Origin: Burkholderiaceae bacterium
Lineage (GTDB): Bacteria; Pseudomonadota; Gammaproteobacteria; Burkholderiales; Burkholderiaceae_A
Length of the DNA: 64,000 nt
Direction: 5' to 3'
Assembly (NCBI GenBank): GCA_038147455.1
Contig: JAYQTQ010000001.1
Coordinates: forward strand, 268,875 to 332,874
How positions within the stretch are numbered: position 1 is the stretch's first letter; each line of letters starts with the position of its first letter. Made by a program: the position numbers and the translations under genes. A model generated the notes under the pieces. It saw only the letters and a program-made list of their open reading frames with translations. It searched no databases and had not been told where the DNA came from. Positions 1 through 64,000 of this stretch are shown here, piece by piece.

Positions 1-153
1 TTAGAGTGTGGTTAACCGGATTAATCTAGGTTCCAGCCTAAGAATTTGCGATTACTATACAAAACGATTATTTTCTATTAGGAAAACTTTGTTTCGTTGC
101 AGATTCGACGTCTTGATTTGGACACATAGCCCTCTTGTATTTAGAAAAAAATT

Positions 154-1188
154 ATGAGCAAAGATAAGGGAATATATTTAGCAATCTTGCTTCTGACGAC
201 CGTACTGCTGACCTTCTCAAAAGATGCTCTTTCGGAAAGAGGTGAAAATACCGGCATCCAATCATATGATAAGTTTCTAAGTAATTACAAATATCCGTTT
301 GAAGTTTACACATACAGCTTTTCTTCCCAAGGAAAAGATATGAAGATGGCTTACATGTACTTCAGACCTAAAAAACCACAAATGGGTTTCATTACGCTAC
401 TACATGGAAAAAATTTTAATGGAGCTTATTGGGAAGAAACAGCAAAATTTCTCCATGAAAAAGGCTTTGGTATTCTTATACCAGATCAAATTGGTTTTGG
501 AAAATCTTCTAAGCCAGTCGATTATCAGTACACTTTTGAAGTGTTGGCACACAACACTAAGCGCTTATTAGAGTTTTTAAATATTGAATCTACCCATGTC
601 ATTGGACATTCTATGGGAGGAATGCTCGGCTCACGATTTGCCCTACTATACCCTGAACTTACTAGGCATCTCATCCTAGTAAATCCAATAGGATTGGAAA
701 ACTATCTACTTTACTCTGAATATAAAGACGTTGATTTTTTTTACCAAAAAGAATCAAAGCTAACGTCGGCAGACATTATTTCATATCAAAAGAAGTACTA
801 TTATGATGGCAAGTGGAATACAAAATACGCTAAATTCGCAAATCCTTTAATAGGTTTGATCAATGGTCCGGATTGGAAAGAATTAGCAATAATTAGTGCT
901 CGTGTATACGATATGATCTTCACTGGCTCCGTAATTGAAGAGTTTCCTTACTTTCAAATTCCAGTAACTCTGGTTTTAGGTACTAGAGATCGTACTGGGC
1001 CAGGGCGCGCTTGGATGAAACCTAATATAACTTATGAACTGGGACGCTATGACAAGTTAGGAAATAAAGTCAAAAGCTATAACAGCGAAATTGAGGTAAT
1101 TGAACTTAAGGATATTGGGCATGCTCCTCAGATAGAAGACTTTGACGGATTTAGAAAAGTGCTAGAGGATGCAATTGAAAAGAATTAA
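154..1188 (+). CDS. secreted alpha/beta-fold hydrolase
   Basis: 344-aa ORF with hydrophobic N-terminal signal-like segment, HGKNFNG oxyanion region, GHSMGG nucleophile elbow and C-terminal GHAPQ histidine context. Confidence 0.8.
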   Translation: MSKDKGIYLAILLLTTVLLTFSKDALSERGENTGIQSYDKFLSNYKYPFEVYTYSFSSQGKDMKMAYMYFRPKKPQMGFITLLHGKNFNGAYWEETAKFLHEKGFGILIPDQIGFGKSSKPVDYQYTFEVLAHNTKRLLEFLNIESTHVIGHSMGGMLGSRFALLYPELTRHLILVNPIGLENYLLYSEYKDVDFFYQKESKLTSADIISYQKKYYYDGKWNTKYAKFANPLIGLINGPDWKELAIISARVYDMIFTGSVIEEFPYFQIPVTLVLGTRDRTGPGRAWMKPNITYELGRYDKLGNKVKSYNSEIEVIELKDIGHAPQIEDFDGFRKVLEDAIEKN

Positions 1189-1230
1189 ATTAAAATTTGA
1201 GTGCTCCTCTCATAGGCAAGCATGTGTACT

Positions 1231-1647
1231 ATGATTTTAAAAATACAGCTACTGCTAATTACATTATTTGTGTCAATGCCTGTTTATTCAGAAGATTTCA
1301 AATTAATCTGTAGAACAATTAATGTTGTTCAAAAAAGTAGCGATGCTTTCAATAATCAAACCAAAGATTCTGACAAAAGCGTAGTTGAGCAAACTATTGT
1401 GATTAAGAAAAAAGTTGATCTGCTTATTTACAGAATTATACAAATGAATGACGACAAATATGATGGTCTCATTCAAATGATACCTATCAAAAAAGAAGAT
1501 GGTGATAAAGTCTTTGCTAGTATTGTGAGAACGGACCATGTGGAATCAATCGTAATTGACCGTGAAAAAGAAGATGTCACAATGGCGATTCAATCGAGTA
1601 ACGAAATAGCAGCCAAATATGGAAACTGTTTTACTGACGACGACTAG
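1231..1647 (+). CDS. small secreted two-Cys protein (family member 1)
   Basis: Signal peptide MILKIQLLLITLFVSMPVYS. One Cys follows the predicted cleavage site (KLICRT) and one lies near the C-terminus (GNCF). Layout matches 3201-3550 and 36260-36667. Confidence 0.45.
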   Translation: MILKIQLLLITLFVSMPVYSEDFKLICRTINVVQKSSDAFNNQTKDSDKSVVEQTIVIKKKVDLLIYRIIQMNDDKYDGLIQMIPIKKEDGDKVFASIVRTDHVESIVIDREKEDVTMAIQSSNEIAAKYGNCFTDDD

Positions 1648-1688
1648 TTAAGCGAAAATACAGTGCCTTTTAGCTATCGTTCAGTAAT

Positions 1689-2987
1689 TTACAAACTAGC
1701 ATTTTCAGTCTCAAGCGTATAATTTTGCCCAGTTACTCTATTCCAAAATTGTTCCATAAAACCTCCCTCAAATCGTGAGATAGAAAAATTTTTCCCTAAT
1801 TCGCTTAACCTTCCAGGTTCTAAAACAAACTCAGCCATCATCTCACCAAAAGCAGGTGCAAATTTAAATGCCTGCCCCGACCCTAAGCAATGGAAAAGAT
1901 TCTTAACCTTAGTATCAGGACCTAAAATAAATTTTAGGTCTGGCGTAATATCGAAATAAGAACGAAATCCTGACGAGAAAACTGTCTGCTGAACATTAGA
2001 AAATCTTTTCTTTGAAATATCCTCGTAAATTCGTGTTTGGGAATACCCAAGCGCCTGGTTGGAAGGATCGTTTAAAAAATCTGCCCCTAACAACCCTAAT
2101 GGATTTTCAGCAAAGGCCGAGCTGGTTTGTTGAATTGCCCGTTTTCTCGGTTGATGCATATGAATCTCTCCATCTCGCCAACTACGAAAATATGCACGGT
2201 TAACGTAATCAGCAATTATCGGCATATCTACTTTTTTGTCAGCAAGACTGGTCAACCAATTTACAACATAAACGGGTTCAACGCTAACAGGAACGGAAAT
2301 GCTGAGTTTTGCAAATATAGATGGGGCCCAGGCACCCGCAGCATTGATTACATGATCACAGCTCAAAACCTCTTTATTTGTAATAACATTCGAAATTAAG
2401 CCATTCGTATTTTTCCTAAACCCTATTACTTCGGTTTTTTCCATTAAAGTAATATTTGATCTTCTAACACCTTCATATAAGGCTCTTCGAACATCGGCTG
2501 GATCATACTGCAAAGCATCTGGTTCGTAATAAAACACTTCATCTTCATTTAGTTGCACAAAATCGGGCGTCAAGTCTCTGGCTTCATCGATAGGAATCTT
2601 CGAAAATCTGATTTTATCTTTTACAAGATTTTTCTCTAAAATATCCCATTTTTCGTTCGTCCCTTGCGCATCTTTTTTTGCAATCCATATCGCGCCACAT
2701 CTTTCTGGCTCTAACTCAACATCCCATATATTTTCAATATTCAGCCACATTTCAGAAGCTGCCTTGGCAAGTTTTGCTGCACCTGCATCAGCATTCGCTG
2801 ATCTAACGATTCCCGAGTGTCGAGCAGTTAATCCTCCAGCAAGAACAAACTTGTCTATCAAACAAACAGATGATGGGTCCTTACCTTGTTTGCGCAAACG
2901 TGCTGCCAGAGATATCGCAGTCGCAATTCCTAAACACCCTCCTCCAACAACCACAGTATTAAACTTACCTGCCATAATTACCCTCAC
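1689..2987 (-). CDS. FAD-dependent oxidoreductase (DAO family, sarcosine oxidase beta / D-amino-acid dehydrogenase-like)
   Basis: 432-aa ORF with N-terminal Rossmann motif VVVGGGCLGIATAISLA and DAO-like length. The real start is probably the second in-frame Met (MAGKF). Confidence 0.8.
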   Translation of the reverse strand: MRVIMAGKFNTVVVGGGCLGIATAISLAARLRKQGKDPSSVCLIDKFVLAGGLTARHSGIVRSANADAGAAKLAKAASEMWLNIENIWDVELEPERCGAIWIAKKDAQGTNEKWDILEKNLVKDKIRFSKIPIDEARDLTPDFVQLNEDEVFYYEPDALQYDPADVRRALYEGVRRSNITLMEKTEVIGFRKNTNGLISNVITNKEVLSCDHVINAAGAWAPSIFAKLSISVPVSVEPVYVVNWLTSLADKKVDMPIIADYVNRAYFRSWRDGEIHMHQPRKRAIQQTSSAFAENPLGLLGADFLNDPSNQALGYSQTRIYEDISKKRFSNVQQTVFSSGFRSYFDITPDLKFILGPDTKVKNLFHCLGSGQAFKFAPAFGEMMAEFVLEPGRLSELGKNFSISRFEGGFMEQFWNRVTGQNYTLETENASL

Positions 2988-3200
2988 ATATAAAAGAATT
3001 CACTCATTAGAATCACTAATTTGACAGACTACTGAGACTAACATTTTTCTATAGTAACCCTAAAGTAACCAAGATAGCTAAAATGCAGTCAGAAAATCAA
3101 ATTTTTATTTTCCTGAAAGATAAAATCTCATGGACACGACAATTTATTTGCTAAATAATCATTTACTAACAATCCTGTAGAATTGTATGTTTTTGAAATC

Positions 3201-3550
3201 ATGACCGTTATACAATTTATCTTCTTTCTTTGTTTTTCATCGCCTTTCATACACGCCGCTCAGTTGAAAATCGTATGTCAACCGGAAAAACCGGATTTAG
3301 CTGAGCAAGTACTGTTTGTAGATAAAAAAAGAAATTAATAAAAATGAAGGATGATAGAAAAATTTTTGATGTTCAATTTTTAGCGAATTCAATCGTATTC
3401 AAAAGGGCATTATCTATTCGAAATCTAGATAGTCTTATCTCAAGAACATCTGAGCATTTTACATACAGGCTTACCAATAATTTTGAAAAACTTGAAGTTT
3501 TTATTAGTAACCAGCCGGAACAAATATTTAAGTATATTTGCAAAAATTAA
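3201..3550 (+). pseudogene. small secreted two-Cys protein paralog, frame broken at an A7 run
   Basis: ATG at 3201 gives MTVIQFIFFLCFSSPFIHAAQLKIVCQPEK... and stops at 3332 after GATAAAAAAAG. ORF 3344-3550 continues in another frame and ends ..KYICKN. Confidence 0.4.
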
Positions 3551-3649
3551 TGCAGGTAAACCAAATACAGACTCTCAAGTTAAACTCAAATTTAATATTT
3601 CAGGCTACACCTTTGCAGAGAAAAATTCAGAATAAGAACGATCTAACTC

Positions 3650-5849
3650 TTAAGTTTTTTTATTTCTAATTTAATAAGTGATAGTTCCTCTTTTAGTTTT
3701 TCTATTTCTGTTAGTTCTTTCTTTGTGGGTTTTATAACTTTGATGACTTTAGTCTGTTCTTTTCCTTCTTCCTTTCTCCTTTCACAGAATATATCCGTAT
3801 ATCTCGATTAATTCCCTTCATCTTTATCGCTTCTTTTTGCTCAACATCTACCATATCCTTTACATGAGCATACGTCTCATAACTCATATACAACCCATTA
3901 ACTCTGCTACACTTTCTAACCTTGCTGCTACATTCACTTCTCCGCCGATAATGGTATATGTCAGCCTCTGATCACTACCAAAATTGCCTACATTACAATA
4001 CCCCGTATTCACACCCATCCTAATCTCAAATGGCTCTGCAAAACCTTCTTGAGCCCACTTCTCTCGTAACTCCACCATTCTCTCTTGCATCTCCAATGCC
4101 ATCTCTATACAAGTCCTGGCATCTTCTTTCTCCCCTCTTAGTCTCTGGATCTCCAAAAAATACCATCATGGAATCTCCAATATACTTATCAATCGTAGCT
4201 CCATATTTCACGGCAATCTTTGTCATCTCTGAAAAATATTCATTCAGATATTTTGTTAAATCCTCTGGCTGCATGTTCTCTGAGGTTGAAGTGAAGTTCT
4301 TAATATCACTAAAAAAACCGTTAGCTTTCTTCTTCGGGTTGTAATCTTTGTGTCAACCTTTCCTGCAAACAATGCCTCATGAATCTGTGGTGGAATATAC
4401 TTCGCAAGCTGATTAGAAATCCACTCCATCATCGTGTTTTTTCTCTCAACTCACTGGTTCTCTCTAGAACAGTCTCTTCCAATACCACTTTCTGCCTCTC
4501 AGATTCATCCGCCTGCTTTTGAATATTCTCGTTTAACTCATCTTGCAAAAACTTCGTTCTCTTAGCCAAAACCAAGGACATAATAATCGCTTGCAATGAA
4601 TAAACCCACTGCCTGCGTAACTGTACTCTGATTTAAAAAGAATTCAATACCACTATCGGGTAGGTATGCAAACGGTTGCTGAATTCCCAGGATACCTAGT
4701 AGGCCAAATATTCTAAATACTAAGTACGGCAACATCCCAATAATAAAATTTTTGCTAATAGCATACCAGACTTGATATCTCCTAAAAGCATAGTAGTAAA
4801 TTAGGAGCAAAATAACTAAGGTAGAGATAATTAATGGATACCAAATCAATCGAAGATCCCATTCAATATTAAATAATCTAAAAATAAAAAAATGTGCAGC
4901 ATACCAAACCAAATAAAGATTAGTAAATTGAAATGCAATTGGGTAATGTTCTTTTAAATCAATAAATTGTCGTGCAAAAATAACAAACATCATAGCCTGG
5001 GAGTACCCAGTAATCGCAGCTATCGTGGAAGGAAAGGCAGTATCAAAAAATGGATTTCCGTCAAAGGGGGAAACAATAAACTCAAACAGTCTTGTTCCAT
5101 CGTGAGTACTCTGCCCTATGACTGCGCCCATCGCTGTTACTAACCAAAGCCCGAAATACAGAGTTGTCGTGTCTCTTATCTGGGAATACGAATAAAAAGT
5201 AAATATCGCTAAGGCCATCAGAGAGCCAAAAATAATTCCTTCTAACCATAATCCAAATCTTCTAGATTCCTGATATTTCTCGGTATGATAGAATTTTAGG
5301 CTATCCCGAAAAAAATTTGTCTTATTCGGCATTAGATATTTATAGTACAGATCTAGTACTTGACCAGGCTCTATATCGAAAGTAAAATTTCTTAGTTTTG
5401 AACTTTGCTAAGTTTTACCTTTCCAGGATTAATGGAAGCTAAACTGTTTACATTTCTTCCCCCAGAATGATTGACGAAAGATTTAAAAGAATCTCCTGAA
5501 ATTAAGAAAAATTCACTTCTAATATGAGGCTCTCCGGAAATCACACTTATCCGCTTGCTCTCTATAGATTTATTCTTTATTCGAACTTTTTTAATATAAA
5601 ATTGATAAGCTTCGAAGCCCAAAATCTTCAAAGGGTTAAACTTTATATCCTTAAGGTCAAGAAGATTTGTATTTTCATTAACAGACTTTGAATAAAGATA
5701 TCTATCTTCAGGAATAAAAAAGATATTGTAGTCTGATCATCAATAACAAAAAGATTGTTTTTGTTTTCTTCCTGACTACCTTGTGCATATAGAACACCTG
5801 ATAACACTAAAGTAAATGAAATCAAAAACGAAAACAGGTAATTTTTCAT
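3650..5849 (-). pseudogene. 7TMR-DISM receptor fused to class III adenylate/guanylate cyclase, degraded copy A
   Basis: ORF fragments 3884-4274 (cyclase: KYIGDSMMVFFGDP, RMGVNTGYCNVGNFGSDQRLTYTIIGGEVNVAARLES), 4562-5332 (7TM block) and 5392-5849 (extracellular part with signal peptide). All are collinear with copy B at 32984-35233. Several frame breaks and a shortened C-terminal tail. Confidence 0.75.
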
Positions 5850-5946
5850 GTATTGATAATACCAAAATTAAGTATTTCATTACCTAAAATATTCTCCCTA
5901 TTCGCCTTAGGTAGATAATGCCGTGGAAAATAAAATACCATGTTCT

Positions 5947-6450
5947 CTAACCCACTACTTGATAGATAACGAACGCAGAAAACATTATGTGTATCGCAAA
6001 TAACAAATATCCGATTGCTAAAAAAAGACCGTCTTTTTGTATAATTCCCAGCAAAACCAAAATCATGGTCACAGACCCGGAAGTATTAATGAATGGTATC
6101 GGCAAGAAGATTAATAGAGAAATAATAGATAAAATAAAACCAGAGATAAACCTTCTATGCAATTGAGACAAATAATAAAAACGAGGTTTTGATATTACAA
6201 AAATTTTTTCAATATAGTGAGAAACTTTATCTATGTGTTTTCTCCATGCTATGCACTTAACAGATTTTTTAAAAAGTTTTTTTAAAAATACAACTTCTTT
6301 GAATCCGAACAGGTAACAAATGGAGAAAAAAATTAGAGGAATACCAAGAATAAATGAATTAATAGGCAATGGAGCAAGAATAATATTTAGTACTGATAGA
6401 ATTAATAACAATATTAGAAATGAAGTATGTGCCCCCATAATTTCAACCAA
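5947..6450 (-). CDS. ExoD-like inner-membrane protein
   Basis: Multi-TM 167-aa ORF. The segment LPIPFINTSGSVTMILVLLGIIQKDGLFLAIG matches my recollection of the ExoD family. The N-terminus may be incomplete. Confidence 0.45.
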   Translation of the reverse strand: MVEIMGAHTSFLILLLILSVLNIILAPLPINSFILGIPLIFFSICYLFGFKEVVFLKKLFKKSVKCIAWRKHIDKVSHYIEKIFVISKPRFYYLSQLHRRFISGFILSIISLLIFLPIPFINTSGSVTMILVLLGIIQKDGLFLAIGYLLFAIHIMFSAFVIYQVVG

Positions 6451-6752
6451 ATCAAGGTAGAAATTTCTTCGTTTTCATTAATATACTTCTTAAGTTTTTC
6501 TGTGTGATTCGTAATCATAGTCTAAACTTTTACGTACGGATTAGCAGCCTAAATTTACTTGCATATATAAAAATTAGGACTGGATATCGTAACAAAAGGT
6601 AAAGTAATACCAGCAAAGAGAAACCCTACAATAATATAACAGGCACTATGTAGCTATAATACAGTTATAATTTATCTGTTTTATAGATTTTATTCCTGTT
6701 CCGCTCTCTTGGATTCTTCAGTGATGTAATATTTTTAGAATAGTCGTGTACT

Positions 6753-7004
6753 TTATCTCCCAGTACATTTGGACCAGACATGAGACTCAAATAAAGTTTT
6801 CCCGTCCTTAGTATCTGGATAATACTGCTGATCTAATACACCATCTGAATTTTCGGTAGAAATAAATCTAAACTTTTCACCATCTTTTTCAGATATAACA
6901 GCAGCGTCCCATTGATCCATGAAAGTACTATAACACTCGTCTTCCAGTGGTGGGGCGCAACTTATTACAACAGCAAGTGAAGGCAAGATAAAAAGGTGTT
7001 TCAT
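6753..7004 (-). CDS. small lipoprotein
   Basis: Internal Met gives MKHLFILPSLAVVISC, a lipobox-like signal. The mature part has a C-terminal Cys (SKCTGR). Confidence 0.45.
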   Translation of the reverse strand: MKHLFILPSLAVVISCAPPLEDECYSTFMDQWDAAVISEKDGEKFRFISTENSDGVLDQQYYPDTKDGKTLFESHVWSKCTGR

Positions 7005-7181
7005 CTTAATTATTATTTTTCTTCTAATTACCACAACACTATCTTTTCTAAACCAATTCAATACATGGTATCAGTTAATAGTTTAATCTAACATTAATTT
7101 TACTGCTAGCAGTACGGTGACAGATAGTGCTAACAAAATAGTCTTTCGGAGAATACTTGTAATTAAACGTGCTTGATACAA

Positions 7182-8150
7182 TCAAAAGGGCATCCAGATT
7201 CCGCTAGTTATATCCGGTCCAACTAACGCCAGGTTTTCTGGCGACTCTGCAAAGTTAATCATAACTTGTGGCCTATCCCAAATTCCTCTATCAAAATGGT
7301 CCTGATAATACGCGACTTCATCATCACTAGCCCCTCTACCTAATACATTTTGATATAAAGCATTGATATAAGCGTCATCACTTAAATTTTCTCCGTATTG
7401 GGTTTTAAATTCAGGGGATGCCATAAAATTGGATGCGATTTGTTGTATTGACAAACCATTACTTTCCATATCATTCATATGATAGGCTACACCCGGCATA
7501 TCCGGAGTACGTGCAAAAGCTGCTTGATAAAGTCTGTATGCCTGACCTGCAGTCTCACCAGCATCAATATCGAGCGCGAGAGTACCATTGTTAAATTCAA
7601 TTCTTTTAAACCCGTTTAACGTATCTGTTCCATAGGACGATGAAGTCAGATACCAGGCACTACCCTCATTCCTCAAACTATATAATTCATAATTACCAGA
7701 GGTTTCAAAAGTATATTCAGAATTTTCCGCCATAAAAGATTCATTCGCGCTTGTATTGTTGTAATCGAGAATCCGAATCTTCCCCCCCATCCCAGAGTGA
7801 AAGGAACAATAGTAGTAAAGATCCGAAGCACCACTTTCTGGAACAAAGCTAAATGTATCTGTTCCCTGGGTGTAGGTTACTCCATTGTTATATGAAACCC
7901 CCCCGGCATGGACACCATCTGAAGTTTCAGAGAACTTAAATGGATGATTTAGCGCCGAACTGGCCAGCGAAAACGTGTAGGTCTGACCAGAAACAAGTTC
8001 AATCGTTTGAGCATACTCCCCCGAGGAATTAAATTGATACTTATTTCCCTGTTCAGTATGAAAGACCGATACCTCAAAGTCGACGTTAGGAATTAGTGGT
8101 AGTGAACGATGTACTGTAACTGTGATATGAAATGAAACTCTCCTAAAATA
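7182..8150 (-). CDS. cupredoxin-like domain fused to a DUF4214 domain (5' end unresolved)
   Basis: The frame is open from 8150 to 7182. The N-terminal part has ..ALNHPFKF.. and ..LYYYCSFHSGMGGKIRI (a C-x2-H-x2-M type-1 copper pattern). The C-terminal part AGQAYRLYQAAFARTPDMPGVAYH...LYQNVLGRGASDDEVAYY...FAESPEN is a DUF4214 repeat. An upstream ATG at 8165 is followed four codons later by an in-frame TAG. Confidence 0.6.
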   Translation of the reverse strand, partial: YFRRVSFHITVTVHRSLPLIPNVDFEVSVFHTEQGNKYQFNSSGEYAQTIELVSGQTYTFSLASSALNHPFKFSETSDGVHAGGVSYNNGVTYTQGTDTFSFVPESGASDLYYYCSFHSGMGGKIRILDYNNTSANESFMAENSEYTFETSGNYELYSLRNEGSAWYLTSSSYGTDTLNGFKRIEFNNGTLALDIDAGETAGQAYRLYQAAFARTPDMPGVAYHMNDMESNGLSIQQIASNFMASPEFKTQYGENLSDDAYINALYQNVLGRGASDDEVAYYQDHFDRGIWDRPQVMINFAESPENLALVGPDITSGIWMPF

Positions 8151-8607
8151 CTAAATCGGATTCATAAATATGAAAAAAGTTTCCGATTTTTTTTGACATG
8201 TTTCTAAATTTATAAATTACGTATAAATGCTTCAATCGATTTTTACGGTCTACATATTTTTTTATGTCGTCGATTCGGATTATCAGGAGTTAGGAATTAG
8301 ACTCACAACAAATTTATTATTCCCAGGTAATCTTAACCCCTTTTAGAACGCCCATTCTTTAAAACAAATGCGATAATTGACAAGAACCATGCTAGGCAGA
8401 ATGACGCTACTAACCCTACACCCCAGATGTACAGAAAGCCAAATTCATAAGCCAAACTACCATAGAACAGCAAATAAAGAATGAAAAACAAACAAAATGT
8501 CAGCCAAAAAAATAGACCTTTCTTTCTTTCTTTTATCTGGGAACTCATAGGTAACTGTTTTATAAGGATACTTACAAAATACTATCTGAATACATAATTA
8601 ATTACAC

Positions 8608-8948
8608 TTAAAAATTCCAGGAAAGTTGTTTCCCACCAATTAAATGTAAATGAATATGGTAGACAGTTTGTTGACCGTGACCGTTAGTGTTCCAAATAAG
8701 TCTGTATCCACTATCTTGAATTCCTCGTTCAAACGCTAGTTTTTTCGCTGTGAGTACAATTTCACCGATCAGATCCATATCCTTATCTCTAAATCATTTA
8801 TCGTAGCTATTTTCATCTTCGGAATAACAAGAATATGAACAGGAGCAACAGGGTTAATATCATTTATAGCAAAAACACGTTCTGTCTCGTATATTATTTC
8901 CGAAGGGATTTCCTTAGAAAGAATTTTTTCGAAAATTGATTTTTCCAT
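8608..8948 (-). pseudogene. HIT-family (HinT-like) nucleotide hydrolase, one frameshift
   Basis: My translation gives MEKSIFEKILSKEIPSEIIYETERVFAINDINPVAPVHILVIPK.., then after a 1-nt shift ..GYRLIWNTNGHGQQTVYHIHLHLIGG (HxHxHxx motif). The 341-nt length is not a multiple of 3. Confidence 0.8.
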
Positions 8949-9791
8949 AATTAAATCGTCTCCTGTCTTCGTAGTCTGATTTTTAATAACTTAAATTATA
9001 CGGGATAATATTCACTGTTTATCGAGATGAGGCACGTTTGATCCAACGAGGTAAATTTTTTTAATCAATAATGAAATGTCATTCTTTTATCAACATGTAT
9101 GATTACAATTGTTTCAATTTTTTTAATTTTACCAATAGAGACTTTTATTTCTTCCAAAACCCCTAGAGTCAACAGACTAGGGTTTTTAATCGAAGATTAT
9201 TTATTTTTATCTGATGTTACGGACCTAACCATTAATACTAAAAAAATTGATGCGCAGATAACCCCAACAATTGCCGCGGATATTGCATGAACGTGATCTG
9301 TAGAATTGTAATTTTCTGGAGGGAAAATTTCATAAAAAATGGTAATTCCAATTTTGCTGAAACAGTAGCGAGAACACCATAAAGCAATATTTTTGCAAAG
9401 GTCATCATCAATTATAGATTTTAGTAAAGTAAAACCCATGTAGACTACGCCAGGAGATAAAAAAGACATAAAGCGCTGGAAGCGTCATGCAAAGTAAAAT
9501 AACCATAATTTGTGTTTTCATAAGAGAACCATTAAAAGAAGGGAATTCCACAACAAACCTAAGCATTTCTCTCGATACGTATCAAAAGTAAATCCTCTGA
9601 GGTAAACCTATAAATCGCAAACCCCTTTACGAACTAACGTCAATACAAAAAGTCGTTACATTAGCTTAGTAGAGTGTTGAGATCTGCAAAAGTTCGGGTA
9701 GTTCAGTAATTGAATATAAAATATTGATACGATATTGATTCATACAGACATCGAACTCATAACATGGAAACATTTAAAATAAAGGACAAAA

Positions 9792-10776
9792 ATGGGGCTT
9801 CTCATTGAAGGAAAATGGCTTGATCAGTGGTATGACACCAAATCAACTGGTGGTAAATTCGAGCGTAGTATCGCACAGTTTCGTAACTGGATTACAAAGG
9901 ACGGTTCCGCTGGTCCAACTGGCAAAGATGGCTTTAAAGCGGAGACTGGACGCTACCACCTTTATGCGAGCTACGCTTGCCCATGGGTACATCGCGTTTT
10001 GATTTACCGAAAACTTAAAGGTTTGGAGAATGCAATTGATGTTTCGTTTGTACATTGGTACATGGCTGAGCAAGGCTGGACGTTTAACAAAGATGAGGAA
10101 GGAATAGTAGGTGATCATCTATTTGACCTGGAATTTGCGCATCAACTATATACCATGGCAGACAAAAATTATACTGGTCGCGTTACCGTGCCGATTCTTT
10201 GGGATAAAGATCAAAATACAATCGTTTCAAATGAGTCCTCGGAGATCATCCGTATGTTGAACTCTGCTTTTGATGAAATTGGAGCTGATGAAGGAGATTA
10301 CTGTCCGGAACATCTTCGTGATGAAATTGATAAAATCAATCATCGTGTTTATCACACCGTAAATAATGGTGTCTACAAATCAGGCTTTTCTACTACTCGT
10401 GGAAGCATATGAGGAAGCAGTTTATCCTTTATTTGAAACGCTAAATTGGTTAGAGGACCGTCTAGGAAACACGCGCTTTTTGCACGGGAATATGCCTAAT
10501 GAGTCTGATTGGAGGTTGTTTCCGACGCTTTATCGTTTTGATAGCATCTACCACAGTCATTTCAAATGCTCAATTAAGCGTATAGTAGATTATCCAAACT
10601 TATGGGGATATACCCGTGATCTATACCAGTGGCCTGGAATTGTAAAAACCGTCAACATGAAGCATGCACGTAACCACTATTACGAGAGTCACGAGACGAT
10701 CAATCCAACACGCATCGTACCAGTTTTGCCAGAAATTGACTGGGATAAACCTAGCAACAGAAATAAGATTTTTTAA
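9792..10776 (+). pseudogene. yqjG: Xi-class glutathione transferase / glutathionyl-hydroquinone reductase, one frameshift near 10400
   Basis: ORFs 9792-10412 and 10366-10776 are collinear. The CPWVHRV active-site motif and the GRYHLY.. N-terminal region are typical of YqjG/ECM4-type enzymes. Confidence 0.8.
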
Positions 10777-10908
10777 TATAGAAATCATTTTTTTTCAAGT
10801 CTACCCAAAATACGAACATCAGAGGTTTCCTATCATTTATAACCGTAATCTCTTGCTCCCATCTTAGCTAGTAGTACTTACTTGATACCACGAAAAAAAA
10901 ACAGATAG

Positions 10909-12490
10909 TTACTGATTTTTCAAGCTCAATTGATTTAGAGCCTCGCTGGCTAACCCCTCTCCAGCCTCTCGGTATAAATTGAAGGAAGGAACACCCATTT
11001 TTAATAACTCATCAACTTCAGTTTCATGCTTCGCTATTGCAACTACTTTGCAATTTACCTCGCTCGCCTGAATCCTTTCCGCAGCATATACATTGCTCAT
11101 ATGATTTGGCATAGCAAGTATAATCATCTCTTCTATCGATTTCGCCTGGTGCACCATATTCCAAAAGTCTGTATCCGTAGCATCTGCTACCTCCACGTTA
11201 AAACCTTGATTCCTTAAATCTAAAGCACGGTCATCATTCAACTCTATTCCAAGAACTTTCCCCGGTCTGGCTTGCTCCAGAACTTTATAAGCTCCGGTTC
11301 CTACTCTTCCCATCCCAATAATCAAGACTGTAGCTTCCCCTGTATCTAACACCTTGTCTTTCGGATGAAGGGTATCTTTTTGAAAAGAATATAATGCCTT
11401 TTTATACTTTTGATATATCACTTCTGCATTTTTACTAAATGGCGCAGCAGCAAAACTAATACTCACTGCAATTGCAATAACTAATAACCATTCAACGGAT
11501 AGGAATCCTTGTGAAACACCGAGTGCAGCAACAATTAATCCGAATTCAGAAAAATTTCCTAGTGTTATTGCATTAAGCAAACTTGTTCTCGACCTCAGAC
11601 CAAAACGCGATGTAATAAAAAAATACAACCACGTTTTTGCAGGAAGTATTAATACTAAGCCTATTGCAGTTAAAATTATTGGAATAGTTGGCAACCCCTG
11701 CATTCCAACAGATAAGAAAAAACCGACCAGCATTAATTCCTTAAAGCTAAACAAAGATTTTGCTAGCGCTTTAGACTTCGGATGATTTGAAATTACAATT
11801 CCAAGAATAAGAGCACCTAGATCTCCTTTAAGATCAACTGAATAGAAAAATTCATAACCTGCGACCAAAGCAAAAAAAAGCCCGCTGACAACTAGTAATT
11901 CACCATAGCCAGCATGATCAATAAGCTTATAAATTAGCTTCTTCACGGGAGGCAAAAATAATAGTAAAACCAGTAATGCATAAAAACTGGGATACTTTCC
12001 TTCGCTGACTGCTAAAAATATAACAGCAAAGATATCTTGCATGACTAAAATACCGATAGCAATCTTTCCATAGAATGCCCCCATGTCACCTTTGTCTTCT
12101 AGAACTTTTACAGCATAGACAGTGCTCGAAAAAGAAAGACCGAATGCTAATACAATAATAGCTGGGATTGACAAGTCAAAAAATGGCACCTCAAACAGAA
12201 GCGTGCCAGTAAATATCACAATAGAAAACAAAAATGTTGAAACCACAATGTGGGCAACAGACGTCCCCAAACTTCCGCAGTAGCTAAATCTCTAATTTTA
12301 AGCTTTAATCCAATTGAAAATAGTAAGAGGGTTACCCCTAGATCTGCAATTGTTTCAAGGCCCTCTGGAATATCAAATCCAGCCAAATTATATGCAAATC
12401 CAGCGGTGAGAAATCCAACCATTGAGGAAGGCCAACACGGCTAAGTAATAACCCAAAAAAGAAAGCAAAGGTGACAAGTGTGATGATCAT
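10909..12490 (-). pseudogene. CPA2 K+/H+ antiporter with C-terminal TrkA-N domain (Kef/YbaL type), one frameshift near 12240
   Basis: The 453-aa ORF has a multi-TM core and VLIIGMGRVGTGAYKVLEQ (Rossmann TrkA-N). The N-terminal TM helices lie in ORF 12216-12422 and extend to an ATG at 12490. Confidence 0.8.
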
Positions 12491-12907
12491 ACTCTGTTAG
12501 GTAGTTGATTAATGCAAAGAAGAAATACGAATTTTACTGTAAATTAACAAGTGATAAGTATATACCTATTTTTCAAAAATATTACAGATAAGTCGAAAAC
12601 AAAGGCTGAGTTTAGCTTAATAATTAGGGGTCAAATTCCTTGACCCTGCTCTTGATTGTTTTCTAATAATGGTCAGTACAATTAATGAATCCTCTAATAA
12701 ATTATTTTTTAACCCAAAAAAAACTACGTTTTGAGTCCACCTGTCTGCCATCTGTAAAATTATTGAGCAGCCCTTTAAAATCAAATCACGAAATAAAAAC
12801 ACTAACTATCAACCTAGTATGTGCTCGGGGCAAATTTTCCGTCTCATAACACTAAGAGTAGCGATTGCGCCACTTCTTTTGTAATCTTCAGCTAGCTGGT
12901 TTTTCTG

Positions 12908-13123
12908 TTAGCTATCGATATACAAAATTGCCTTTTCTCTGTCATAACTAATCTCTACACCATCTCTTTCAACATATTTGATGTCCTCTTTACCTGTCAC
13001 CGGATCTTTACCGAAAGTAATCCTTCCCTCTTTCCCAACTCTGTTCCGGGTCACTATTTTAAAATCCTCCCCAGATACATTTATTTCATTAATTTTTTCT
13101 TTTAATTCACTTAGATACAACAT
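12908..13123 (-). CDS. hypothetical small protein
   Basis: GGAGAG lies 3 nt upstream of the internal ATG (MLYLSELKEK...). No recognisable domain. Confidence 0.3.
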   Translation of the reverse strand: MLYLSELKEKINEINVSGEDFKIVTRNRVGKEGRITFGKDPVTGKEDIKYVERDGVEISYDREKAILYIDS

Positions 13124-13719
13124 AATCTCTCCAATCCCTTTAAATTTTTCTCCTTTATACAACAAACTTCTGAACTACCTTTGTACTCATCAAGTTGTTT
13201 ATTGTTACACGTTAAGATTAAAGATAACAAACTTTCAAGATGACAAACTTTCCTCTTGAGCAATTCTGAACGTTTCCCCCTCTTTAATTCACTTGAATCT
13301 CGCTTTAAATTTGCCAAAATTGTAAGAAATTAATTCCAATAAAAAAATTAAACTTCCTGACTAAAAAAGCAACTGAGAGTAAAATTTATTTTCTTTTTTT
13401 GTTATTCTTAGATGGTGAATTTGATTTTTTCTATCAAAGAATATTTGTTTAAACCTTAAACCATGTTGACCGCAAAGATTATCCGCAGCAAAAATTACGG
13501 GCTAAACGGACCATCATTTACTCTTTGTTTTTGAAAAGACTACGCTGAAATATCCTCAGTTTAAATACGTTCCTGAAAAGTGAAGACTTTCATCTTAGAG
13601 GTTGTATTCGCTTGTAAAGACTGTCAAATTATAGTCTGACCGGTAACAAATATTTGTTTTCGGTAGTACGAGTATTTAAAACAATCCAAACAACAAAAAC
13701 TTCTGTGAAAGGAATAGTG

Positions 13720-13995
13720 ATGTCGACTATAGGCCAAGGTAGAATAAAAGTAGTAAGACTGTTTGTAACGAGAACCGTCAAACAATCTGCAGAGATAACT
13801 GTGGAGCTAGAGGATGAAGATTATGAAGACATAAAAGATGGGAAACTTAATTTTCAAACATTTTTTAAAAAAAAATTCAAAGATCGTGCAGGCTATGACA
13901 ATATCGGTTGGTTAGAAACCAACGCTAGCGACACCGATGTAGAACAAGGGGAAGTCGGGACATTCCACGCAGAGGAGTTTTTGTGTAATTTCTAA
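13720..13995 (+). CDS. hypothetical acidic small protein
   Basis: AAAGGA lies 6 nt upstream of the internal ATG (MSTIGQGRIK...). No recognisable domain. Confidence 0.3.
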   Translation: MSTIGQGRIKVVRLFVTRTVKQSAEITVELEDEDYEDIKDGKLNFQTFFKKKFKDRAGYDNIGWLETNASDTDVEQGEVGTFHAEEFLCNF

Positions 13996-14075
13996 TTATC
14001 CCCTTATTCAATCAGTATGATGAAAACCATCAGCCGACGAAAACAATTCTAGCGAAGCCAAAAACTCAAGCAATT

Positions 14076-14529
14076 TTATGATTTACGTAAAATTTGAACT
14101 GCTCCAATTACGCCAAAACCGACAAAGCAAACCATAACCCAGCCTGGCATACTAAAACCCATTAGCTGCCATTGAACCTCGGCGCAATTGCCATCACCAC
14201 TAAGTAACATGGTGACGGCTTCGGTTATCGAAAAGTTATCAAATAGTTGTTCGACGGGGATGCCACAAGAGGGCACCTGACTTTCGGGTAAACTTTGCAG
14301 CCAAAGTTGCTTACCAGAAAAATAAATGCCTGTAATGACCATGGCCATCGATAGAAGAAGCATAGACCCTTTGCCCAAATTGCCTTGGGTTATGTATTGC
14401 AGCGAGAACACATATCATTCCGATTACAATAATAATTCCGCGCTGTATCATACATAAATAACACGGCTCTAATTTGAGACTATTCTCAAAATATGCAACA
14501 GCAATAGTAATTAAAGCGATACTGCCCAA
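14076..14529 (-). pseudogene. dsbB: disulfide bond formation protein B, frameshifted
   Basis: PCYLCMIQR (first CxxC pair after TM1) lies in ORF 14311-14529. The second periplasmic loop with Cys residues (SCGIP.., GDGNCAEVQW) and TM4 lie in ORF 14076-14411, in another frame. Confidence 0.75.
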
Positions 14530-14632
14530 CGCTTGTACTAGATTAATAATTCTATAACTGGGAAGATTTCCATTGTTAGCATTTCAAACTTCTTCTTCTG
14601 CATTAATTCATAAAACTAATTTTTAAAAACTC

Positions 14633-14662
14633 TTGATATTTTGTGCGTTGCACCAATATAAT
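14633..14662 (+). promoter_or_regulatory. sigma70-like promoter upstream of the phasin gene
   Basis: TTGATA (14633-14638), an 18-nt spacer, then TATAAT (14657-14662), about 40 nt upstream of the phasin ATG. The spacer contains the small palindrome GTGCGTTGCAC. Confidence 0.35.
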
Positions 14663-14700
14663 ATATTGCAGTGCGGCAAACAACGCAATTGGAGGTAAAA

Positions 14701-15222
14701 ATGACATCATTTCCGGCTATTGAGTATTATTCCACATTCTTAAAAAAATCTACCAAAACTATGTCAGATTTTTCGAATGTAGCTTTTGATAAGTTTGGAC
14801 AGGTAAACGACCACAACATCAAGTTCAAGAAAAATGCTCTTGATGGAACTAATAACGCTGTAACAACAATGCTTGAGGTTAAGGATCCTAAGGAGTTTAT
14901 AGAGTTTGCGCAAAATTCTGTCGGGCCAGTTTCCGCAAAGGTAACAGATTACTTTAAGACACTCTACAAAATAAACTCCAATTTTTTAAAATCAAGTTCT
15001 GAATATGTTGAAAGTGAAAGTGAAGAAATCAACAAGATTATTACTAATCAGGTTGAAGAGATGAGTTTTTTTAAAAAAAACGCTCCTGCTGGCACTGAAG
15101 GGGTTGTCGCCATGACGAAATCATCATTAGCTGCTTCATCTTCTACATATGAATCAATGACAAAGGCTGCAAAGCAGGTTTTTGATATTGTCGATAATAA
15201 TACAAGCTGCTTCAAAAGCTAG
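14701..15222 (+). CDS. phasin family protein (PHA granule-associated)
   Basis: GGAGGT RBS before the ATG at 14701. Low-complexity helical protein with composition typical of phasins (..FAQNSVGPVSAKVTDYFKTLYKINSNFL..). Confidence 0.6.
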   Translation: MTSFPAIEYYSTFLKKSTKTMSDFSNVAFDKFGQVNDHNIKFKKNALDGTNNAVTTMLEVKDPKEFIEFAQNSVGPVSAKVTDYFKTLYKINSNFLKSSSEYVESESEEINKIITNQVEEMSFFKKNAPAGTEGVVAMTKSSLAASSSTYESMTKAAKQVFDIVDNNTSCFKS

Positions 15223-16030
15223 TGAATTATTTAGTGACCGTGCTTTTAACAAAACAAAGAAGGCAAAAAGCTAATACTTAATCCCTTTATTTTTTCTCAA
15301 AACCCTTAAGAAAGTAACACTGTCGAAATTGCTCGCATAATATTTCCGGATATCTTACATCTGGACAAAAAGAAATTGAACCGCTCTTTGAATTTAATGT
15401 GGGTGAATTGCAATGTACAATTACCTTTACTCGCTTACTCTTAGGAAAATATTCGAAGAAAAAAAGAGATTCCTCAGAAGAATAAGTGTAACGACATAAT
15501 GTATCTACGAATAAATTTTGCAAAGTTTAAAAAGCTTTGACTGTAATTGTTGCCATTTTAGTTTTTCTTCAGGTTCTTGGTTTATTTTTAATAAAATCAA
15601 AAGAGTCATTAGGACCAAAAAGAAATCATTCAAGCAACCATTCATCTTGTCAATTATTTGCCAGTATCGAACAAGTCCTTTCATGATGCAATCTATTCCA
15701 GAAGGTCCCCGAGCTTTCTTTGGTGGCAGCAAAGTAAATATAAGAGCGCCTAAAGGACAAAAAATGCAACTTGTAGCTAGTAGCCGTTATCCTGACTTTT
15801 AGTTTTGAAGGACCAATAATCCGTCTTGCAAGGAGAAAACACCGTAATAGCTGACTGTGAAGGGAAAAGGTCCTTCTACTTTGGAAGGATTAAAAGGAAA
15901 TTTTTAGTTGGTGCTATTTGATAGTCGTTAAGTTTCCTGGAACTTCATGAGTTACACAAACGAGAACGTTTACTTTTATAGCGCTAAAGTGTTTTAACTT
16001 TTAGCTGCTATCATATAATTAGTATTATTT

Positions 16031-16096
16031 TATTGATTGCTGGGTGTGTGTCTCTATCTAGCACCACAAAAGCTAGCACCTCATAGTTTTAAGGGA
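16031..16096. repeat. R2 repeat, copy a (contains conserved hairpin CTAGC-loop-GCTAG)
   Basis: TATTGATTGCTGGGTGTGTGTCTCTATCTAGCACCACAAAAGCTAGCACCTCATAGTTTTAAGGGA aligns with 45325-45388. It abuts the truncated GST remnant. Confidence 0.5.
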
Positions 16097-16450
16097 GATG
16101 CTTTCAATTTGCAGATGTTTTAAATGATAATTTTGTGATTTTGAGTCAGGTGCAAAAAATTCTCTGAAAATTTAGTGATAAATATAATAAGTTTTCTTCC
16201 ATCTACTCTTAAAACAAAATTAAACTTAACGAGTAGTTAAATATTCCAAGATTGGTGGAATTAGTACCAATGATGGGTCAAACGATGTTTTTTTCAACTT
16301 ATAATAAAAAAGAACTATAGTAATCATTCAGTCATAAAAAGGTGTATGGATAAAGTCGTCGTCTTTTGCGGTTATTAAATTAACAATAAGTGGGCCGCAA
16401 TTATTAACAAACAAAGATATCTTTAACATATTAGAACCATTATAAAATAA
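16092..16450 (+). pseudogene. remnant of a Nu-class GST paralog
   Basis: Nucleotide similarity to the middle of 26580-27308. For example, GCAGATGTTTTAAATGATAATTTTGTGATTTTGAGTCAGG matches GTAGATGTTTCAAATAATGATTTTGTAGTTTTTGAGTCAGG, and ..CCAATGATGGGTCAAACGATGTTTTTTTCAAC matches ..CCAATGATGGGTCAAGCGATGTTTTTTCAAC. Many stops. Confidence 0.6.
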
Positions 16451-18271
16451 GGGAGTGTTCACTGGCTGAAACTAAAGATCAAAAGACTGTAAATCGTTGA
16501 AGCAATGCCAGTTTTTGGAGGACAATTTTTGTTTACAAGAAATAAAAACTTAGAAAAATTATTTACAGAGGCGCTTAACATAGGCATGTTAACAAATATT
16601 TAAATATATGGAGGGCTCTTAAGTTATACAACAAAAATTTTAAAAAGAGGAACAGATAATGTTACCGTCTGACCGGTTTAGCCAAAGCTACGTGTTATGT
16701 TGATGTAATCAGTGTTCTGGTCAAGAAATATTTTTCAAAGCTGCTATTCTTAAAAAAAGGAGCGCCGAACATAAAGCACATAGACTCCTTGATTTCCAGA
16801 GAGGGTGATTTTTACCTCACATTAAGCAAACCTAAAACAGACAGAAAAATATGGGAGTTCCTGACTTCAGTTTTGAAACCCGCATTCTTCCTGTAGAAGT
16901 TTTTGTTCTGACGTTAGGAAAATTTCTATCTAGCTAGAGAAATGTTTTTCTGATGCTAGAAAATATTACAGAAAAAGCTCTCAGTGGAAATAGATGATAA
17001 AGATGTTACTTTGCCATCCAGGGGAATAGGGTTTATCCACCTTTTTTGACTACTAAATTTAAGACGTTTTCAAATGTTTTCTAAATCTCTAAAATTCTCT
17101 GGTAGTAACATTAATATCACTCATCATGTTAGAACCGCCCTTTTTGCTAAATCAGCAGATAGGGTTATAAAACGACCGAAGCTAAACGGCTTTTAAAACA
17201 TAGTAGCTCAAAGAAGAACCAAAAAAACTTTGGAAGACGTGGGCAAAAGCTTCCCTGAGAAATATTGTATCATTTATCGGATTATGAAAGCATTTAACAT
17301 CCTTTGACTAAAAGACACCAGTTTTCCGGAATACCCTTCTAAAAGAGCAAGGGCAAATTTAACTGATGAAAAAATGCACAACCAAAATTTTAATAGCCTT
17401 GGAGATATTGACGCTATGTTGTGATGTTGAAAATTACACACACGATAAGTCTCCTATTTTCTTTGTTGCTGCTAAAAGAAAGTATTTTAAGCTTTTTTTG
17501 AAAATCTATATAACAGTATCTGGAAATTTAACGGAACAGAGTAATTCACTATCCTTCTCTTTGCTAGTGAGCACTGAAATTATTTCTGTACTCAACAAAA
17601 CACGTCTCAAACAGATTCTCGTTGAGCTTTTGAGATTTACACTCCTCAGCAGATGAAAACCACCGGTTTTTACCGTAAGACGTTTTTGCCTGAATGTACC
17701 ATTTACTTAGAGCTATTAAGTGCCCTATTCTATTGGCAGATATTGATTTAGTTGCTCGAGAGATGTTGAGAAAATTTTTGAGGAACTTAAAAGATTCGGA
17801 TATTGGTATCCTGCTCAGATGCAGCATGACTCAGTAATTAACCAAAGGTTTTAGCTTCCATCTGTTTTATTGTAAACCAAACGAAAATGGTTTAGCGTTT
17901 CTTCGATTTTGTTAATAATTATATGTTTAGGTTGGAATCAACAGGAGACCCAGCCTGGTTTATCGATCAGATGGCGCTATATGCAGCGTATAATTATTAT
18001 GCGAATGTGGAAAAATTGTAAATTTTTATAAAATTCCAGAAAAGTTGATTATTGCGAACCATCAAGAAATTGATTTTGATAAAACAGCATTCATTCACGA
18101 TAAGGGACTTGGCAATTGCTTTTAGAGTAAAGGAACTTGATTTCCCTGACTGGTATATTTTAAAACATAAAGCTACCAGCAAAAGGATGTTATAAGTTTC
18201 TCTGTCTCTAAATCAAGCACCTTCAGCTTTTGCACCAATCTTTTGATAGTTACCCACACTGTTACTCACAC

Positions 18272-18700
18272 CTAAAACGGCATCCAAATCCCATCTTCTA
18301 TCTGAGGTGCAACAAGAAACATTTTCTGGGGACTCTGCAAAAACAATCAGTGCAGCTGCCCAATCCATAAGCTCCTGTATCAAATTGCTCCTTATAATAA
18401 CCTACCTCTCAAACAGGATCCAGGGGTTCTTCCCAAAACATTTTGATATAGAAGATTTATATATTCTTCTTCTGTTGGATTTTCTCCATACTTCGATTTA
18501 AATTCAGGAGATGCAATAAAGTTACGAGCAATCTGAACAACTGATAATCCATTACTTTCCATATCATTCATATGATACGCAACTCCCGGCATATCAGGTG
18601 TTCTTGCAAACGCTGCCTGATACAGTCTATATGCTTGACCAGCTGTATCACCTGGATCAATATCCAACGCAAGGGTTCCGTCTTTAAAAACTCAAGACGT
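18272..18700 (-). pseudogene. DUF4214 domain fragment (paralog of the 7182-8150 C-terminus)
   Basis: ORF 18392-18667 reads GQAYRLYQAAFARTPDMPGVAYHMNDMESNGLS..LYQNVLGR. After a frameshift the tail ends ..GIWMPF-stop at 18272, as in 7182-8150. No N-terminal domain is present. Confidence 0.7.
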
Positions 18701-19046
18701 CATTGGCTTACTCAACTTGTTACTCTGAATTTCATTCAATTGGCAACGCCCTGTTCTACTTTGCCATCAAACTACAAGAAACATTTCAGGTTACAATGCC
18801 ATAAACATCTAAATATTCTTCTGAGCTGAAACCCTTTGACGAATATGTGTTACTAACCAACTTCATGAAACTAATTACTCATGCAATCTACCTCACTCTC
18901 AGTCACTCAAAGAATTTTTATATTATAAATTTCTGCTTTTAAGATAAAAAATGATAGAGTCTCAAACTTCGGTTCCAAAACCCTTCCCTCGGTTAACAAT
19001 AAGTTTTCTACCATTACAAATTTCTTTCCAAAAATAAGGAGCTACT

Positions 19047-20573
19047 TTGCGGTCGGTTAACATAAATTTCAAAGAAGTTAAAATTAACATATTAAGTGGA
19101 TTAACAGTTGCCCTTGCGATGGTTACTGAGGCTATTGCGTTTGCTCTAATTGCCCAAGTGTCACCACTAACGGGACTCTACGCAGCTTTTATGGTCTCAC
19201 TAATCACATCAGTTTTTGGCGGAAGGCCGGGCATGATATCTGGCGCAACAGGCGCACTCGCTGTTGTAATGGTTGCTTTAGTTGTTCAGCATGGTATCGA
19301 GTATTTATTTGCCACAGTAGTCATGATGGGAGTTTTACAAATTTTGTTTGCAGTAGCAAAACTGGGTAAGTTTATTCGTATGGTTCCTCATCCGGTAATG
19401 CTAGGTTTTGTTAACGGATTAGCAGTTGTAATATTTCTTGCTCAATTTAATCATTTTAAAAATACATCCCCTGATGGCTCAGTAACATGGATGTCAGGTC
19501 AACAATTGCAAATAATGCTTGCATTAATTGCGATGACTATTTTAATCATTTATGTTCTTCCTAAGCTAACTAAAGCAATTCCTTCAACTTTAGCTGGAAT
19601 TGCATTTGTCTCATTTTTTGTTTTCTTTCTTGGCATTGAAACCAAAACCGTTGGTGATTTAGGATCCATTTCTGGTGGTCTTCCTGCCTTTCATATACCG
19701 CAAGTCCCTTTGAATATCGATACTATAGTAATAATCTTTCCCTACGCATTAATTCTTGCAAGCATTGGTTTGATAGAAACATTGTTAACGCTTAATCTTA
19801 TAGACGATATGACAGATACCCGCGGGAAACCAAACCGAGAGTCAATGGCACAAGGCATTGCAAATATTTTCACCGGATTTTTCGGAGGGATGGGTGGATG
19901 TGCGATGATTGGCCAAAGTATGATCAATATAAATAATGGAGCTATAAAGCGATTATCTGGGATAGCAACCGCAATTTTTTTAATTTGCTTTATTATGTTC
20001 GCATCCAAATGGATAGAGATGATTCCCCTTGCGGCCCTTATTGGCGTAATGTTCGTGGTTGCGGAAAAGACATTCGAGTGGGGCACACTTCGTTTATTTG
20101 GCAAAGTACCAAAGCAGGATATTTTTGTTGGTCTTCTTGTAGGAGCGGTAACTGTCATAGCTGATTTAGCACTTGCAGTCTTCCTTGGAGTAATAGTGTC
20201 CGCATTAATTTTTGCATGGGAGCATGCTAAAAATATCAAAGTTCAAACAAAATTTGATGAAAAAGGTTGGAAAATTTATGAACTAGAAGGCACTTTATTT
20301 TTCGCGTCTATTGCTAACTTTCAAACATTATTTACACCTCACGATGATCCAAACGACGTTGTTATTGATTTTAAATACTCAAGGGTTTCCGATCATTCTG
20401 CAATTAGTGCTATAGACGCTTTAGCAATTCGATACGAATCCTCAGGAAAAAAACTTCATTTAAAACATCTAAGTCCAGATTGTTTAGAAGTACTAGAAAA
20501 TGCCAAAGGTATGATAGAAGTCAACGTATTAGAAGATCCTAAATATCCCGTAGCTGATGATAAACTAGGGTAG
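19047..20573 (+). CDS. SulP-family anion transporter with C-terminal STAS domain
   Basis: Intact 508-aa ORF with a multi-TM core and a STAS-like tail (KIYELEGTLFFASIANF...VVIDFKYSRVSDHSAISAIDAL). Confidence 0.9.
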   Translation: MRSVNINFKEVKINILSGLTVALAMVTEAIAFALIAQVSPLTGLYAAFMVSLITSVFGGRPGMISGATGALAVVMVALVVQHGIEYLFATVVMMGVLQILFAVAKLGKFIRMVPHPVMLGFVNGLAVVIFLAQFNHFKNTSPDGSVTWMSGQQLQIMLALIAMTILIIYVLPKLTKAIPSTLAGIAFVSFFVFFLGIETKTVGDLGSISGGLPAFHIPQVPLNIDTIVIIFPYALILASIGLIETLLTLNLIDDMTDTRGKPNRESMAQGIANIFTGFFGGMGGCAMIGQSMININNGAIKRLSGIATAIFLICFIMFASKWIEMIPLAALIGVMFVVAEKTFEWGTLRLFGKVPKQDIFVGLLVGAVTVIADLALAVFLGVIVSALIFAWEHAKNIKVQTKFDEKGWKIYELEGTLFFASIANFQTLFTPHDDPNDVVIDFKYSRVSDHSAISAIDALAIRYESSGKKLHLKHLSPDCLEVLENAKGMIEVNVLEDPKYPVADDKLG

Positions 20574-20590
20574 ATAACCCTGTAAATTCC

Positions 20591-20688
20591 TGGCGGAGAG
20601 AGCGGGATTCGAACTGAGCACTTAAACCATTGATTCTAATTAGGATTCTGAATCACTTTTTTGCCGTTACTCACACTATTACTCACAG
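20591..20688. repeat. att-like repeat copy 1 (tRNA-Ser-like 3' core plus conserved arm)
   Basis: TGGCGGAGAGAGCGGGATTCGAAC followed by TGAGCACTTAAACCATTGATTCTAATTAGGATTCTGAATCACTTTTTTGCCGTTACTCACACTATTACTCACA. It starts 18 nt after the sulP stop. Confidence 0.85.
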
Positions 20689-20887
20689 TTTTACCCATGC
20701 TAGATAACGATTCTTCCTTAACTTTCAGATGAATCCTCTCAAATGATTAAAACATTTTCGCAGTCAAACTGCAGAAAATCGAAAGCAAGACAATGTTTTT
20801 GATGAAAAAAATGTAAAAATAAATCGACCGTTCATCTTTTTACATTCTAATTAAAACCATGGGCTTCAAAGATATTTATTAAGTGCA

Positions 20888-22024
20888 ATGATAAATTTTA
20901 AAAGACTTTTCCCTAACTTCAAAAATAAAGAACGAGAAATATACTTATGTCTATCTGGCGGTGGGGTCCAGCTATGGAATTTCATTTGGGGTATTAAATA
21001 CCTGCACGGAATGAACATGTTTAAAAGAATTGATTCAATATCAAGGTATCGGCTGGGGAGCCTTTTCAGGGTTATTTTTTCAAAAATGGCTTATCTTGGC
21101 CAAAAGATCAGTCTTTTTTTAGCGAAACAATTCCTTCGATAAAGGAAACGATCCTATCGGGGATTTGTTAAAAAAATAAAAGGATATTACTTTTGAACCA
21201 AACAATAAACAGTTGGATGAATCGTCAAAATAGACTATCCAGCTGCATTAAAAAGTTTGGGGGATTGGACAAAAAAATGGGAGAACTTCTTTTTCCAAAT
21301 TGATAATCAATACAACTTGTGCTGAAACAGGAACGAGATTTTATTTTTTAGGGAAAGATTTTATCGGATACAGATATGGTAGATTTGATGCGAGTAATAT
21401 TTGTATCGCTGACGCTCTTGCAATGTCAAGTGCTTTTCCCATTTTATATTGGTCCATATGTCCTAAAAAACTAGTGAATTTGACTGGAATTATTCGATGG
21501 ACGAAGTTGATCCAGATGAGGACAATATTCAGGAAAAGTTTGAACAAATACATATTCTCGATGGAGGCATTTATGACAATACGGGTCTAGAAGCTTTTTT
21601 ATCGATTGGAAAAGGCTTTAGGAAAAAAGATTATAAGTGTGGCCTTTTTATCCTCTCAGATGCAAGTGAAGTTCTTAGAGAACAAAATTCCTCAGATTGG
21701 TTAGAATTTTCGAATTCTGGGAGGTCCAAAAAAATTATTGCAAATCAAGTAAGAAGTTTAAGAATGCGGAATTTTCACGGATTTTTAGAGAGAGGAGATA
21801 TTTCTGGATACTATTTACGATTAGGAGACAACTACTTCGACAGACAATTATCTATAGGGTCGTTAAGTACAAGACTAAGTCATGATTCTATTATTAACTC
21901 GAAGGTTGGCAAACAAGTTAGTCAGTTAGAGACTGGACTTCAGTCCCTAACTGAAAAAGAATTCGATGGATTAGTCACTTCATGGCTAGAGCTACTTAAT
22001 CAAAAACAAAGATTGTTTCCATAA
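20888..22024 (+). pseudogene. patatin-like phospholipase, several frameshifts
   Basis: CLSGGGV (glycine-rich oxyanion motif) lies in ORF 20888-21142. The GxSxG region is out of frame. ILDGGIYDNTGLE (catalytic Asp motif) lies in ORF 21497-22024. Confidence 0.75.
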
Positions 22025-23100
22025 TTTGTTTTAAATAAGCTTTTATATTATCACCAACTAATAAATCTAAATTTTGGAAAGTCGTTTCATTGTTATTACT
22101 TATCAACAGCTCATTTTTATCAATTAAAGAGAGTAAAAATTGCAAATAAGAATTTCTTCAAAATGATCTTCTTGCCAAAGTCTAATCTACGAATTAGATA
22201 TTTTTAAATACCTCTTCAGGTCATAATCTATTTTTAAATACTTTTGGCATCTTTCATAATCTTTGAGAACGATTTAAGGTATCGTTTACTTTTATACTCA
22301 ACTATATTCTCTTTAAAAACATTTTATATCAAGTTTATCCATATGACCTCTAGCCATGGATACCTTCCGAGACAAAGTTCGTTAGAGACTCTCCTTTATT
22401 AATACTCTGGATTAAAAAACCAAACACATACTTAAATCTGGAGACTTTTTTTAAAATTTGAAAAAAAAAATTTTCTAACGTGTCTCTTGCTGGATCTATA
22501 GTGCCAATAAATAAAAAATAATTCCAAAAGAACCACTAATAACTGAAAATGATAGGTGTCCATATCGGTACTCCTTTTTTCTCATTTAAATTTAAATGAA
22601 AACAATATGAGTCCAAAATTAGCGAACCATTGATTTTAAAAATTTTTTCAAACAAATTCCTTGTTACTTCTATCTCGCAATAAATAAAAAAATAATTCCA
22701 AAAGAACAACTGATAACTGAAAATCAAGTCCTTATTTCTTTTAAATTTTTTTTAAATGTTTGTACTTAAAGACATCGTTAGGTGTTTTGAAAAGAGACCA
22801 AAATGTTTGGAACAACTGAATGATTCTTGACCATGATGTTCTCCATAATTAGTCATTTTGGTGACAACAATTTAGGACTTAGCCTTTTGAGCTTTCCCTT
22901 AAAAATGAATAAAAATATCACAGTTAATAACCTACTATAAACTCAGGATTCATCTTTTTTAGTAAGAATAAGTTTCAATAATAAAAGCTGGGCGCTAAAG
23001 GAAAGACTCTATTTAATGTACTGAGTTTAAGTAGGAAACTCAGGCAGTGTTGAAACTCATCACTGTTACTCTGAATCATTTGCTATTTGCTAGTAACGAT

Positions 23101-23565
23101 TTACTTTCCTTTACTTTCTACCAAGTCTTCTAAACGTAGGGCATAATTCTCTCGCTCCTCTTTTGTCATTCTTTCGATGTAAGCAATCAGAGATCCTCGT
23201 GCCGAACCCCGTCTCGACCGCGTAAATTCTGCCTGTTCATCTAGAAGATTTTCGAATGCACTCCGGTCAAAGGGGTGTTTTTTTAGGATGTCAACAGCAG
23301 AACGAAAACTAGCATAATTTTGCGCTTTAACCAATTCTCTACCATCTTTGTCTCCTAATATTTCATTTCGAAGTGCCTTTTTGTCTCTGAACTCCAGTGC
23401 TTGCATGTATAGGCGACCAGAAGCGAGGTGATGTACCATTGGGGCATTACCTTTTCGTATCAAAACACCACCTAAAGCACCGATTATCAAAAGGTTCAAA
23501 CCAAGTGATATTACGAATAGCATTTTCCAACGATTTCTCGATTTTGGATTTGTTGATTCTGTCAT
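23101..23565 (-). CDS. membrane-anchored periplasmic stress/metal-sensor-like protein (Spy/ZraP/Metal_resist superfamily)
   Basis: One N-terminal TM, then a helical domain (..KKHPFDRSAFENLLDEQAEF..MTKEERENYALRLE). It is the last gene of the ECF sigma operon. Confidence 0.5.
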   Translation of the reverse strand: MTESTNPKSRNRWKMLFVISLGLNLLIIGALGGVLIRKGNAPMVHHLASGRLYMQALEFRDKKALRNEILGDKDGRELVKAQNYASFRSAVDILKKHPFDRSAFENLLDEQAEFTRSRRGSARGSLIAYIERMTKEERENYALRLEDLVESKGK

Positions 23566-23575
23566 TTTAAGTATC

Positions 23576-23959
23576 CTAAAAAATTTCGTTCATCCCAAAA
23601 AATAATCCAGTGAAGTCTACCTCATGAAAGATATTGATCTGAAAAAAACTTGCTAAAGGTTGGGTCCAATCAGGAGAATAAAAACCAATATAAACTCCTA
23701 CTGCAAGTGATGCCGCAAATCCTACAACTGAAGGAAATCCTGACAACTCTTTTAAACATACAAGAGTGGCATCTAATCTTGGTAAGTCTTGTATTGCATC
23801 ACCTCCACCCCGTGTTTTGTGCGCGTCTTTTAGAATACGTGCCTTAAAAGCTGGAGAAACCTTTGGAGCGGAGGTTTTCGCTGCATCAAAAAAATTAGAA
23901 AGGTCCCCTTTTCCATGAACCGTATACCATACATTTGAGTTTTGCTTGTTTTTAGCCAT
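23576..23959 (-). CDS. putative anti-sigma factor
   Basis: The start overlaps the sigma-factor stop by 8 nt. One predicted TM (FPSVVGFAASLAVGVYIGFY). The call rests on position. Confidence 0.4.
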   Translation of the reverse strand: MAKNKQNSNVWYTVHGKGDLSNFFDAAKTSAPKVSPAFKARILKDAHKTRGGGDAIQDLPRLDATLVCLKELSGFPSVVGFAASLAVGVYIGFYSPDWTQPLASFFQINIFHEVDFTGLFFGMNEIF

Positions 23960-24531
23960 CGCTATATCCTAATTTTGATTTTTGAGTTTGCAAAATTTCT
24001 ATTAACTTACGCTTACCTCGTGCAGTAAGGCTTTCAACTGCTTCAATACTTAACTCCATAATTTCAGCGATTTCAGGATTGGAAAGTTCATCAATATGTC
24101 GCAGCTGAATAGCAAGACGCTGATTTTCTGGCAATATTGACATTGCATCATAAAGAGCCTTTTGACGATATTGCGCATCAATGTTATCAGTTGGCGACTG
24201 AGTTCACATCAGTTACTTCTTGAGCACTACTTAAATTTTCGAGAGTTGCTCGTCGGTAGCGATCTTTACACAAATTATAAACCACGCGATAGAGCCACGT
24301 AGAAACTTGCGCTTTGTCATATTTCCAGTTTGGCGCAATTTTCCATAGTTTCAAAAAAGCCTCTTGCGTCACATCTTCAGCATCCGCAATGTTCCCTAAT
24401 CGATAATAAGCATGCGAATATATTTTCGGCATAAGTCGTTCCGTAAGTTGCTGAGCTGCACTACGATCCCCTTTTGCAAAAGCGACTAACAAAACATTAT
24501 CATCCTGTTTTTTTTTCCAGTTATTAAACAT
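23952..24531 (-). pseudogene. ECF (group 4) sigma-70 factor, one frameshift near 24205
   Basis: Region 2 lies in ORF 24187-24531 (DAEDVTQEAFLKLW, STWLYRVVYNLCKDRYRR). Region 4 lies in ORF 23952-24143 (LPENQRLAIQLRHIDELSNPEIAEIMELSIEAVESLTARGKRKL). Confidence 0.8.
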
Positions 24532-24588
24532 TGAAGCGCCTTAAACAACTCTTGATTAGAGTAATAAACAAATGTGTGAATCAAGCAG

Positions 24589-25053
24589 CTATCTTGTTAA
24601 TAGAAATCGCTCCATCGCAAGATTTTTTTTTATTCGTTGAACTTCATCTTTACTTATGTATCCATCAGCATCCTCATCCACTCGATCGAACATTTTACTC
24701 AAGTTTTTAGCAAGCTGGCTTTTTTTTAGTTCTACAAAACTTACACTGCCATCGCCATTTGAATCTAATTTTCTGATCATTCGTTTTACAGAAAATTCAG
24801 AGCGCCTGATGTGTTGCTGCATTAATTCTTCTGCACTCAACTTTTTATCACCATTCAAATCTATAGACTTAACGACCATCTGTCTTTGCTTCCTGATTTC
24901 ATCTTTTGATACTTTCCCATCATCATTGATGTCTAAATCTTCAAAGTCCAGCATACCAATCATTTTTATCCCCTCAGATGTTTTTGCAGTTATCGTGGTT
25001 CCTATAGTAAGTGCAAACAACAATACAACTGAAAATTTTAATTGATTTGACAT
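24589..25053 (-). CDS. secreted four-EF-hand calcium-binding protein
   Basis: Signal peptide plus four DxDxDG-type loops (DINDDGKVSKDE, DLNGDKKLSAEE, DSNGDGSVSFVE, DEDADGYISKDE). Confidence 0.8.
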   Translation of the reverse strand: MSNQLKFSVVLLFALTIGTTITAKTSEGIKMIGMLDFEDLDINDDGKVSKDEIRKQRQMVVKSIDLNGDKKLSAEELMQQHIRRSEFSVKRMIRKLDSNGDGSVSFVELKKSQLAKNLSKMFDRVDEDADGYISKDEVQRIKKNLAMERFLLTR

Positions 25054-25273
25054 ATCTAACTCCTTATTACGTTCTTAATTATCATTAATTTTGTTAAAGA
25101 CATCTGTTAAACGCATGAGGGTTGTTTTTCCGTCGCAACTTAGAAAAGTTACACTACTGCATTTTCTTGCAATTAACTAATTCGGGATTTTTTGGAACAA
25201 GGATATCGAACAGAAACAAATTTGATACGTCCGTAAGCTATTGATTTAAATTGGAAAATTTGCTTATTTAACC

Positions 25274-25342
25274 TGGCGGAGAGAGCGGGATTCGAACTGA
25301 GCACTTAACTCATTGATTCTATTTACTATTCTGAATCACTTT
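25274..25342. repeat. att-like repeat copy 2
   Basis: TGGCGGAGAGAGCGGGATTCGAACTGAGCACTTAACTCATTGATTCTATTTACTATTCTGAATCACTT. The arm is cut short where the truncated hydrolase ORF ends. Confidence 0.85.
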
Positions 25343-25883
25343 ATTGCGCCAATGTCCAATCAAGATAGGCAACTGGATCAGCCCCGATCATCCTCTCCGG
25401 CAATGGAAAGGGTTGAGCCAGAAACGTCCAATGATAAGCGGTAATAGCCAAATCAGCCGTCCAACTGGCCCAAAAATCTGCTGTCGGAACAATTTCAATA
25501 ATTCCCAATTTATTAATCCGTCCCGGATGATCTAGCGCAAAACGATAGGCAACGCGCGCGCCTCTATCATGACCCAAAACATCTGCACGTTGTATAGCAA
25601 GTGCGTTGAGCAAATCCGCAATATCTTTTGCCATTGTACGTTTCGAATAGGTAATATTCCCAGATTCATTGGGTGGAGCTTCACTCTCACCATAGCCTCG
25701 TAAATCGGGTATGATAACATCGCGACTCGTTGCCAATCGGGGAGCGACTCTCTCCCAACACATGTGATTTTGCGGAAAACCGTGGAGCAGAAGTAGAGGT
25801 TTCCCTTGACCGCCGCGGTGCACAGATAGGGCTACGCCATTGCAGGTAACCGTGAATTTTCTAAAACCTTTAATCATGTCCAA
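25341..25883 (-). pseudogene. alpha/beta hydrolase (haloacetate dehalogenase / epoxide hydrolase-like), C-terminally truncated
   Basis: LLLHGFPQNHMCWERVAP, DLRGYGES and GHDRGARVAYRFALDHP match the N-terminal ~180 aa of a family that is normally ~290-300 aa. The ORF stops at the edge of repeat copy 2. Confidence 0.7.
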
Positions 25884-26164
25884 ACCTTAGGGGGTTGGTT
25901 ATAGAAAAAAGAAAATTGATTTGTAGTACTATTTTAAACCCTTGTCTATCGATGCGCCAATTATGAACAAATTACCGGGTTTAATAAAATAGTTAACAGT
26001 CACTAAATGAAAAACATATTTTTTTGATATTTGTAACTTTATCCTCTACGAGTATTTTCTGTATTTTCAAATAAAATACTTTCTTTGGTAAGTCACTGTA
26101 TTAGGTGTTAGCATTTTGGGGTTCTATTTGTTAATTTTTACCAGTAGATTTATTTTTGGTTTTT

Positions 26165-26560
26165 TAATTGAATGAAAAAAGTTATTGTCATAATCCTACT
26201 TACCTATTCCATTAGTGGATTTGCAGTTAAATGGGAAAAAATTACCAATGGCTATGATGGGAATTCAATATACATTGATCTTGATAGTATAGAAAAAAAG
26301 AAAGCCGTGTTTATTACTCGAACTTGATTGACTTTCTAGAACCTAAGCAAAAAAGTTATTCAGTTGTTAGTAAATTTAAGGTTGATTGTGGAGAGGAACA
26401 AATGAGTTGGTTAAGCACAACTTATTTTAGCCAACAAATGGGTAAAGGGGAAATTACATCCACATCTACCGTTAAACAAATTCGACTTCCACAAACAGAC
26501 ACACTTGCACGTGCGGAGTTATTATTCGTTTGTAACTGGTCTGCATTATCTAGTCAGTAA
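26165..26560 (+). pseudogene. surface-adhesin-E-like small secreted protein, one frameshift
   Basis: ATG at 26165 gives MKKVIVIILLTYSISGFAVKWEKITNGYDGNSIYIDLDSIEKKKAVF.., then shifts into ORF 26324-26560 (..SKFKVDCGEEQMSWLSTTYFSQQMGKGEI..LLFVC). The pattern resembles the Adhesin_E family. Confidence 0.55.
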
Positions 26561-26579
26561 TCGTTAACTGGTTGAGGGT

Positions 26580-27308
26580 ATGAAAAAACATTTTAGTAAT
26601 GAAGAAAAAGCAATCGATATACATCTTTACACTGCTCCAACAATGAACGGTTGGAAGCCAGTTATATTGTTGGAAGAATTGGGTGTAAATTATAAAGTTA
26701 CACATGTTGATTTCTCAAAAAATGAACAAAGAAATCCGCACTATTTAAAGCTAAATCCTAATGGTCGTATTCCTACTATTGTAGATGTTTCAAATAATGA
26801 TTTTGTAGTTTTTGAGTCAGGCGCTATTCTCTGGTACTTAGCTGAAAAATACAATAAGTTTCTTCCTTCCACCTTAGAACAAAAGAGTCAAACTTTACAG
26901 TGGTTAATGTTTCAGGTTGGTGGAATTGGTCCAATGATGGGTCAAGCGATGTTTTTTCAACGAATAGCAGCTAGAAACGGTAATTATAATCCTTCAGCCA
27001 TAAAACGTTATGTAGATGAAAGTCGCCGTCTTTTGGAGGTATTGAATAAACGGTTAGAGGGTCGCAATTACTTAGTTGATGAGCAATATACCATAGCTGA
27101 CATAGCTACTTATCCCTGGGCGAGAGCTTATTTTTGGGCTAACGTTTCAATTGATGGACTACACCATTTAAAACTATGGTTGGAACGCATTGATTCTCGA
27201 GAGAAAACGAGTAAGGCACTCGAAATTCCCAGACCGTTTTGGGCATTTTTTGGTAAAGGCAATATTGATAAGCAAGAGAAAGAAAATGCTGATTGGTTCA
27301 AAGGGTAA
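26580..27308 (+). CDS. Nu-class glutathione S-transferase (YghU/YfcG-like)
   Basis: Intact 242-aa ORF. The thioredoxin-like N-domain has NGWKPVILLEELGV, LKLNPNGRIPTIVD and VFESGAILWYLAEKY. Confidence 0.85.
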   Translation: MKKHFSNEEKAIDIHLYTAPTMNGWKPVILLEELGVNYKVTHVDFSKNEQRNPHYLKLNPNGRIPTIVDVSNNDFVVFESGAILWYLAEKYNKFLPSTLEQKSQTLQWLMFQVGGIGPMMGQAMFFQRIAARNGNYNPSAIKRYVDESRRLLEVLNKRLEGRNYLVDEQYTIADIATYPWARAYFWANVSIDGLHHLKLWLERIDSREKTSKALEIPRPFWAFFGKGNIDKQEKENADWFKG

Positions 27309-27412
27309 TCTTTTCTAGAACTAATACACAATTTCGGGAATTAAAAAATATCTACAGTTATATTTAGTTATCTACCGTATTAATTTTTTATCGAGAAATC
27401 AGTAAGTTTGCC

Positions 27413-27512
27413 TGGCGGAGAGAGCGGGATTCGAACTGAGCACATTGATTCTATTTAGGATTTGAATCACTTTTTCTATCACACTGTTACTCACAATTCT
27501 GAATCACTTTTT
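27413..27512. repeat. att-like repeat copy 3
   Basis: TGGCGGAGAGAGCGGGATTCGAACTGAGCACATTGATTCTATTTAGGATTTGAATCACTTTTTCTATCACACTGTTACTCACAATTCTGAATCACTTTTT. The GAATCAC sub-repeat occurs twice. Confidence 0.85.
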
Positions 27513-27549
27513 GTATAAAAGCGTTAGCTAGACCTAATAGTTGTTACAT

Positions 27550-28770
27550 TTATTTGCTAACGCTATTTTCACTCCATGGTTCAAAGGGTCGGGTAATGTT
27601 GCCCAGTAATCTTTTCCTCGTAAAACTTCCTCTTCGCTTAAAAATACAATCATCGAGTGTTTTAATCATCGCCTCTTTGTTTAGCCCCTGCCCTATGAAT
27701 ACCAATTCTTGACGCATATCTCCGAATGGTTCGACCCAACTTTCTTTGATAGAAGATAGATACTCTTCATCTACTGGCCAATCTTTCTTTGGAGTAGCTT
27801 TCCAAAACATTCCTGCAAAACCGTGTCTTGCTATTCCGCCAGCCTGATTCCATTGTCCAGCAAACTGCGGTCGTGTAGCTAACCAGAAATACCCTTTCGA
27901 ACGAATAAGCTTTCCAAATTTTTCCGTTCCATGAAGAAAAGCATAAAACTTCTCTGGGTGAAAGGGTCTACGTGCTTCATACACAAAACTACTAATTCCA
28001 TATTCTTCCGTCTCAGGAATATGTTCCCCGCGCATTTCTTTAAGCCAACCAGGAGCTTGTTGCGCACGCTCAAAATCAAATAAGCCTGTATTTAACACCT
28101 CATCAATTGCTATTTTTCCGTGCTTTGCTGAAATAATTTTTGCGTGAGTATTCAATGTTTTTATTACGGCAATTAGCCTCTTTAAATCAGTCTCTTGAAT
28201 GAGATCAGTCTTACTTACAACTATGAGATCAGCAAACTCAACCTGCTCAACAAGTAAATCTGCAACACTGCGTTCATCTTCTTCTCCGAGCGATTCATTT
28301 GTTTCTTGTAACAACTTTGCCTCATCAAAATCTTTCAGAAAATTCACTGCATCGACAACGGTTACCATTGTATCTAGTTTGGCTACATCTGATAAAGAAA
28401 CACCATTTTCGTCCGCAAATGTAAATGTTTCGGCTACAGGTAAAGGTTCCGAAATCCCTGTAGATTCAATCACTAAATAATCAAAACGACCTTCTTGTGC
28501 TAGTTTCGTGACCTCTATCAACAGGTCCTCCCTGAGAGTGCAACAAATACAACCATTGCTCATTTCTACGAGCTTTTCTTCACTTCGACTAAGAGAAACA
28601 TTGTTATTAACTACTTGCGAATCAATATTGATTTCACTCATATCATTAACAATTACTGCAACTTTTTTGTTTTCTCTGTTGTTAAGAATATGACTTAATA
28701 CCGTGGTTTTCCAGCGCCTAAAAACCCAGAGAGAACCGTCACTGGTAACTTGTTTGTAATTGCAGACAAC
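27550..28770 (-). pseudogene. CobW/ZigA-type zinc metallochaperone GTPase, one frameshift in a 4-nt homopolymer run at 28707-28710
   Basis: The 363-aa ORF carries CICC, ESTGISEP and the CobW C-terminal domain. The P-loop GFLGAGK(TT)VLSHIL lies upstream in a shifted frame, starting at TTG 28770 behind GGGAG. Confidence 0.8.
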
Positions 28771-28788
28771 TCACACTCCCGTTTATAA

Positions 28789-28805
28789 ATGATATATTAT
28801 ATCAT
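28789..28805. promoter_or_regulatory. Zur-box-like perfect palindrome in the divergent zigA / DUF1826 intergenic region
   Basis: ATGATATA-T-TATATCAT (8-1-8 perfect palindrome), flanked as AAATGATATATTATATCATAATT. It is similar to the gammaproteobacterial Zur consensus as I recall it (GAAATGTTATAnTATAACATTTC). Confidence 0.55.
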
Positions 28806-28815
28806 AATTCAAATA

Positions 28816-29511
28816 ATGACGTATTTTTTTATTTTCTGGAAAGGAATTTTCCACATTACTGATATTTACTTTAAAACAAAGTGCTCTGCGGATCTTAAAT
28901 CTTATGACAATAATATTGTTAAGCTAGCTATAGTAGAGAGAGAGTTACCTGAGGAAGCCCACAAGTTTTTTCTACAATTGATTAGAGAACCATTTAATGT
29001 TTTCGGGAAGATAAGCAAGAGTTCAGCGCTGACCAGTATAGAAACTATGCTGAACAACATAATTAGTAACGATATTCAGAAAAACCTTTTTTATGCCTAT
29101 TGGCTAAGGGATATGGCAGATATATGTGCATTATTCTGTGAAATGGAAAACAGTAGTTCAATAGGTTTTTCGTTAGGAACAGACCGTGGATGCAGGCGCT
29201 TTCACATCGACCAAGTCCCACAACGATTATTGGTAACCTACTCAGGAAAAGGAACTGAATGGCTTCCTGAGGACCACGCAAATTATCACGAATACTTTAA
29301 CGGATCTCCTAATGCACAAATTGTAAAACAAAACTGTAAAACCCAGTTTATTAACCAATGGGATATAGCCGTATTTCACGGGGGACCTTCTGGGTTATTG
29401 CATCGAACACCCGATGAAGCATTAGAAAAATTATCAATATTGATGAGACTAGATCATGAATCATTTTGGGATTCAATGATTAACAAGAGACAGTCGCTTT
29501 CCACTAACTAG
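28816..29511 (+). CDS. DUF1826-like protein (frequent CobW/ZigA neighbour)
   Basis: ORF with RFHIDQVPQRLLVTYSGKGTEWL, which matches my recollection of DUF1826. Start placed at the second Met because the first ATG lies inside the palindrome. Confidence 0.45.
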   Translation: MTYFFIFWKGIFHITDIYFKTKCSADLKSYDNNIVKLAIVERELPEEAHKFFLQLIREPFNVFGKISKSSALTSIETMLNNIISNDIQKNLFYAYWLRDMADICALFCEMENSSSIGFSLGTDRGCRRFHIDQVPQRLLVTYSGKGTEWLPEDHANYHEYFNGSPNAQIVKQNCKTQFINQWDIAVFHGGPSGLLHRTPDEALEKLSILMRLDHESFWDSMINKRQSLSTN

Positions 29512-29718
29512 TCGCAGCATTTACGAAATGAATTTTAAACATTAAATTTGTGGTTACCATCAAGTTAATGAGAAGTAAATTTTTTTAGGAACAAAAAATT
29601 TTAGCAAAGAGGAGAAAATGATGCCCACTAAGATAATAAAGCAAAAGCGTTAAATGATATCGCAAATGAACTAGAACCACCCGAGGAAGAAATTCAAAAG
29701 CCGTCAAAAGAAGAGCTA

Positions 29719-29916
29719 ATGAATAAACTCACCTTGGCTATCGTATTGTCAGCTATCGCTCCATCAAAAGAGCAATCGGAGGAAGCTACAAGACATGCCG
29801 AAACAATTATAAATATGGGGTTAACAGTAGCTGAAACGGAGACTTGTAAAAAGAGAGCTATGGGACGAATCCAAAGTGGTGAGAATCCTCTTGCTGGTTT
29901 AGATAAAGTTTTGTAA
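29719..29916 (+). CDS. hypothetical small protein (possibly longer, frameshifted from about 29618)
   Basis: 65-aa ORF. An upstream frame reads ..ALNDIANELEPPEEEIQKPSKEEL into it. No domain recognised. Confidence 0.25.
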   Translation: MNKLTLAIVLSAIAPSKEQSEEATRHAETIINMGLTVAETETCKKRAMGRIQSGENPLAGLDKVL

Positions 29917-29960
29917 ACAGCTAGGTTGTGCTAATTTTTGCTCTTTTAAAATTCTAAGTT

Positions 29961-29994
29961 TGATTTTACTATTTTAGTAAAATCAATTTTTTTT
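29961..29994 (+). terminator. rho-independent terminator candidate
   Basis: Perfect 11-bp stem TGATTTTACTA/TAGTAAAATCA with a 3-nt loop (29961-29985), followed by A plus T8. The stem is AT-rich and therefore weak. Confidence 0.45.
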
Positions 29995-30143
29995 AATGTT
30001 TCGGTTTAATGCGAATTGTTTTTAGTTTCGTACCCCTTTTTTTCAATAAAAAAATATTTGTTTTGTCAGATAAAAGTGATTTAAGAAAGAAGTATGGGAC
30101 CCCTAGATATCTATAAATGAAGATAGATTACTATGTACATTCT

Positions 30144-30273
30144 TGGCGGAGAGAGATTCTATTTGGAATTCGAACTGCCGTTACTCACTATTTAACTCAT
30201 TGATTTTATTTACTATTCTGAATCACAATCTTTAATTTGATTAATTGGAATCCAACTCAACGTTTTACTCACA
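30144..30273. repeat. att-like repeat copy 4 (internally rearranged)
   Basis: TGGCGGAGAGAG / ATTCTATTTGG / AATTCGAACTG / CCGTTACTCAC / TATTTAACTCATTGATTTTATTTACTATTCTGAATCAC ... GTTTTACTCACA. It has the same blocks as the other copies in scrambled order. Confidence 0.7.
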
Positions 30274-30289
30274 TTGGTGTGCAAAACCA

Positions 30290-31020
30290 GCTTGACTCTA
30301 ACAAAAAATCAACTACGGTATTATACCAACTGCGATCAAACAAAACGATTTAAAATTTCATCTTTAGCTGCGGCGGGCACCATCTGTTGACTGGGCCCTC
30401 AAAACGCCTCTCTTGTTCTTCATACCAATATTTTTTGAAAATACCATTGAGTTTTTTCTATTTTTTTTAGTGCACGACCACTTTAACATATTCTGAAAAT
30501 ACCAAGAGAGTTCCTTCACGGGTATTAAATATTCTTAATAGCTCTCTCCTTTTCCAGTAAAACTGCATCTCTTCCTCAAAAGCACAACAACTTTCAACTG
30601 ATCTTGTTTAATCCATTCCTGTAACTTGATATCTATTTGTAGATTTTTTAATTCCTTATTATATTTTTTGCTATCAAGTTTGCTCATAAGAGTCCTTTCT
30701 TTTAATGCACTTTTCATCCATTAAAATTTCTCGTTGTGGTTTACAATCTGGTACTTTTGTTATTTCAATACTCGATTTTTTATAACTATAAATGCCACCG
30801 TCTCTATGGAGTTGCTCTGAAAATTTCGTACTTTAGCTCACCTCTTTTGTCACCATCTGTTGTACTGGGCCACACAAAATCCACTCCCTTTAAAACGATT
30901 CCAGCATGATGTAAGGTCCGAGTATTTTTTACTTTCCGTAAACATATGGCCAACAGATAACAAGTAAAACTCCTTCACGGGTATTAAACGTTCCTGTGTA
31001 CCGAATTTCTTTTGCCCTTC
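30290..31020 (-). pseudogene. polyphosphate kinase 2 (PPK2) fragments
   Basis: ORF 30535-30717 reads ..LDSKKYNKELKNLQIDIKLQEWIKQDQLKVVVLL.., then a garbled P-loop region (..GKGES). The WYFQ-containing piece and the C-terminal EEGQKKF../APW-like piece are out of frame. Confidence 0.5.
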
Positions 31021-31041
31021 TTCAGTAAACTTAATCTTCCT

Positions 31042-31287
31042 TCATATCGAGATGAAAAAATCTCCATTTTCAAGCTTTACTGAGGCTCTTACATCTATCA
31101 TTAACCGGCCATTATCACTTACCCCATTATTCCAATCAGCAGTCTGACCAACAATTTTACCTTTTGTACCGTCTGTCATTATTACATAACCGGTTAGCGG
31201 CCAAATTGCTCTACCTTCACCAATTTTTTCTACCAACCCTACTTTTTTCTCATCCCACTGAAGGACATATGTCATTACATGTGTCAA
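31042..31287 (-). pseudogene. truncated secreted protein fragment (possibly DUF3237-like)
   Basis: ..GKIVGQTADWNNGVSDNGRLMIDVRASVKLENGDFFISI. A signal-peptide-like MNHLPYIVSFF.. lies upstream at about 31375 in another frame. Confidence 0.3.
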
Positions 31288-31476
31288 TGAAGTCTTTTTT
31301 ATTTCTTTTGAAACTGCAGTACTAATGATTTAAACAAGAAGAAAAAAACTAACAATATAAGGAAGATGGTTCATAATGCTCCAAAAATATTTTGAATGAC
31401 TGAATCCTACTACAATGATTATTTGGATGAAAGGAACTTAATAGTAACTAAAAATGTTTCCCCGCATCATATTTTT

Positions 31477-32166
31477 TTAGAACTTTTCCATAAATGTTCT
31501 AAGTTCAATCTCGTGCGTCCATGCTTGCCTGGGTTGCTGTAACACTGACATATATGACTTAGCTATAGCCTCAGAGGTTAGTTTTTCGGAATCATAAAGT
31601 CGAACTCCTTTCTCTACGGCGCCATCAATAACAAAATGTGCTACGTGAATACCCAACGGACTAAGTTCTCTGTATAGACTCTGTGCCAATCCTCTTATTG
31701 CGAACTTTCCCATAGCAAAAATGGATGATCCCGGAAATCCTTTGATACTTGCTGTGGCCCCAGTGAAAAAAATAGATCCCTGTTTAGCAGGAATCATTCG
31801 CTTTGAAGCTTCCTGAGCCACTGTAAAAGCACCATTAATATTAACTTTAAATGAATCTGCAGCCTGAATCCTATCAATCTCATGAACTTTTCCGCGGACC
31901 CTACTCCCACAGTTATATAAGACCAAATCTGGAGTGCCAAAATTCGTGTCAAAGTAATCAAATAAATGGAGAATACTGTCTTCCTTCGAGCAATCCGTCT
32001 TAAAAATACTCGCTGAGATTTTTGCCGAAAGGCTTTTCAACTTGTCCGTATTTCTACAAGCTAAACACACGGAATATCCTTCATCGGCTAATTCTGTTGC
32101 GAAGGCTCCACTAATACCGGGTCCTGCTCCTATGATTAAGGCTGTTTTGCTCATTTTTTCATACAC
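31477..32166 (-). CDS. short-chain dehydrogenase/reductase (SDR) family oxidoreductase
   Basis: Intact 229-aa ORF with ALIIGAGPGISGAFA (cofactor-binding Gly motif), NCGS and an active-site region ..GKFAIRGLAQSL. Confidence 0.85.
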   Translation of the reverse strand: MYEKMSKTALIIGAGPGISGAFATELADEGYSVCLACRNTDKLKSLSAKISASIFKTDCSKEDSILHLFDYFDTNFGTPDLVLYNCGSRVRGKVHEIDRIQAADSFKVNINGAFTVAQEASKRMIPAKQGSIFFTGATASIKGFPGSSIFAMGKFAIRGLAQSLYRELSPLGIHVAHFVIDGAVEKGVRLYDSEKLTSEAIAKSYMSVLQQPRQAWTHEIELRTFMEKF

Positions 32167-32453
32167 CTTACCCAGGAATCAGCTTCGTATTCAGCTCGCA
32201 ATTTCTTTTTAGTATTTAATAGTTTCCTGTCATAGAATTCATAATATTCCTTCTGATAAAGAAATTTATATTTTTTGTAGTTTCTACTTTTTTCCATATA
32301 TTTTTTTTTCTTACTACCCTCTTCCTTCCACGGTGTGAGTTCCCAAACTCTCATATGAGCATCAACACACTGCTCTTGAGGACTTTTGACAATTGAATTT
32401 GCTGAAACATTAATTGATAACAGGGAAAGAAAAACAGGAATAAGATTCTTCAT
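32151..32453 (-). CDS. hypothetical secreted lysine-rich protein
   Basis: Signal peptide MKNLIPVFLSLLSINVSA. Overlaps the SDR start by 16 nt. Confidence 0.4.
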   Translation of the reverse strand: MKNLIPVFLSLLSINVSANSIVKSPQEQCVDAHMRVWELTPWKEEGSKKKKYMEKSRNYKKYKFLYQKEYYEFYDRKLLNTKKKLRAEYEADSWVRCMKK

Positions 32454-32608
32454 AACCTCTCATCTGTCTTCTTGAGAAAATTTGAGACTGACTCCCCCTT
32501 ATCCTTAGCACTCCCTAGTGGGACAATAGGTGTCTTTTTCGTAAGGAAGTTAAACTGCGTTTTCTGTTGGTTATCTTTGTTTTTTTTATTACTTTCCATT
32601 GTAAAACT

Positions 32609-32790
32609 TTAACTTATACCGCCTACGATTAACCTCATCTCTTTTTTACCCTCTACGTAATCTGCCCACCATTGCAATTATTTCAATCCGCTGCTTTAAG
32701 TATTCTGCATGATTATATGCGTGAGCGACAGCGTCTTTTGGATTGTTTGCTAGTTGTTTTTCTTTTGAAGTAGAAAAAGGCGACTAACAA
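32609..32790 (-). pseudogene. 3' remnant of a P4-type tyrosine integrase
   Basis: My translation gives ..KDAVAHAYNHAEYLKQRIEII, then after a 1-nt shift QWWADYVEGKKE... This matches the conserved C-terminal AYNRAxYLxERrxMMQxWADYL tail of P4-like integrases. No catalytic core remains. Confidence 0.5.
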
Positions 32791-32983
32791 TAAAACTTCA
32801 CATTGGTACTTTATGTATGAAACAGCACCATCAGAAATAAGGGGCCCATAGTCCTTTAGGGCTGGATGTTAGATTATTTTAGCTATTTTGGTACAAAGAT
32901 ATACAGAAATAAATTTCGGAAAATCTTATTCGAAACTGCTAGGTTAGAAAACTTAGTCTACAAAAAACGAAAAGTACTGAAAT

Positions 32984-35233
32984 TTAATTTCTCATATTTT
33001 TAAGTTCTAATTTGATAGATAACAGCTCGTCTCTAAGCTTTCTAGATTCCTCTTTTAGCATCTTAGACTCTTCTTTTAGTTTTTCGATTTCTGTTAGTTC
33101 TTTCTTTGTGGGTTTGGTAACTTTGGTTACTTTGGTCTGTTCTTTTCCTTCTTCCTTTCTTCCTTTCACAGAATATATCCGTATATCTCGATTGATTCCC
33201 TTCATCTTTATCGCTTCTTTTTGCTCTACCTCCACCAAATCCTGTACATGAGCATACGTCTCATAACTCATATACAACCCATTAACCTCCGCCACACTCT
33301 CCAGCCTCGCTGCTACATTCACCTCTCCACCGATAATGGTGTAAGTCAGTCTCTGATCGCTACCAAAATTGCCTACATTACAATACCCAGTATTCACACC
33401 CATCCTGATCTCAAAGGGCTCTGCAAAACCTTCTTGAGCCCACTTCTCTCTCAACTCCACCATTCTCTCTTGCATCTCCAATGCCATCTCTATACAAGTC
33501 CTGGCATCTTCTTTCTCCCCTCTTGTCTCGGGATCCCCAAAAAACACCATCATGGAATCGCCAATATACTTATCAATCGTAGCCCCATGTTTCACAGCAA
33601 TCTTTGTCATCTCGGAAAAATACTCATTCAAATATTTTGTTAAATCCTCTGGCTGCATATTCTCTGAGGTTGAAGTGAAGTTCTTTATATCACTAAAGAA
33701 AACCGTTAACTTTCTTCTTCGAGTTGTAATCTTTGTGTCAACCTTTCCTGCAAACAATGCCTCATGAATCTGTGGTGGAATATACTTCGCAAGCTGATGA
33801 GAAATCCACTCCATCATCGTACTTTTTTCTCAACTCACTGGTTCGCTCCTGAACTGTCTCTTCCAAAACCACTTTCTGCTTCTCAGCTTCATCTGCCTGC
33901 TTTTGAATATTCTCATTTAACTCATCTTGCAAAAACTTCGTACGCTTAGCCAAAACCAAAGACATCACAATCGCCACTATAAATAACCCGGCCGATTGAA
34001 TCACAACATGGTTGTTTAAAAATGACTGTAACCCGCTATCAGGTAGATAAGCAAAGGGAGATTGAAATCCAAAAACACCTAATAAATGAAAAATTCTAGC
34101 TATGAGGTATGGCAGAAAACCGATTATGAAGAATTTAGCCAATACTATCCCTTTTGATATCTTTGAACTGAACAATAAAATAGAACAGCTAAAATAAAAA
34201 AAGATGAATAAACTAACGGGTACCATATTACTCGCAAGTCGAATTCAAAATTAAATGCTCTGAAGGCAAAAAAATGCAGAACGTACCAAACTAGGTATAT
34301 GTTAGTGAATATATAAGCGACTTGATGATTTTCTTTCAAGCCAATAAACTGCCTTGCAAAAATCACAAACATCATTGCTTCAAAATATCCGCTAAATACA
34401 GCAATAGTTGTAGCAAAGGAAACAGAGTTAAAAAGTGGATTATATTGGATAGAAGAAAAAATAAACTCTAATAATCTAGAACCATCATGATGAAATTGAC
34501 CAATTACAAAAATAATGGAACTCAGAAGCCAAAGAACGAAATATAGTGTTGTTTTATCTCTGATTTGATAATACGAATAAATAGTGAACACTAGTAAACC
34601 TAAAAGTGAGCCTAAGATAACTCCTTCTAACCATAGACCAAATCTTCTATTTTCTTGATAATTATCCGCTTGATAAAAAAGTAAGTTGCTCTCTATAAAG
34701 TGAGCCTTACTCGGCATTTGGAAATTGTAATATAAATCAACAGATTCTCCTGCTACAGCTTTAAAGGTAAAATTTGTCGTACTCGAAGGTTGAAAATTAG
34801 TATTCGAAGGATTCGTTGATGACAAATCATTTGAATTAGTTCCTGGTCTATTTTTTAAGACCTGAGTTTTTTTGTTTGATATCAGAAAAAATTGACTAGT
34901 TAAATGATGACGCCCAGGAATGACAGTGATCTCTCTAGTCATTTGTGTAATATTTTTAATCTGTATTTTCTTTGTGTAAAACTTAAAGGGCTTGAACCCA
35001 ATGAAGTTGGCTTGCGGAATAAAAACTATATCTTGCAAGCTATTGATATTGGTCAATTCATCCCCAGAATTTGAATAGTAGAGACTTTCCTCTGGGATTG
35101 AAAAGCTAATTTTCGTTTGATCGTCAATAACGAAAGTGTTTTTCTCAGAACTTCCTAAAGCATCTTTAGTATTCAAAAAAACTGAGAGGAAAATAAAAGG
35201 AAAAAGCTTTAATATAATTTGTGAAGCTGACAT
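32984..35233 (-). pseudogene. 7TMR-DISM receptor fused to class III adenylate/guanylate cyclase, copy B (two frame breaks)
   Basis: Three collinear ORFs: 34145-35233 (signal peptide, extracellular domain, 7TM), 33762-34226 (last TMs plus coiled coil) and 32984-33817 (cyclase: FFSDIKNFTSTSE, KYIGDSMMVFFGDP, GGEVNVAARLES, and a Lys/Glu-rich tail). Confidence 0.85.
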
Positions 35234-35406
35234 TCCTCTATTTTATGTATTTATACAGCACTACAACAATACTATTCCAATATAATCGCCCTATCCATAA
35301 CGCCCTAGGTTATTTAGGTTCCTAGGCTGGTACAAAGATATGGTAAGAATTGAATCTGAAATTGTTAACTAATAATTTCTAGATGAAAAATCAGTGAAAT
35401 TTGACC

Positions 35407-35497
35407 TGGCGGAGAGGCAAGTTCGAACTGAGCACTTTACTCATTGATTCTATTAAATTCTGAATCCTTTTTTTGATTTTTCACACTGTTACTCATA
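35407..35497. repeat. att-like repeat copy 5 (core degenerate)
   Basis: TGGCGGAGAGGCAAGTTCGAACTGAGCACTTTACTCATTGATTCTATTAAATTCTGAATCCTTTTTTTGATTTTTCACACTGTTACTCATA. Confidence 0.8.
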
Positions 35498-35684
35498 GTT
35501 TAAATCCAGAAACATACACTAGTACCCTATACTAGGAATCATTTGACCTTAATCGGCTAGTTTAATTTAGTTCTCCCTCTGATTGTTTATTTTTTTCCTG
35601 TAACTCCCTAATCTCTTCGGTACAAAGGAAACTCATGAACTTATAAAAACAAAAAATAATAAAAAAGTAAAGGTTTTTCACCAA

Positions 35685-36240
35685 CTAAATAATTATAAGT
35701 ACCGTGAAAAAGTATTGGATATATGATTGCTTTAAAAAATTGCATGACCTGAATTTCGAACACATGCATTCCAAGAAAACAACCCATAATAATCCCACAG
35801 GATGCATGCATTGGTAGTAGCAGTTAAAGCACTTACAATTGCAATCTGCAAGGTGGGATATTGTCAAAATAAACATAAACATACTCATAATTTTCAAAAG
35901 TTGCAAAACCTAAAGAAATTAATGTCCTGTATACGACAGCATCCATTGGCTCATTAAATTCTGACTTAGGCCTAATAAAAACAGATAATGCTAAGAATTT
36001 TAATGACTCCTCTGTAAGTCCAGCTAAAAAAGAAAGTGAATGCGGGTCATCTGTTGACCAGATTAATAGATTATTCAATAAGCCAGCAGGAAAACAAATC
36101 AGACACCCTAAAATAAAAGCCTCAACAATTAATTTTACAGGCTCTCTAAAACTTATCTGATCTAATTATAAAAAGAAGAATTGCCAGGGATGGAATAAAA
36201 GTGAATTCGATAGCAAACACACCTTCAGCTCCACTGATTT
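35685..36240 (-). pseudogene. PrsW-like intramembrane metalloprotease, frameshifted
   Basis: ORF 35833-36078 has GLTEESLKFLAL (EExxK) and SLGFATFENYEY (FAxxEN). Flanking TM segments are in other frames. Confidence 0.5.
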
Positions 36241-36259
36241 ATTAATCGTAGTTTAATTT

Positions 36260-36667
36260 TCAATTTGACTCAAAACATTTTGATAACATATACATATCTC
36301 CTGTAGTGTCTATAAGAGTCCAGCTTGTTTGTAAATTCTCTAAATCAAATTGATGCAACTCATAGCCATCATCAGAACCAGTCCGCAAACCTAAGACAAC
36401 TTTTCCAGCGTTCCTTACATCAATTATTTTCATGTCAATATCTCCAGTAGTGTTATAAGTGTCATTACGCCAAGATATTTTTATTTCTGATTTAGATGAA
36501 TCGATTAATACGAAAGTTGTTAATTTGTTAACGGCTTCGTGGGACTCATATGTATCCCCCGTCCTATATATACTAAAAACCTTATCACTGGTGCAAACAA
36601 GTCGTACAGGATCAGCATGAATACTACCCCATATACTTAAACCGACAAAAAGAAATAACCCTCTCAT
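36260..36667 (-). CDS. small secreted two-Cys protein (family member 2)
   Basis: Signal peptide MRGLFLFVGLSIWGSIHA, then DPVRLVCTS.. and a C-terminal ..SKCFESN. Lies 17 nt downstream of the cyclase gene. Confidence 0.5.
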   Translation of the reverse strand: MRGLFLFVGLSIWGSIHADPVRLVCTSDKVFSIYRTGDTYESHEAVNKLTTFVLIDSSKSEIKISWRNDTYNTTGDIDMKIIDVRNAGKVVLGLRTGSDDGYELHQFDLENLQTSWTLIDTTGDMYMLSKCFESN

Positions 36668-36683
36668 AATAAGATTATAAGTT

Positions 36684-37344
36684 CTAAGACTCTAAGAAAT
36701 ACATTTTCAGAGAACCTTTCTTTGTTGTAAGAATATCCCCTCTTTCCACTGAATCAACATATTTTTGAATACGAAAATGAGTCGTTTCTGAAACATTAAT
36801 TTTTCCAGGCTCAGAATTTTGCTCCATTAAAGAAGCAGTGTTTACAGTATCGCCCCATATATCAAAAGTAAACTTGTCCTCACCCACGACACCGCATATT
36901 ACAGGGCCAGAATGAATCCCGAATCTCGCTTCCCAGGTAGGCATTTTCAATTTAGAACGTTGGATATTTGTCTTATTTAAATAAGACAGCATTTCTTTAG
37001 CAGCTTTACACAAACGATTTGCATGATCCTTTTTTTCATCTAGAATTCCGGCGACACACATATAAGAATCGCCTATAGTTTTAATCTTTTTCTATTTTAT
37101 TTTGCCTACATATTTCATCGAATTTGCAAAATATTTGATGCAATAATTCTACAAGATTTTTAGGCGATGACTTTTCAGTAAGTTGAGTAAATCCTACAAA
37201 ATCGGTAAACAAAACACTACATTCATCTATATATTTCGGCTCTACCCGTTTTTTTTCCTGTAATTCGATTGCAATGTTTACAGGCAAAACCTTCTTCATG
37301 ATCTGCTTAATATTATTTTTTTCAACTTCTAACTCTTTAGTCAA
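36684..37344 (-). pseudogene. class III adenylate/guanylate cyclase catalytic domain, one frameshift in a 5-nt homopolymer run at 37087-37091
   Basis: ORF 37081-37344 (VLFTDFVGFTQLTE) and ORF 36684-37061 (..GDSYMCVAGI after the shift, FGIHSGPVICGVVG, FDIWGDTVNTASLME). Confidence 0.75.
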
Positions 37345-37380
37345 TTTTTCCCGGACAATAAGTGAGTCTTTTAACTTCGA

Positions 37381-37878
37381 TTAATGTCCTCTTAATTCAA
37401 GCTGGGTCATCACCTGTTTTGACAATTTTTTAAGTGCCTCTTGCTGATTTACAGATATTTCCCTTTTCTTGAAATCTACCGAACAAATGGTTCCTACCGC
37501 CTGCCCATTAGGGGTGATCAAAGGCGCTCCAGCGTAAAAACGAATATTAGGTTCAGCTTCAACTAATGGATTGGTACGAAATCTATCATCCTGGGAAAGA
37601 TCTGGTACGCACAATAGGTTACCTGAACTTATCACAGTATTACAGATTGCTATGTCCCTAGGTGTTTCAGTCACATCATCCGGTAGTCCATACTTTGACT
37701 TGAACCACTGTCTATCTGCATCCATAAATTCAATAAAAGAGACTGGGCAACCTAAAATCTCTGCAGCTAACTCTGTAATATCATCGAAACAAACCTCTGG
37801 TGCCGTATCAAGCACTTCATAAGATTTTAATGCTTCTATTCTCAAATCCTCATCTGGGGGAACTTGAAATTTACTCAT
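37381..37878 (-). CDS. GAF-domain protein (sensor module upstream of the cyclase domain)
   Basis: 165-aa ORF with a GAF-like pattern (..CNTVISSGNLLCVPD..DDRF..NPLV..IRFYAGAPLITPNGQAVGTICSVD). It ends at an in-frame TAA just before the cyclase coiled coil. Confidence 0.7.
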   Translation of the reverse strand: MSKFQVPPDEDLRIEALKSYEVLDTAPEVCFDDITELAAEILGCPVSFIEFMDADRQWFKSKYGLPDDVTETPRDIAICNTVISSGNLLCVPDLSQDDRFRTNPLVEAEPNIRFYAGAPLITPNGQAVGTICSVDFKKREISVNQQEALKKLSKQVMTQLELRGH

Positions 37879-38226
37879 AATTGAACATTCTTTCTATTTT
37901 TTAATCATCCAAAAGATTAAAAACATTTTTCATAACCCTTAAAATTGTACAATGCCATCCGCTTCCAATGTATTTAAACATAAATTAACTAGTGGATTTC
38001 TTTCTAAGTAAGATATGTCTCTAGAAATTCAAACTAAGCAAATTACTTATCAATTAAAATTAATCTGCACGACTTTTGTACAAGTATATCTTTCTAAACT
38101 ATTTATATTTCCAGCAAAGGAATACTACTTCTCTTAAGTCACTATTTGGTAACTAATTGCTATTCCTTTTTCTATTACACATACTTTGGTTCATAAACTT
38201 GAATAAATGGTAAAAATGAATGGGCC

Positions 38227-39061
38227 ATGTCCAAAATAGAAAACTTTAACTTGAAAGATGGAACCTATATCCGATATAGGGTTACAGGAAACGGACCTCC
38301 GCTATTATTGCTACACACTTTCAGAAATAGGTTGGAATACTCTGATCTTTTGGTTCAAGAATTAATAGACGACTACTCAATTTATACTCTTGATTTGCCA
38401 GGCTTTGGAGACTCTCCAATAAACATGGAAGCAAATTATGATCAAGAATACTTCACTATTGCTATTACAGAATTCATTACTAGGTTTGGATTTGTCAGAC
38501 GTGACTATTGCTGGAGAATCTATCGGTGGAATTTTGCCCATAACAGTTTCTCTTAAAATTCCTAGCAGGATAAAAAAACTACTTAGCTTTAATCCTTACG
38601 ATTACGATACTAAATTTGCAGAAGGCATCCGCCGTGGAAACTTTTTTGCAAATTTTATCCTTTTTCATGTTGGACTTCCATTAATAGGAAGTTTTTTTTC
38701 TATGCTCGAAAATAAATTTATTTTAAAAAATATTCTTTCAGGTGGATTCGTCGATAAATCGAAACTGCCTAGCGATTATCTAAATCTTCTAACTTCAACC
38801 ATCAAAAAAGAGGCTATACATATCATTTTATAAACGTACTATCAAACTTTCAAACGTGGATCAATTGTAAAAATATTTACGAGGCCGTCACTCATCCTAC
38901 AGTCTTAGTCTACGGAGAAGCTGACTGGTCAACATCTGAGGAAAGGTTGGACTCGCAAATTAAATTAAATTTAGATTCGTATCACACAATAAAAAAATGT
39001 GGGCACTTCTCATTTTGGAGCAGCCCAAAAAAAAGTTGCGGAAATTATTAAGCAATCGTAA
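38227..39061 (+). pseudogene. alpha/beta hydrolase, at least two frameshifts
   Basis: LLLLHTF..LDLPGFGDS lies in ORF 38227-38556. The nucleophile region GESIGG lies in ORF 38438-38833. The C-terminal CGHFS(H)..PKKVAEIIKQS is in a third frame. Confidence 0.75.
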
Positions 39062-39084
39062 CAATTCGCCCTCAATGTACTTAC

Positions 39085-39164
39085 TGGCGGAAGAGCGGGA
39101 TTCGAACTGAGCACTCCATTAACTACCCATTGATTCTATTTATCTTATTCTGAATCACTTTTTT
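39085..39164. repeat. att-like repeat copy 6 (GAAGAG core variant)
   Basis: TGGCGGAAGAGCGGGATTCGAACTGAGCACTCCATTAACTACCCATTGATTCTATTTATCTTATTCTGAATCACTTTTTT. Confidence 0.85.
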
Positions 39165-39380
39165 AAGCAAAAAGGTTATTCAGTTGTTAGTAGTTGCAAG
39201 GTTGATTGTGGGGAGGAACAAATGAGTTGGTTAAGCACAACTTATTTTAGCCAACAAATGGGTAAAGGGGAAATTGTCTCCAAATCTACCGTTAAACAGA
39301 TTCGACTTCCACAAACAGATACAATTGCACGTGCGGAATTATTATTCGTTTGTAACTGGTCTACATTATCTAGTCCGTGA
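39165..39380 (+). pseudogene. 3' fragment of a second adhesin-E-like gene
   Basis: About 215 nt aligning with 26349-26560 at roughly nine-tenths identity by eye. It starts mid-gene directly at the end of repeat copy 6. Confidence 0.6.
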
Positions 39381-39558
39381 TATCTCTACTCAGATAAGCA
39401 TTCACTCTAAAACAATTTTTCTCTCCAGTTAAAATAAAAAATAGTTACGTTAGAGTAACCTCTTGCCCTGTGATAGTGGTTTTTATATTCTTATACCATC
39501 GATAATTAACCATGCCTTAGATAGACTTATACTTTTTGAAAAATTGAAGGAGTAAAAA

Positions 39559-40122
39559 ATGAAGATATCCAGAATTGGTTTAACATCAGTTTTTGTAAGT
39601 TCTATAATCTTCTGCTCCGGGTACCATTTCTGCCGCTGACCCGAAAATAGAAATGCTCCTAAATTAGAATACTTTGGCTCGTTAACATATCGAAACATCG
39701 GGAAGTTAAGAATTTTCACGAAATTTTGTTGCCAATCTCGCAAGTGGAACTTTAACTCTTGCTAACGGTGATATTGGAAAAGTTTCAGCTCCGTGTGCTG
39801 ATTTTGGAAATGCTCAAAAAGAACTCTGGTTTGATCTCGATGTAAGATGCACTTTTACTATGGATGATGGCTCACATTTATATATATTTTCTACGGGGGA
39901 AAAATGATCATGGATGACAAAGCCACGCAACTTATGGATGAAGGTAAGCCATGGAAGCCTAAAAGCGGTATTGATTATTGGATAAATGCTCCGCTAATAA
40001 GAACATCAAGCCAAAAATATGATTACATGAATTACATACAACTCATCGGCAAAGGAGTTATAGCAGATTTGTCAGCCGGATATGTGACGTATGATCTCTA
40101 TAAAGTACTTTATTCAAAATAA
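39559..40122 (+). pseudogene. hypothetical secreted protein, frameshifted
   Basis: AAGGAG RBS and ATG at 39559 (MKISRIGLTSVFVSSIIF..), continuing through shifted frames into ORF 39904-40122. The antisense ORF 39483-39743 is probably spurious. Confidence 0.35.
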
Positions 40123-40171
40123 AGGTTAAAAATTTAACCCCTTTATAAATTTTTGTTCTTATATGTTCTTA

Positions 40172-40190
40172 TGGCGGAAGAGCGGGATTC
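40172..40190. repeat. att-like repeat copy 7 (core only)
   Basis: TGGCGGAAGAGCGGGATTC with no arm. The integrase ATG lies about 85 nt to the right. Confidence 0.7.
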
Positions 40191-40273
40191 TCGCCATCTT
40201 TGCCCTTTAAGTACCGTATGTAAGCCATCTTACAATTCCATATGGTACAAAAATATGGTACAAAGTACCTATT

Positions 40274-41458
40274 ATGGTCTCATATCTTTTGCTCATACAC
40301 AACGTCTATTATGTGCGTCTTAGTATTCCCTAAAGCCCTGCAAGCCCACTATGGCTTACAGTACTGAAACGCTCCCTAAAGACCTCTGATAAAGAAGATT
40401 GCCAAAGCTGCAGCGTTGGAACAAGTAAGCCAGTGGAAGCTTGGCTTTGAAGCACTCAAAGGTTCTGCTGAAGCTCAGCAAAAGCTAGCAGGAGAACTTA
40501 GCTTAATGGATGATGATTATAAGACACAAGACCATGCTCCTATGTCAGATAAAGATGCTGCTATCGATTACCATGCTAGCGAATTAGAGGAAAAGGATCA
40601 AAAAGCATTTTATGATATTGCCCTAGGTCGAGCTACTCCTTTTTTATTACACCTTGATGGGTTTATGAATCACTGGCAGGTCGCACAAAAACAAAAACAA
40701 TGGCAACAACGGTTTTAAAAGCGTGTTGCAATGATCTTTCCCCTCACTAGAGCAAGTAAAACGAGATCTTGTGATGAAGATGGTACGAGAAGATACCCGT
40801 GCACCAAAAACAAAACAGAAAGACTATGGATTTGTACGCCAGTACTGGATCTATCTTCAAGATATCAATGCAGTGGATTTTGAAAAAAGCCAATCCATTT
40901 TCAAACTTACATTAAAGACAAACCGAATGGCAATACTCGTAAGGAGTTTTCTGTACCTGAAATCAAAAACTTATAGAAGAATCAAAGGGTGATCCAATTC
41001 TTTGCTCTCATACAGCTTGCATTTTACACAGGTGCAAGATTAGAAGAGCTTTGCCAATTAAAAAAGATGATGTAACTACGGAAGACGGTATTCCAAACTT
41101 TTCTATACGTGAAGCAAAAACAAGAGCTGAAGTTCGTATTTGTACCAATCCATCCTTGCCTAAAACCACTGATTAAAAAGTTAGTAAAGATTCCAACGAT
41201 GACTATTTAATTACAGAACAAAATACTGATACTCATGGTAAAAAAGTAATGCTTTAGGAAAACGTTTTCATCGTTTAAAAGGTGAAGCTGGGTTTGGTTC
41301 TGATAAGGTATTTCATTCCATACGAAAAACAGTCATTACAATCCCTTAAATAATTGGTGATGTCAAAAGAAGGTACCGTTGATATAGCAGGACATGAAAA
41401 AGAAAACGATAACTCCATGGATTTGTATTCTGGGGGAACTAGAGCTAAATTAAGTTAG
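40274..41458 (+). pseudogene. tyrosine recombinase / phage integrase, many frameshifts
   Basis: Stitched frames give MVSYLLLIHNVYYVRLSIP/KALQAHYG/..VLKRSLKTSDKED.. at the N-terminus. ORFs 40416-40718 and 40771-40992 form the middle. The C-terminus has ..KVFHSIRKTVIT.. and ..AGHEKENDNSMDLYSGG (catalytic H-x-x-R, GH and Y context). Confidence 0.7.
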
Positions 41459-43661
41459 ATGAATTAAAAAGATTCGATTACTGTAATTTAATGTCCTCAA
41501 GTAATGTGAGACTTTTTTATTAGAGGAACTTTATGGACAATCAAAACAATAATCAATCAGCTGATGAAGATAGGAGACAATTTAGAAAGTATGTATTTTT
41601 TTTTGTTGCGGTATTAATTCTTGTACCCTATATTCATTACATTTGGAGCTTAAGATAAAAAAATCCTTTGAAAAAAGAGGACTTTAAAGATACTACAAAG
41701 GAATTGATCAATGTATAGAAAATAGTAATAGCACAGTTGTTTTCGAAATCATCGATCGAAAACAATGCATTAAAAACACAGCTATCAGCTGAACAGTAAC
41801 AGGCATTTTAGGTTTGCCAAACTCACCAGCTGCCGCTGTTACAGTGCAGGGAGGTGCATATATTCAGACCTGGAAATTAAAAATGATTTCAACACTCAAG
41901 TTGTGACTTCTTATTCTGCAGAAGTCAAATTTTTATGATACAAAAGGCATACCAGAAGAAATTAAAAATTCCTGGGATGTATGGATGAGAACCTAATTCA
42001 AAACCAATCAGCTTTCTTTGATAATTGAATCTGACATATCGAAAACAAAAATGTAATATTTCATTTTCTGTAACAGAGGCTGAAGAAAAGATAGAAAAAA
42101 GAAAACTGTAAAGCCTGGATGCAAAAAAATAGTGAACATGAATATACAAATGTATACATACAATGAAATCAGGAAAAATCTGGATAGAAAATAATTATTT
42201 GCCCAATTAATTGAAAAATAAAAGAATGAAAAGAGAGTTTAGGTAGATTTAGAAGATATTGTCGTAGGAATCTTGCGTTTTCTCTATCCTACTGGGGGTT
42301 CAATTGTGCTGTTTGTTTTGGTTATTTCTTTGGTTTCTATACGGCTTAAACGGAAGATAAAATAGACTTCTAGTAAACGCCTGCTCTTCCTTTGTATGAC
42401 TTAACCTTTTTTATAACTTAACAGAAAAGATAGTCTGATAAGGGGTTATGCCAAAAATCCTATATTTAATAATAAAGAACCAACTAACCAAATCCATAAA
42501 TGGTATCTTTCATTTTCAAACTCTTTACTTCATAACTACATACTCCTCCATATTTCTACTTTCTTCTCTCATTCTAAAAATCTTCTATTCCCTCTAACCA
42601 TTTGCTAAATCTCCCTCTTTCTCAATGTCTATACCTATATTATATTTGTCTATAGTCAGAAAAATCGATTGGTTACACATTGGTTAACTAATATGTATGT
42701 CCCATTTAATATACTATAAAAAATAGTATTGATAAAAATCTACAGAGCTCATTTAATGATTGCAAAAAAAGATTAAGTATGGTTTAGTACATCATGTATT
42801 ATGTTTTGCATTATCCTTAAATTTTGGTATTCGTTTCTTATGAGCAAGTCTATTAAGGAAAAAATACGATATTGGTATTATTTTTAAATCTTGCTCATGA
42901 TTTGGATTATGAAGAGTTAAATCGAAATTTAAGAAACCAAAAGTAAAAAAGCTGTATGATCGGTTTGAAACTATCGAATGCAAACATTCGAGCTATGGTG
43001 GAAAGAATAACTCACACTTATTTATAGGATATGTCTGCACAAGTTTTAGTTCTAGAAGAAGGAGACAGGATTAAGAACTCCAAAGACCATCTTTTCATAA
43101 AGATTCCCTATAAATACACACCGAAAAGAGCAAATGCTGTGTTTAAAAATATTTATAAAGAAAGTTTAAGGATTATCACGGAGAAATAAAAAAACTTAGA
43201 AAGGTAAAATACGATTCGGAAATTTCCCTTACTACGGCAACGGATTCATGCAGAAGATACGTATCAAGTGGATCAATTTCGATATTGCTGGACCTTTGCA
43301 AAGTTTGTTTATAAAAATATAACCACTAAAGGATAGGCAATACAGATAAAAAATTAAAGAGTGGTCGAATTTGCAACAAGTGTTTGCGCGGAAGTACACA
43401 AAACGAAAAGAAAAGCTAAAGCAACAAGCTTCAAAATCCATATGGGAGAAAACGGTCACCACCATTTCTCAATCAAATTCAATGGGAGTCTCAACCTTTG
43501 CAATAAAACGCTATAGAAAGGTCACGGAGAATATACTAACAAAATGTTTCAAATGGTATATTTCAGGAGATTATAAGAAAAAAGATACTCAAACAAATAA
43601 AAATAATTATGAGCAAAGTTGATAACAAAATAAGAAAAATTATCCGACTGCCCACGCTGAC

Positions 43662-43678
43662 TTTTTTTTTTTTTTTTT
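43662..43678 (+). repeat. T17 homopolymer tract
   Basis: Seventeen consecutive T between a short ORF start (MSKVDNKIRKIIRLPTLT) and the open frame EEYQSRIIKSADANKK... Confidence 0.9.
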
Positions 43679-43679
43679 G

Positions 43680-44357
43680 AAGAATATCAAAGCAGAATCA
43701 TCAAGTCTGCAGATGCGAATAAAAAAGCGCAAAGCTATCTTAACGAATTTTCGAATAGATATCGTTCGCAAAGATCATTTGAGTGCGTAAAATCGAAGGC
43801 TATAACAGAATCCACAGAATCTGGATATAGCGAAGACATAAGACTATTTCTGATTTATACTGCGTTCGAAAGAGTGGGGGAAGTATACGCAAAATTTTTT
43901 AAATTAGAGTATACAATTCGCCGAAAGACAACAATAATCCCTCAAACATAAACATGACATGAAAGTAAAGTAAAGAGGCGCTTGAGCAAGGTTCGTAAAA
44001 ATGAACAGTTGCGTGATTATATAAAAAACACAAACTCGATGTAGAAAAAGAAGATTTAAAAAAACAAACTGATGTAGAAAAGAAGATTTAAAAACAAAAA
44101 CTCAATGTAGAAAAAGACGATTTAAAAAAACAAAATAATAAGAATAAAAAATAATCGGATATATAAGACAAGAATGTGGCAAAAAAATATCAAAACTTTT
44201 TTTCTGGAAAGGATGATAATATAAATTATGTGCATGAAGAGAACTACGTAATTTATTTGCACATGGTGAACTTGCTGCTGCAAGCATAGGGAAAATAACA
44301 AAGGAAAAGAGAGTATTCGTTTTATTATCAGAAGGTTTACTGCAAAATTTCAGATGA
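43680..44357 (+). pseudogene. HEPN-like (Rx4H motif) protein with internal charged tandem repeats, several frame breaks
   Basis: Stitched frames give EEYQSRII..YSEDIRLFLIYTAFERVGEVYAKFF.., then 3 x LDVEKEDLKKQ, then ..ELRNLFAHGELAAASIGKITKEKRVFVLLSEGLLQNFR-stop. RNLFAH lies at 44247-44264. Confidence 0.35.
44031..44135 (+). repeat. three tandem 34-36 bp repeats
   Basis: CAAACTCGATGTAGAAAAAGAAGATTTAAAAAAA / CAAACTGATGTAGAAAAGAAGATTTAAAAACAAAAA / CTCAATGTAGAAAAAGACGATTTAAAAAAACAAAA. Confidence 0.8.
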
Positions 44358-44420
44358 TTTATTCTCGCAATGTAAAAGCTTTAAAAGTGAAATAACTCTA
44401 TCCCTCATGAGGGAAACACT

Positions 44421-45286
44421 ATGAATTTAAAAAGGGTCAAAATATACAAGAAACGAGATACACACACTGTATTTTTTGCTCTCCAGTACCCACTGTAGGA
44501 ACTTGAATTGAAGAGGCCTCAGGGCATGTGCGCCCAAGTGGAACAGATGATCTTATAAGTTTTGTGAATATTAATGTTGCAGGTACAACAGGTCATGATT
44601 TTCCAAACAAATATAATGCCTTAGAAAAAACAATAACATGGTATGGGAAACCAGGTACTCACTCACAACAACCCACGTTCCAAAAATTACTCAATGGGAG
44701 CAATTAACATCTCACTTCTTTGCGATGGAATAACGCCGATCCATTCGTCTATTTAGGCGTAGGAACAATTTCTCAAAGTCTGAAGACGGGTTTCCTACCA
44801 AAAAGTGACGGACACCTTCATCATGTATTCAGGTTACTCTGACATGTGATGACACTGATCAAATTTTACCGGGTACGGATAACAATGAAAACTCCGGAAA
44901 CAAATTTTGCGATGGAAAAACATCTTGAAGAATTTATAGTCGACAATTGGGAAGCACTCGATATTGGAAAAGATTACAAGAGGTGTGAAGAAGTTGTCGG
45001 ATGGAAAAGAAAAAAATTCAGAACGGATACAGGTGAAATAGATATTTTTGCGCTTAGTAAGGATGAAACACATTATCTAGTAATTGAACTCAAGAAAGGA
45101 GAGCAAGTGACAAAGTTGTAGGGCAAATTCAGAGATATATGGGATACATTAAGATGAAATTGCTAATAACAAACAGGAAGTTAAAGATTAATTATTGGAC
45201 TCAAAGAAGATTTAGGATTGAAACGTGCGATAAGTATCAATCCAAATATTGAGTTCAGAAGGTACCAAGTTAGGGGTTTGATCTGA
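44421..45286 (+). pseudogene. sensor-like N-domain fused to a NucS/DUF91-like PD-(D/E)XK nuclease domain, about 5 frame breaks
   Basis: N-terminal part: MNLKRVKIYKKRDTHTVFF..GHVRPSGTDDLISFVNIN..ITWYGKPGTHSQQ..ADPFVYLGVGTI. C-terminal part: EKHLEEFIVDNWEALD..TDTGEIDIFALSKDETHYLVIELKKGE..VVGQIQRYMGYIK..LIIGLKEDLGLKRAISINPNIEFRRYQV. Confidence 0.5.
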
Positions 45287-45324
45287 TAAAGAATACCATG
45301 TAGTTGTGGCTTACATAACCCATC

Positions 45325-45388
45325 TATTGATTGGTGGATGTGTATCTCTGTCTAGCACCACACTTAGCTAGCATTTAGTTTCTTAAAA
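45325..45388. repeat. R2 repeat, copy b
   Basis: TATTGATTGGTGGATGTGTATCTCTGTCTAGCACCACACTTAGCTAGCATTTAGTTTCTTAAAAG aligns with 16031-16096. It lies about 40 nt after the nuclease gene stop. Confidence 0.5.
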
Positions 45389-45630
45389 GAATCTCTACAA
45401 TTTATAAACTGCTCATTCAGAGACTGTATCGTCTATACAAATTCGTAAGTCCTAATGACCATATCATCCATACTGAGTGAGCTTCGCTATAAGCTGGGTA
45501 TCCTGCTAGCTGGTACTAAGAACTATAAATAATTATCATTAAGAATTACCCTCTTAAGCATTACTTAGTACTCTAATATATAGTAACTACTTAGTAAGAT
45601 GATAAGGATTAGAGATAGTAATATACCGTT

Positions 45631-46780
45631 ATGTCTACCACCCCTAATTCCAAGCTATTTAAGCTCGTTGAAGGGCTTGATTTACCTGATCTTAAGAAGG
45701 ATTATAGATCTTCCATTACCTCTTACTATGAGGGCTCTGAGCGCCTCTAGGTGGCCTGTTTAAAGGCGTTTTAGACATACTTACAGAAAGAAGCTAAAGG
45801 GGGCAGATCCAGTGCTGATACAGCTAAGCTTCGAGATGCTATGAGGCTTATCTTGATGAACCTAGCAGATGCAATGTTTACTCAGAAAATGGATAGTAAT
45901 TCACGGTTTTAAATCTTCTTATGGCAAAGGTAGTTACTACGATAAACTCTTTCTTGGTTTTAATAGAGTACAAGACTGTTTACGAGTTTTGGAAGAAAAC
46001 CAACTAGTGATAAACGTAAAGGTTATATCGATGACGAATGGAATAAAGATTTCAAATACTTCCCTACTCCAAAATTACAATACAAATCTGGGATGGCATA
46101 CTTTGCTCTTGAACAAGAAATTAAACCTCCTTATGTATTCAATAAGTATGATAAAAGAGAATTATTTGCTCTCTGATGAAGTAAAAGATTTGACGATCAT
46201 TAATGACTTTATGAAAGGTCATACATGGGCATCTAAAGGACCTATTACTCTTAGATACAAAGAGCTCCTATGGAAGGTGGAAGACTTTATACACCTTTTC
46301 CAGACACTTCCAATCAAAAAGATCCCTATTCGAATTAATACTTTAATAAATGGCAATCCAATAGTTGAAGTTGATTACAAAGCAAATCATTTAAGGATGG
46401 CAATTGCCTCAAGGAAATAATCCTCCAAGGATCCATATTTAGAAATTTTAGATCAGTGACTGAAGCTAAGGAAGAGAATAAGTAAAAGCAATTTGTAAAT
46501 ATCTCTTTGGGTGCAAAATGAAGAGAAAGTGCTTTTAATGCTTGTAAAGAACATAGAATCAATCGAGAACTATTTAATAAACTCAAGATGCAACACAGAT
46601 AGTCTTGTATTCAAACATACCAGTTTGCAATTTAATCCAGTAAAGTACAGGAGAACTGTATTACAATCCGCAGAAGGACAAATAGCAAGACAGCTTTTAC
46701 TTAATGGTGTTGAAGCAGGGATACCAGCATTACCGATTCATCATGCTTTTGCTGTGGAAGAGCAACATGTGATTGGTTAG
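45631..46780 (+). pseudogene. mobile-element protein of unknown function (possibly replication-related), frameshifted
   Basis: ATG at 45631 (MSTTPNSKLFKLVEGLDLPDLKK..). Collinear pieces lie in ORFs 45869-46420 and 46511-46780 (..NGNPIVEVDYKANHLRMAIA.., ..EGQIARQLLLNGVEAGIPALPIHHAFAVEE..). Confidence 0.3.
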
Positions 46781-48172
46781 TTGAACAAATGAAATCCATT
46801 TTTGGAATCAGAATTTCTGAGGCTGAATTCTAGCACTGACTTTGAGCGTGTAAGATTCAACGCTCATGAAATTGACTTCTGTATCAAAAAGTCTTTTGCA
46901 AGCTTCAGCAATGCTATTAATTCAGCATGTTAATAAATGGAGTACGCTATGCTGCAAACATAGAATCATGATTAAAGGCGGTACATGAGCTTCCCAAATT
47001 AAGACATGATCATCAAAAATTTGAAAATCTAGATTCTACTCTCAGGAAACATATTTTGATTATGAAATTAAACAAGACTTGATAAAGTCTCTTTTCAAGA
47101 AACACAGATAGCAACTCTTAAAAAATTTGACTGTGCATTAAAACAGTATATTACTGAATCTAAAAACTCTTCCTATGAAGAGGAAAACCTTGAATCAGCT
47201 GAATGCAAAGGCCAATCGATAACTTTGAGAGGCATTTTTGATGATTAAAACAAATGGAATTTCGATTTATATGTGCTCAGAAATACTTATATTCAGAGAA
47301 AACAAGAGACCAAGGTCAAACATGGGAAATTGGTAGAAGAGACTCCATTTAACAGTATTGAGATTACGAAGTATTTTATCCGCCAGGAGAATTTTAAAGA
47401 AAAGAAAGCTATTATTTGTTACAGATGGTGTCTCATCCTGCTCACTGGGTAAATTTTCTTCAAATAATGGGCACAGTTCTTATTAAGAAGAAATTTAGCG
47501 CAGAAACCCATAACGTGTTGTTTATCTCAACGAGCTCTATTTTAAGAGAGGCAGGAGTAGCCTCGACCAAAAGCTTTCAGGAACATGTAGAAATTATGCG
47601 CACGGCTAGCTTTAAATGAAGGAAAAAATGAAAAAGAACTGATCTTCCCTTTAATCCATGATTTCCATCGGCGAGGCGGTGCTACAGATCCACTTGGCAC
47701 CTAAACCGCTCGTGGTAAAGAAATACAATCGGAGGAAAACGCAAGATGAATAATGATATTGAAAAAGAAAACACCTGTTGTTATGACGCCAAGGGTAACG
47801 AGAGACAGAAAAAGATATATGCTCTATGCGATTATTCAAGAGGGCTTGAAAACTTTGCTCCATACACACCAGCCCACCCAATCAAATTTTGGAAGATAAT
47901 AAAATCACTCAACTAGGATTTTTGCAGAGAGAATCAGAGCGCCAAAGTTTGAAACACTAAAACCCATACTCCTCAAAAGTATTTAGAGGGAAAAAACTTC
48001 ACTTTTTGAATGCAGCAATGGATATGATGGTTTCTGAAATCAAAGCTTAGGTGTTGAACATATTTGTGAGATGAAACGGTTTGTGAGCTTTCAGGGTAAA
48101 AATGACCAAAAACTCAAAGAGGCTTGTTACTTATAAAGTGCGACTTAAACCACTCATCCACCTCTCCTGTGT

Positions 48173-50152
48173 TTACTTTCCGCTAAGTTGTTCCAAGATA
48201 GCAGGATTTTCAAGTGTAGAAATATCTTGCTGAATTTTTTCTCCTTTCGCAAGGGCTCTCAATAATCGCCTCATAATCTTTCCAGAGCGAGTCTTTGGCA
48301 AGTTATCACCAAATCTTATCTCTTTAGGCTTAGCTATCGGACCTATTTGCTTAGCCACCCAGTTTTGAAGAATCTTTGCTTTCTCTGCAATTTCTTCAAC
48401 GATTTTCAGGTCTTTTAGATTTTAGAACTACAAATGCAACGATTGACTCACCAGTTACCTCATCTGGTTTACCAACGACAGCCGCCTCGGCGACGTCTTC
48501 GTAAGCAACCAGAGCGGATTCAATTTCCATAGTACCCAATCGATGGCCTGAAATATTCAAGACATCGTCAATTCTCCCCATAATTGTAAAGTAACCATTC
48601 TTTTCGTCTCGAATAGATCCATCGCCTGCCAGATACAGCTTGCCTCCCAACTCATTAGGGAAATAAGTTTTTTTAAATCTTTCAGGATCGCCCCATATGG
48701 TTCTAATCATTGAAGGCCATGGCTTTCTTATTACGAGCATACCACCTTTTCCATTTGGTAATTCCTGACCGGTTTCGTCTACCACTGCTGCATCTATACC
48801 CGGAAATGGTAACGTGCAAGATCCAGGTATCAAGGGCGTAGCCCCTGGCATAGGAGTAATCACATGCCCACCCGTCTCAGTCTGCCAAAAAGTATCTACA
48901 ATAGGACATCTAGACCCACCGACGTTTTTATAATACCAAATCCATGCCTCAGGATTAATAGGTTCCCCAACAGTACCCAAAAGCCGTAAGCTTTTTAAGT
49001 TATAATTTTCCGGGGCGACATTATTATCTAAGCTCGAAGCTTTTATAAGTGCCCTTATTGCAGTTGGGGCAGTATAAAAATACTTACGCTATGCTTTTCA
49101 ATCATCTGCCAAAACCTACCTGCATCTGGAAACGTTGGAACACCTTCAAATATAACTTGAGTGTTTCCAGTTGCTAAGGGTCCATAAGCAACATACGTAT
49201 GACCTGTAATCCAACCAATATCTGCAGTACACCAAAAAATGTCATCAGGTTTGATGTCAAATGTATAGAACATTGTCAATACTGAGTGCAGTAGATATCC
49301 TCCGGTTGAATGTTGAATTCCTTTTGGTCTTCCAGTGGAGCCAGATGTGTACAGCACAAATAGTGGATGCTCTGCTTCTACATAAACAGGTTCACAGTAG
49401 TCTTCCTCAGACTCGACTATTTCTTCGAGAAAGACATCACGTGAAGACATTTCAATCTCTGCACCAGTTCTGCGGTAGACTATAACGTCTTTCACATTTT
49501 TAGACGCCTCCCCAGTCAAAGCCTCATCAACAGCCTTTTTTAATGGGATGTTCTTACCTCCTCTTACCTGTTCATCCGCGGTAATAATTAATTTGGCGCC
49601 AACGTCTATAATCCGTTCTTCCAAACTTTTAGATGAGAAACCTCCAAACACCACGGAGTGAGTAATGCCTAGCCTAGCGCAAGCCTGCATTGATACCACT
49701 CCTTCTATTGACATTGGCATATAGATTATTGCTCTGTCTCCCTTTTTGTAGCCCTTTTTAATCAAAGCATTTGCGAATTTGCATACTTTTACCAAAAGAG
49801 TGTCATAAGAGACATTCTCTATTTTTCCATCATCACTCTCGAAAATTAAAGCAACATTGTCGCCATTACCTGACCGTACGTGCCGATCTATACAGTTGTA
49901 TGACGCGTTCAACATTCCGTCTTCAAACCACTTGTAAAAAGGGGGATTTTGATCATTAAGAATTGACGTGAATGGACTATGCCATATTAAAAACTCACGA
50001 GCTAATTGAGCCCAAAATTGTTCGTAACTCTCATTTGACAATTGACACATTGCCAAATATTCCGACATGTCCGAAAGTTTGGCGTTTTTTGCAAACTCAG
50101 AATTAGGAAAAAAAACCCTATTCTCGATTAACCTTGACTCAATTTCTGACAT
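48173..50152 (-). pseudogene. acs: acetyl-CoA synthetase, two single-nt frameshifts
   Basis: Three collinear ORFs cover the full Acs length ([11 protein letters not shown]; ..[10 protein letters not shown] after the shift; WQTETGG; [14 protein letters not shown]). One break is a 5-nt homopolymer run at 49076-49080 where 6 would restore the frame. Confidence 0.9.
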
Positions 50153-50223
50153 AAATTCTCCTCAGCGAGTCTTTTAGACTATTAATGTACTAAAATGATA
50201 ACAAAAATTATCGGTGATTAAAT

Positions 50224-51730
50224 ATGATAAAAGCACAAGATATTGTTGAAAGTATCTCTGACGCTTTCCAGTTTATTAGTTATTACCACCCCAAGGACTT
50301 CATCGACGCCGTTTTTACCGCCTACAAAAAAGAACAATCTCCGCCTGCAAAAGATGCTCTTGCGCAAATCCTTACTAATAGCAAATTATGCGCTATGGGA
50401 AAGCGCCCAATTTGTCAGGACACCGGAATAGCAACAATCTTTGTAAAAATTGGTCACGAATGTAAATTTGATTTCAACAATAATTCGATGACTGACTTGC
50501 TAAACGAAGGAGTTCAGGTTAGCCTATACTGACAAGAATAACCCACTTCGAGCCTCTGTTTTAGCGGATCCAGCCTCTCACAGAAAAAATACAAAAGACA
50601 ACACACCCGCTGTAATTCATTTCGAATTTTGTTCAGGGGCAGACCTAGATATTATTTGCGCAGCTAAAGGAGGAGGATCAGAGGCTAAATCGAAACTATT
50701 TATGCTTAATCCAAGTGACTCTGTTGCTGATACTATTATAAATGCTATACCCACAATGGGTGCAGGATGGTGTCCTCCAGGGATTTTAGGAATTGGAATT
50801 GGCGGTACACCTGAAAAGGCTCTTCTTCTTGCAAAAAAATCATTAATGGATAGTATTAATATTCAACAGCTGATCAAAATCGGGCCGCAAAATAAAATTG
50901 AAGAACTCCGTCTTGAAATTTACCAACGAGCTAACGAGCTAGGGATTGGCGCTCAAGGGCTAGGAGGATTAACGACAGTTCTCGATGTAAAGATTTTACA
51001 GTATCCAACGCATGCTGCGAATCTGCCAGTCGGCCTCATTCCAAATTGTGCAGCTACCCGACATATTCACTTCAAATTAGATGGAAGCGGTCCAGCCAAA
51101 TTAACACCTCCGGTATTGGCTGATTATCCTGACGTAAACTGGCAACCAGATGAGAAGTCGGCTATCAAAGTTAATTTGGATAATCTGACTAAAAATGATT
51201 TGACGAAATGGAAAATGGGCGAAAGGCTTTTGCTCACCGGCCATTTGCTAACTGGTAGAGATGCAGCTCACAAGCGACTTTGTGACATGATAAAAAAGAA
51301 AGAGAAGCTACCTGTAAATCTTCAAAATCGGGTAATTTATTATGTTGGGCCAGTTGATGCAGTTCACTCAGAGGTTGTAGGTCCTGCTGGCCCCACAACA
51401 GCAACACGAATGGACAAATTTACTTCGATGATTTTAAAAGAAACTGGACTATTAGCCATGATTGGTAAAGCCGAACGTGGTCAGGATGCAATTTTGGCCA
51501 TAAAAGAGAATAGGTCTGCATATTTAATGGGCGTCGGTGGCGCTGCTTATTTAGTTAGCAAAGCAATAAAAAAATCTAAGGTTGTTGCCTTTGAAGATTT
51601 AGGAATGGAAGCTATCTATGAATTCTTTGTTGAGGACATGCCTGTTACCGTCGCAGTCGACTCACAAGGAAACTCAATCCACAACTGCGGACCGAGGGAA
51701 TGGAAAGTGAAAATAGCGGAACTGTCTTAA
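50224..51730 (+). pseudogene. class I (Fe-S) fumarate hydratase, one frameshift near 50515
   Basis: ORF 50224-50532 (..RPICQDTGIATIFVKIG..) and ORF 50702-51730 (..AAKGGGSEAKSKLFMLNP.., C-terminal beta-type domain GRDAAHKRL..GPTTATRMD..) are collinear. Confidence 0.9.
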
Positions 51731-52150
51731 GCGGAATAGTTGTCTAAGAAATAGTCTAACCCAGATTTTGCAACCTCTTCATCTTGATCCGGCTTTAAGT
51801 TTGAGACCCCAACAGCGCCTACACACGTATTTGCAAAAATAATAGGAACACCTCCTGTCATAAGTCCAGCAACATCAGGTGCACTCAATAATGCTTGCCT
51901 ACCGTTATTTATCTGCTCCTCATAAATACGTGAATCTCTCCTGCCTAAAGCAGCAGTTCGGGCTTTATTTATTGCAATGTTGGCAGATACAGGAGGAACG
52001 TCCTGGGCCCTCTCCATAGCGATAACATGGCCGCCATCATCGCAAACCGCAACAGCAACTAACGGGTAATTTTTTTTATTAATAGAACTCGTAACAGGCT
52101 GAAATTATATATTTAGCGTCTTCCAATGATAAATAAGGTTTTTTGTTCAA
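51727..52150 (-). pseudogene. GlcG/HbpS-like (DUF336) haem-binding protein, frameshift in a T8 run
   Basis: ORF 51727-52017 (..AINKARTAALGRR..GGVPI..VGAVGVS). The N-terminus (LNKKPYLSLEDAKYIISA..VAVCDDGGHVIAMER) is in a shifted frame across T8 at 52070-52077. Confidence 0.65.
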
Positions 52151-52262
52151 AGTAGCACCTTTTATATTTACAAATTTTAAGTGTAATATAATTCAACTAA
52201 GTTAGATGAAAGTGATTCTCACTTCAATTATACAATCATATTAAATTAAAAGAGGTTGTTCA

Positions 52263-53279
52263 ATGAGATTCAAAACACTCATTTGTTTTCTCGTATTTTT
52301 AGGTTCAAATACCAGTATTTTCGCAAGGGATGTAGTTAACATTTATACATCCCGACACTATACAACCGACAAAGAGATCTATAAAAGATTTACAGAGCAA
52401 ACCGGTGTCATAGTTAGAGAAATATCTGCGAAAGATCAGATTTTATTAGAGCGGTTAAAAAACGAAGGCGATAATAGTCCTGCTGACGTGTTAATTCTAT
52501 CTGATGCAGCTAGATTATGGAGAGCTACTCAAGCTGGACTATTCCAAAAGTATAAAAACGAGTTGATAGAACAGAGAGTCCCAAAATCACTCCGATCAAA
52601 AGATAACTGGATTGGTTTAACGATTCGGGCTAGAATCATCGTCTACGATAAACGTAAATTCAACAAAAATGATTTTTCAACATATAGCGATTTAGGAAGA
52701 CCTTTATTTAAAAACGAATTTTGTAGTAGATCAATAACCCACCCCTACATGCTGTCTCTACTCTCAAGCCTAATTCTCAATCTAGGCGAAATCGAGGCAA
52801 AAACTTTATCTAAAAATTTAGTCTTAAACCAGGCCAGAAAACCGCAAGGTGGAGATACTGATCAAATTCGGGCAGTTGGATCCGGTGAGTGCGGTGTGGC
52901 CCTGACAAATAGTTATTATCTTATTAGACTAATGCGGTCAACCAAACCTAGAGATATCGAAACCATGAAAAATATTGGTTTTTTGTTTCCAAATCAAAAG
53001 GGTTCTGGAACGCATATCAATGTAACCGGAGCTGGTATTTTAAAAAATGCTCCTAACCCAAAAAATGCTAAATTATTTTTAACGTTTTTGACTGAAGCTG
53101 ACACTCAAAAAATGTTTGCTTATGGTAATAATGAGTGGCCTGCAGTCAAAGGACTAAAAACAGAAAACAAAATTTTAGACAATCTTAGCGACTTTAAAAA
53201 AGATGAACTAAATATTGAAGCAATAGGCTCCAAACAATTTACAGCACAAAAAATTGCTGATCAAGTTGGTTGGCAATAG
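52263..53279 (+). CDS. ABC transporter periplasmic Fe(3+)-binding protein (FbpA/AfuA/FutA-like)
   Basis: Signal peptide, then VNIYTSRHYTTDKEIYKRFTEQTGV..LLERLKNEGDNSPADVLILSD.., similar to ferric-binding proteins. Confidence 0.75.
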   Translation: MRFKTLICFLVFLGSNTSIFARDVVNIYTSRHYTTDKEIYKRFTEQTGVIVREISAKDQILLERLKNEGDNSPADVLILSDAARLWRATQAGLFQKYKNELIEQRVPKSLRSKDNWIGLTIRARIIVYDKRKFNKNDFSTYSDLGRPLFKNEFCSRSITHPYMLSLLSSLILNLGEIEAKTLSKNLVLNQARKPQGGDTDQIRAVGSGECGVALTNSYYLIRLMRSTKPRDIETMKNIGFLFPNQKGSGTHINVTGAGILKNAPNPKNAKLFLTFLTEADTQKMFAYGNNEWPAVKGLKTENKILDNLSDFKKDELNIEAIGSKQFTAQKIADQVGWQ

Positions 53280-53298
53280 ACAATCACAAATCCCAGTC

Positions 53299-54273
53299 TT
53301 AATTTTGTTCTAAAAACTTTTCTAGTATTCTAAGTTGGTGCAAGTGAATTAAAGTAGGTGCATGACCAACCCCTTCAAATTCTACCAACCTAGGTCTGGG
53401 ACCACGTTTTCTCATATCTTCGGCAAGTTTCTTACCAAAGATCTGACTATTCATTCCTCTCATCAATAATGTAGGGATTGAGATATTATCGTAAAAACTA
53501 TATAAGTTTAATTCGGGAATGGACCCTACTCCAAATTTAGTAAAATTATATAATAATTCTGGGAGATCATATGGATTTAAGATGGCTGGATCGTAGTGAG
53601 GTTTAAAACATTTTCTTTTATAATCGTAGCGTGTATAAAACGAAGCTAATAATTTCCATTCTGAATAAGAATGTGGCCCCAAAGATCCTTCCATTGCTAA
53701 TCTAATTTCTTTTTCTGCGTCCTCAATAGTGAGGTATGTGTTAGAACTAATATTTATTTCCTCGTTAAGTTTTACAAGGTCACCAAAATTGACTACTGCT
53801 CCAACATCATTAAGAACTATTGCCTTAAGTATTTCAGGATCCCATGAACTCAAAATTTGCTTCGATATATCCATGGAATTCAGAGCTGTTACATATTTTT
53901 CAGGGTTGGACGCTAAAATCATTCCTAGCACCCCCCCTAGAGACGTCCCAATTATTCTTACATCTTTCAAATTTAATTCCGCGAATAAAAAGAGAATGTC
54001 CTGAATATAAAAAGGTAGATGATATAAAAACTTGTTTTCTAACCATGAGGACTGACCCCTTCCAACAAGATCTGGACAAATAACCCTATAACTTTTTGAG
54101 AAAAAACTAGCTAAAACAGAAAAATCCAGGCTACATTGTGTAAACCCATGTAGACATAAAATAGTTCTAGGGTTTTTAGCAAAACCCCACTCGTTAACAT
54201 ACAAATTGTGAACTTCACCGCCGGAGCTTATCTTTATTTGGTATGCACGACTTGATCCATAACTTCCTTTCAT
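53299..54273 (-). CDS. alpha/beta hydrolase
   Basis: Intact 324-aa ORF with LHGFTQ, DLVGRGQS, the nucleophile context GTSLGG and C-terminal GVGHAP. Confidence 0.75.
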   Translation of the reverse strand: MKGSYGSSRAYQIKISSGGEVHNLYVNEWGFAKNPRTILCLHGFTQCSLDFSVLASFFSKSYRVICPDLVGRGQSSWLENKFLYHLPFYIQDILFLFAELNLKDVRIIGTSLGGVLGMILASNPEKYVTALNSMDISKQILSSWDPEILKAIVLNDVGAVVNFGDLVKLNEEINISSNTYLTIEDAEKEIRLAMEGSLGPHSYSEWKLLASFYTRYDYKRKCFKPHYDPAILNPYDLPELLYNFTKFGVGSIPELNLYSFYDNISIPTLLMRGMNSQIFGKKLAEDMRKRGPRPRLVEFEGVGHAPTLIHLHQLRILEKFLEQN

Positions 54274-55046
54274 AATATTTTTGGAAACAGTCTTTGCATA
54301 TTTTGTAAAACATCAATCGATATATCCTCCTTATTCTGATTTCGTAATTCCGACACAAAATCAAAAATCCTAACTATATTTTTTGGAGAATTTTCTGCCC
54401 CTTTTACTAACCAGGATGGATTCATATCGGGAGAATCTGTCTCAATAACAAAGGATTGTTCCGGAACAAATTTGAGTAAGCTACGAATATTTCTCGAGCG
54501 TTCAAAGGTTATAGTTCCACCAAATCCCAGCAATAATCCGCAATTCAAATAATTCTTCGCTTGTTGCTTACTTCCATTGAAAGCATGTGCAACTCCGCCC
54601 ACCAAATTGAATGACCGAAAATATTTCAAAACAACATCCTGGGCCTTTCTAATATGTAAAATAACAGGTAGCCTATATTTTTCAGCTAAGCTTAGTTGTG
54701 CATGAAAAAATGATTCCATTTTTTCCTTGTCAAAATCATCAATGTGAAAGTCTAAGCCAATCTCGCCAATCCCAATAAACTTATTGTCTGAAAGACATCT
54801 TAATATAGTTTCCTCTAATGTCTTCAAAGCATCTGCAGAGGTTTTAGTAACAAAACATGGATGAATACCCAATGTGTAATATACGCCCTCATATCTATCT
54901 GCTAACTCGATTACCTTTAAAAAGTTTTCAGGATGAACTGAGGGGACCAATATACGATTCACCCCACAAGCTCTTGCCTCCTCTACCGCTAACTCGGTAT
55001 TCGAAAGGAAATCTAAATGGCAATGTGTGTCAAAATAGTTTTCCAT
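54270..55046 (-). CDS. TatD-family metal-dependent hydrolase
   Basis: DTHCHLDF N-terminal motif, GEIGLDF, ..LPVILHIR.., ..GVAHAFNGS.., ..ETDSP. Confidence 0.85.
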   Translation of the reverse strand: MENYFDTHCHLDFLSNTELAVEEARACGVNRILVPSVHPENFLKVIELADRYEGVYYTLGIHPCFVTKTSADALKTLEETILRCLSDNKFIGIGEIGLDFHIDDFDKEKMESFFHAQLSLAEKYRLPVILHIRKAQDVVLKYFRSFNLVGGVAHAFNGSKQQAKNYLNCGLLLGFGGTITFERSRNIRSLLKFVPEQSFVIETDSPDMNPSWLVKGAENSPKNIVRIFDFVSELRNQNKEDISIDVLQNMQRLFPKIL

Positions 55047-55053
55047 CTAACGC

Positions 55054-55754
55054 TTAGTTCAGAACCTTACGATTGTTACATAGTGCTGCTAATTCAAGGT
55101 CATGAGTGGCAACGATCAATGATGAACCATGATCTTTAACTAACGATAAAATCAATCGAAAAACATTATGGGCATTATTCCTATCAAGATTTCCAGTTGG
55201 CTCATCTGCAAGGATAAGACTCGGCATCGAGATCATTGCTCTAGCAATTGCCACTCGTTGTCTCTCCCCTCCAGAAAGTGTCGCTGGCTGATCTTTGATT
55301 TTGTGTTCTAATCCAACTTTTTCTAAAATTTGGCAAGCCTTTTCTTCGCTATGGTATGGGTTATTCTTTTAATTCTAAGTGGCATCATCACATTTTCTAA
55401 CACATTAAACTCGGGCAATAAGTGGTGAAACTGATAAATTACCCCAACATTTTCTTTTCGAAATTTGGCTCTCTCGCCATCAGACATTTCGCTAACTAAG
55501 AGTTTTTTTACTCGAATCTCACCGGAGGTAGGTCTTTCTAAACCTGCAATTAAATGAATTAAAGTACTCTTTCCTGTACCAGAAGAACCCAAAATGGCTA
55601 AGGTTTCACCTGACTTAACAGAAAAAGAACACTCATTTAGTGCAAATATCAAATGTTTCCCTACTTGCACCTTCTTTTCAACTTTTTCAACAAAAACCAT
55701 TATGTCACCCGTTTCATTGACGTCAGATTCTCGTCGAACAGGAGAATCAATCAT
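55054..55754 (-). pseudogene. lolD: lipoprotein-releasing system ATPase LolD, one frameshift near 55325
   Basis: Walker A GSSGTGKSTL lies in ORF 55323-55754. [14 protein letters not shown] (after the shift), [12 protein letters not shown] and ATHD lie in ORF 55054-55254. The true start is probably the internal MVFVEK. Confidence 0.85.
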
Positions 55755-56980
55755 ATCTCAGAGCCTCTGCAGGTTCCATATTCATAGCCTTATAGCAAGG
55801 ATATAGAGCAGCGCCTAACGTCATAAAAAATGCAGTCAATGTTACAGCGAGAATATCTTCCATCAATAACTTAGATGGAATAGTGTCAATCAAATATATT
55901 CCCTTCGGCAATACCTCCAAACCGAACATTATTTCTAAAAAATTTACGATTAACCCAATATTAGAAGCACCTATCGTTCCTAAAATAACCCCAGTTCCTA
56001 CTCCAATTGTACCTAAACCAACAGCTAATACAAAAAAAATCGAGACTATAGAATTCCTAGAAGCACCCATAGTTCTCAATATTGCAACAGTATATTTTTT
56101 TCGTTGACAGTCATAACCAACATCGAAATCAAATTAAAAGCGGCAACTCCAATTATTAAAAAAAGAATAAGAGTCATCATTTTTTTTCCACCTGAACTGC
56201 TGCGAACCAATTTTTATTTTCCTGAGTCCAATTCCTTACGAGTAATTTCTCCCCAGACTCTTCAACAATTCTTTTACTTACTGCTGGAGCATTGAACATA
56301 TCGCTTAATCTCACTCGAACTCCATTTAGTGATGATAGTCGAAAAAAATTTGTTACGTCATCATAATTAGCTAACAATAAGTTTCTATCATATTGATAAT
56401 GGCCTGATTCAAAAACTCCAACAATATTGAACTTTTTCATCCTAGGTAGAACTCCGACTATGGATTGTGGGATTTCTGTGCTCATAATAATGACGTCATC
56501 TCCGACATTTAAATTAAATTCTTTCGCAAAATCTATACCTACTATGATAGGAAATCTTTCACTGCTGAGTCTCATGAAATCCCCTAATACAATCTGCTTC
56601 GGTATGTCACTTACATTTTTTTCCGTTTCTGGCACAACTCCCCGTACCGAAACTCCCTCCATTCTCTCTCCTACTATAGCAACAGCAGTAGCCGACGAAA
56701 ACATGGAAGTTCCCTTTATGCTCTTCTTCTGTTTCAATCCCTCCATGATGTCCTCTGATAAACCTCTATTCACAGATTGAGAAAAGACTTCAATATGCGA
56801 TAAGACACTAAGCATTTTGTCTCTCACTTCCTTTTGAAAACCATTCATCACAGACAAAACTATTATTAGAGTAGCGACTCCTAGTGCTATGCCCAAAGTG
56901 GACAAAATTGATATAAAACTGAGAAACTTATTTTTTTTGCTTGCTCTAATAAAACGCAAGCCTATAATTACCTCATACAT
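55747..56980 (-). pseudogene. lipoprotein-releasing system permease LolC/E, one frameshift in an 8-nt homopolymer run
   Basis: ORF 56177-56980 ends ..AAVQVEKK-stop inside T8 (56180-56187, A8 on the coding strand). One extra A would give [44 protein letters not shown].., continuing in ORF 55747-56079. Confidence 0.85.
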
Positions 56981-57130
56981 ACTAAACCTAAAAAATAAAT
57001 GAAAAAAAAAACAGTATTAATTTATACAGCAAGTAACAAGGATTTGAAAATTGGAAAGATTCTTAAATTTTACCAATTATTTTTACGATTAATTTTATAT
57101 TTATTGAAATTTTATTTATATTCGAGAAAA

Positions 57131-58040
57131 ATGAAGAAAAACGTTATAAATACCCTCAATATAGAAAACAAAGAACTTTGGTGCCTTGAAAGAACTTTGC
57201 GTCATGACCGTCACTTTGGTGATGAAGATAATATTCCATGGGCAATTTTTACATCTCTTGCATTAGAGCAAAATATTACCCTTTCAGACTCATGGGGTAT
57301 TTTTTGGCCATGTAAAATTGGGGTCAATGTAAATGGGAGTACCTTATTAACTAGCCGGGCCCAATTCTTAAATGACGCACAAAGATCCTCACTTTTTAAA
57401 ATACTTGAACGTAACAACGCTGAGCCTATATTCATTAATGGAGTGGATTTTTTTCTAATAAGATTTCGAAACCAAAATTTTGAATTCAATACATTTCTTC
57501 CAACGGTTGGTCAGATTTATCTCAAACCCCTATTATCTAATGACAAAAGAGGAAGTCGATGGCTTGAGATTCTGACGGAGATTGAGATGGAGTGGCACAA
57601 AGAAAGGCTCAGTGAATCGATAAACAGTCTTTGGGCCTGGTCGATAAATCCTGCCAAATTTAACATGCCTGCTAAAAAAATTCCCAATACTAATGTGTAT
57701 AATTTTGAAGTCAACTCTGCTACAGGATCTCGCCGTTTATGGTGTTAAAAAATTCGCCGATCACTTTCTTCAAACTTCTTACGATATCATTTCATTACCA
57801 GAATATTCCGCTCTAACTAGAAATTTACACGTAAGCCATATTAGAAGTGCAAGGGTTCTTTTTTTAAAAAAATTCAACAATGCTCATATGCTCCCGAATA
57901 CTGATATTTATATTTTTAGAAAAAAAGACGCAATCCATTACTCTCAACCCTTTGAGGATATAGAAACTCATCGACAAAACGAAGGTTCGGATCATAATAC
58001 TAGCAAAATACCAGAATCAATTTTTCATCCATTTGAATGA
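57131..58040 (+). pseudogene. conserved hypothetical protein, apparent frameshift near 57740
   Basis: ORFs 56999-57748 and 57693-58040 are collinear. ..INSLWAWSINP.. is reminiscent of a family of uncharacterised proteobacterial proteins. The assignment is weak. Confidence 0.3.
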
Positions 58041-58319
58041 ATATCGCCTGTGTATTTCTAAATTTTTCGAAGATTTCAAAATAATAATCAACGACTCACC
58101 AAATAGCCCAACAAACATCTATAAGCATGTGCACCTTTTTGGAGTAAATCAGGCCTTTAAATCTCTTAACTACAGCGGAATTGGAAATAAAGTTATATTT
58201 TGCAACAGGATTGTTGACTTTTATAATACTTAAGTATAGTGTATACAATACTAAAGTATATTTAAAATAATTAAAAAATTGTCGATGTATATTAAATTAA
58301 ATGTTGATAAAAATTATCT

Positions 58320-59033
58320 TTGGTAGGTAGGAGCCTGAATTCAATGTGGTACTCGTCGAAAAATCGAAACGAAAAAGCTGCAAGATCATCAAAAGTTGAA
58401 AATACTGTCTCATATCCAGTTAATCTTGGGGAGCACATAAACGGAATGCATGCTAGAAACATCAACCAAAATAAGAAAAGAAGGTTGCTAAATAATAGAG
58501 CTATCACTTATTGCCTTCTATTTGTTTTACTCGTTGTAACCGCCGGTGTAACTGCTCGTCAACTCCTTGTCAAAAGCGGGAGTGAAAAAAATGAAGCATT
58601 CAGAATGAAAAAATTGATTGATGCAAATAACTTGAGTAATAGTAATGGCAACAATACACACACAGTTATTGCACAGAACACGCAGGAGAACGAAAATTTA
58701 GCTCGATACTCTATCAGTTTAGTTCTTCTTCACGTAGAGGAATGGAAAAACTACTGGTCATCAAAAAATATCCGAGGATTCATGAGCTTTTACCACAAAA
58801 ACTTTCCAGATAAAAAAAATTTCGAAGATAATAAACGTAGAATATTTAGCAAAGAACAATTTATAGAAATTGATATAAGTAATGTGGAGTCAGAAGCAAA
58901 GTTGGACAGTATCATCGTCAGGTTTACACAAAGATACAGCTCCAAAAGTTTTTCAGATACCGCAAGAAAAGAACTAGTTTGGACGACTACGGAAGACAGT
59001 TGGAAAATTATCTCAGAAACGATTATTAGGTGA
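58320..59033 (+). CDS. membrane-anchored protein with C-terminal NTF2/SnoaL-like domain
   Basis: One TM (ITYCLLFVLLVVTAGVTA). The C-terminal VEEWKNYWSSKNIRGFMSFYHKNF...WKIISE is the same domain type as the C-terminus of 63284-63988. Confidence 0.4.
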   Translation: MVGRSLNSMWYSSKNRNEKAARSSKVENTVSYPVNLGEHINGMHARNINQNKKRRLLNNRAITYCLLFVLLVVTAGVTARQLLVKSGSEKNEAFRMKKLIDANNLSNSNGNNTHTVIAQNTQENENLARYSISLVLLHVEEWKNYWSSKNIRGFMSFYHKNFPDKKNFEDNKRRIFSKEQFIEIDISNVESEAKLDSIIVRFTQRYSSKSFSDTARKELVWTTTEDSWKIISETIIR

Positions 59034-59036
59034 CCG

Positions 59037-60573
59037 TTATTTTCTTTTTAATGCTGGGAAAAGCAAAACTTCTCGAATTGAGTGGCTATTAGTAATGAAC
59101 ATGGTCAAACGATCGATTCCAATACCACAACCGGCAGCAGGCGGCATTCCAAATTCTAGAGCTTTAATATAATCTTCATCAAAATACATCGCCTCATCAT
59201 CTCCTGAATCCTTTTGCCTTGCTTGGGCGAGCATTCTTATTGCCTGCTCCTGCGGATCGTTTAGCTCTGAAAACCCATTCGCAATTTCTTTCCCTCCGAT
59301 ATATAGCTCAAACCTTTCAGCTCTAGACGGATTTTTCTCAGACTTACGAGCCAATGGAGATATATCAATTGGATGATCCATAATAAAAGTTGGCTGTATA
59401 ATCTTTTCTTCTACTAAACCTTCAAATAAATGAACGGTAAGTACCTCTTTACTTATAGTTTCCGTGTTTATATTTTCCGTCAGTCCATAACTTTTTAAAA
59501 TGGCAATAATTTCGTCTTTCGACTCAAGACTGCAATCACCCAGACTGGGAATATATTTATGAATTGCCTCTTCAAAACTCAGCCTTTCAAACGGAACATT
59601 TATGTCAATCTTATGATCGTCCCAGACTAACTCTTTTCTCCCGACAACATATGTAAACACATCATTTAACAGATCCTCTGTGAAATTCATACACCATTCA
59701 TAATTCTGGTATGCAGCATAAAATTCTAACATTGTAAACTCAGGATTGTGACGAACGCTTATACCCTCATTCCTAAAACTTCTATTTAACTCATATACCT
59801 TTTCAAAACCTCCAACAAGCAACCTTTTCAAATACAATTCCGGAGCTACTCTCAAATACATTTCTTGGTCTAATGCATTATGTTTAGTTATAAATGGCTT
59901 TGCGTTGGCACCACCCGGAATCGGGTGAAGCATGGGCGTTTCTACTTCAAGAAACCCATCTTTATTCATAAATTCTCGAACTCTATTTATAATGGATGAG
60001 CGTTGAAAAAAAATTCTTTTTGTCTCATCATTTACAGATAGGTCTATATGTCTATTTCTATATCGAAGATCTGGATCCTGCAAACCTCGGAACTTCTCGG
60101 GAAAAGGTTGTAGGGCTTTTGCAAGTATTTCAATCTCATCGCAATTTAAGGTTAATTCACCACGCATTGTTTTAAAAAGAGATCCAGAGCAAAAAACTAG
60201 GTCTCCTAAATCAATAAGTTTTTGAAGACATATACTTCTCTTTGACCCAGTACATCTCTATTCAAATAGAGCTGAATTTTCTCTGTAGAATCCTTTAGGA
60301 CACAAAATGTTGTTTTTCCCTGGTTCCTTTTTAAAATCACTCTTCCAGCTAGAGAAACGCATATACCCTTTTCTTTTCAAGATCATCTCGATCTATGGAA
60401 TCGTATTCATCAATAATTGTTTTTGCTCTTGCAGAAGGTTTGTATTTGTTTGGATACGGTTCGCCATAGCTTTCTTTTATCTTTTTTAATTTTTCTTTGC
60501 GCTCTGCTACAATTCTATTATCTTCTTCAGACTGATTTTCCATACTAACCATGCCATCATTTTTACTTTTCAT
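59037..60573 (-). pseudogene. lysS: lysyl-tRNA synthetase (class II), two single-nt frameshifts near 60355 and 60212
   Basis: The 376-aa ORF covers the catalytic core (..FRNEGISVRHNPEFTMLEFY.., GIGIDRL). The N-terminal OB-fold part lies in ORF 60349-60573 plus a stitched segment AGRVILKRNQGKTTFCVLKDSTEKIQLYLNRD. Confidence 0.9.
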
Positions 60574-61677
60574 TCAAAGTCCTCTTTTTAAACTTTCCTC
60601 AATAAAAATATCCAGATCTCCATCAAGAACTTTTTGAGTATTTCCTGTCTCCACATTAGTTCGCAAATCCTTAATTCTAGACTGATCTAATACGTAGCTG
60701 CGGATCTGATGACCCCAACCAACATCTGTTTTGTTACTCTCCTGAGCCTCCTTCTCAGCATTACGTTTTCTCATCTCTTCTTCATACAATCTTGACTTCA
60801 ACATTTTCCATGCTTCTTCTCGATTCCTATGTTGTGACCTATCATTTTGACACTGAACTACTATCCCACTTGGCGAATGTGTTAACCTCACGGCAGAGTC
60901 TGTTTTATTTACGTGCTGACCACCAGCTCCAGAGGCACGATATGTATCGACTCGAACATCAGAAGGATCGATCTCAACATCAATAGATTTATTCACTTCA
61001 GGATAAATGTATAATGAAGCAAATGAAGTATGTCTTCCACCCGTCGAATCAAACGGAGATTTCCTTACTAATCGGTGAACTCCGCATTCCGTCCTAAAAT
61101 AACCATAAGCATAATCTCCTCTAACTTTTAAGGTGCATGATTTTATTCCGACCACTTCTCCCGGCGACTCTTCTAACAATTCAACAGAAAAACCTTTTCT
61201 TTCAGCATATCTAATATATTGCCTTCTAAGCATCATAGCCCAATCACATGCCTCAGTACCACCAGCTCCAGCTTGGAAATCTATAAAGCAATTCAACGGA
61301 TCGGATTCATTAGAAAACATTTTTCTGAACTCAATTTTAGATATCTTTTCTTCTATCTGTTCCAGATCTAAAGCAATTTCCCCATAACAACATCGTCGTT
61401 TTCAGATGATGCTAACTCGATCAGTTCCTGAATATTATCTAGATCTGTTTCAATTGAGCTTAAGTTCGACACAACCTTTTCAAGACTTCTCCTCTCATGA
61501 TTTAAGTCTTTTGCTTTTATCTGATCCGCCCAAATATTGGGATCCTCGAACTCACTTTCAATTTCTTTTAATCGTATTTTTTTCTTATCGAAGTCAAAGA
61601 TACCTCCGTAAACCTTTGCTACGAGACATCAAATCATTCAACATCACTTTAATATTTTTAACTGTTTCTTTGTCCAT
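60574..61677 (-). CDS. prfB: peptide chain release factor 2 with canonical programmed +1 frameshift, plus one extra apparent frameshift at a 4-nt homopolymer run (61380-61383)
   Basis: ATG at 61677 gives [30 protein letters not shown]. The +1 frame continues [22 protein letters not shown]... ORF 60574-61320 has SPF and [16 protein letters not shown]. Confidence 0.9.
61591..61610 (-). promoter_or_regulatory. prfB programmed +1 ribosomal frameshift site
   Basis: The coding strand reads CGGAGGTATCTTTGAC: an SD-like GGAGG (61603-61607), then TAT CTT TGA C with the in-frame UGA at 61594-61596. Confidence 0.85.
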
Positions 61678-62707
61678 TAGTCTTTTAACCTTTCATGCAA
61701 ATTAAACTTAAACCCATTTTCGGTTTCAATCCAATATTCTCTAAATAAGGAGGATTTTTTTTGTATTACTGCAACGCTTGGCCTAAAAGGATCAACTCGC
61801 ATATATGCAATAAGCTTTTTGTTCATGTCTTGAGAGAGTTCACCCTTTGTAGTTACATAAACACCAGAGAACAGATCTCTTATCATTTTATCTTGAATTA
61901 ACCATTCCTCCAAATCGAGCCACCAAATTTTTGGCACGATGAGAATTTGACTTTTGCCCATTACAACAAACTTCTTTAATTTTGCTAAATCTGAATTTGC
62001 CAAAGCGAGACAACCATCTGAGGACCTTGGCGACCGCACATGAACATTTGAAGGCACTCCATGAATCCAAATTCCATAACCAGTCCGACCAACCAATTTA
62101 TCATCCGCATTTGGATAGTCTAATGTTAGAGCAGTATTCCCTAAAAAACCATCAGCTCTGGGTTTGTCGAGTTCTTTCAGAATCTGGTACACACCAATCG
62201 GCGTTTTCTTGTCCCCCTCTTTTTGCTTTCTATCCCCAAATAATCCGATGGATGAATAAAAACTTTTTAATAATTTAGGAATTCCATTATCATTTTCAAA
62301 AACAAAGAGTCTCGAACTCTCAGTTTCCATTAGCAAAATATATTCAGAAAAATTCTCGCTTGCGCTTAACGCTAAAATATTTCCCGGTATTTTTGATTCA
62401 GGAATAGCCAGAGTTCTAGCCTTTGCTTCTTTCACAAATTTCCGATCTTTTTTATCTATCTCAAAACCAACTCCAGCCTGGATAAAAAGAGACTGAGCTT
62501 TTAACCAATGGGCGAGTTTTGACTTAGGTTCAACCACGGAAACACTGTTGGCAAGTGTTTCAGCTTCATTCACATTTTTAAGATTACCTACAAGCAAGGA
62601 CTTGAAGCTTTATTTAGGGCAGAATCCACCTCTACAGCTTTGGCAGTTAAATTCCACAAAGTCATGCCAAAAGTTATTAAATATAGTAAATAAACTCTTA
62701 TCATCAT
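61677..62707 (-). pseudogene. L,D-transpeptidase (YkuD domain), one frameshift near 62612
   Basis: IWIHGVP..SPRSSDGCLAL catalytic motif. The signal-peptide-bearing N-terminus (MMIRVYLLYLITFGMTLWNLTAKA) is in a shifted frame. The stop overlaps the prfB start (TAATG). Confidence 0.8.
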
Positions 62708-62746
62708 TTTCTAATTTAATTAAGATAATAAGTTGTATAATAACAA

Positions 62747-63280
62747 ATGATTGAAAAGTTCCTACGAAATCGTCTTCTTAAAGAACGTTGCAAATGCCAC
62801 CTGCAGAAAGGGAATTAGCTGAAAAAAATTTCAATAGATTTAAAACAAATCCTAGAATCACAAAAAGGTCCCCTAGGTTTTTACTGGCCTGTTAGAGGAG
62901 AATTTGATCCGCGTCACGTTGTTAAAGATTGGTTATCGCTCAATACTACTAATACAGGCGTGTTTGCCTGTAATTGTTAAAAAAAACAAACCAATGATTT
63001 TTAGGGAGTGGTTTCCCTGGACAACCAATGATCAAAGGGTACTTTCAATATTGATGTTCCTCACCCAAAAAATCGTATACTAATTCCCAATATTTTACTT
63101 GTTCCGACGTTAGGGTTTAATCAAAAGAATTTTAGACTTGGCTATGGGGAGGATATTATGATAGAACTCTAGCTCAATTTAAAGCATTTACTATAGGCTT
63201 ATGTTTTGAACATGGGAAGATCCTCTGAAATCGTGGAAGAAAAGCACGACATACCATTAGACCTGATAATAGTTGGTTAA
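62747..63280 (+). pseudogene. 5-formyltetrahydrofolate cyclo-ligase, several frameshifts
   Basis: Stitched frames give MIEKFLRNRLLKER.., ..FYWPVRGEFDPRHVV.., ..LLVPTLGFNQKNFRLGYG(GG)YYDRTL.., ..EEKHDIPLDLIIV. Confidence 0.7.
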
Positions 63281-63283
63281 ATT

Positions 63284-64000
63284 CTACCCTTCAAAAACTA
63301 TCTTCCAATTTTGTTCTTCTTTTCTTAGACGCATTTTTTTGCGAGTGAATAATCTTGTAGACCCAGATTGATATCTTTGATTAAAAGACACCTCTGCTAT
63401 ACCATCAGAAAGGATCTCGACTTTAATTTTTGTAATTGAAAGCTTTATCTTACCTCTTCTTTTTACCCGAGGTTCCCTATATTTACTCCAATCATCAAAC
63501 GATTTAGCTCTCTTGTTTTTAAAATTTTTACTATAAAAATTTATATAAGTTTCAAATTCCTTCTTTGACCATGCTTCAGCCCATTCAAAAACCAATTTTT
63601 TAATTAAATCTTCGCTATCTTCCAAAATTGCAAGAGGGATATCGGTCCCAATTTCATTCAACGCATCATTGTTTTTTCCTTTATCAACCCGATCGACTTT
63701 TACAATCTCATATTTCCTCGTCAAGTCAATATTTTCTGACTGTAAAACAAGCGAAGTATTCGGGGGCTGTTTATCAAGTGCTTTCCTGTATTCAACAGAG
63801 GCCTGCCTTGCTAAAATTTCTCGCAAATTTATAAATGCTTTACCAACTTTAGGATGTTTTTGGAACGCAACTTCAAGCACCTGTCTTGCTTCATTTAACC
63901 GACCCAATCCAGCCAATATCACGGCTACATCATTTGCAACCTCTAGGTTCGTAGGATATTCATCAATTAATGCTGCATAGGACTCCAATGCCTTTGCAGA
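63284..64000 (-). CDS. TPR-like plus NTF2/SnoaL-like domain protein (5' end outside the window)
   Basis: The ORF is open to the window edge. The N-terminal part is helical-repeat-like. The C-terminal part (FEWAEAWSKKEFETYINFYSKNF...NWKIVFEG) is paralogous to 58320-59033. Confidence 0.5.
   Translation of the reverse strand, partial: SAKALESYAALIDEYPTNLEVANDVAVILAGLGRLNEARQVLEVAFQKHPKVGKAFINLREILARQASVEYRKALDKQPPNTSLVLQSENIDLTRKYEIVKVDRVDKGKNNDALNEIGTDIPLAILEDSEDLIKKLVFEWAEAWSKKEFETYINFYSKNFKNKRAKSFDDWSKYREPRVKRRGKIKLSITKIKVEILSDGIAEVSFNQRYQSGSTRLFTRKKMRLRKEEQNWKIVFEG

Follow-up and report, generated by a model that had tools for sequence, protein, structure and literature searches.

Additive flexible genomic islands, which grow by stepwise insertion of a varying number of cassettes at a single tRNA gene and are recognisable by repeated tRNA 3' ends, have been described in Alteromonas (Lopez-Perez et al. 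2013, PMC3698932) and in 'Ca. Methylopumilus', in whose fGI-2 the last 20 bp of tRNA-Lys recur as repeats (Layoun et al. 2024, PMC10872708). [quoted passage not shown] In integrons, small cassettes with one recombination site each stand in series beside a tyrosine recombinase and turn over fast. Accretion and cis-mobilisable elements (CIMEs) were reportedly described for ICESt1/ICESt3 of Streptococcus thermophilus by Pavlovic and co-workers in 2004 and Bellanger and co-workers in 2011; one or two CIMEs are said to sit at the 3' end of the protein-coding gene fda, in composites reportedly excisable via outer or inner att sites.

In the window analyzed here (the whole 64-kb stretch of DNA), the region reaching at least from 18.2 to 48.17 kb (~30 kb) is very likely an additive tandem-accretion island, tycheposon- or CIME-like, grown from the 3' end of tRNA-Ser(GGA). 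It lies in the genome of an uncultured marine betaproteobacterium with low GC, whose relatives are labeled Burkholderiaceae or Betaproteobacteria in public records. With the additive flexible islands the locus shares the features named above, a transport, metal and stress cargo, and a content that differs between close strains; it departs from them in its host, its target (tRNA-Ser(GGA)), its truncated anchoring tRNA and the extension of its repeats by conserved arms (~75 nt on the right and, in alignments, ~100 nt on the left). It likewise has the tycheposon traits listed, but the seven Prochlorococcus targets include tRNA-Ser(tga) and not tRNA-Ser(GGA), and the window yielded none of the tycheposon hallmark genes for replication or packaging. 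Like the CIMEs of ICESt1/ICESt3, its att-flanked modules lack their own recombinase and lie beside an integrase-bearing element at the same attB, whereas here at least six to eight serial cassettes stand at a tRNA, no conjugation genes are present, and a natural population shares the cassettes in permuted order. The organization is integron-like in the serial small cassettes, adjacent tyrosine recombinase and fast turnover, but the recombinase is something other than IntI, both strands carry genes, presumably with their own promoters, and the sites would be att sites of the lambda type, double-stranded and composed of core, arm repeats and IHF-like sites, rather than folded attC hairpins.

The initial annotation had reported seven co-oriented tRNA-end-like cores, and these repeats are real: the exact 24-nt core TGGCGGAGAGAGCGGGATTCGAAC occurs at 20591, 25274 and 27413 (none expected from shuffles), a variant, TGGCGGAAGAGCGGGATTC, at 39085 and 40172 (0.02 expected), and two degenerate copies at 30144 (scrambled) and 35407 (TGGCGGAGAGGCAAGTTCGAAC), all seven on the plus strand. 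An nhmmer profile built from the units and run over the window and related loci recovered six core-plus-arm units in the window together with a core-only copy at 40171-40190 (Table 1), and no further convincing unit in the 64 kb, the remaining window matches having E >= 0.19. The arm remnant at 18.24 kb, which has one mismatch to the distal arm motif, a weak nhmmer match and an IHF-consensus match at 18236-18248, indicates that the island reaches left of the sulP cassette and thus beyond 20591, previously taken as its left limit. The left-arm remnant, which has GGTACAAA at 32890, marks an eroded junction dividing 'module 4' in two.

Table 1. Features of the island and its chromosomal flank (positions in the window)
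Feature	Position	Strand	Description
Right-arm-only unit remnant	18236..18270	+	..TATCAAAAGATTG (minus strand)/GTTACCCACACTGTTACTCACA
sulP (SulP/STAS sulfate permease)	19047..20573	+	One-gene cassette; Pfam
Unit 1	20591..20690 (nhmmer 20568-20688)	+	Core 20591-20614, then 75-nt right arm ending GTTACTCACACTATTACTCACA
Unit 2	25186..25347 (nhmmer 25245-25365)	+	Left arm, core 25274-25297, shortened right arm
Unit 3	27386..27526 (nhmmer 27386-27495)	+	AAATCAGT-family left flank, core 27413-27436, right arm
Unit 4	30131..30226	+	Scrambled, degenerate; nhmmer E = 5e-12
Unit 5	35326..35504 (nhmmer 35378-35497)	+	Left arm (GGTACAAAGATATGGTAAGAA .. GAAAAATCAGTGAAATTTGACC), degenerate core 35407-35428, right arm
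Second integrase, C-terminal remnant	32640..32790	-	..AVAHAYNHAEYLKQRIEIIAMVGRL..; six-frame translation
Left-arm-only remnant	32859..32922	+	TTTTGGTACAAAGATATACAGAAATAAATTT..; matches left arms of L003, L005, L007
Unit 6	39085..39164 (nhmmer 39059-39170)	+	Core TGGCGGAAGAGCGGGATTCGAAC with 1-nt deletion, plus right arm
Core 7	40172..40190	+	19-nt core copy; homology to L007 begins exactly there
Integrase-proximal arm	40191..40273	+	Direct repeats GGTACAAAAATATGGTACAAAG at 40244 and 40257
Tyrosine integrase	40274..41474	+	DUF6538 N-terminal and Phage_integrase catalytic domains
Remainder of integrase-bearing module	41475..48137	+	Without long ORFs or recognisable families
tRNA-Ser(GGA) 5' 30 nt	48138..48167	-	GGAGAGGTGGATGAGTGGTTTAAGTCGCAC; island anchor
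acs (acetyl-CoA synthetase)	48173..50152	-	Chromosomal flank; two frameshifts here, intact (663 aa) in L035

The layout at each junction, left arm, core and right arm, is attP-like. The left arm of unit 2 contains degenerate GGAACAAGGATATCGAACAGAAA repeats and an IHF-like site at 25234-25246, and the right arms of units 2 and 6 stop ahead of the GTTACTCACA repeats; in unit 3, TGAATCACTTTTT is duplicated within the right arm and the left flank is homologous to L006, while unit 4 starts its core with TGGCGGAGAGAG at 30144 and continues with rearranged arm pieces. The recurrence of arm motifs within single copies (repeat families D10 and D19) and the two left-flank families noted initially are both borne out. 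IHF-consensus matches number 15 in the window, five of them inside units, and together with the arm repeats they are candidate protein-binding sites. Several cassettes, that of sulP included, lack a recognisable left arm.

The core is the 3' end of tRNA-Ser(GGA), in agreement with the tRNA-Ser identity suggested earlier: the tRNA-Ser(GGA) genes of related bacteria end in exactly the core sequence, the core extended to 28 nt, into the T stem, matches more than 120 tRNA-Ser loci, and ARAGORN calls tRNA-Ser(gga) in L035, L056, L046, L024, L095 and L026. At the right edge, predicted near 48.1 kb and found there beside acs, the remaining 30 nt of the tRNA gene span the acceptor 5' strand, the D arm and the beginning of the anticodon stem, with 96.7-100% identity to many tRNA-Ser loci. 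In a relative of 35.5% GC (L035), which is collinear with positions 48138-50721, an intact tRNA-Ser(GGA) is followed by acs. Neither ARAGORN nor Rfam detected any tRNA or other RNA family across the window, so that the claim that it holds no intact tRNA stands, but the gene is truncated and not merely absent. Its 3' two-thirds and the left arm, expected together as the right end of the integrase module, are missing at 48.1 kb, which indicates that the proximal junction of this module has been lost and attB destroyed here.

The integrase had been regarded as the end of the array; instead, it opens the tRNA-proximal module (40172-48137), of which core 7 forms the tRNA-distal att site. Its domains were assigned with Pfam on the frame-stitched protein, the reading frame being broken by several frameshifts; an intact homologue (P0001, 403 aa) is 83% identical, and in L007 a left arm, a core and the same arm precede this homologue. 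A VapE/DUF5906 gene was seen only in the neighbouring cassette of L007. The layout of the integrase arm, whose direct repeats are candidate arm-type integrase binding sites, recurs in L007, L018, L020 and a circular element (L146-148). The further integrase remnant that had been noted was located on the minus strand near 32.6-32.8 kb as a C-terminal tail, presumably P4-type given its resemblance to P4-type integrase tails; tblastn with the P4-like integrase of L020 did not recover it.

A sister integrase, 51% identical to that of the window, occurs both as a circle and integrated at an intact tRNA-Ser. The integrated form (L018) has, in order, a core fragment, an arm with GTGGTACAAATTTGTGGTACAAA, the integrase, ~9 kb of cargo, a left arm and, in minus-strand orientation, an intact tRNA-Ser(cga); this is the geometry predicted for the window. 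Three 6166-nt contigs from three different sequencing runs (L146, L147 and L148) are circular permutations of one another at 100% identity, with ends overlapping by 30 nt, representing a ~6.1-kb circle that carries a left arm, core, right arm and the sister integrase. The arm-core-arm layout of the junctions recurs in this circle, and the left arms of the window are homologous to the left arm of its attP. For the cassettes of the window, neither a circular nor an empty-site form was seen; the circle is that of a relative with 51% identity in the integrase.

Modules are reshuffled among relatives with breakpoints at the core. Cassettes measure 1.1-5 kb and hold one to five genes each, and sulP, a methyltransferase, DUF3237 and a cyclase each form a one-gene cassette with a uniform unit at one end. 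The sulP gene, initially taken for the border of the island, is a cassette too: in L142, L143 and L144, 96-97% identical across the sulP region, it lies between two units with differing neighbours (three different right neighbours across these relatives), identifying the core as the reshuffling point. Compared with L142, the window at unit 1 is 98.5-100% identical on the left side up to the core, 100% identical within it and 88% identical across the arm, past which identity is random. Window modules also recur in other order in L001, L002 and L005. Close relatives possess units, with different cassettes around sulP, and lack a repeat-free version of the same gene order.

A first alternative is that the modules were once complete elements whose integrases were deleted, leaving inert scars with dead att remnants at the junctions, and that strains differ only through homologous recombination of the ~100-nt repeats and fresh integrations of whole elements. 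Erosion does occur, as shown by the second integrase remnant and the arm-only remnants; two units (4 and 5) have degenerated, the target tRNA is cut short, and the repeats, ~100 nt at 80-95% identity, could equally support RecA-dependent rearrangement, for which their length and similarity suffice. Against this, modules 1-6 and about 15 related modules (about 20 in all, window and related loci) have no integrase, with none found in the 48 kb of L001-L006 that hold 14 unit matches, and the sole window integrase follows core 7. Moreover, right arms are ~80-95% conserved across genomes to roughly one end point, past which the cargo is fully divergent, while independent deletions should end variably; genomes differ in the order of their cassettes, a permutation beyond the reach of deletion alone, and breakpoints coincide with the core. 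We therefore consider this alternative unlikely. Decay was in any case overstated initially: genes are split by 1-nt indels window-wide, including acs outside the island, most of the indels examined at 36.6-39.2 kb lie in homopolymer runs, and the relatives' genes are intact, which looks like sequencing error. Many apparently decayed genes may thus be products of homopolymer sequencing errors, with the arm-only remnants attesting to some erosion.

The one-gene cassettes, the rapid turnover of neighbours within one population and the integrase directly adjoining the array, in the window as in L007, would also suit a dedicated integron-like capture platform, in which integrase-less cassettes with one ~100-125-nt site are the normal mobile unit and an integrase resident in the chromosome handles their insertion and excision at the tRNA-derived core. 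This is quite unlikely, since the integrase is not IntI-like (it has the DUF6538 domain and no match at threshold to the integron-integrase model), the units show no attC-like hairpin folding (z-scores -1.2 to +0.2) and no covariation, genes lie on both strands, and the integrase comes from an ordinary self-mobile element found as circle and integrated island in relatives. In addition, the arm repeats differ, being of the GTTACTCACA type in the right arms of cassettes and of the GGTACAAA type in the arm that belongs to the resident integrase, so that the role of this integrase as their cognate enzyme, and its service in trans, would be putative. A generic dispersed repeat (REP/MITE) or a small structured RNA gene resembling a tRNA end, suggested by short, intergenic, multi-copy units, is highly improbable, as all copies share one orientation and cluster in a single island, both in the window and in relatives, rather than being scattered, unit alignments and folds reveal no terminal inverted repeats, Rfam gives no match, RNAalifold yields -2.9 kcal/mol with 0 covarying pairs, the DNA folds no better than shuffles, the units have no consistent promoter or terminator signal, and the tRNA 5' remnant (48138-48167) is the pairing partner of the core.

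The evidence thus supports the initial proposal of repeated integration into one tRNA-Ser 3' end with CIME-like accretion. In such tandem accretion, the island would have been seeded at the 3' end of the tRNA-Ser(GGA) gene just downstream of acs, where elements bearing an attP (left arm, 19-24-nt copy of the tRNA end, right arm) would recombine with the tRNA 3' end, through a tyrosine integrase of the lambda type whose arm-binding domain is DUF6538. Each insertion would displace older ones from the tRNA and add one core copy, so that internal junctions would consist of the left arm of the older module, the core and the right arm of the newer module. The integrase is still encoded in one module (40172-48137); the others are cassettes that lack an integrase and have att copies at their borders, as CIMEs or integron cassettes do. 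Their gain, loss and re-ordering between close strains would proceed via recombination at the core. The cassettes may move as circles, and the resident integrase may act on them in trans. The integron-like, integrase-less cassettes are the notable feature of the island, which provides a clear new example of a known route by which ocean bacteria collect and swap accessory genes.

The 24-nt core TGGCGGAGAGAGCGGGATTCGAAC occurs as exact copies at 20591, 25274 and 27413 (0 expected in shuffled sequence), as a variant with a 1-nt deletion at 39085 and 40172, and as degenerate copies at 30144 and 35407. All lie on the plus strand, and the seven co-oriented copies reported in the initial annotation were recovered by exact-string, variant and profile searches. 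A profile made from the copies and run over the 64 kb returned six core-plus-arm units, a core-only copy at 40172, and no convincing further unit. The conserved core and right arm described initially are likewise present, in a unit longer than was described then: the core is followed by a right arm of ~75 nt (TGAGCAC..CATTGATTCTATTTAnnATTCTGAATCACTTTTTTGSC-GTTACTCACACTGTTACTCACA), and several cores are preceded by a left arm of ~100 nt (..TTTTGGTACAAAGATATGGTACAAAA..TAAGCTnnTGATTTnAAnT.GAAAA..TTTTTnnCC). The units contain five of the 15 matches to the IHF consensus WATCAANNNNTTR in the window, and we infer that these IHF-like sites and the arm repeats are protein-binding sites. No tRNA was detected in the window by ARAGORN, and no RNA family by Rfam. 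Separately, cores 39085 and 40172, on either side of the 1.1-kb DUF3237 module, lack the same nucleotide (GGAAGAG replaces GGAGAGAG); either a single integration event or an error recurring in a GA repeat could explain this. Two different modules also carry a 218-nt direct repeat (26344-26561 and 39164-39381, 92% identical) that matches an Adhesin_E-like open reading frame (ORF) of L007, the related locus encoding an intact integrase homologue, and an ORF of the related locus L005; the two copies are probably fragments of one lipoprotein gene family.

Coordinates of junction remnants, shared modules, the tRNA fragment and split genes in the window
Feature	Position	Strand	Remark
Right-arm-only remnant	18236-18270		Further eroded junction
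CobW/DUF1826 module	27.4-30.1 kb		90% identical in related locus L001
P4-type integrase C-terminal remnant	about 32640-32790		Consistent with the tandem pair of related locus L020
Left-arm-only remnant	32859-32922		Further eroded junction
7TM-cyclase module	33.0-35.5 kb		Also in L001
GAF-cyclase and hydrolase	36.7-39.2 kb		In related locus L002, order relative to DUF3237 reversed
DUF3237	39.5-40.2 kb		In L002, order relative to GAF-cyclase and hydrolase reversed
GGAGAGGTGGATGAGTGGTTTAAGTCGCAC, 5' 30 nt of tRNA-Ser(GGA)	48138-48167	-	Five bases from the acs stop codon; by alignment
Genes split by single-base indels (examples)	48173-50152 (acs), 32984-35233, 36260-37878, 40274-41474

The tRNA was identified by a metagenome scan with the core lengthened by four bases of the expected T stem, which yielded more than 120 loci; ARAGORN called tRNA-Ser(gga) in the loci checked, and the core is the 3' end of tRNA-Ser(GGA). 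Comparison with the scanned loci revealed that the 30 nt beside acs are 96.7-100% identical to the opposite end of this tRNA, and that they span the D arm, the first part of the anticodon stem and the acceptor 5' strand, the last of which pairs with the repeated core. This spot lacks the anticodon loop, variable arm and T arm, and a search near 48.1 kb found neither a left arm nor a tRNA 3' part. The Tara Oceans scaffold L035 (35.5% GC) carries an intact tRNA-Ser(GGA) followed by acs, collinear with window 48138-50721, and the same tRNA-acs neighborhood occurs in L056, L046, L024 and L095, the tRNA being intact at this locus in L056 as well. The match at the island end and the intact order in relatives together argue that the island is anchored at tRNA-Ser(GGA) downstream of acs. 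The right edge predicted near 48.1 kb is thus borne out by a tRNA 5' end in the right position and orientation, but the gene is not intact: only its 5' 30 nt are present. This synteny came from the tRNA pattern scan, an Acs homologue search having been uninformative (best match only 63% identical). In L056 (CEUQ01088867.1, 35% GC), a left arm with ATGTGGTACGAAATGTGGTATAG precedes the intact tRNA-Ser(GGA), with tRNA-Ser(tga) 1.7 kb and acs about 1 kb away; here the locus may be occupied yet intact.

A tyrosine integrase gene (DUF6538 N-terminal domain plus Phage_integrase) begins 84 nt past core 7, in a frame interrupted by several frameshifts. Its intact 403-aa homologue P0001, encoded in L007, is 83% identical and scores below the cutoff of every NCBIfam model, with sub-threshold matches that include Xer-type recombinases and a combined XerA/integron-integrase model. 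The P0001 gene is preceded by a left arm, a core and then an arm carrying GGTACAAAAATATGGTACAAAG, the same arm as in the window. Immediately left of this integrase junction, L007, which belongs to a close relative, also harbors a cassette with a full-length type II Cas9 (2078-5260, minus strand; TIGR01865, 643 bits) next to an SLFN/AlbA_2 gene and a VapE/DUF5906 gene, which is defense cargo in the same kind of array. An integrated form is seen in the related locus L018, where a core fragment, an arm with GTGGTACAAATTTGTGGTACAAA, an integrase (51% identical), about 9 kb of restriction-type cargo, a left arm and an intact tRNA-Ser(cga) on the minus strand follow one another in the geometry deduced for the window island.

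Three Logan contigs from three different sequencing runs (L146, L147 and L148), each 6166 nt long with a 30-nt terminal overlap, are circular permutations of one another at 100% identity, which indicates a 6136-bp circle. Its attP consists of a left arm (TAGTACAAAACTGTAGTACAAGA, then TAAGTACTTGATTTAATTGAAA..), a 20-nt core and a right arm (..GTGGTACAAATTTGTGGTACAAATTG), followed by the integrase; this arm-core-arm circular form was observed only for this sister element, whose integrase is 51% identical to that of the window. The left arms of the window are homologous to the left arm of this attP, a likeness which, together with the IHF-consensus matches in the units, makes the window junctions attP-like in the ordinary lambda sense. 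Besides the DUF6538 integrase and the attP of tRNA-Ser type, the circle carries a Rap1a-like gene, and it may represent an island in excised, or possibly replicating, form. In the tandem pair of L020, a 60-nt tRNA fragment lies between a DUF6538-integrase element and one whose integrase is P4-type (Arm-DNA-bind_3). This fragment (L020:5902-7454, with the integrase) is the 3' part of tRNA-Ser and reaches into the anticodon arm, so that a second integrase family uses a longer stretch of the same tRNA, in tandem with the DUF6538 element. Scans of viral contigs gave 0 matches for the unit, its distal arm or the integrase arm, and integrase relatives in IMG/VR are at most 44% identical over the best segment (most 22-34%). 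The region 41.4-48.2 kb returned nothing by blastn against plasmids, and nothing by Pfam for ten of its longest plus-strand stop-free segments, the latter a weak negative in a region full of frame breaks.

A core-plus-arm scan of the genome collection found only six stretches in four assemblies, three of them marine low-GC betaproteobacterial (MED-G174, AG-913-B20 and AH-736-P17) and the fourth a 6.8-kb contig binned as Rhodobiaceae; units in them are clustered and co-oriented, at 2-4 per 8 kb. The fourth contig (L004; DJZB01000001.1, 6830 nt, bin UBA6963) has both ends inside a unit with a 21-nt overlap of the core, and holds a low-GC methyltransferase cassette followed by a 47%-GC RND/czc-type efflux operon. 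Candidate explanations for this contig are capture of a foreign cassette, circularity, and a chimeric or repeat-bounded assembly. Modules of the window were found again in these assemblies in a different order (see table), and L002 has a phasin gene after GAF-cyclase/hydrolase and DUF3237, the window phasin lying at 14.6-15.3 kb. At 3697-5400, outside the recognized array and among other accessory-type genes, lies a second 7TM-DISM adenylate/guanylate cyclase gene, paralogous to that of module 4 (its product is about 50-58% identical in amino acids to the L001 copy); the left 18 kb of the window may thus be an older, eroded island.

The strongest evidence of shuffling comes from contigs 96-97% identical to the window over the sulP region. 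The window order is sulP, unit 1 and sigma-factor/metal module; contig L142 has unit, sulP, unit, methyltransferase, unit and laminin-G protein, while L143 and L144 run from the SDR gene of window module 4 to a unit, sulP, a degenerate unit and other cargo, placing the single-gene sulP cassette in three different contexts within one population. Between window and L142, identity across the junction stays at 98.5-100% as far as the end of the core, falls to 88% over the right arm and is random farther on, and the L142/L002 junction has the converse pattern; fixed-window profiles are in part noisy from indels, and the clean ones alone serve as evidence. These profiles place the breakpoint at the core and show a right arm that travels with the cargo to its right, a prediction of site-specific recombination. 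Sulfate-permease-side bounding of the island by sulP, as in the sulP-acs interval proposed initially, is rejected: the close relatives have units on both sides of sulP, with varying neighbors, and sulP is itself a cassette. In SulP relatives at a greater distance (84-90% identical), the gene is followed by neither a unit nor a tRNA. Modules 1-6 carry no integrase, nor do the 48 kb of the related loci L001-L006.

Single-nucleotide indels split genes all over the window, acs outside the island included, and most of those in 36.6-39.2 kb fall in homopolymer runs upon comparison with L002; relatives have intact counterparts (a 751-aa cyclase, a 397-aa GAF-cyclase and a 663-aa Acs). One N-terminally truncated window ORF was not on record in an exact-protein look-up. 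The indel pattern suggests sequencing error, and the window sequence probably carries uncorrected long-read errors. Pseudogene calls from the window are therefore unreliable, the actual genome may encode an unbroken integrase, and the decay invoked in the initial annotation is to be read with that caveat.

The best-supported mechanism is tandem accretion at tRNA-Ser(GGA), in which DUF6538-type integrases would add modules one behind another, so that the integrase-bearing module lies closest to the tRNA and att-bounded cassettes without an integrase follow in series. These cassettes may still be mobile. Mobility is favored by uniform, conserved arms, by about 20 modules without an integrase, by orders permuted between genomes and by turnover inside a single population. 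Conversely, a left arm is absent from some cassettes, the window sequence has no surviving attB, and the repeats could also support homologous recombination. Moreover, cassette right arms carry GTTACTCACA repeats and the resident integrase's own arm GGTACAAA repeats, the former resembling not the latter but the GTTACACA repeats beside another integrase clade (L008/L009), and with this mismatch the cassettes may or may not be mobilized by a neighboring element's integrase. A further reading, possible but rather unlikely in our judgment, is that the integrase-less modules are no debris but the mobile units on which a gene-capture system operates, one that functions like an integron with lambda-type components. 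Cassettes holding one or a few genes, each with an att site of ~100-125 nt that combines a tRNA-Ser core with IHF-like sites and arm repeats, would circulate in a marine betaproteobacterial population and be inserted, excised and re-ordered at tRNA-Ser(GGA) by DUF6538 integrases in trans. Other readings of the repeat were rejected. A REP/MITE, a dispersed generic repeat, is excluded because the copies cluster in window and relatives, share one orientation and match a genuine tRNA, and no terminal inverted repeats were seen in the units; an attC-like hairpin is rejected since DNA folds of the units are no better than shuffles and have no conserved pairing; a structured RNA is rejected for want of an Rfam family or a covarying pair (RNAalifold, -2.9 kcal/mol); and the units hold no promoter or terminator signal.

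Additive flexible genomic islands are by definition built by sequential cassette insertion at a tRNA (PMC3698932), and in the 'Ca. Methylopumilus' island of this kind the repeated marker is the final 20 bp of tRNA-Lys (PMC10872708). The window locus belongs to this known kind, in an uncultured marine betaproteobacterium: direct repeats of the tRNA 3' end, oriented like the tRNA, bound its modules, a tyrosine integrase (frameshifted, with an intact homologue) lies beside an att copy, and close strains differ by whole modules. As in cis-mobilizable elements, modules 1-6 are att-flanked and carry neither a recombinase nor transfer genes. In Prochlorococcus islands, partial tRNAs separate tycheposons arranged in tandem, and fragmented integrases occur as well (bioRxiv 10.1101/2020.12.28.424599); hallmark tycheposon replication and packaging genes (primase/helicase, excisionase and others) were not found in 41.4-48.2 kb, again a weak negative given the frame breaks. 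Unlike in integrons, the window integrase is not of IntI type, having a DUF6538 N-terminal domain and sub-threshold Xer-like matches with no integron-integrase model at cutoff, and attC-type imperfect hairpins were not found in the window units. Distinctive of this island are the length and regularity of its series of conserved-arm cassettes without an integrase, and direct population evidence of shuffling at the single-gene level.

How streamlined ocean bacteria acquire and shuffle accessory genes without plasmids or conjugation is an active question. This locus is unusually legible, with target tRNA, displaced halves and att arms all identifiable and a sister element caught both as a circle and integrated. 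Lastly, it supplies defined DNA sites (the core, the GGTACAAA and GTTACTCACA repeats and the IHF-like sites) and a DUF6538-type integrase family, which make trans-mobilization of integrase-less cassettes directly testable.
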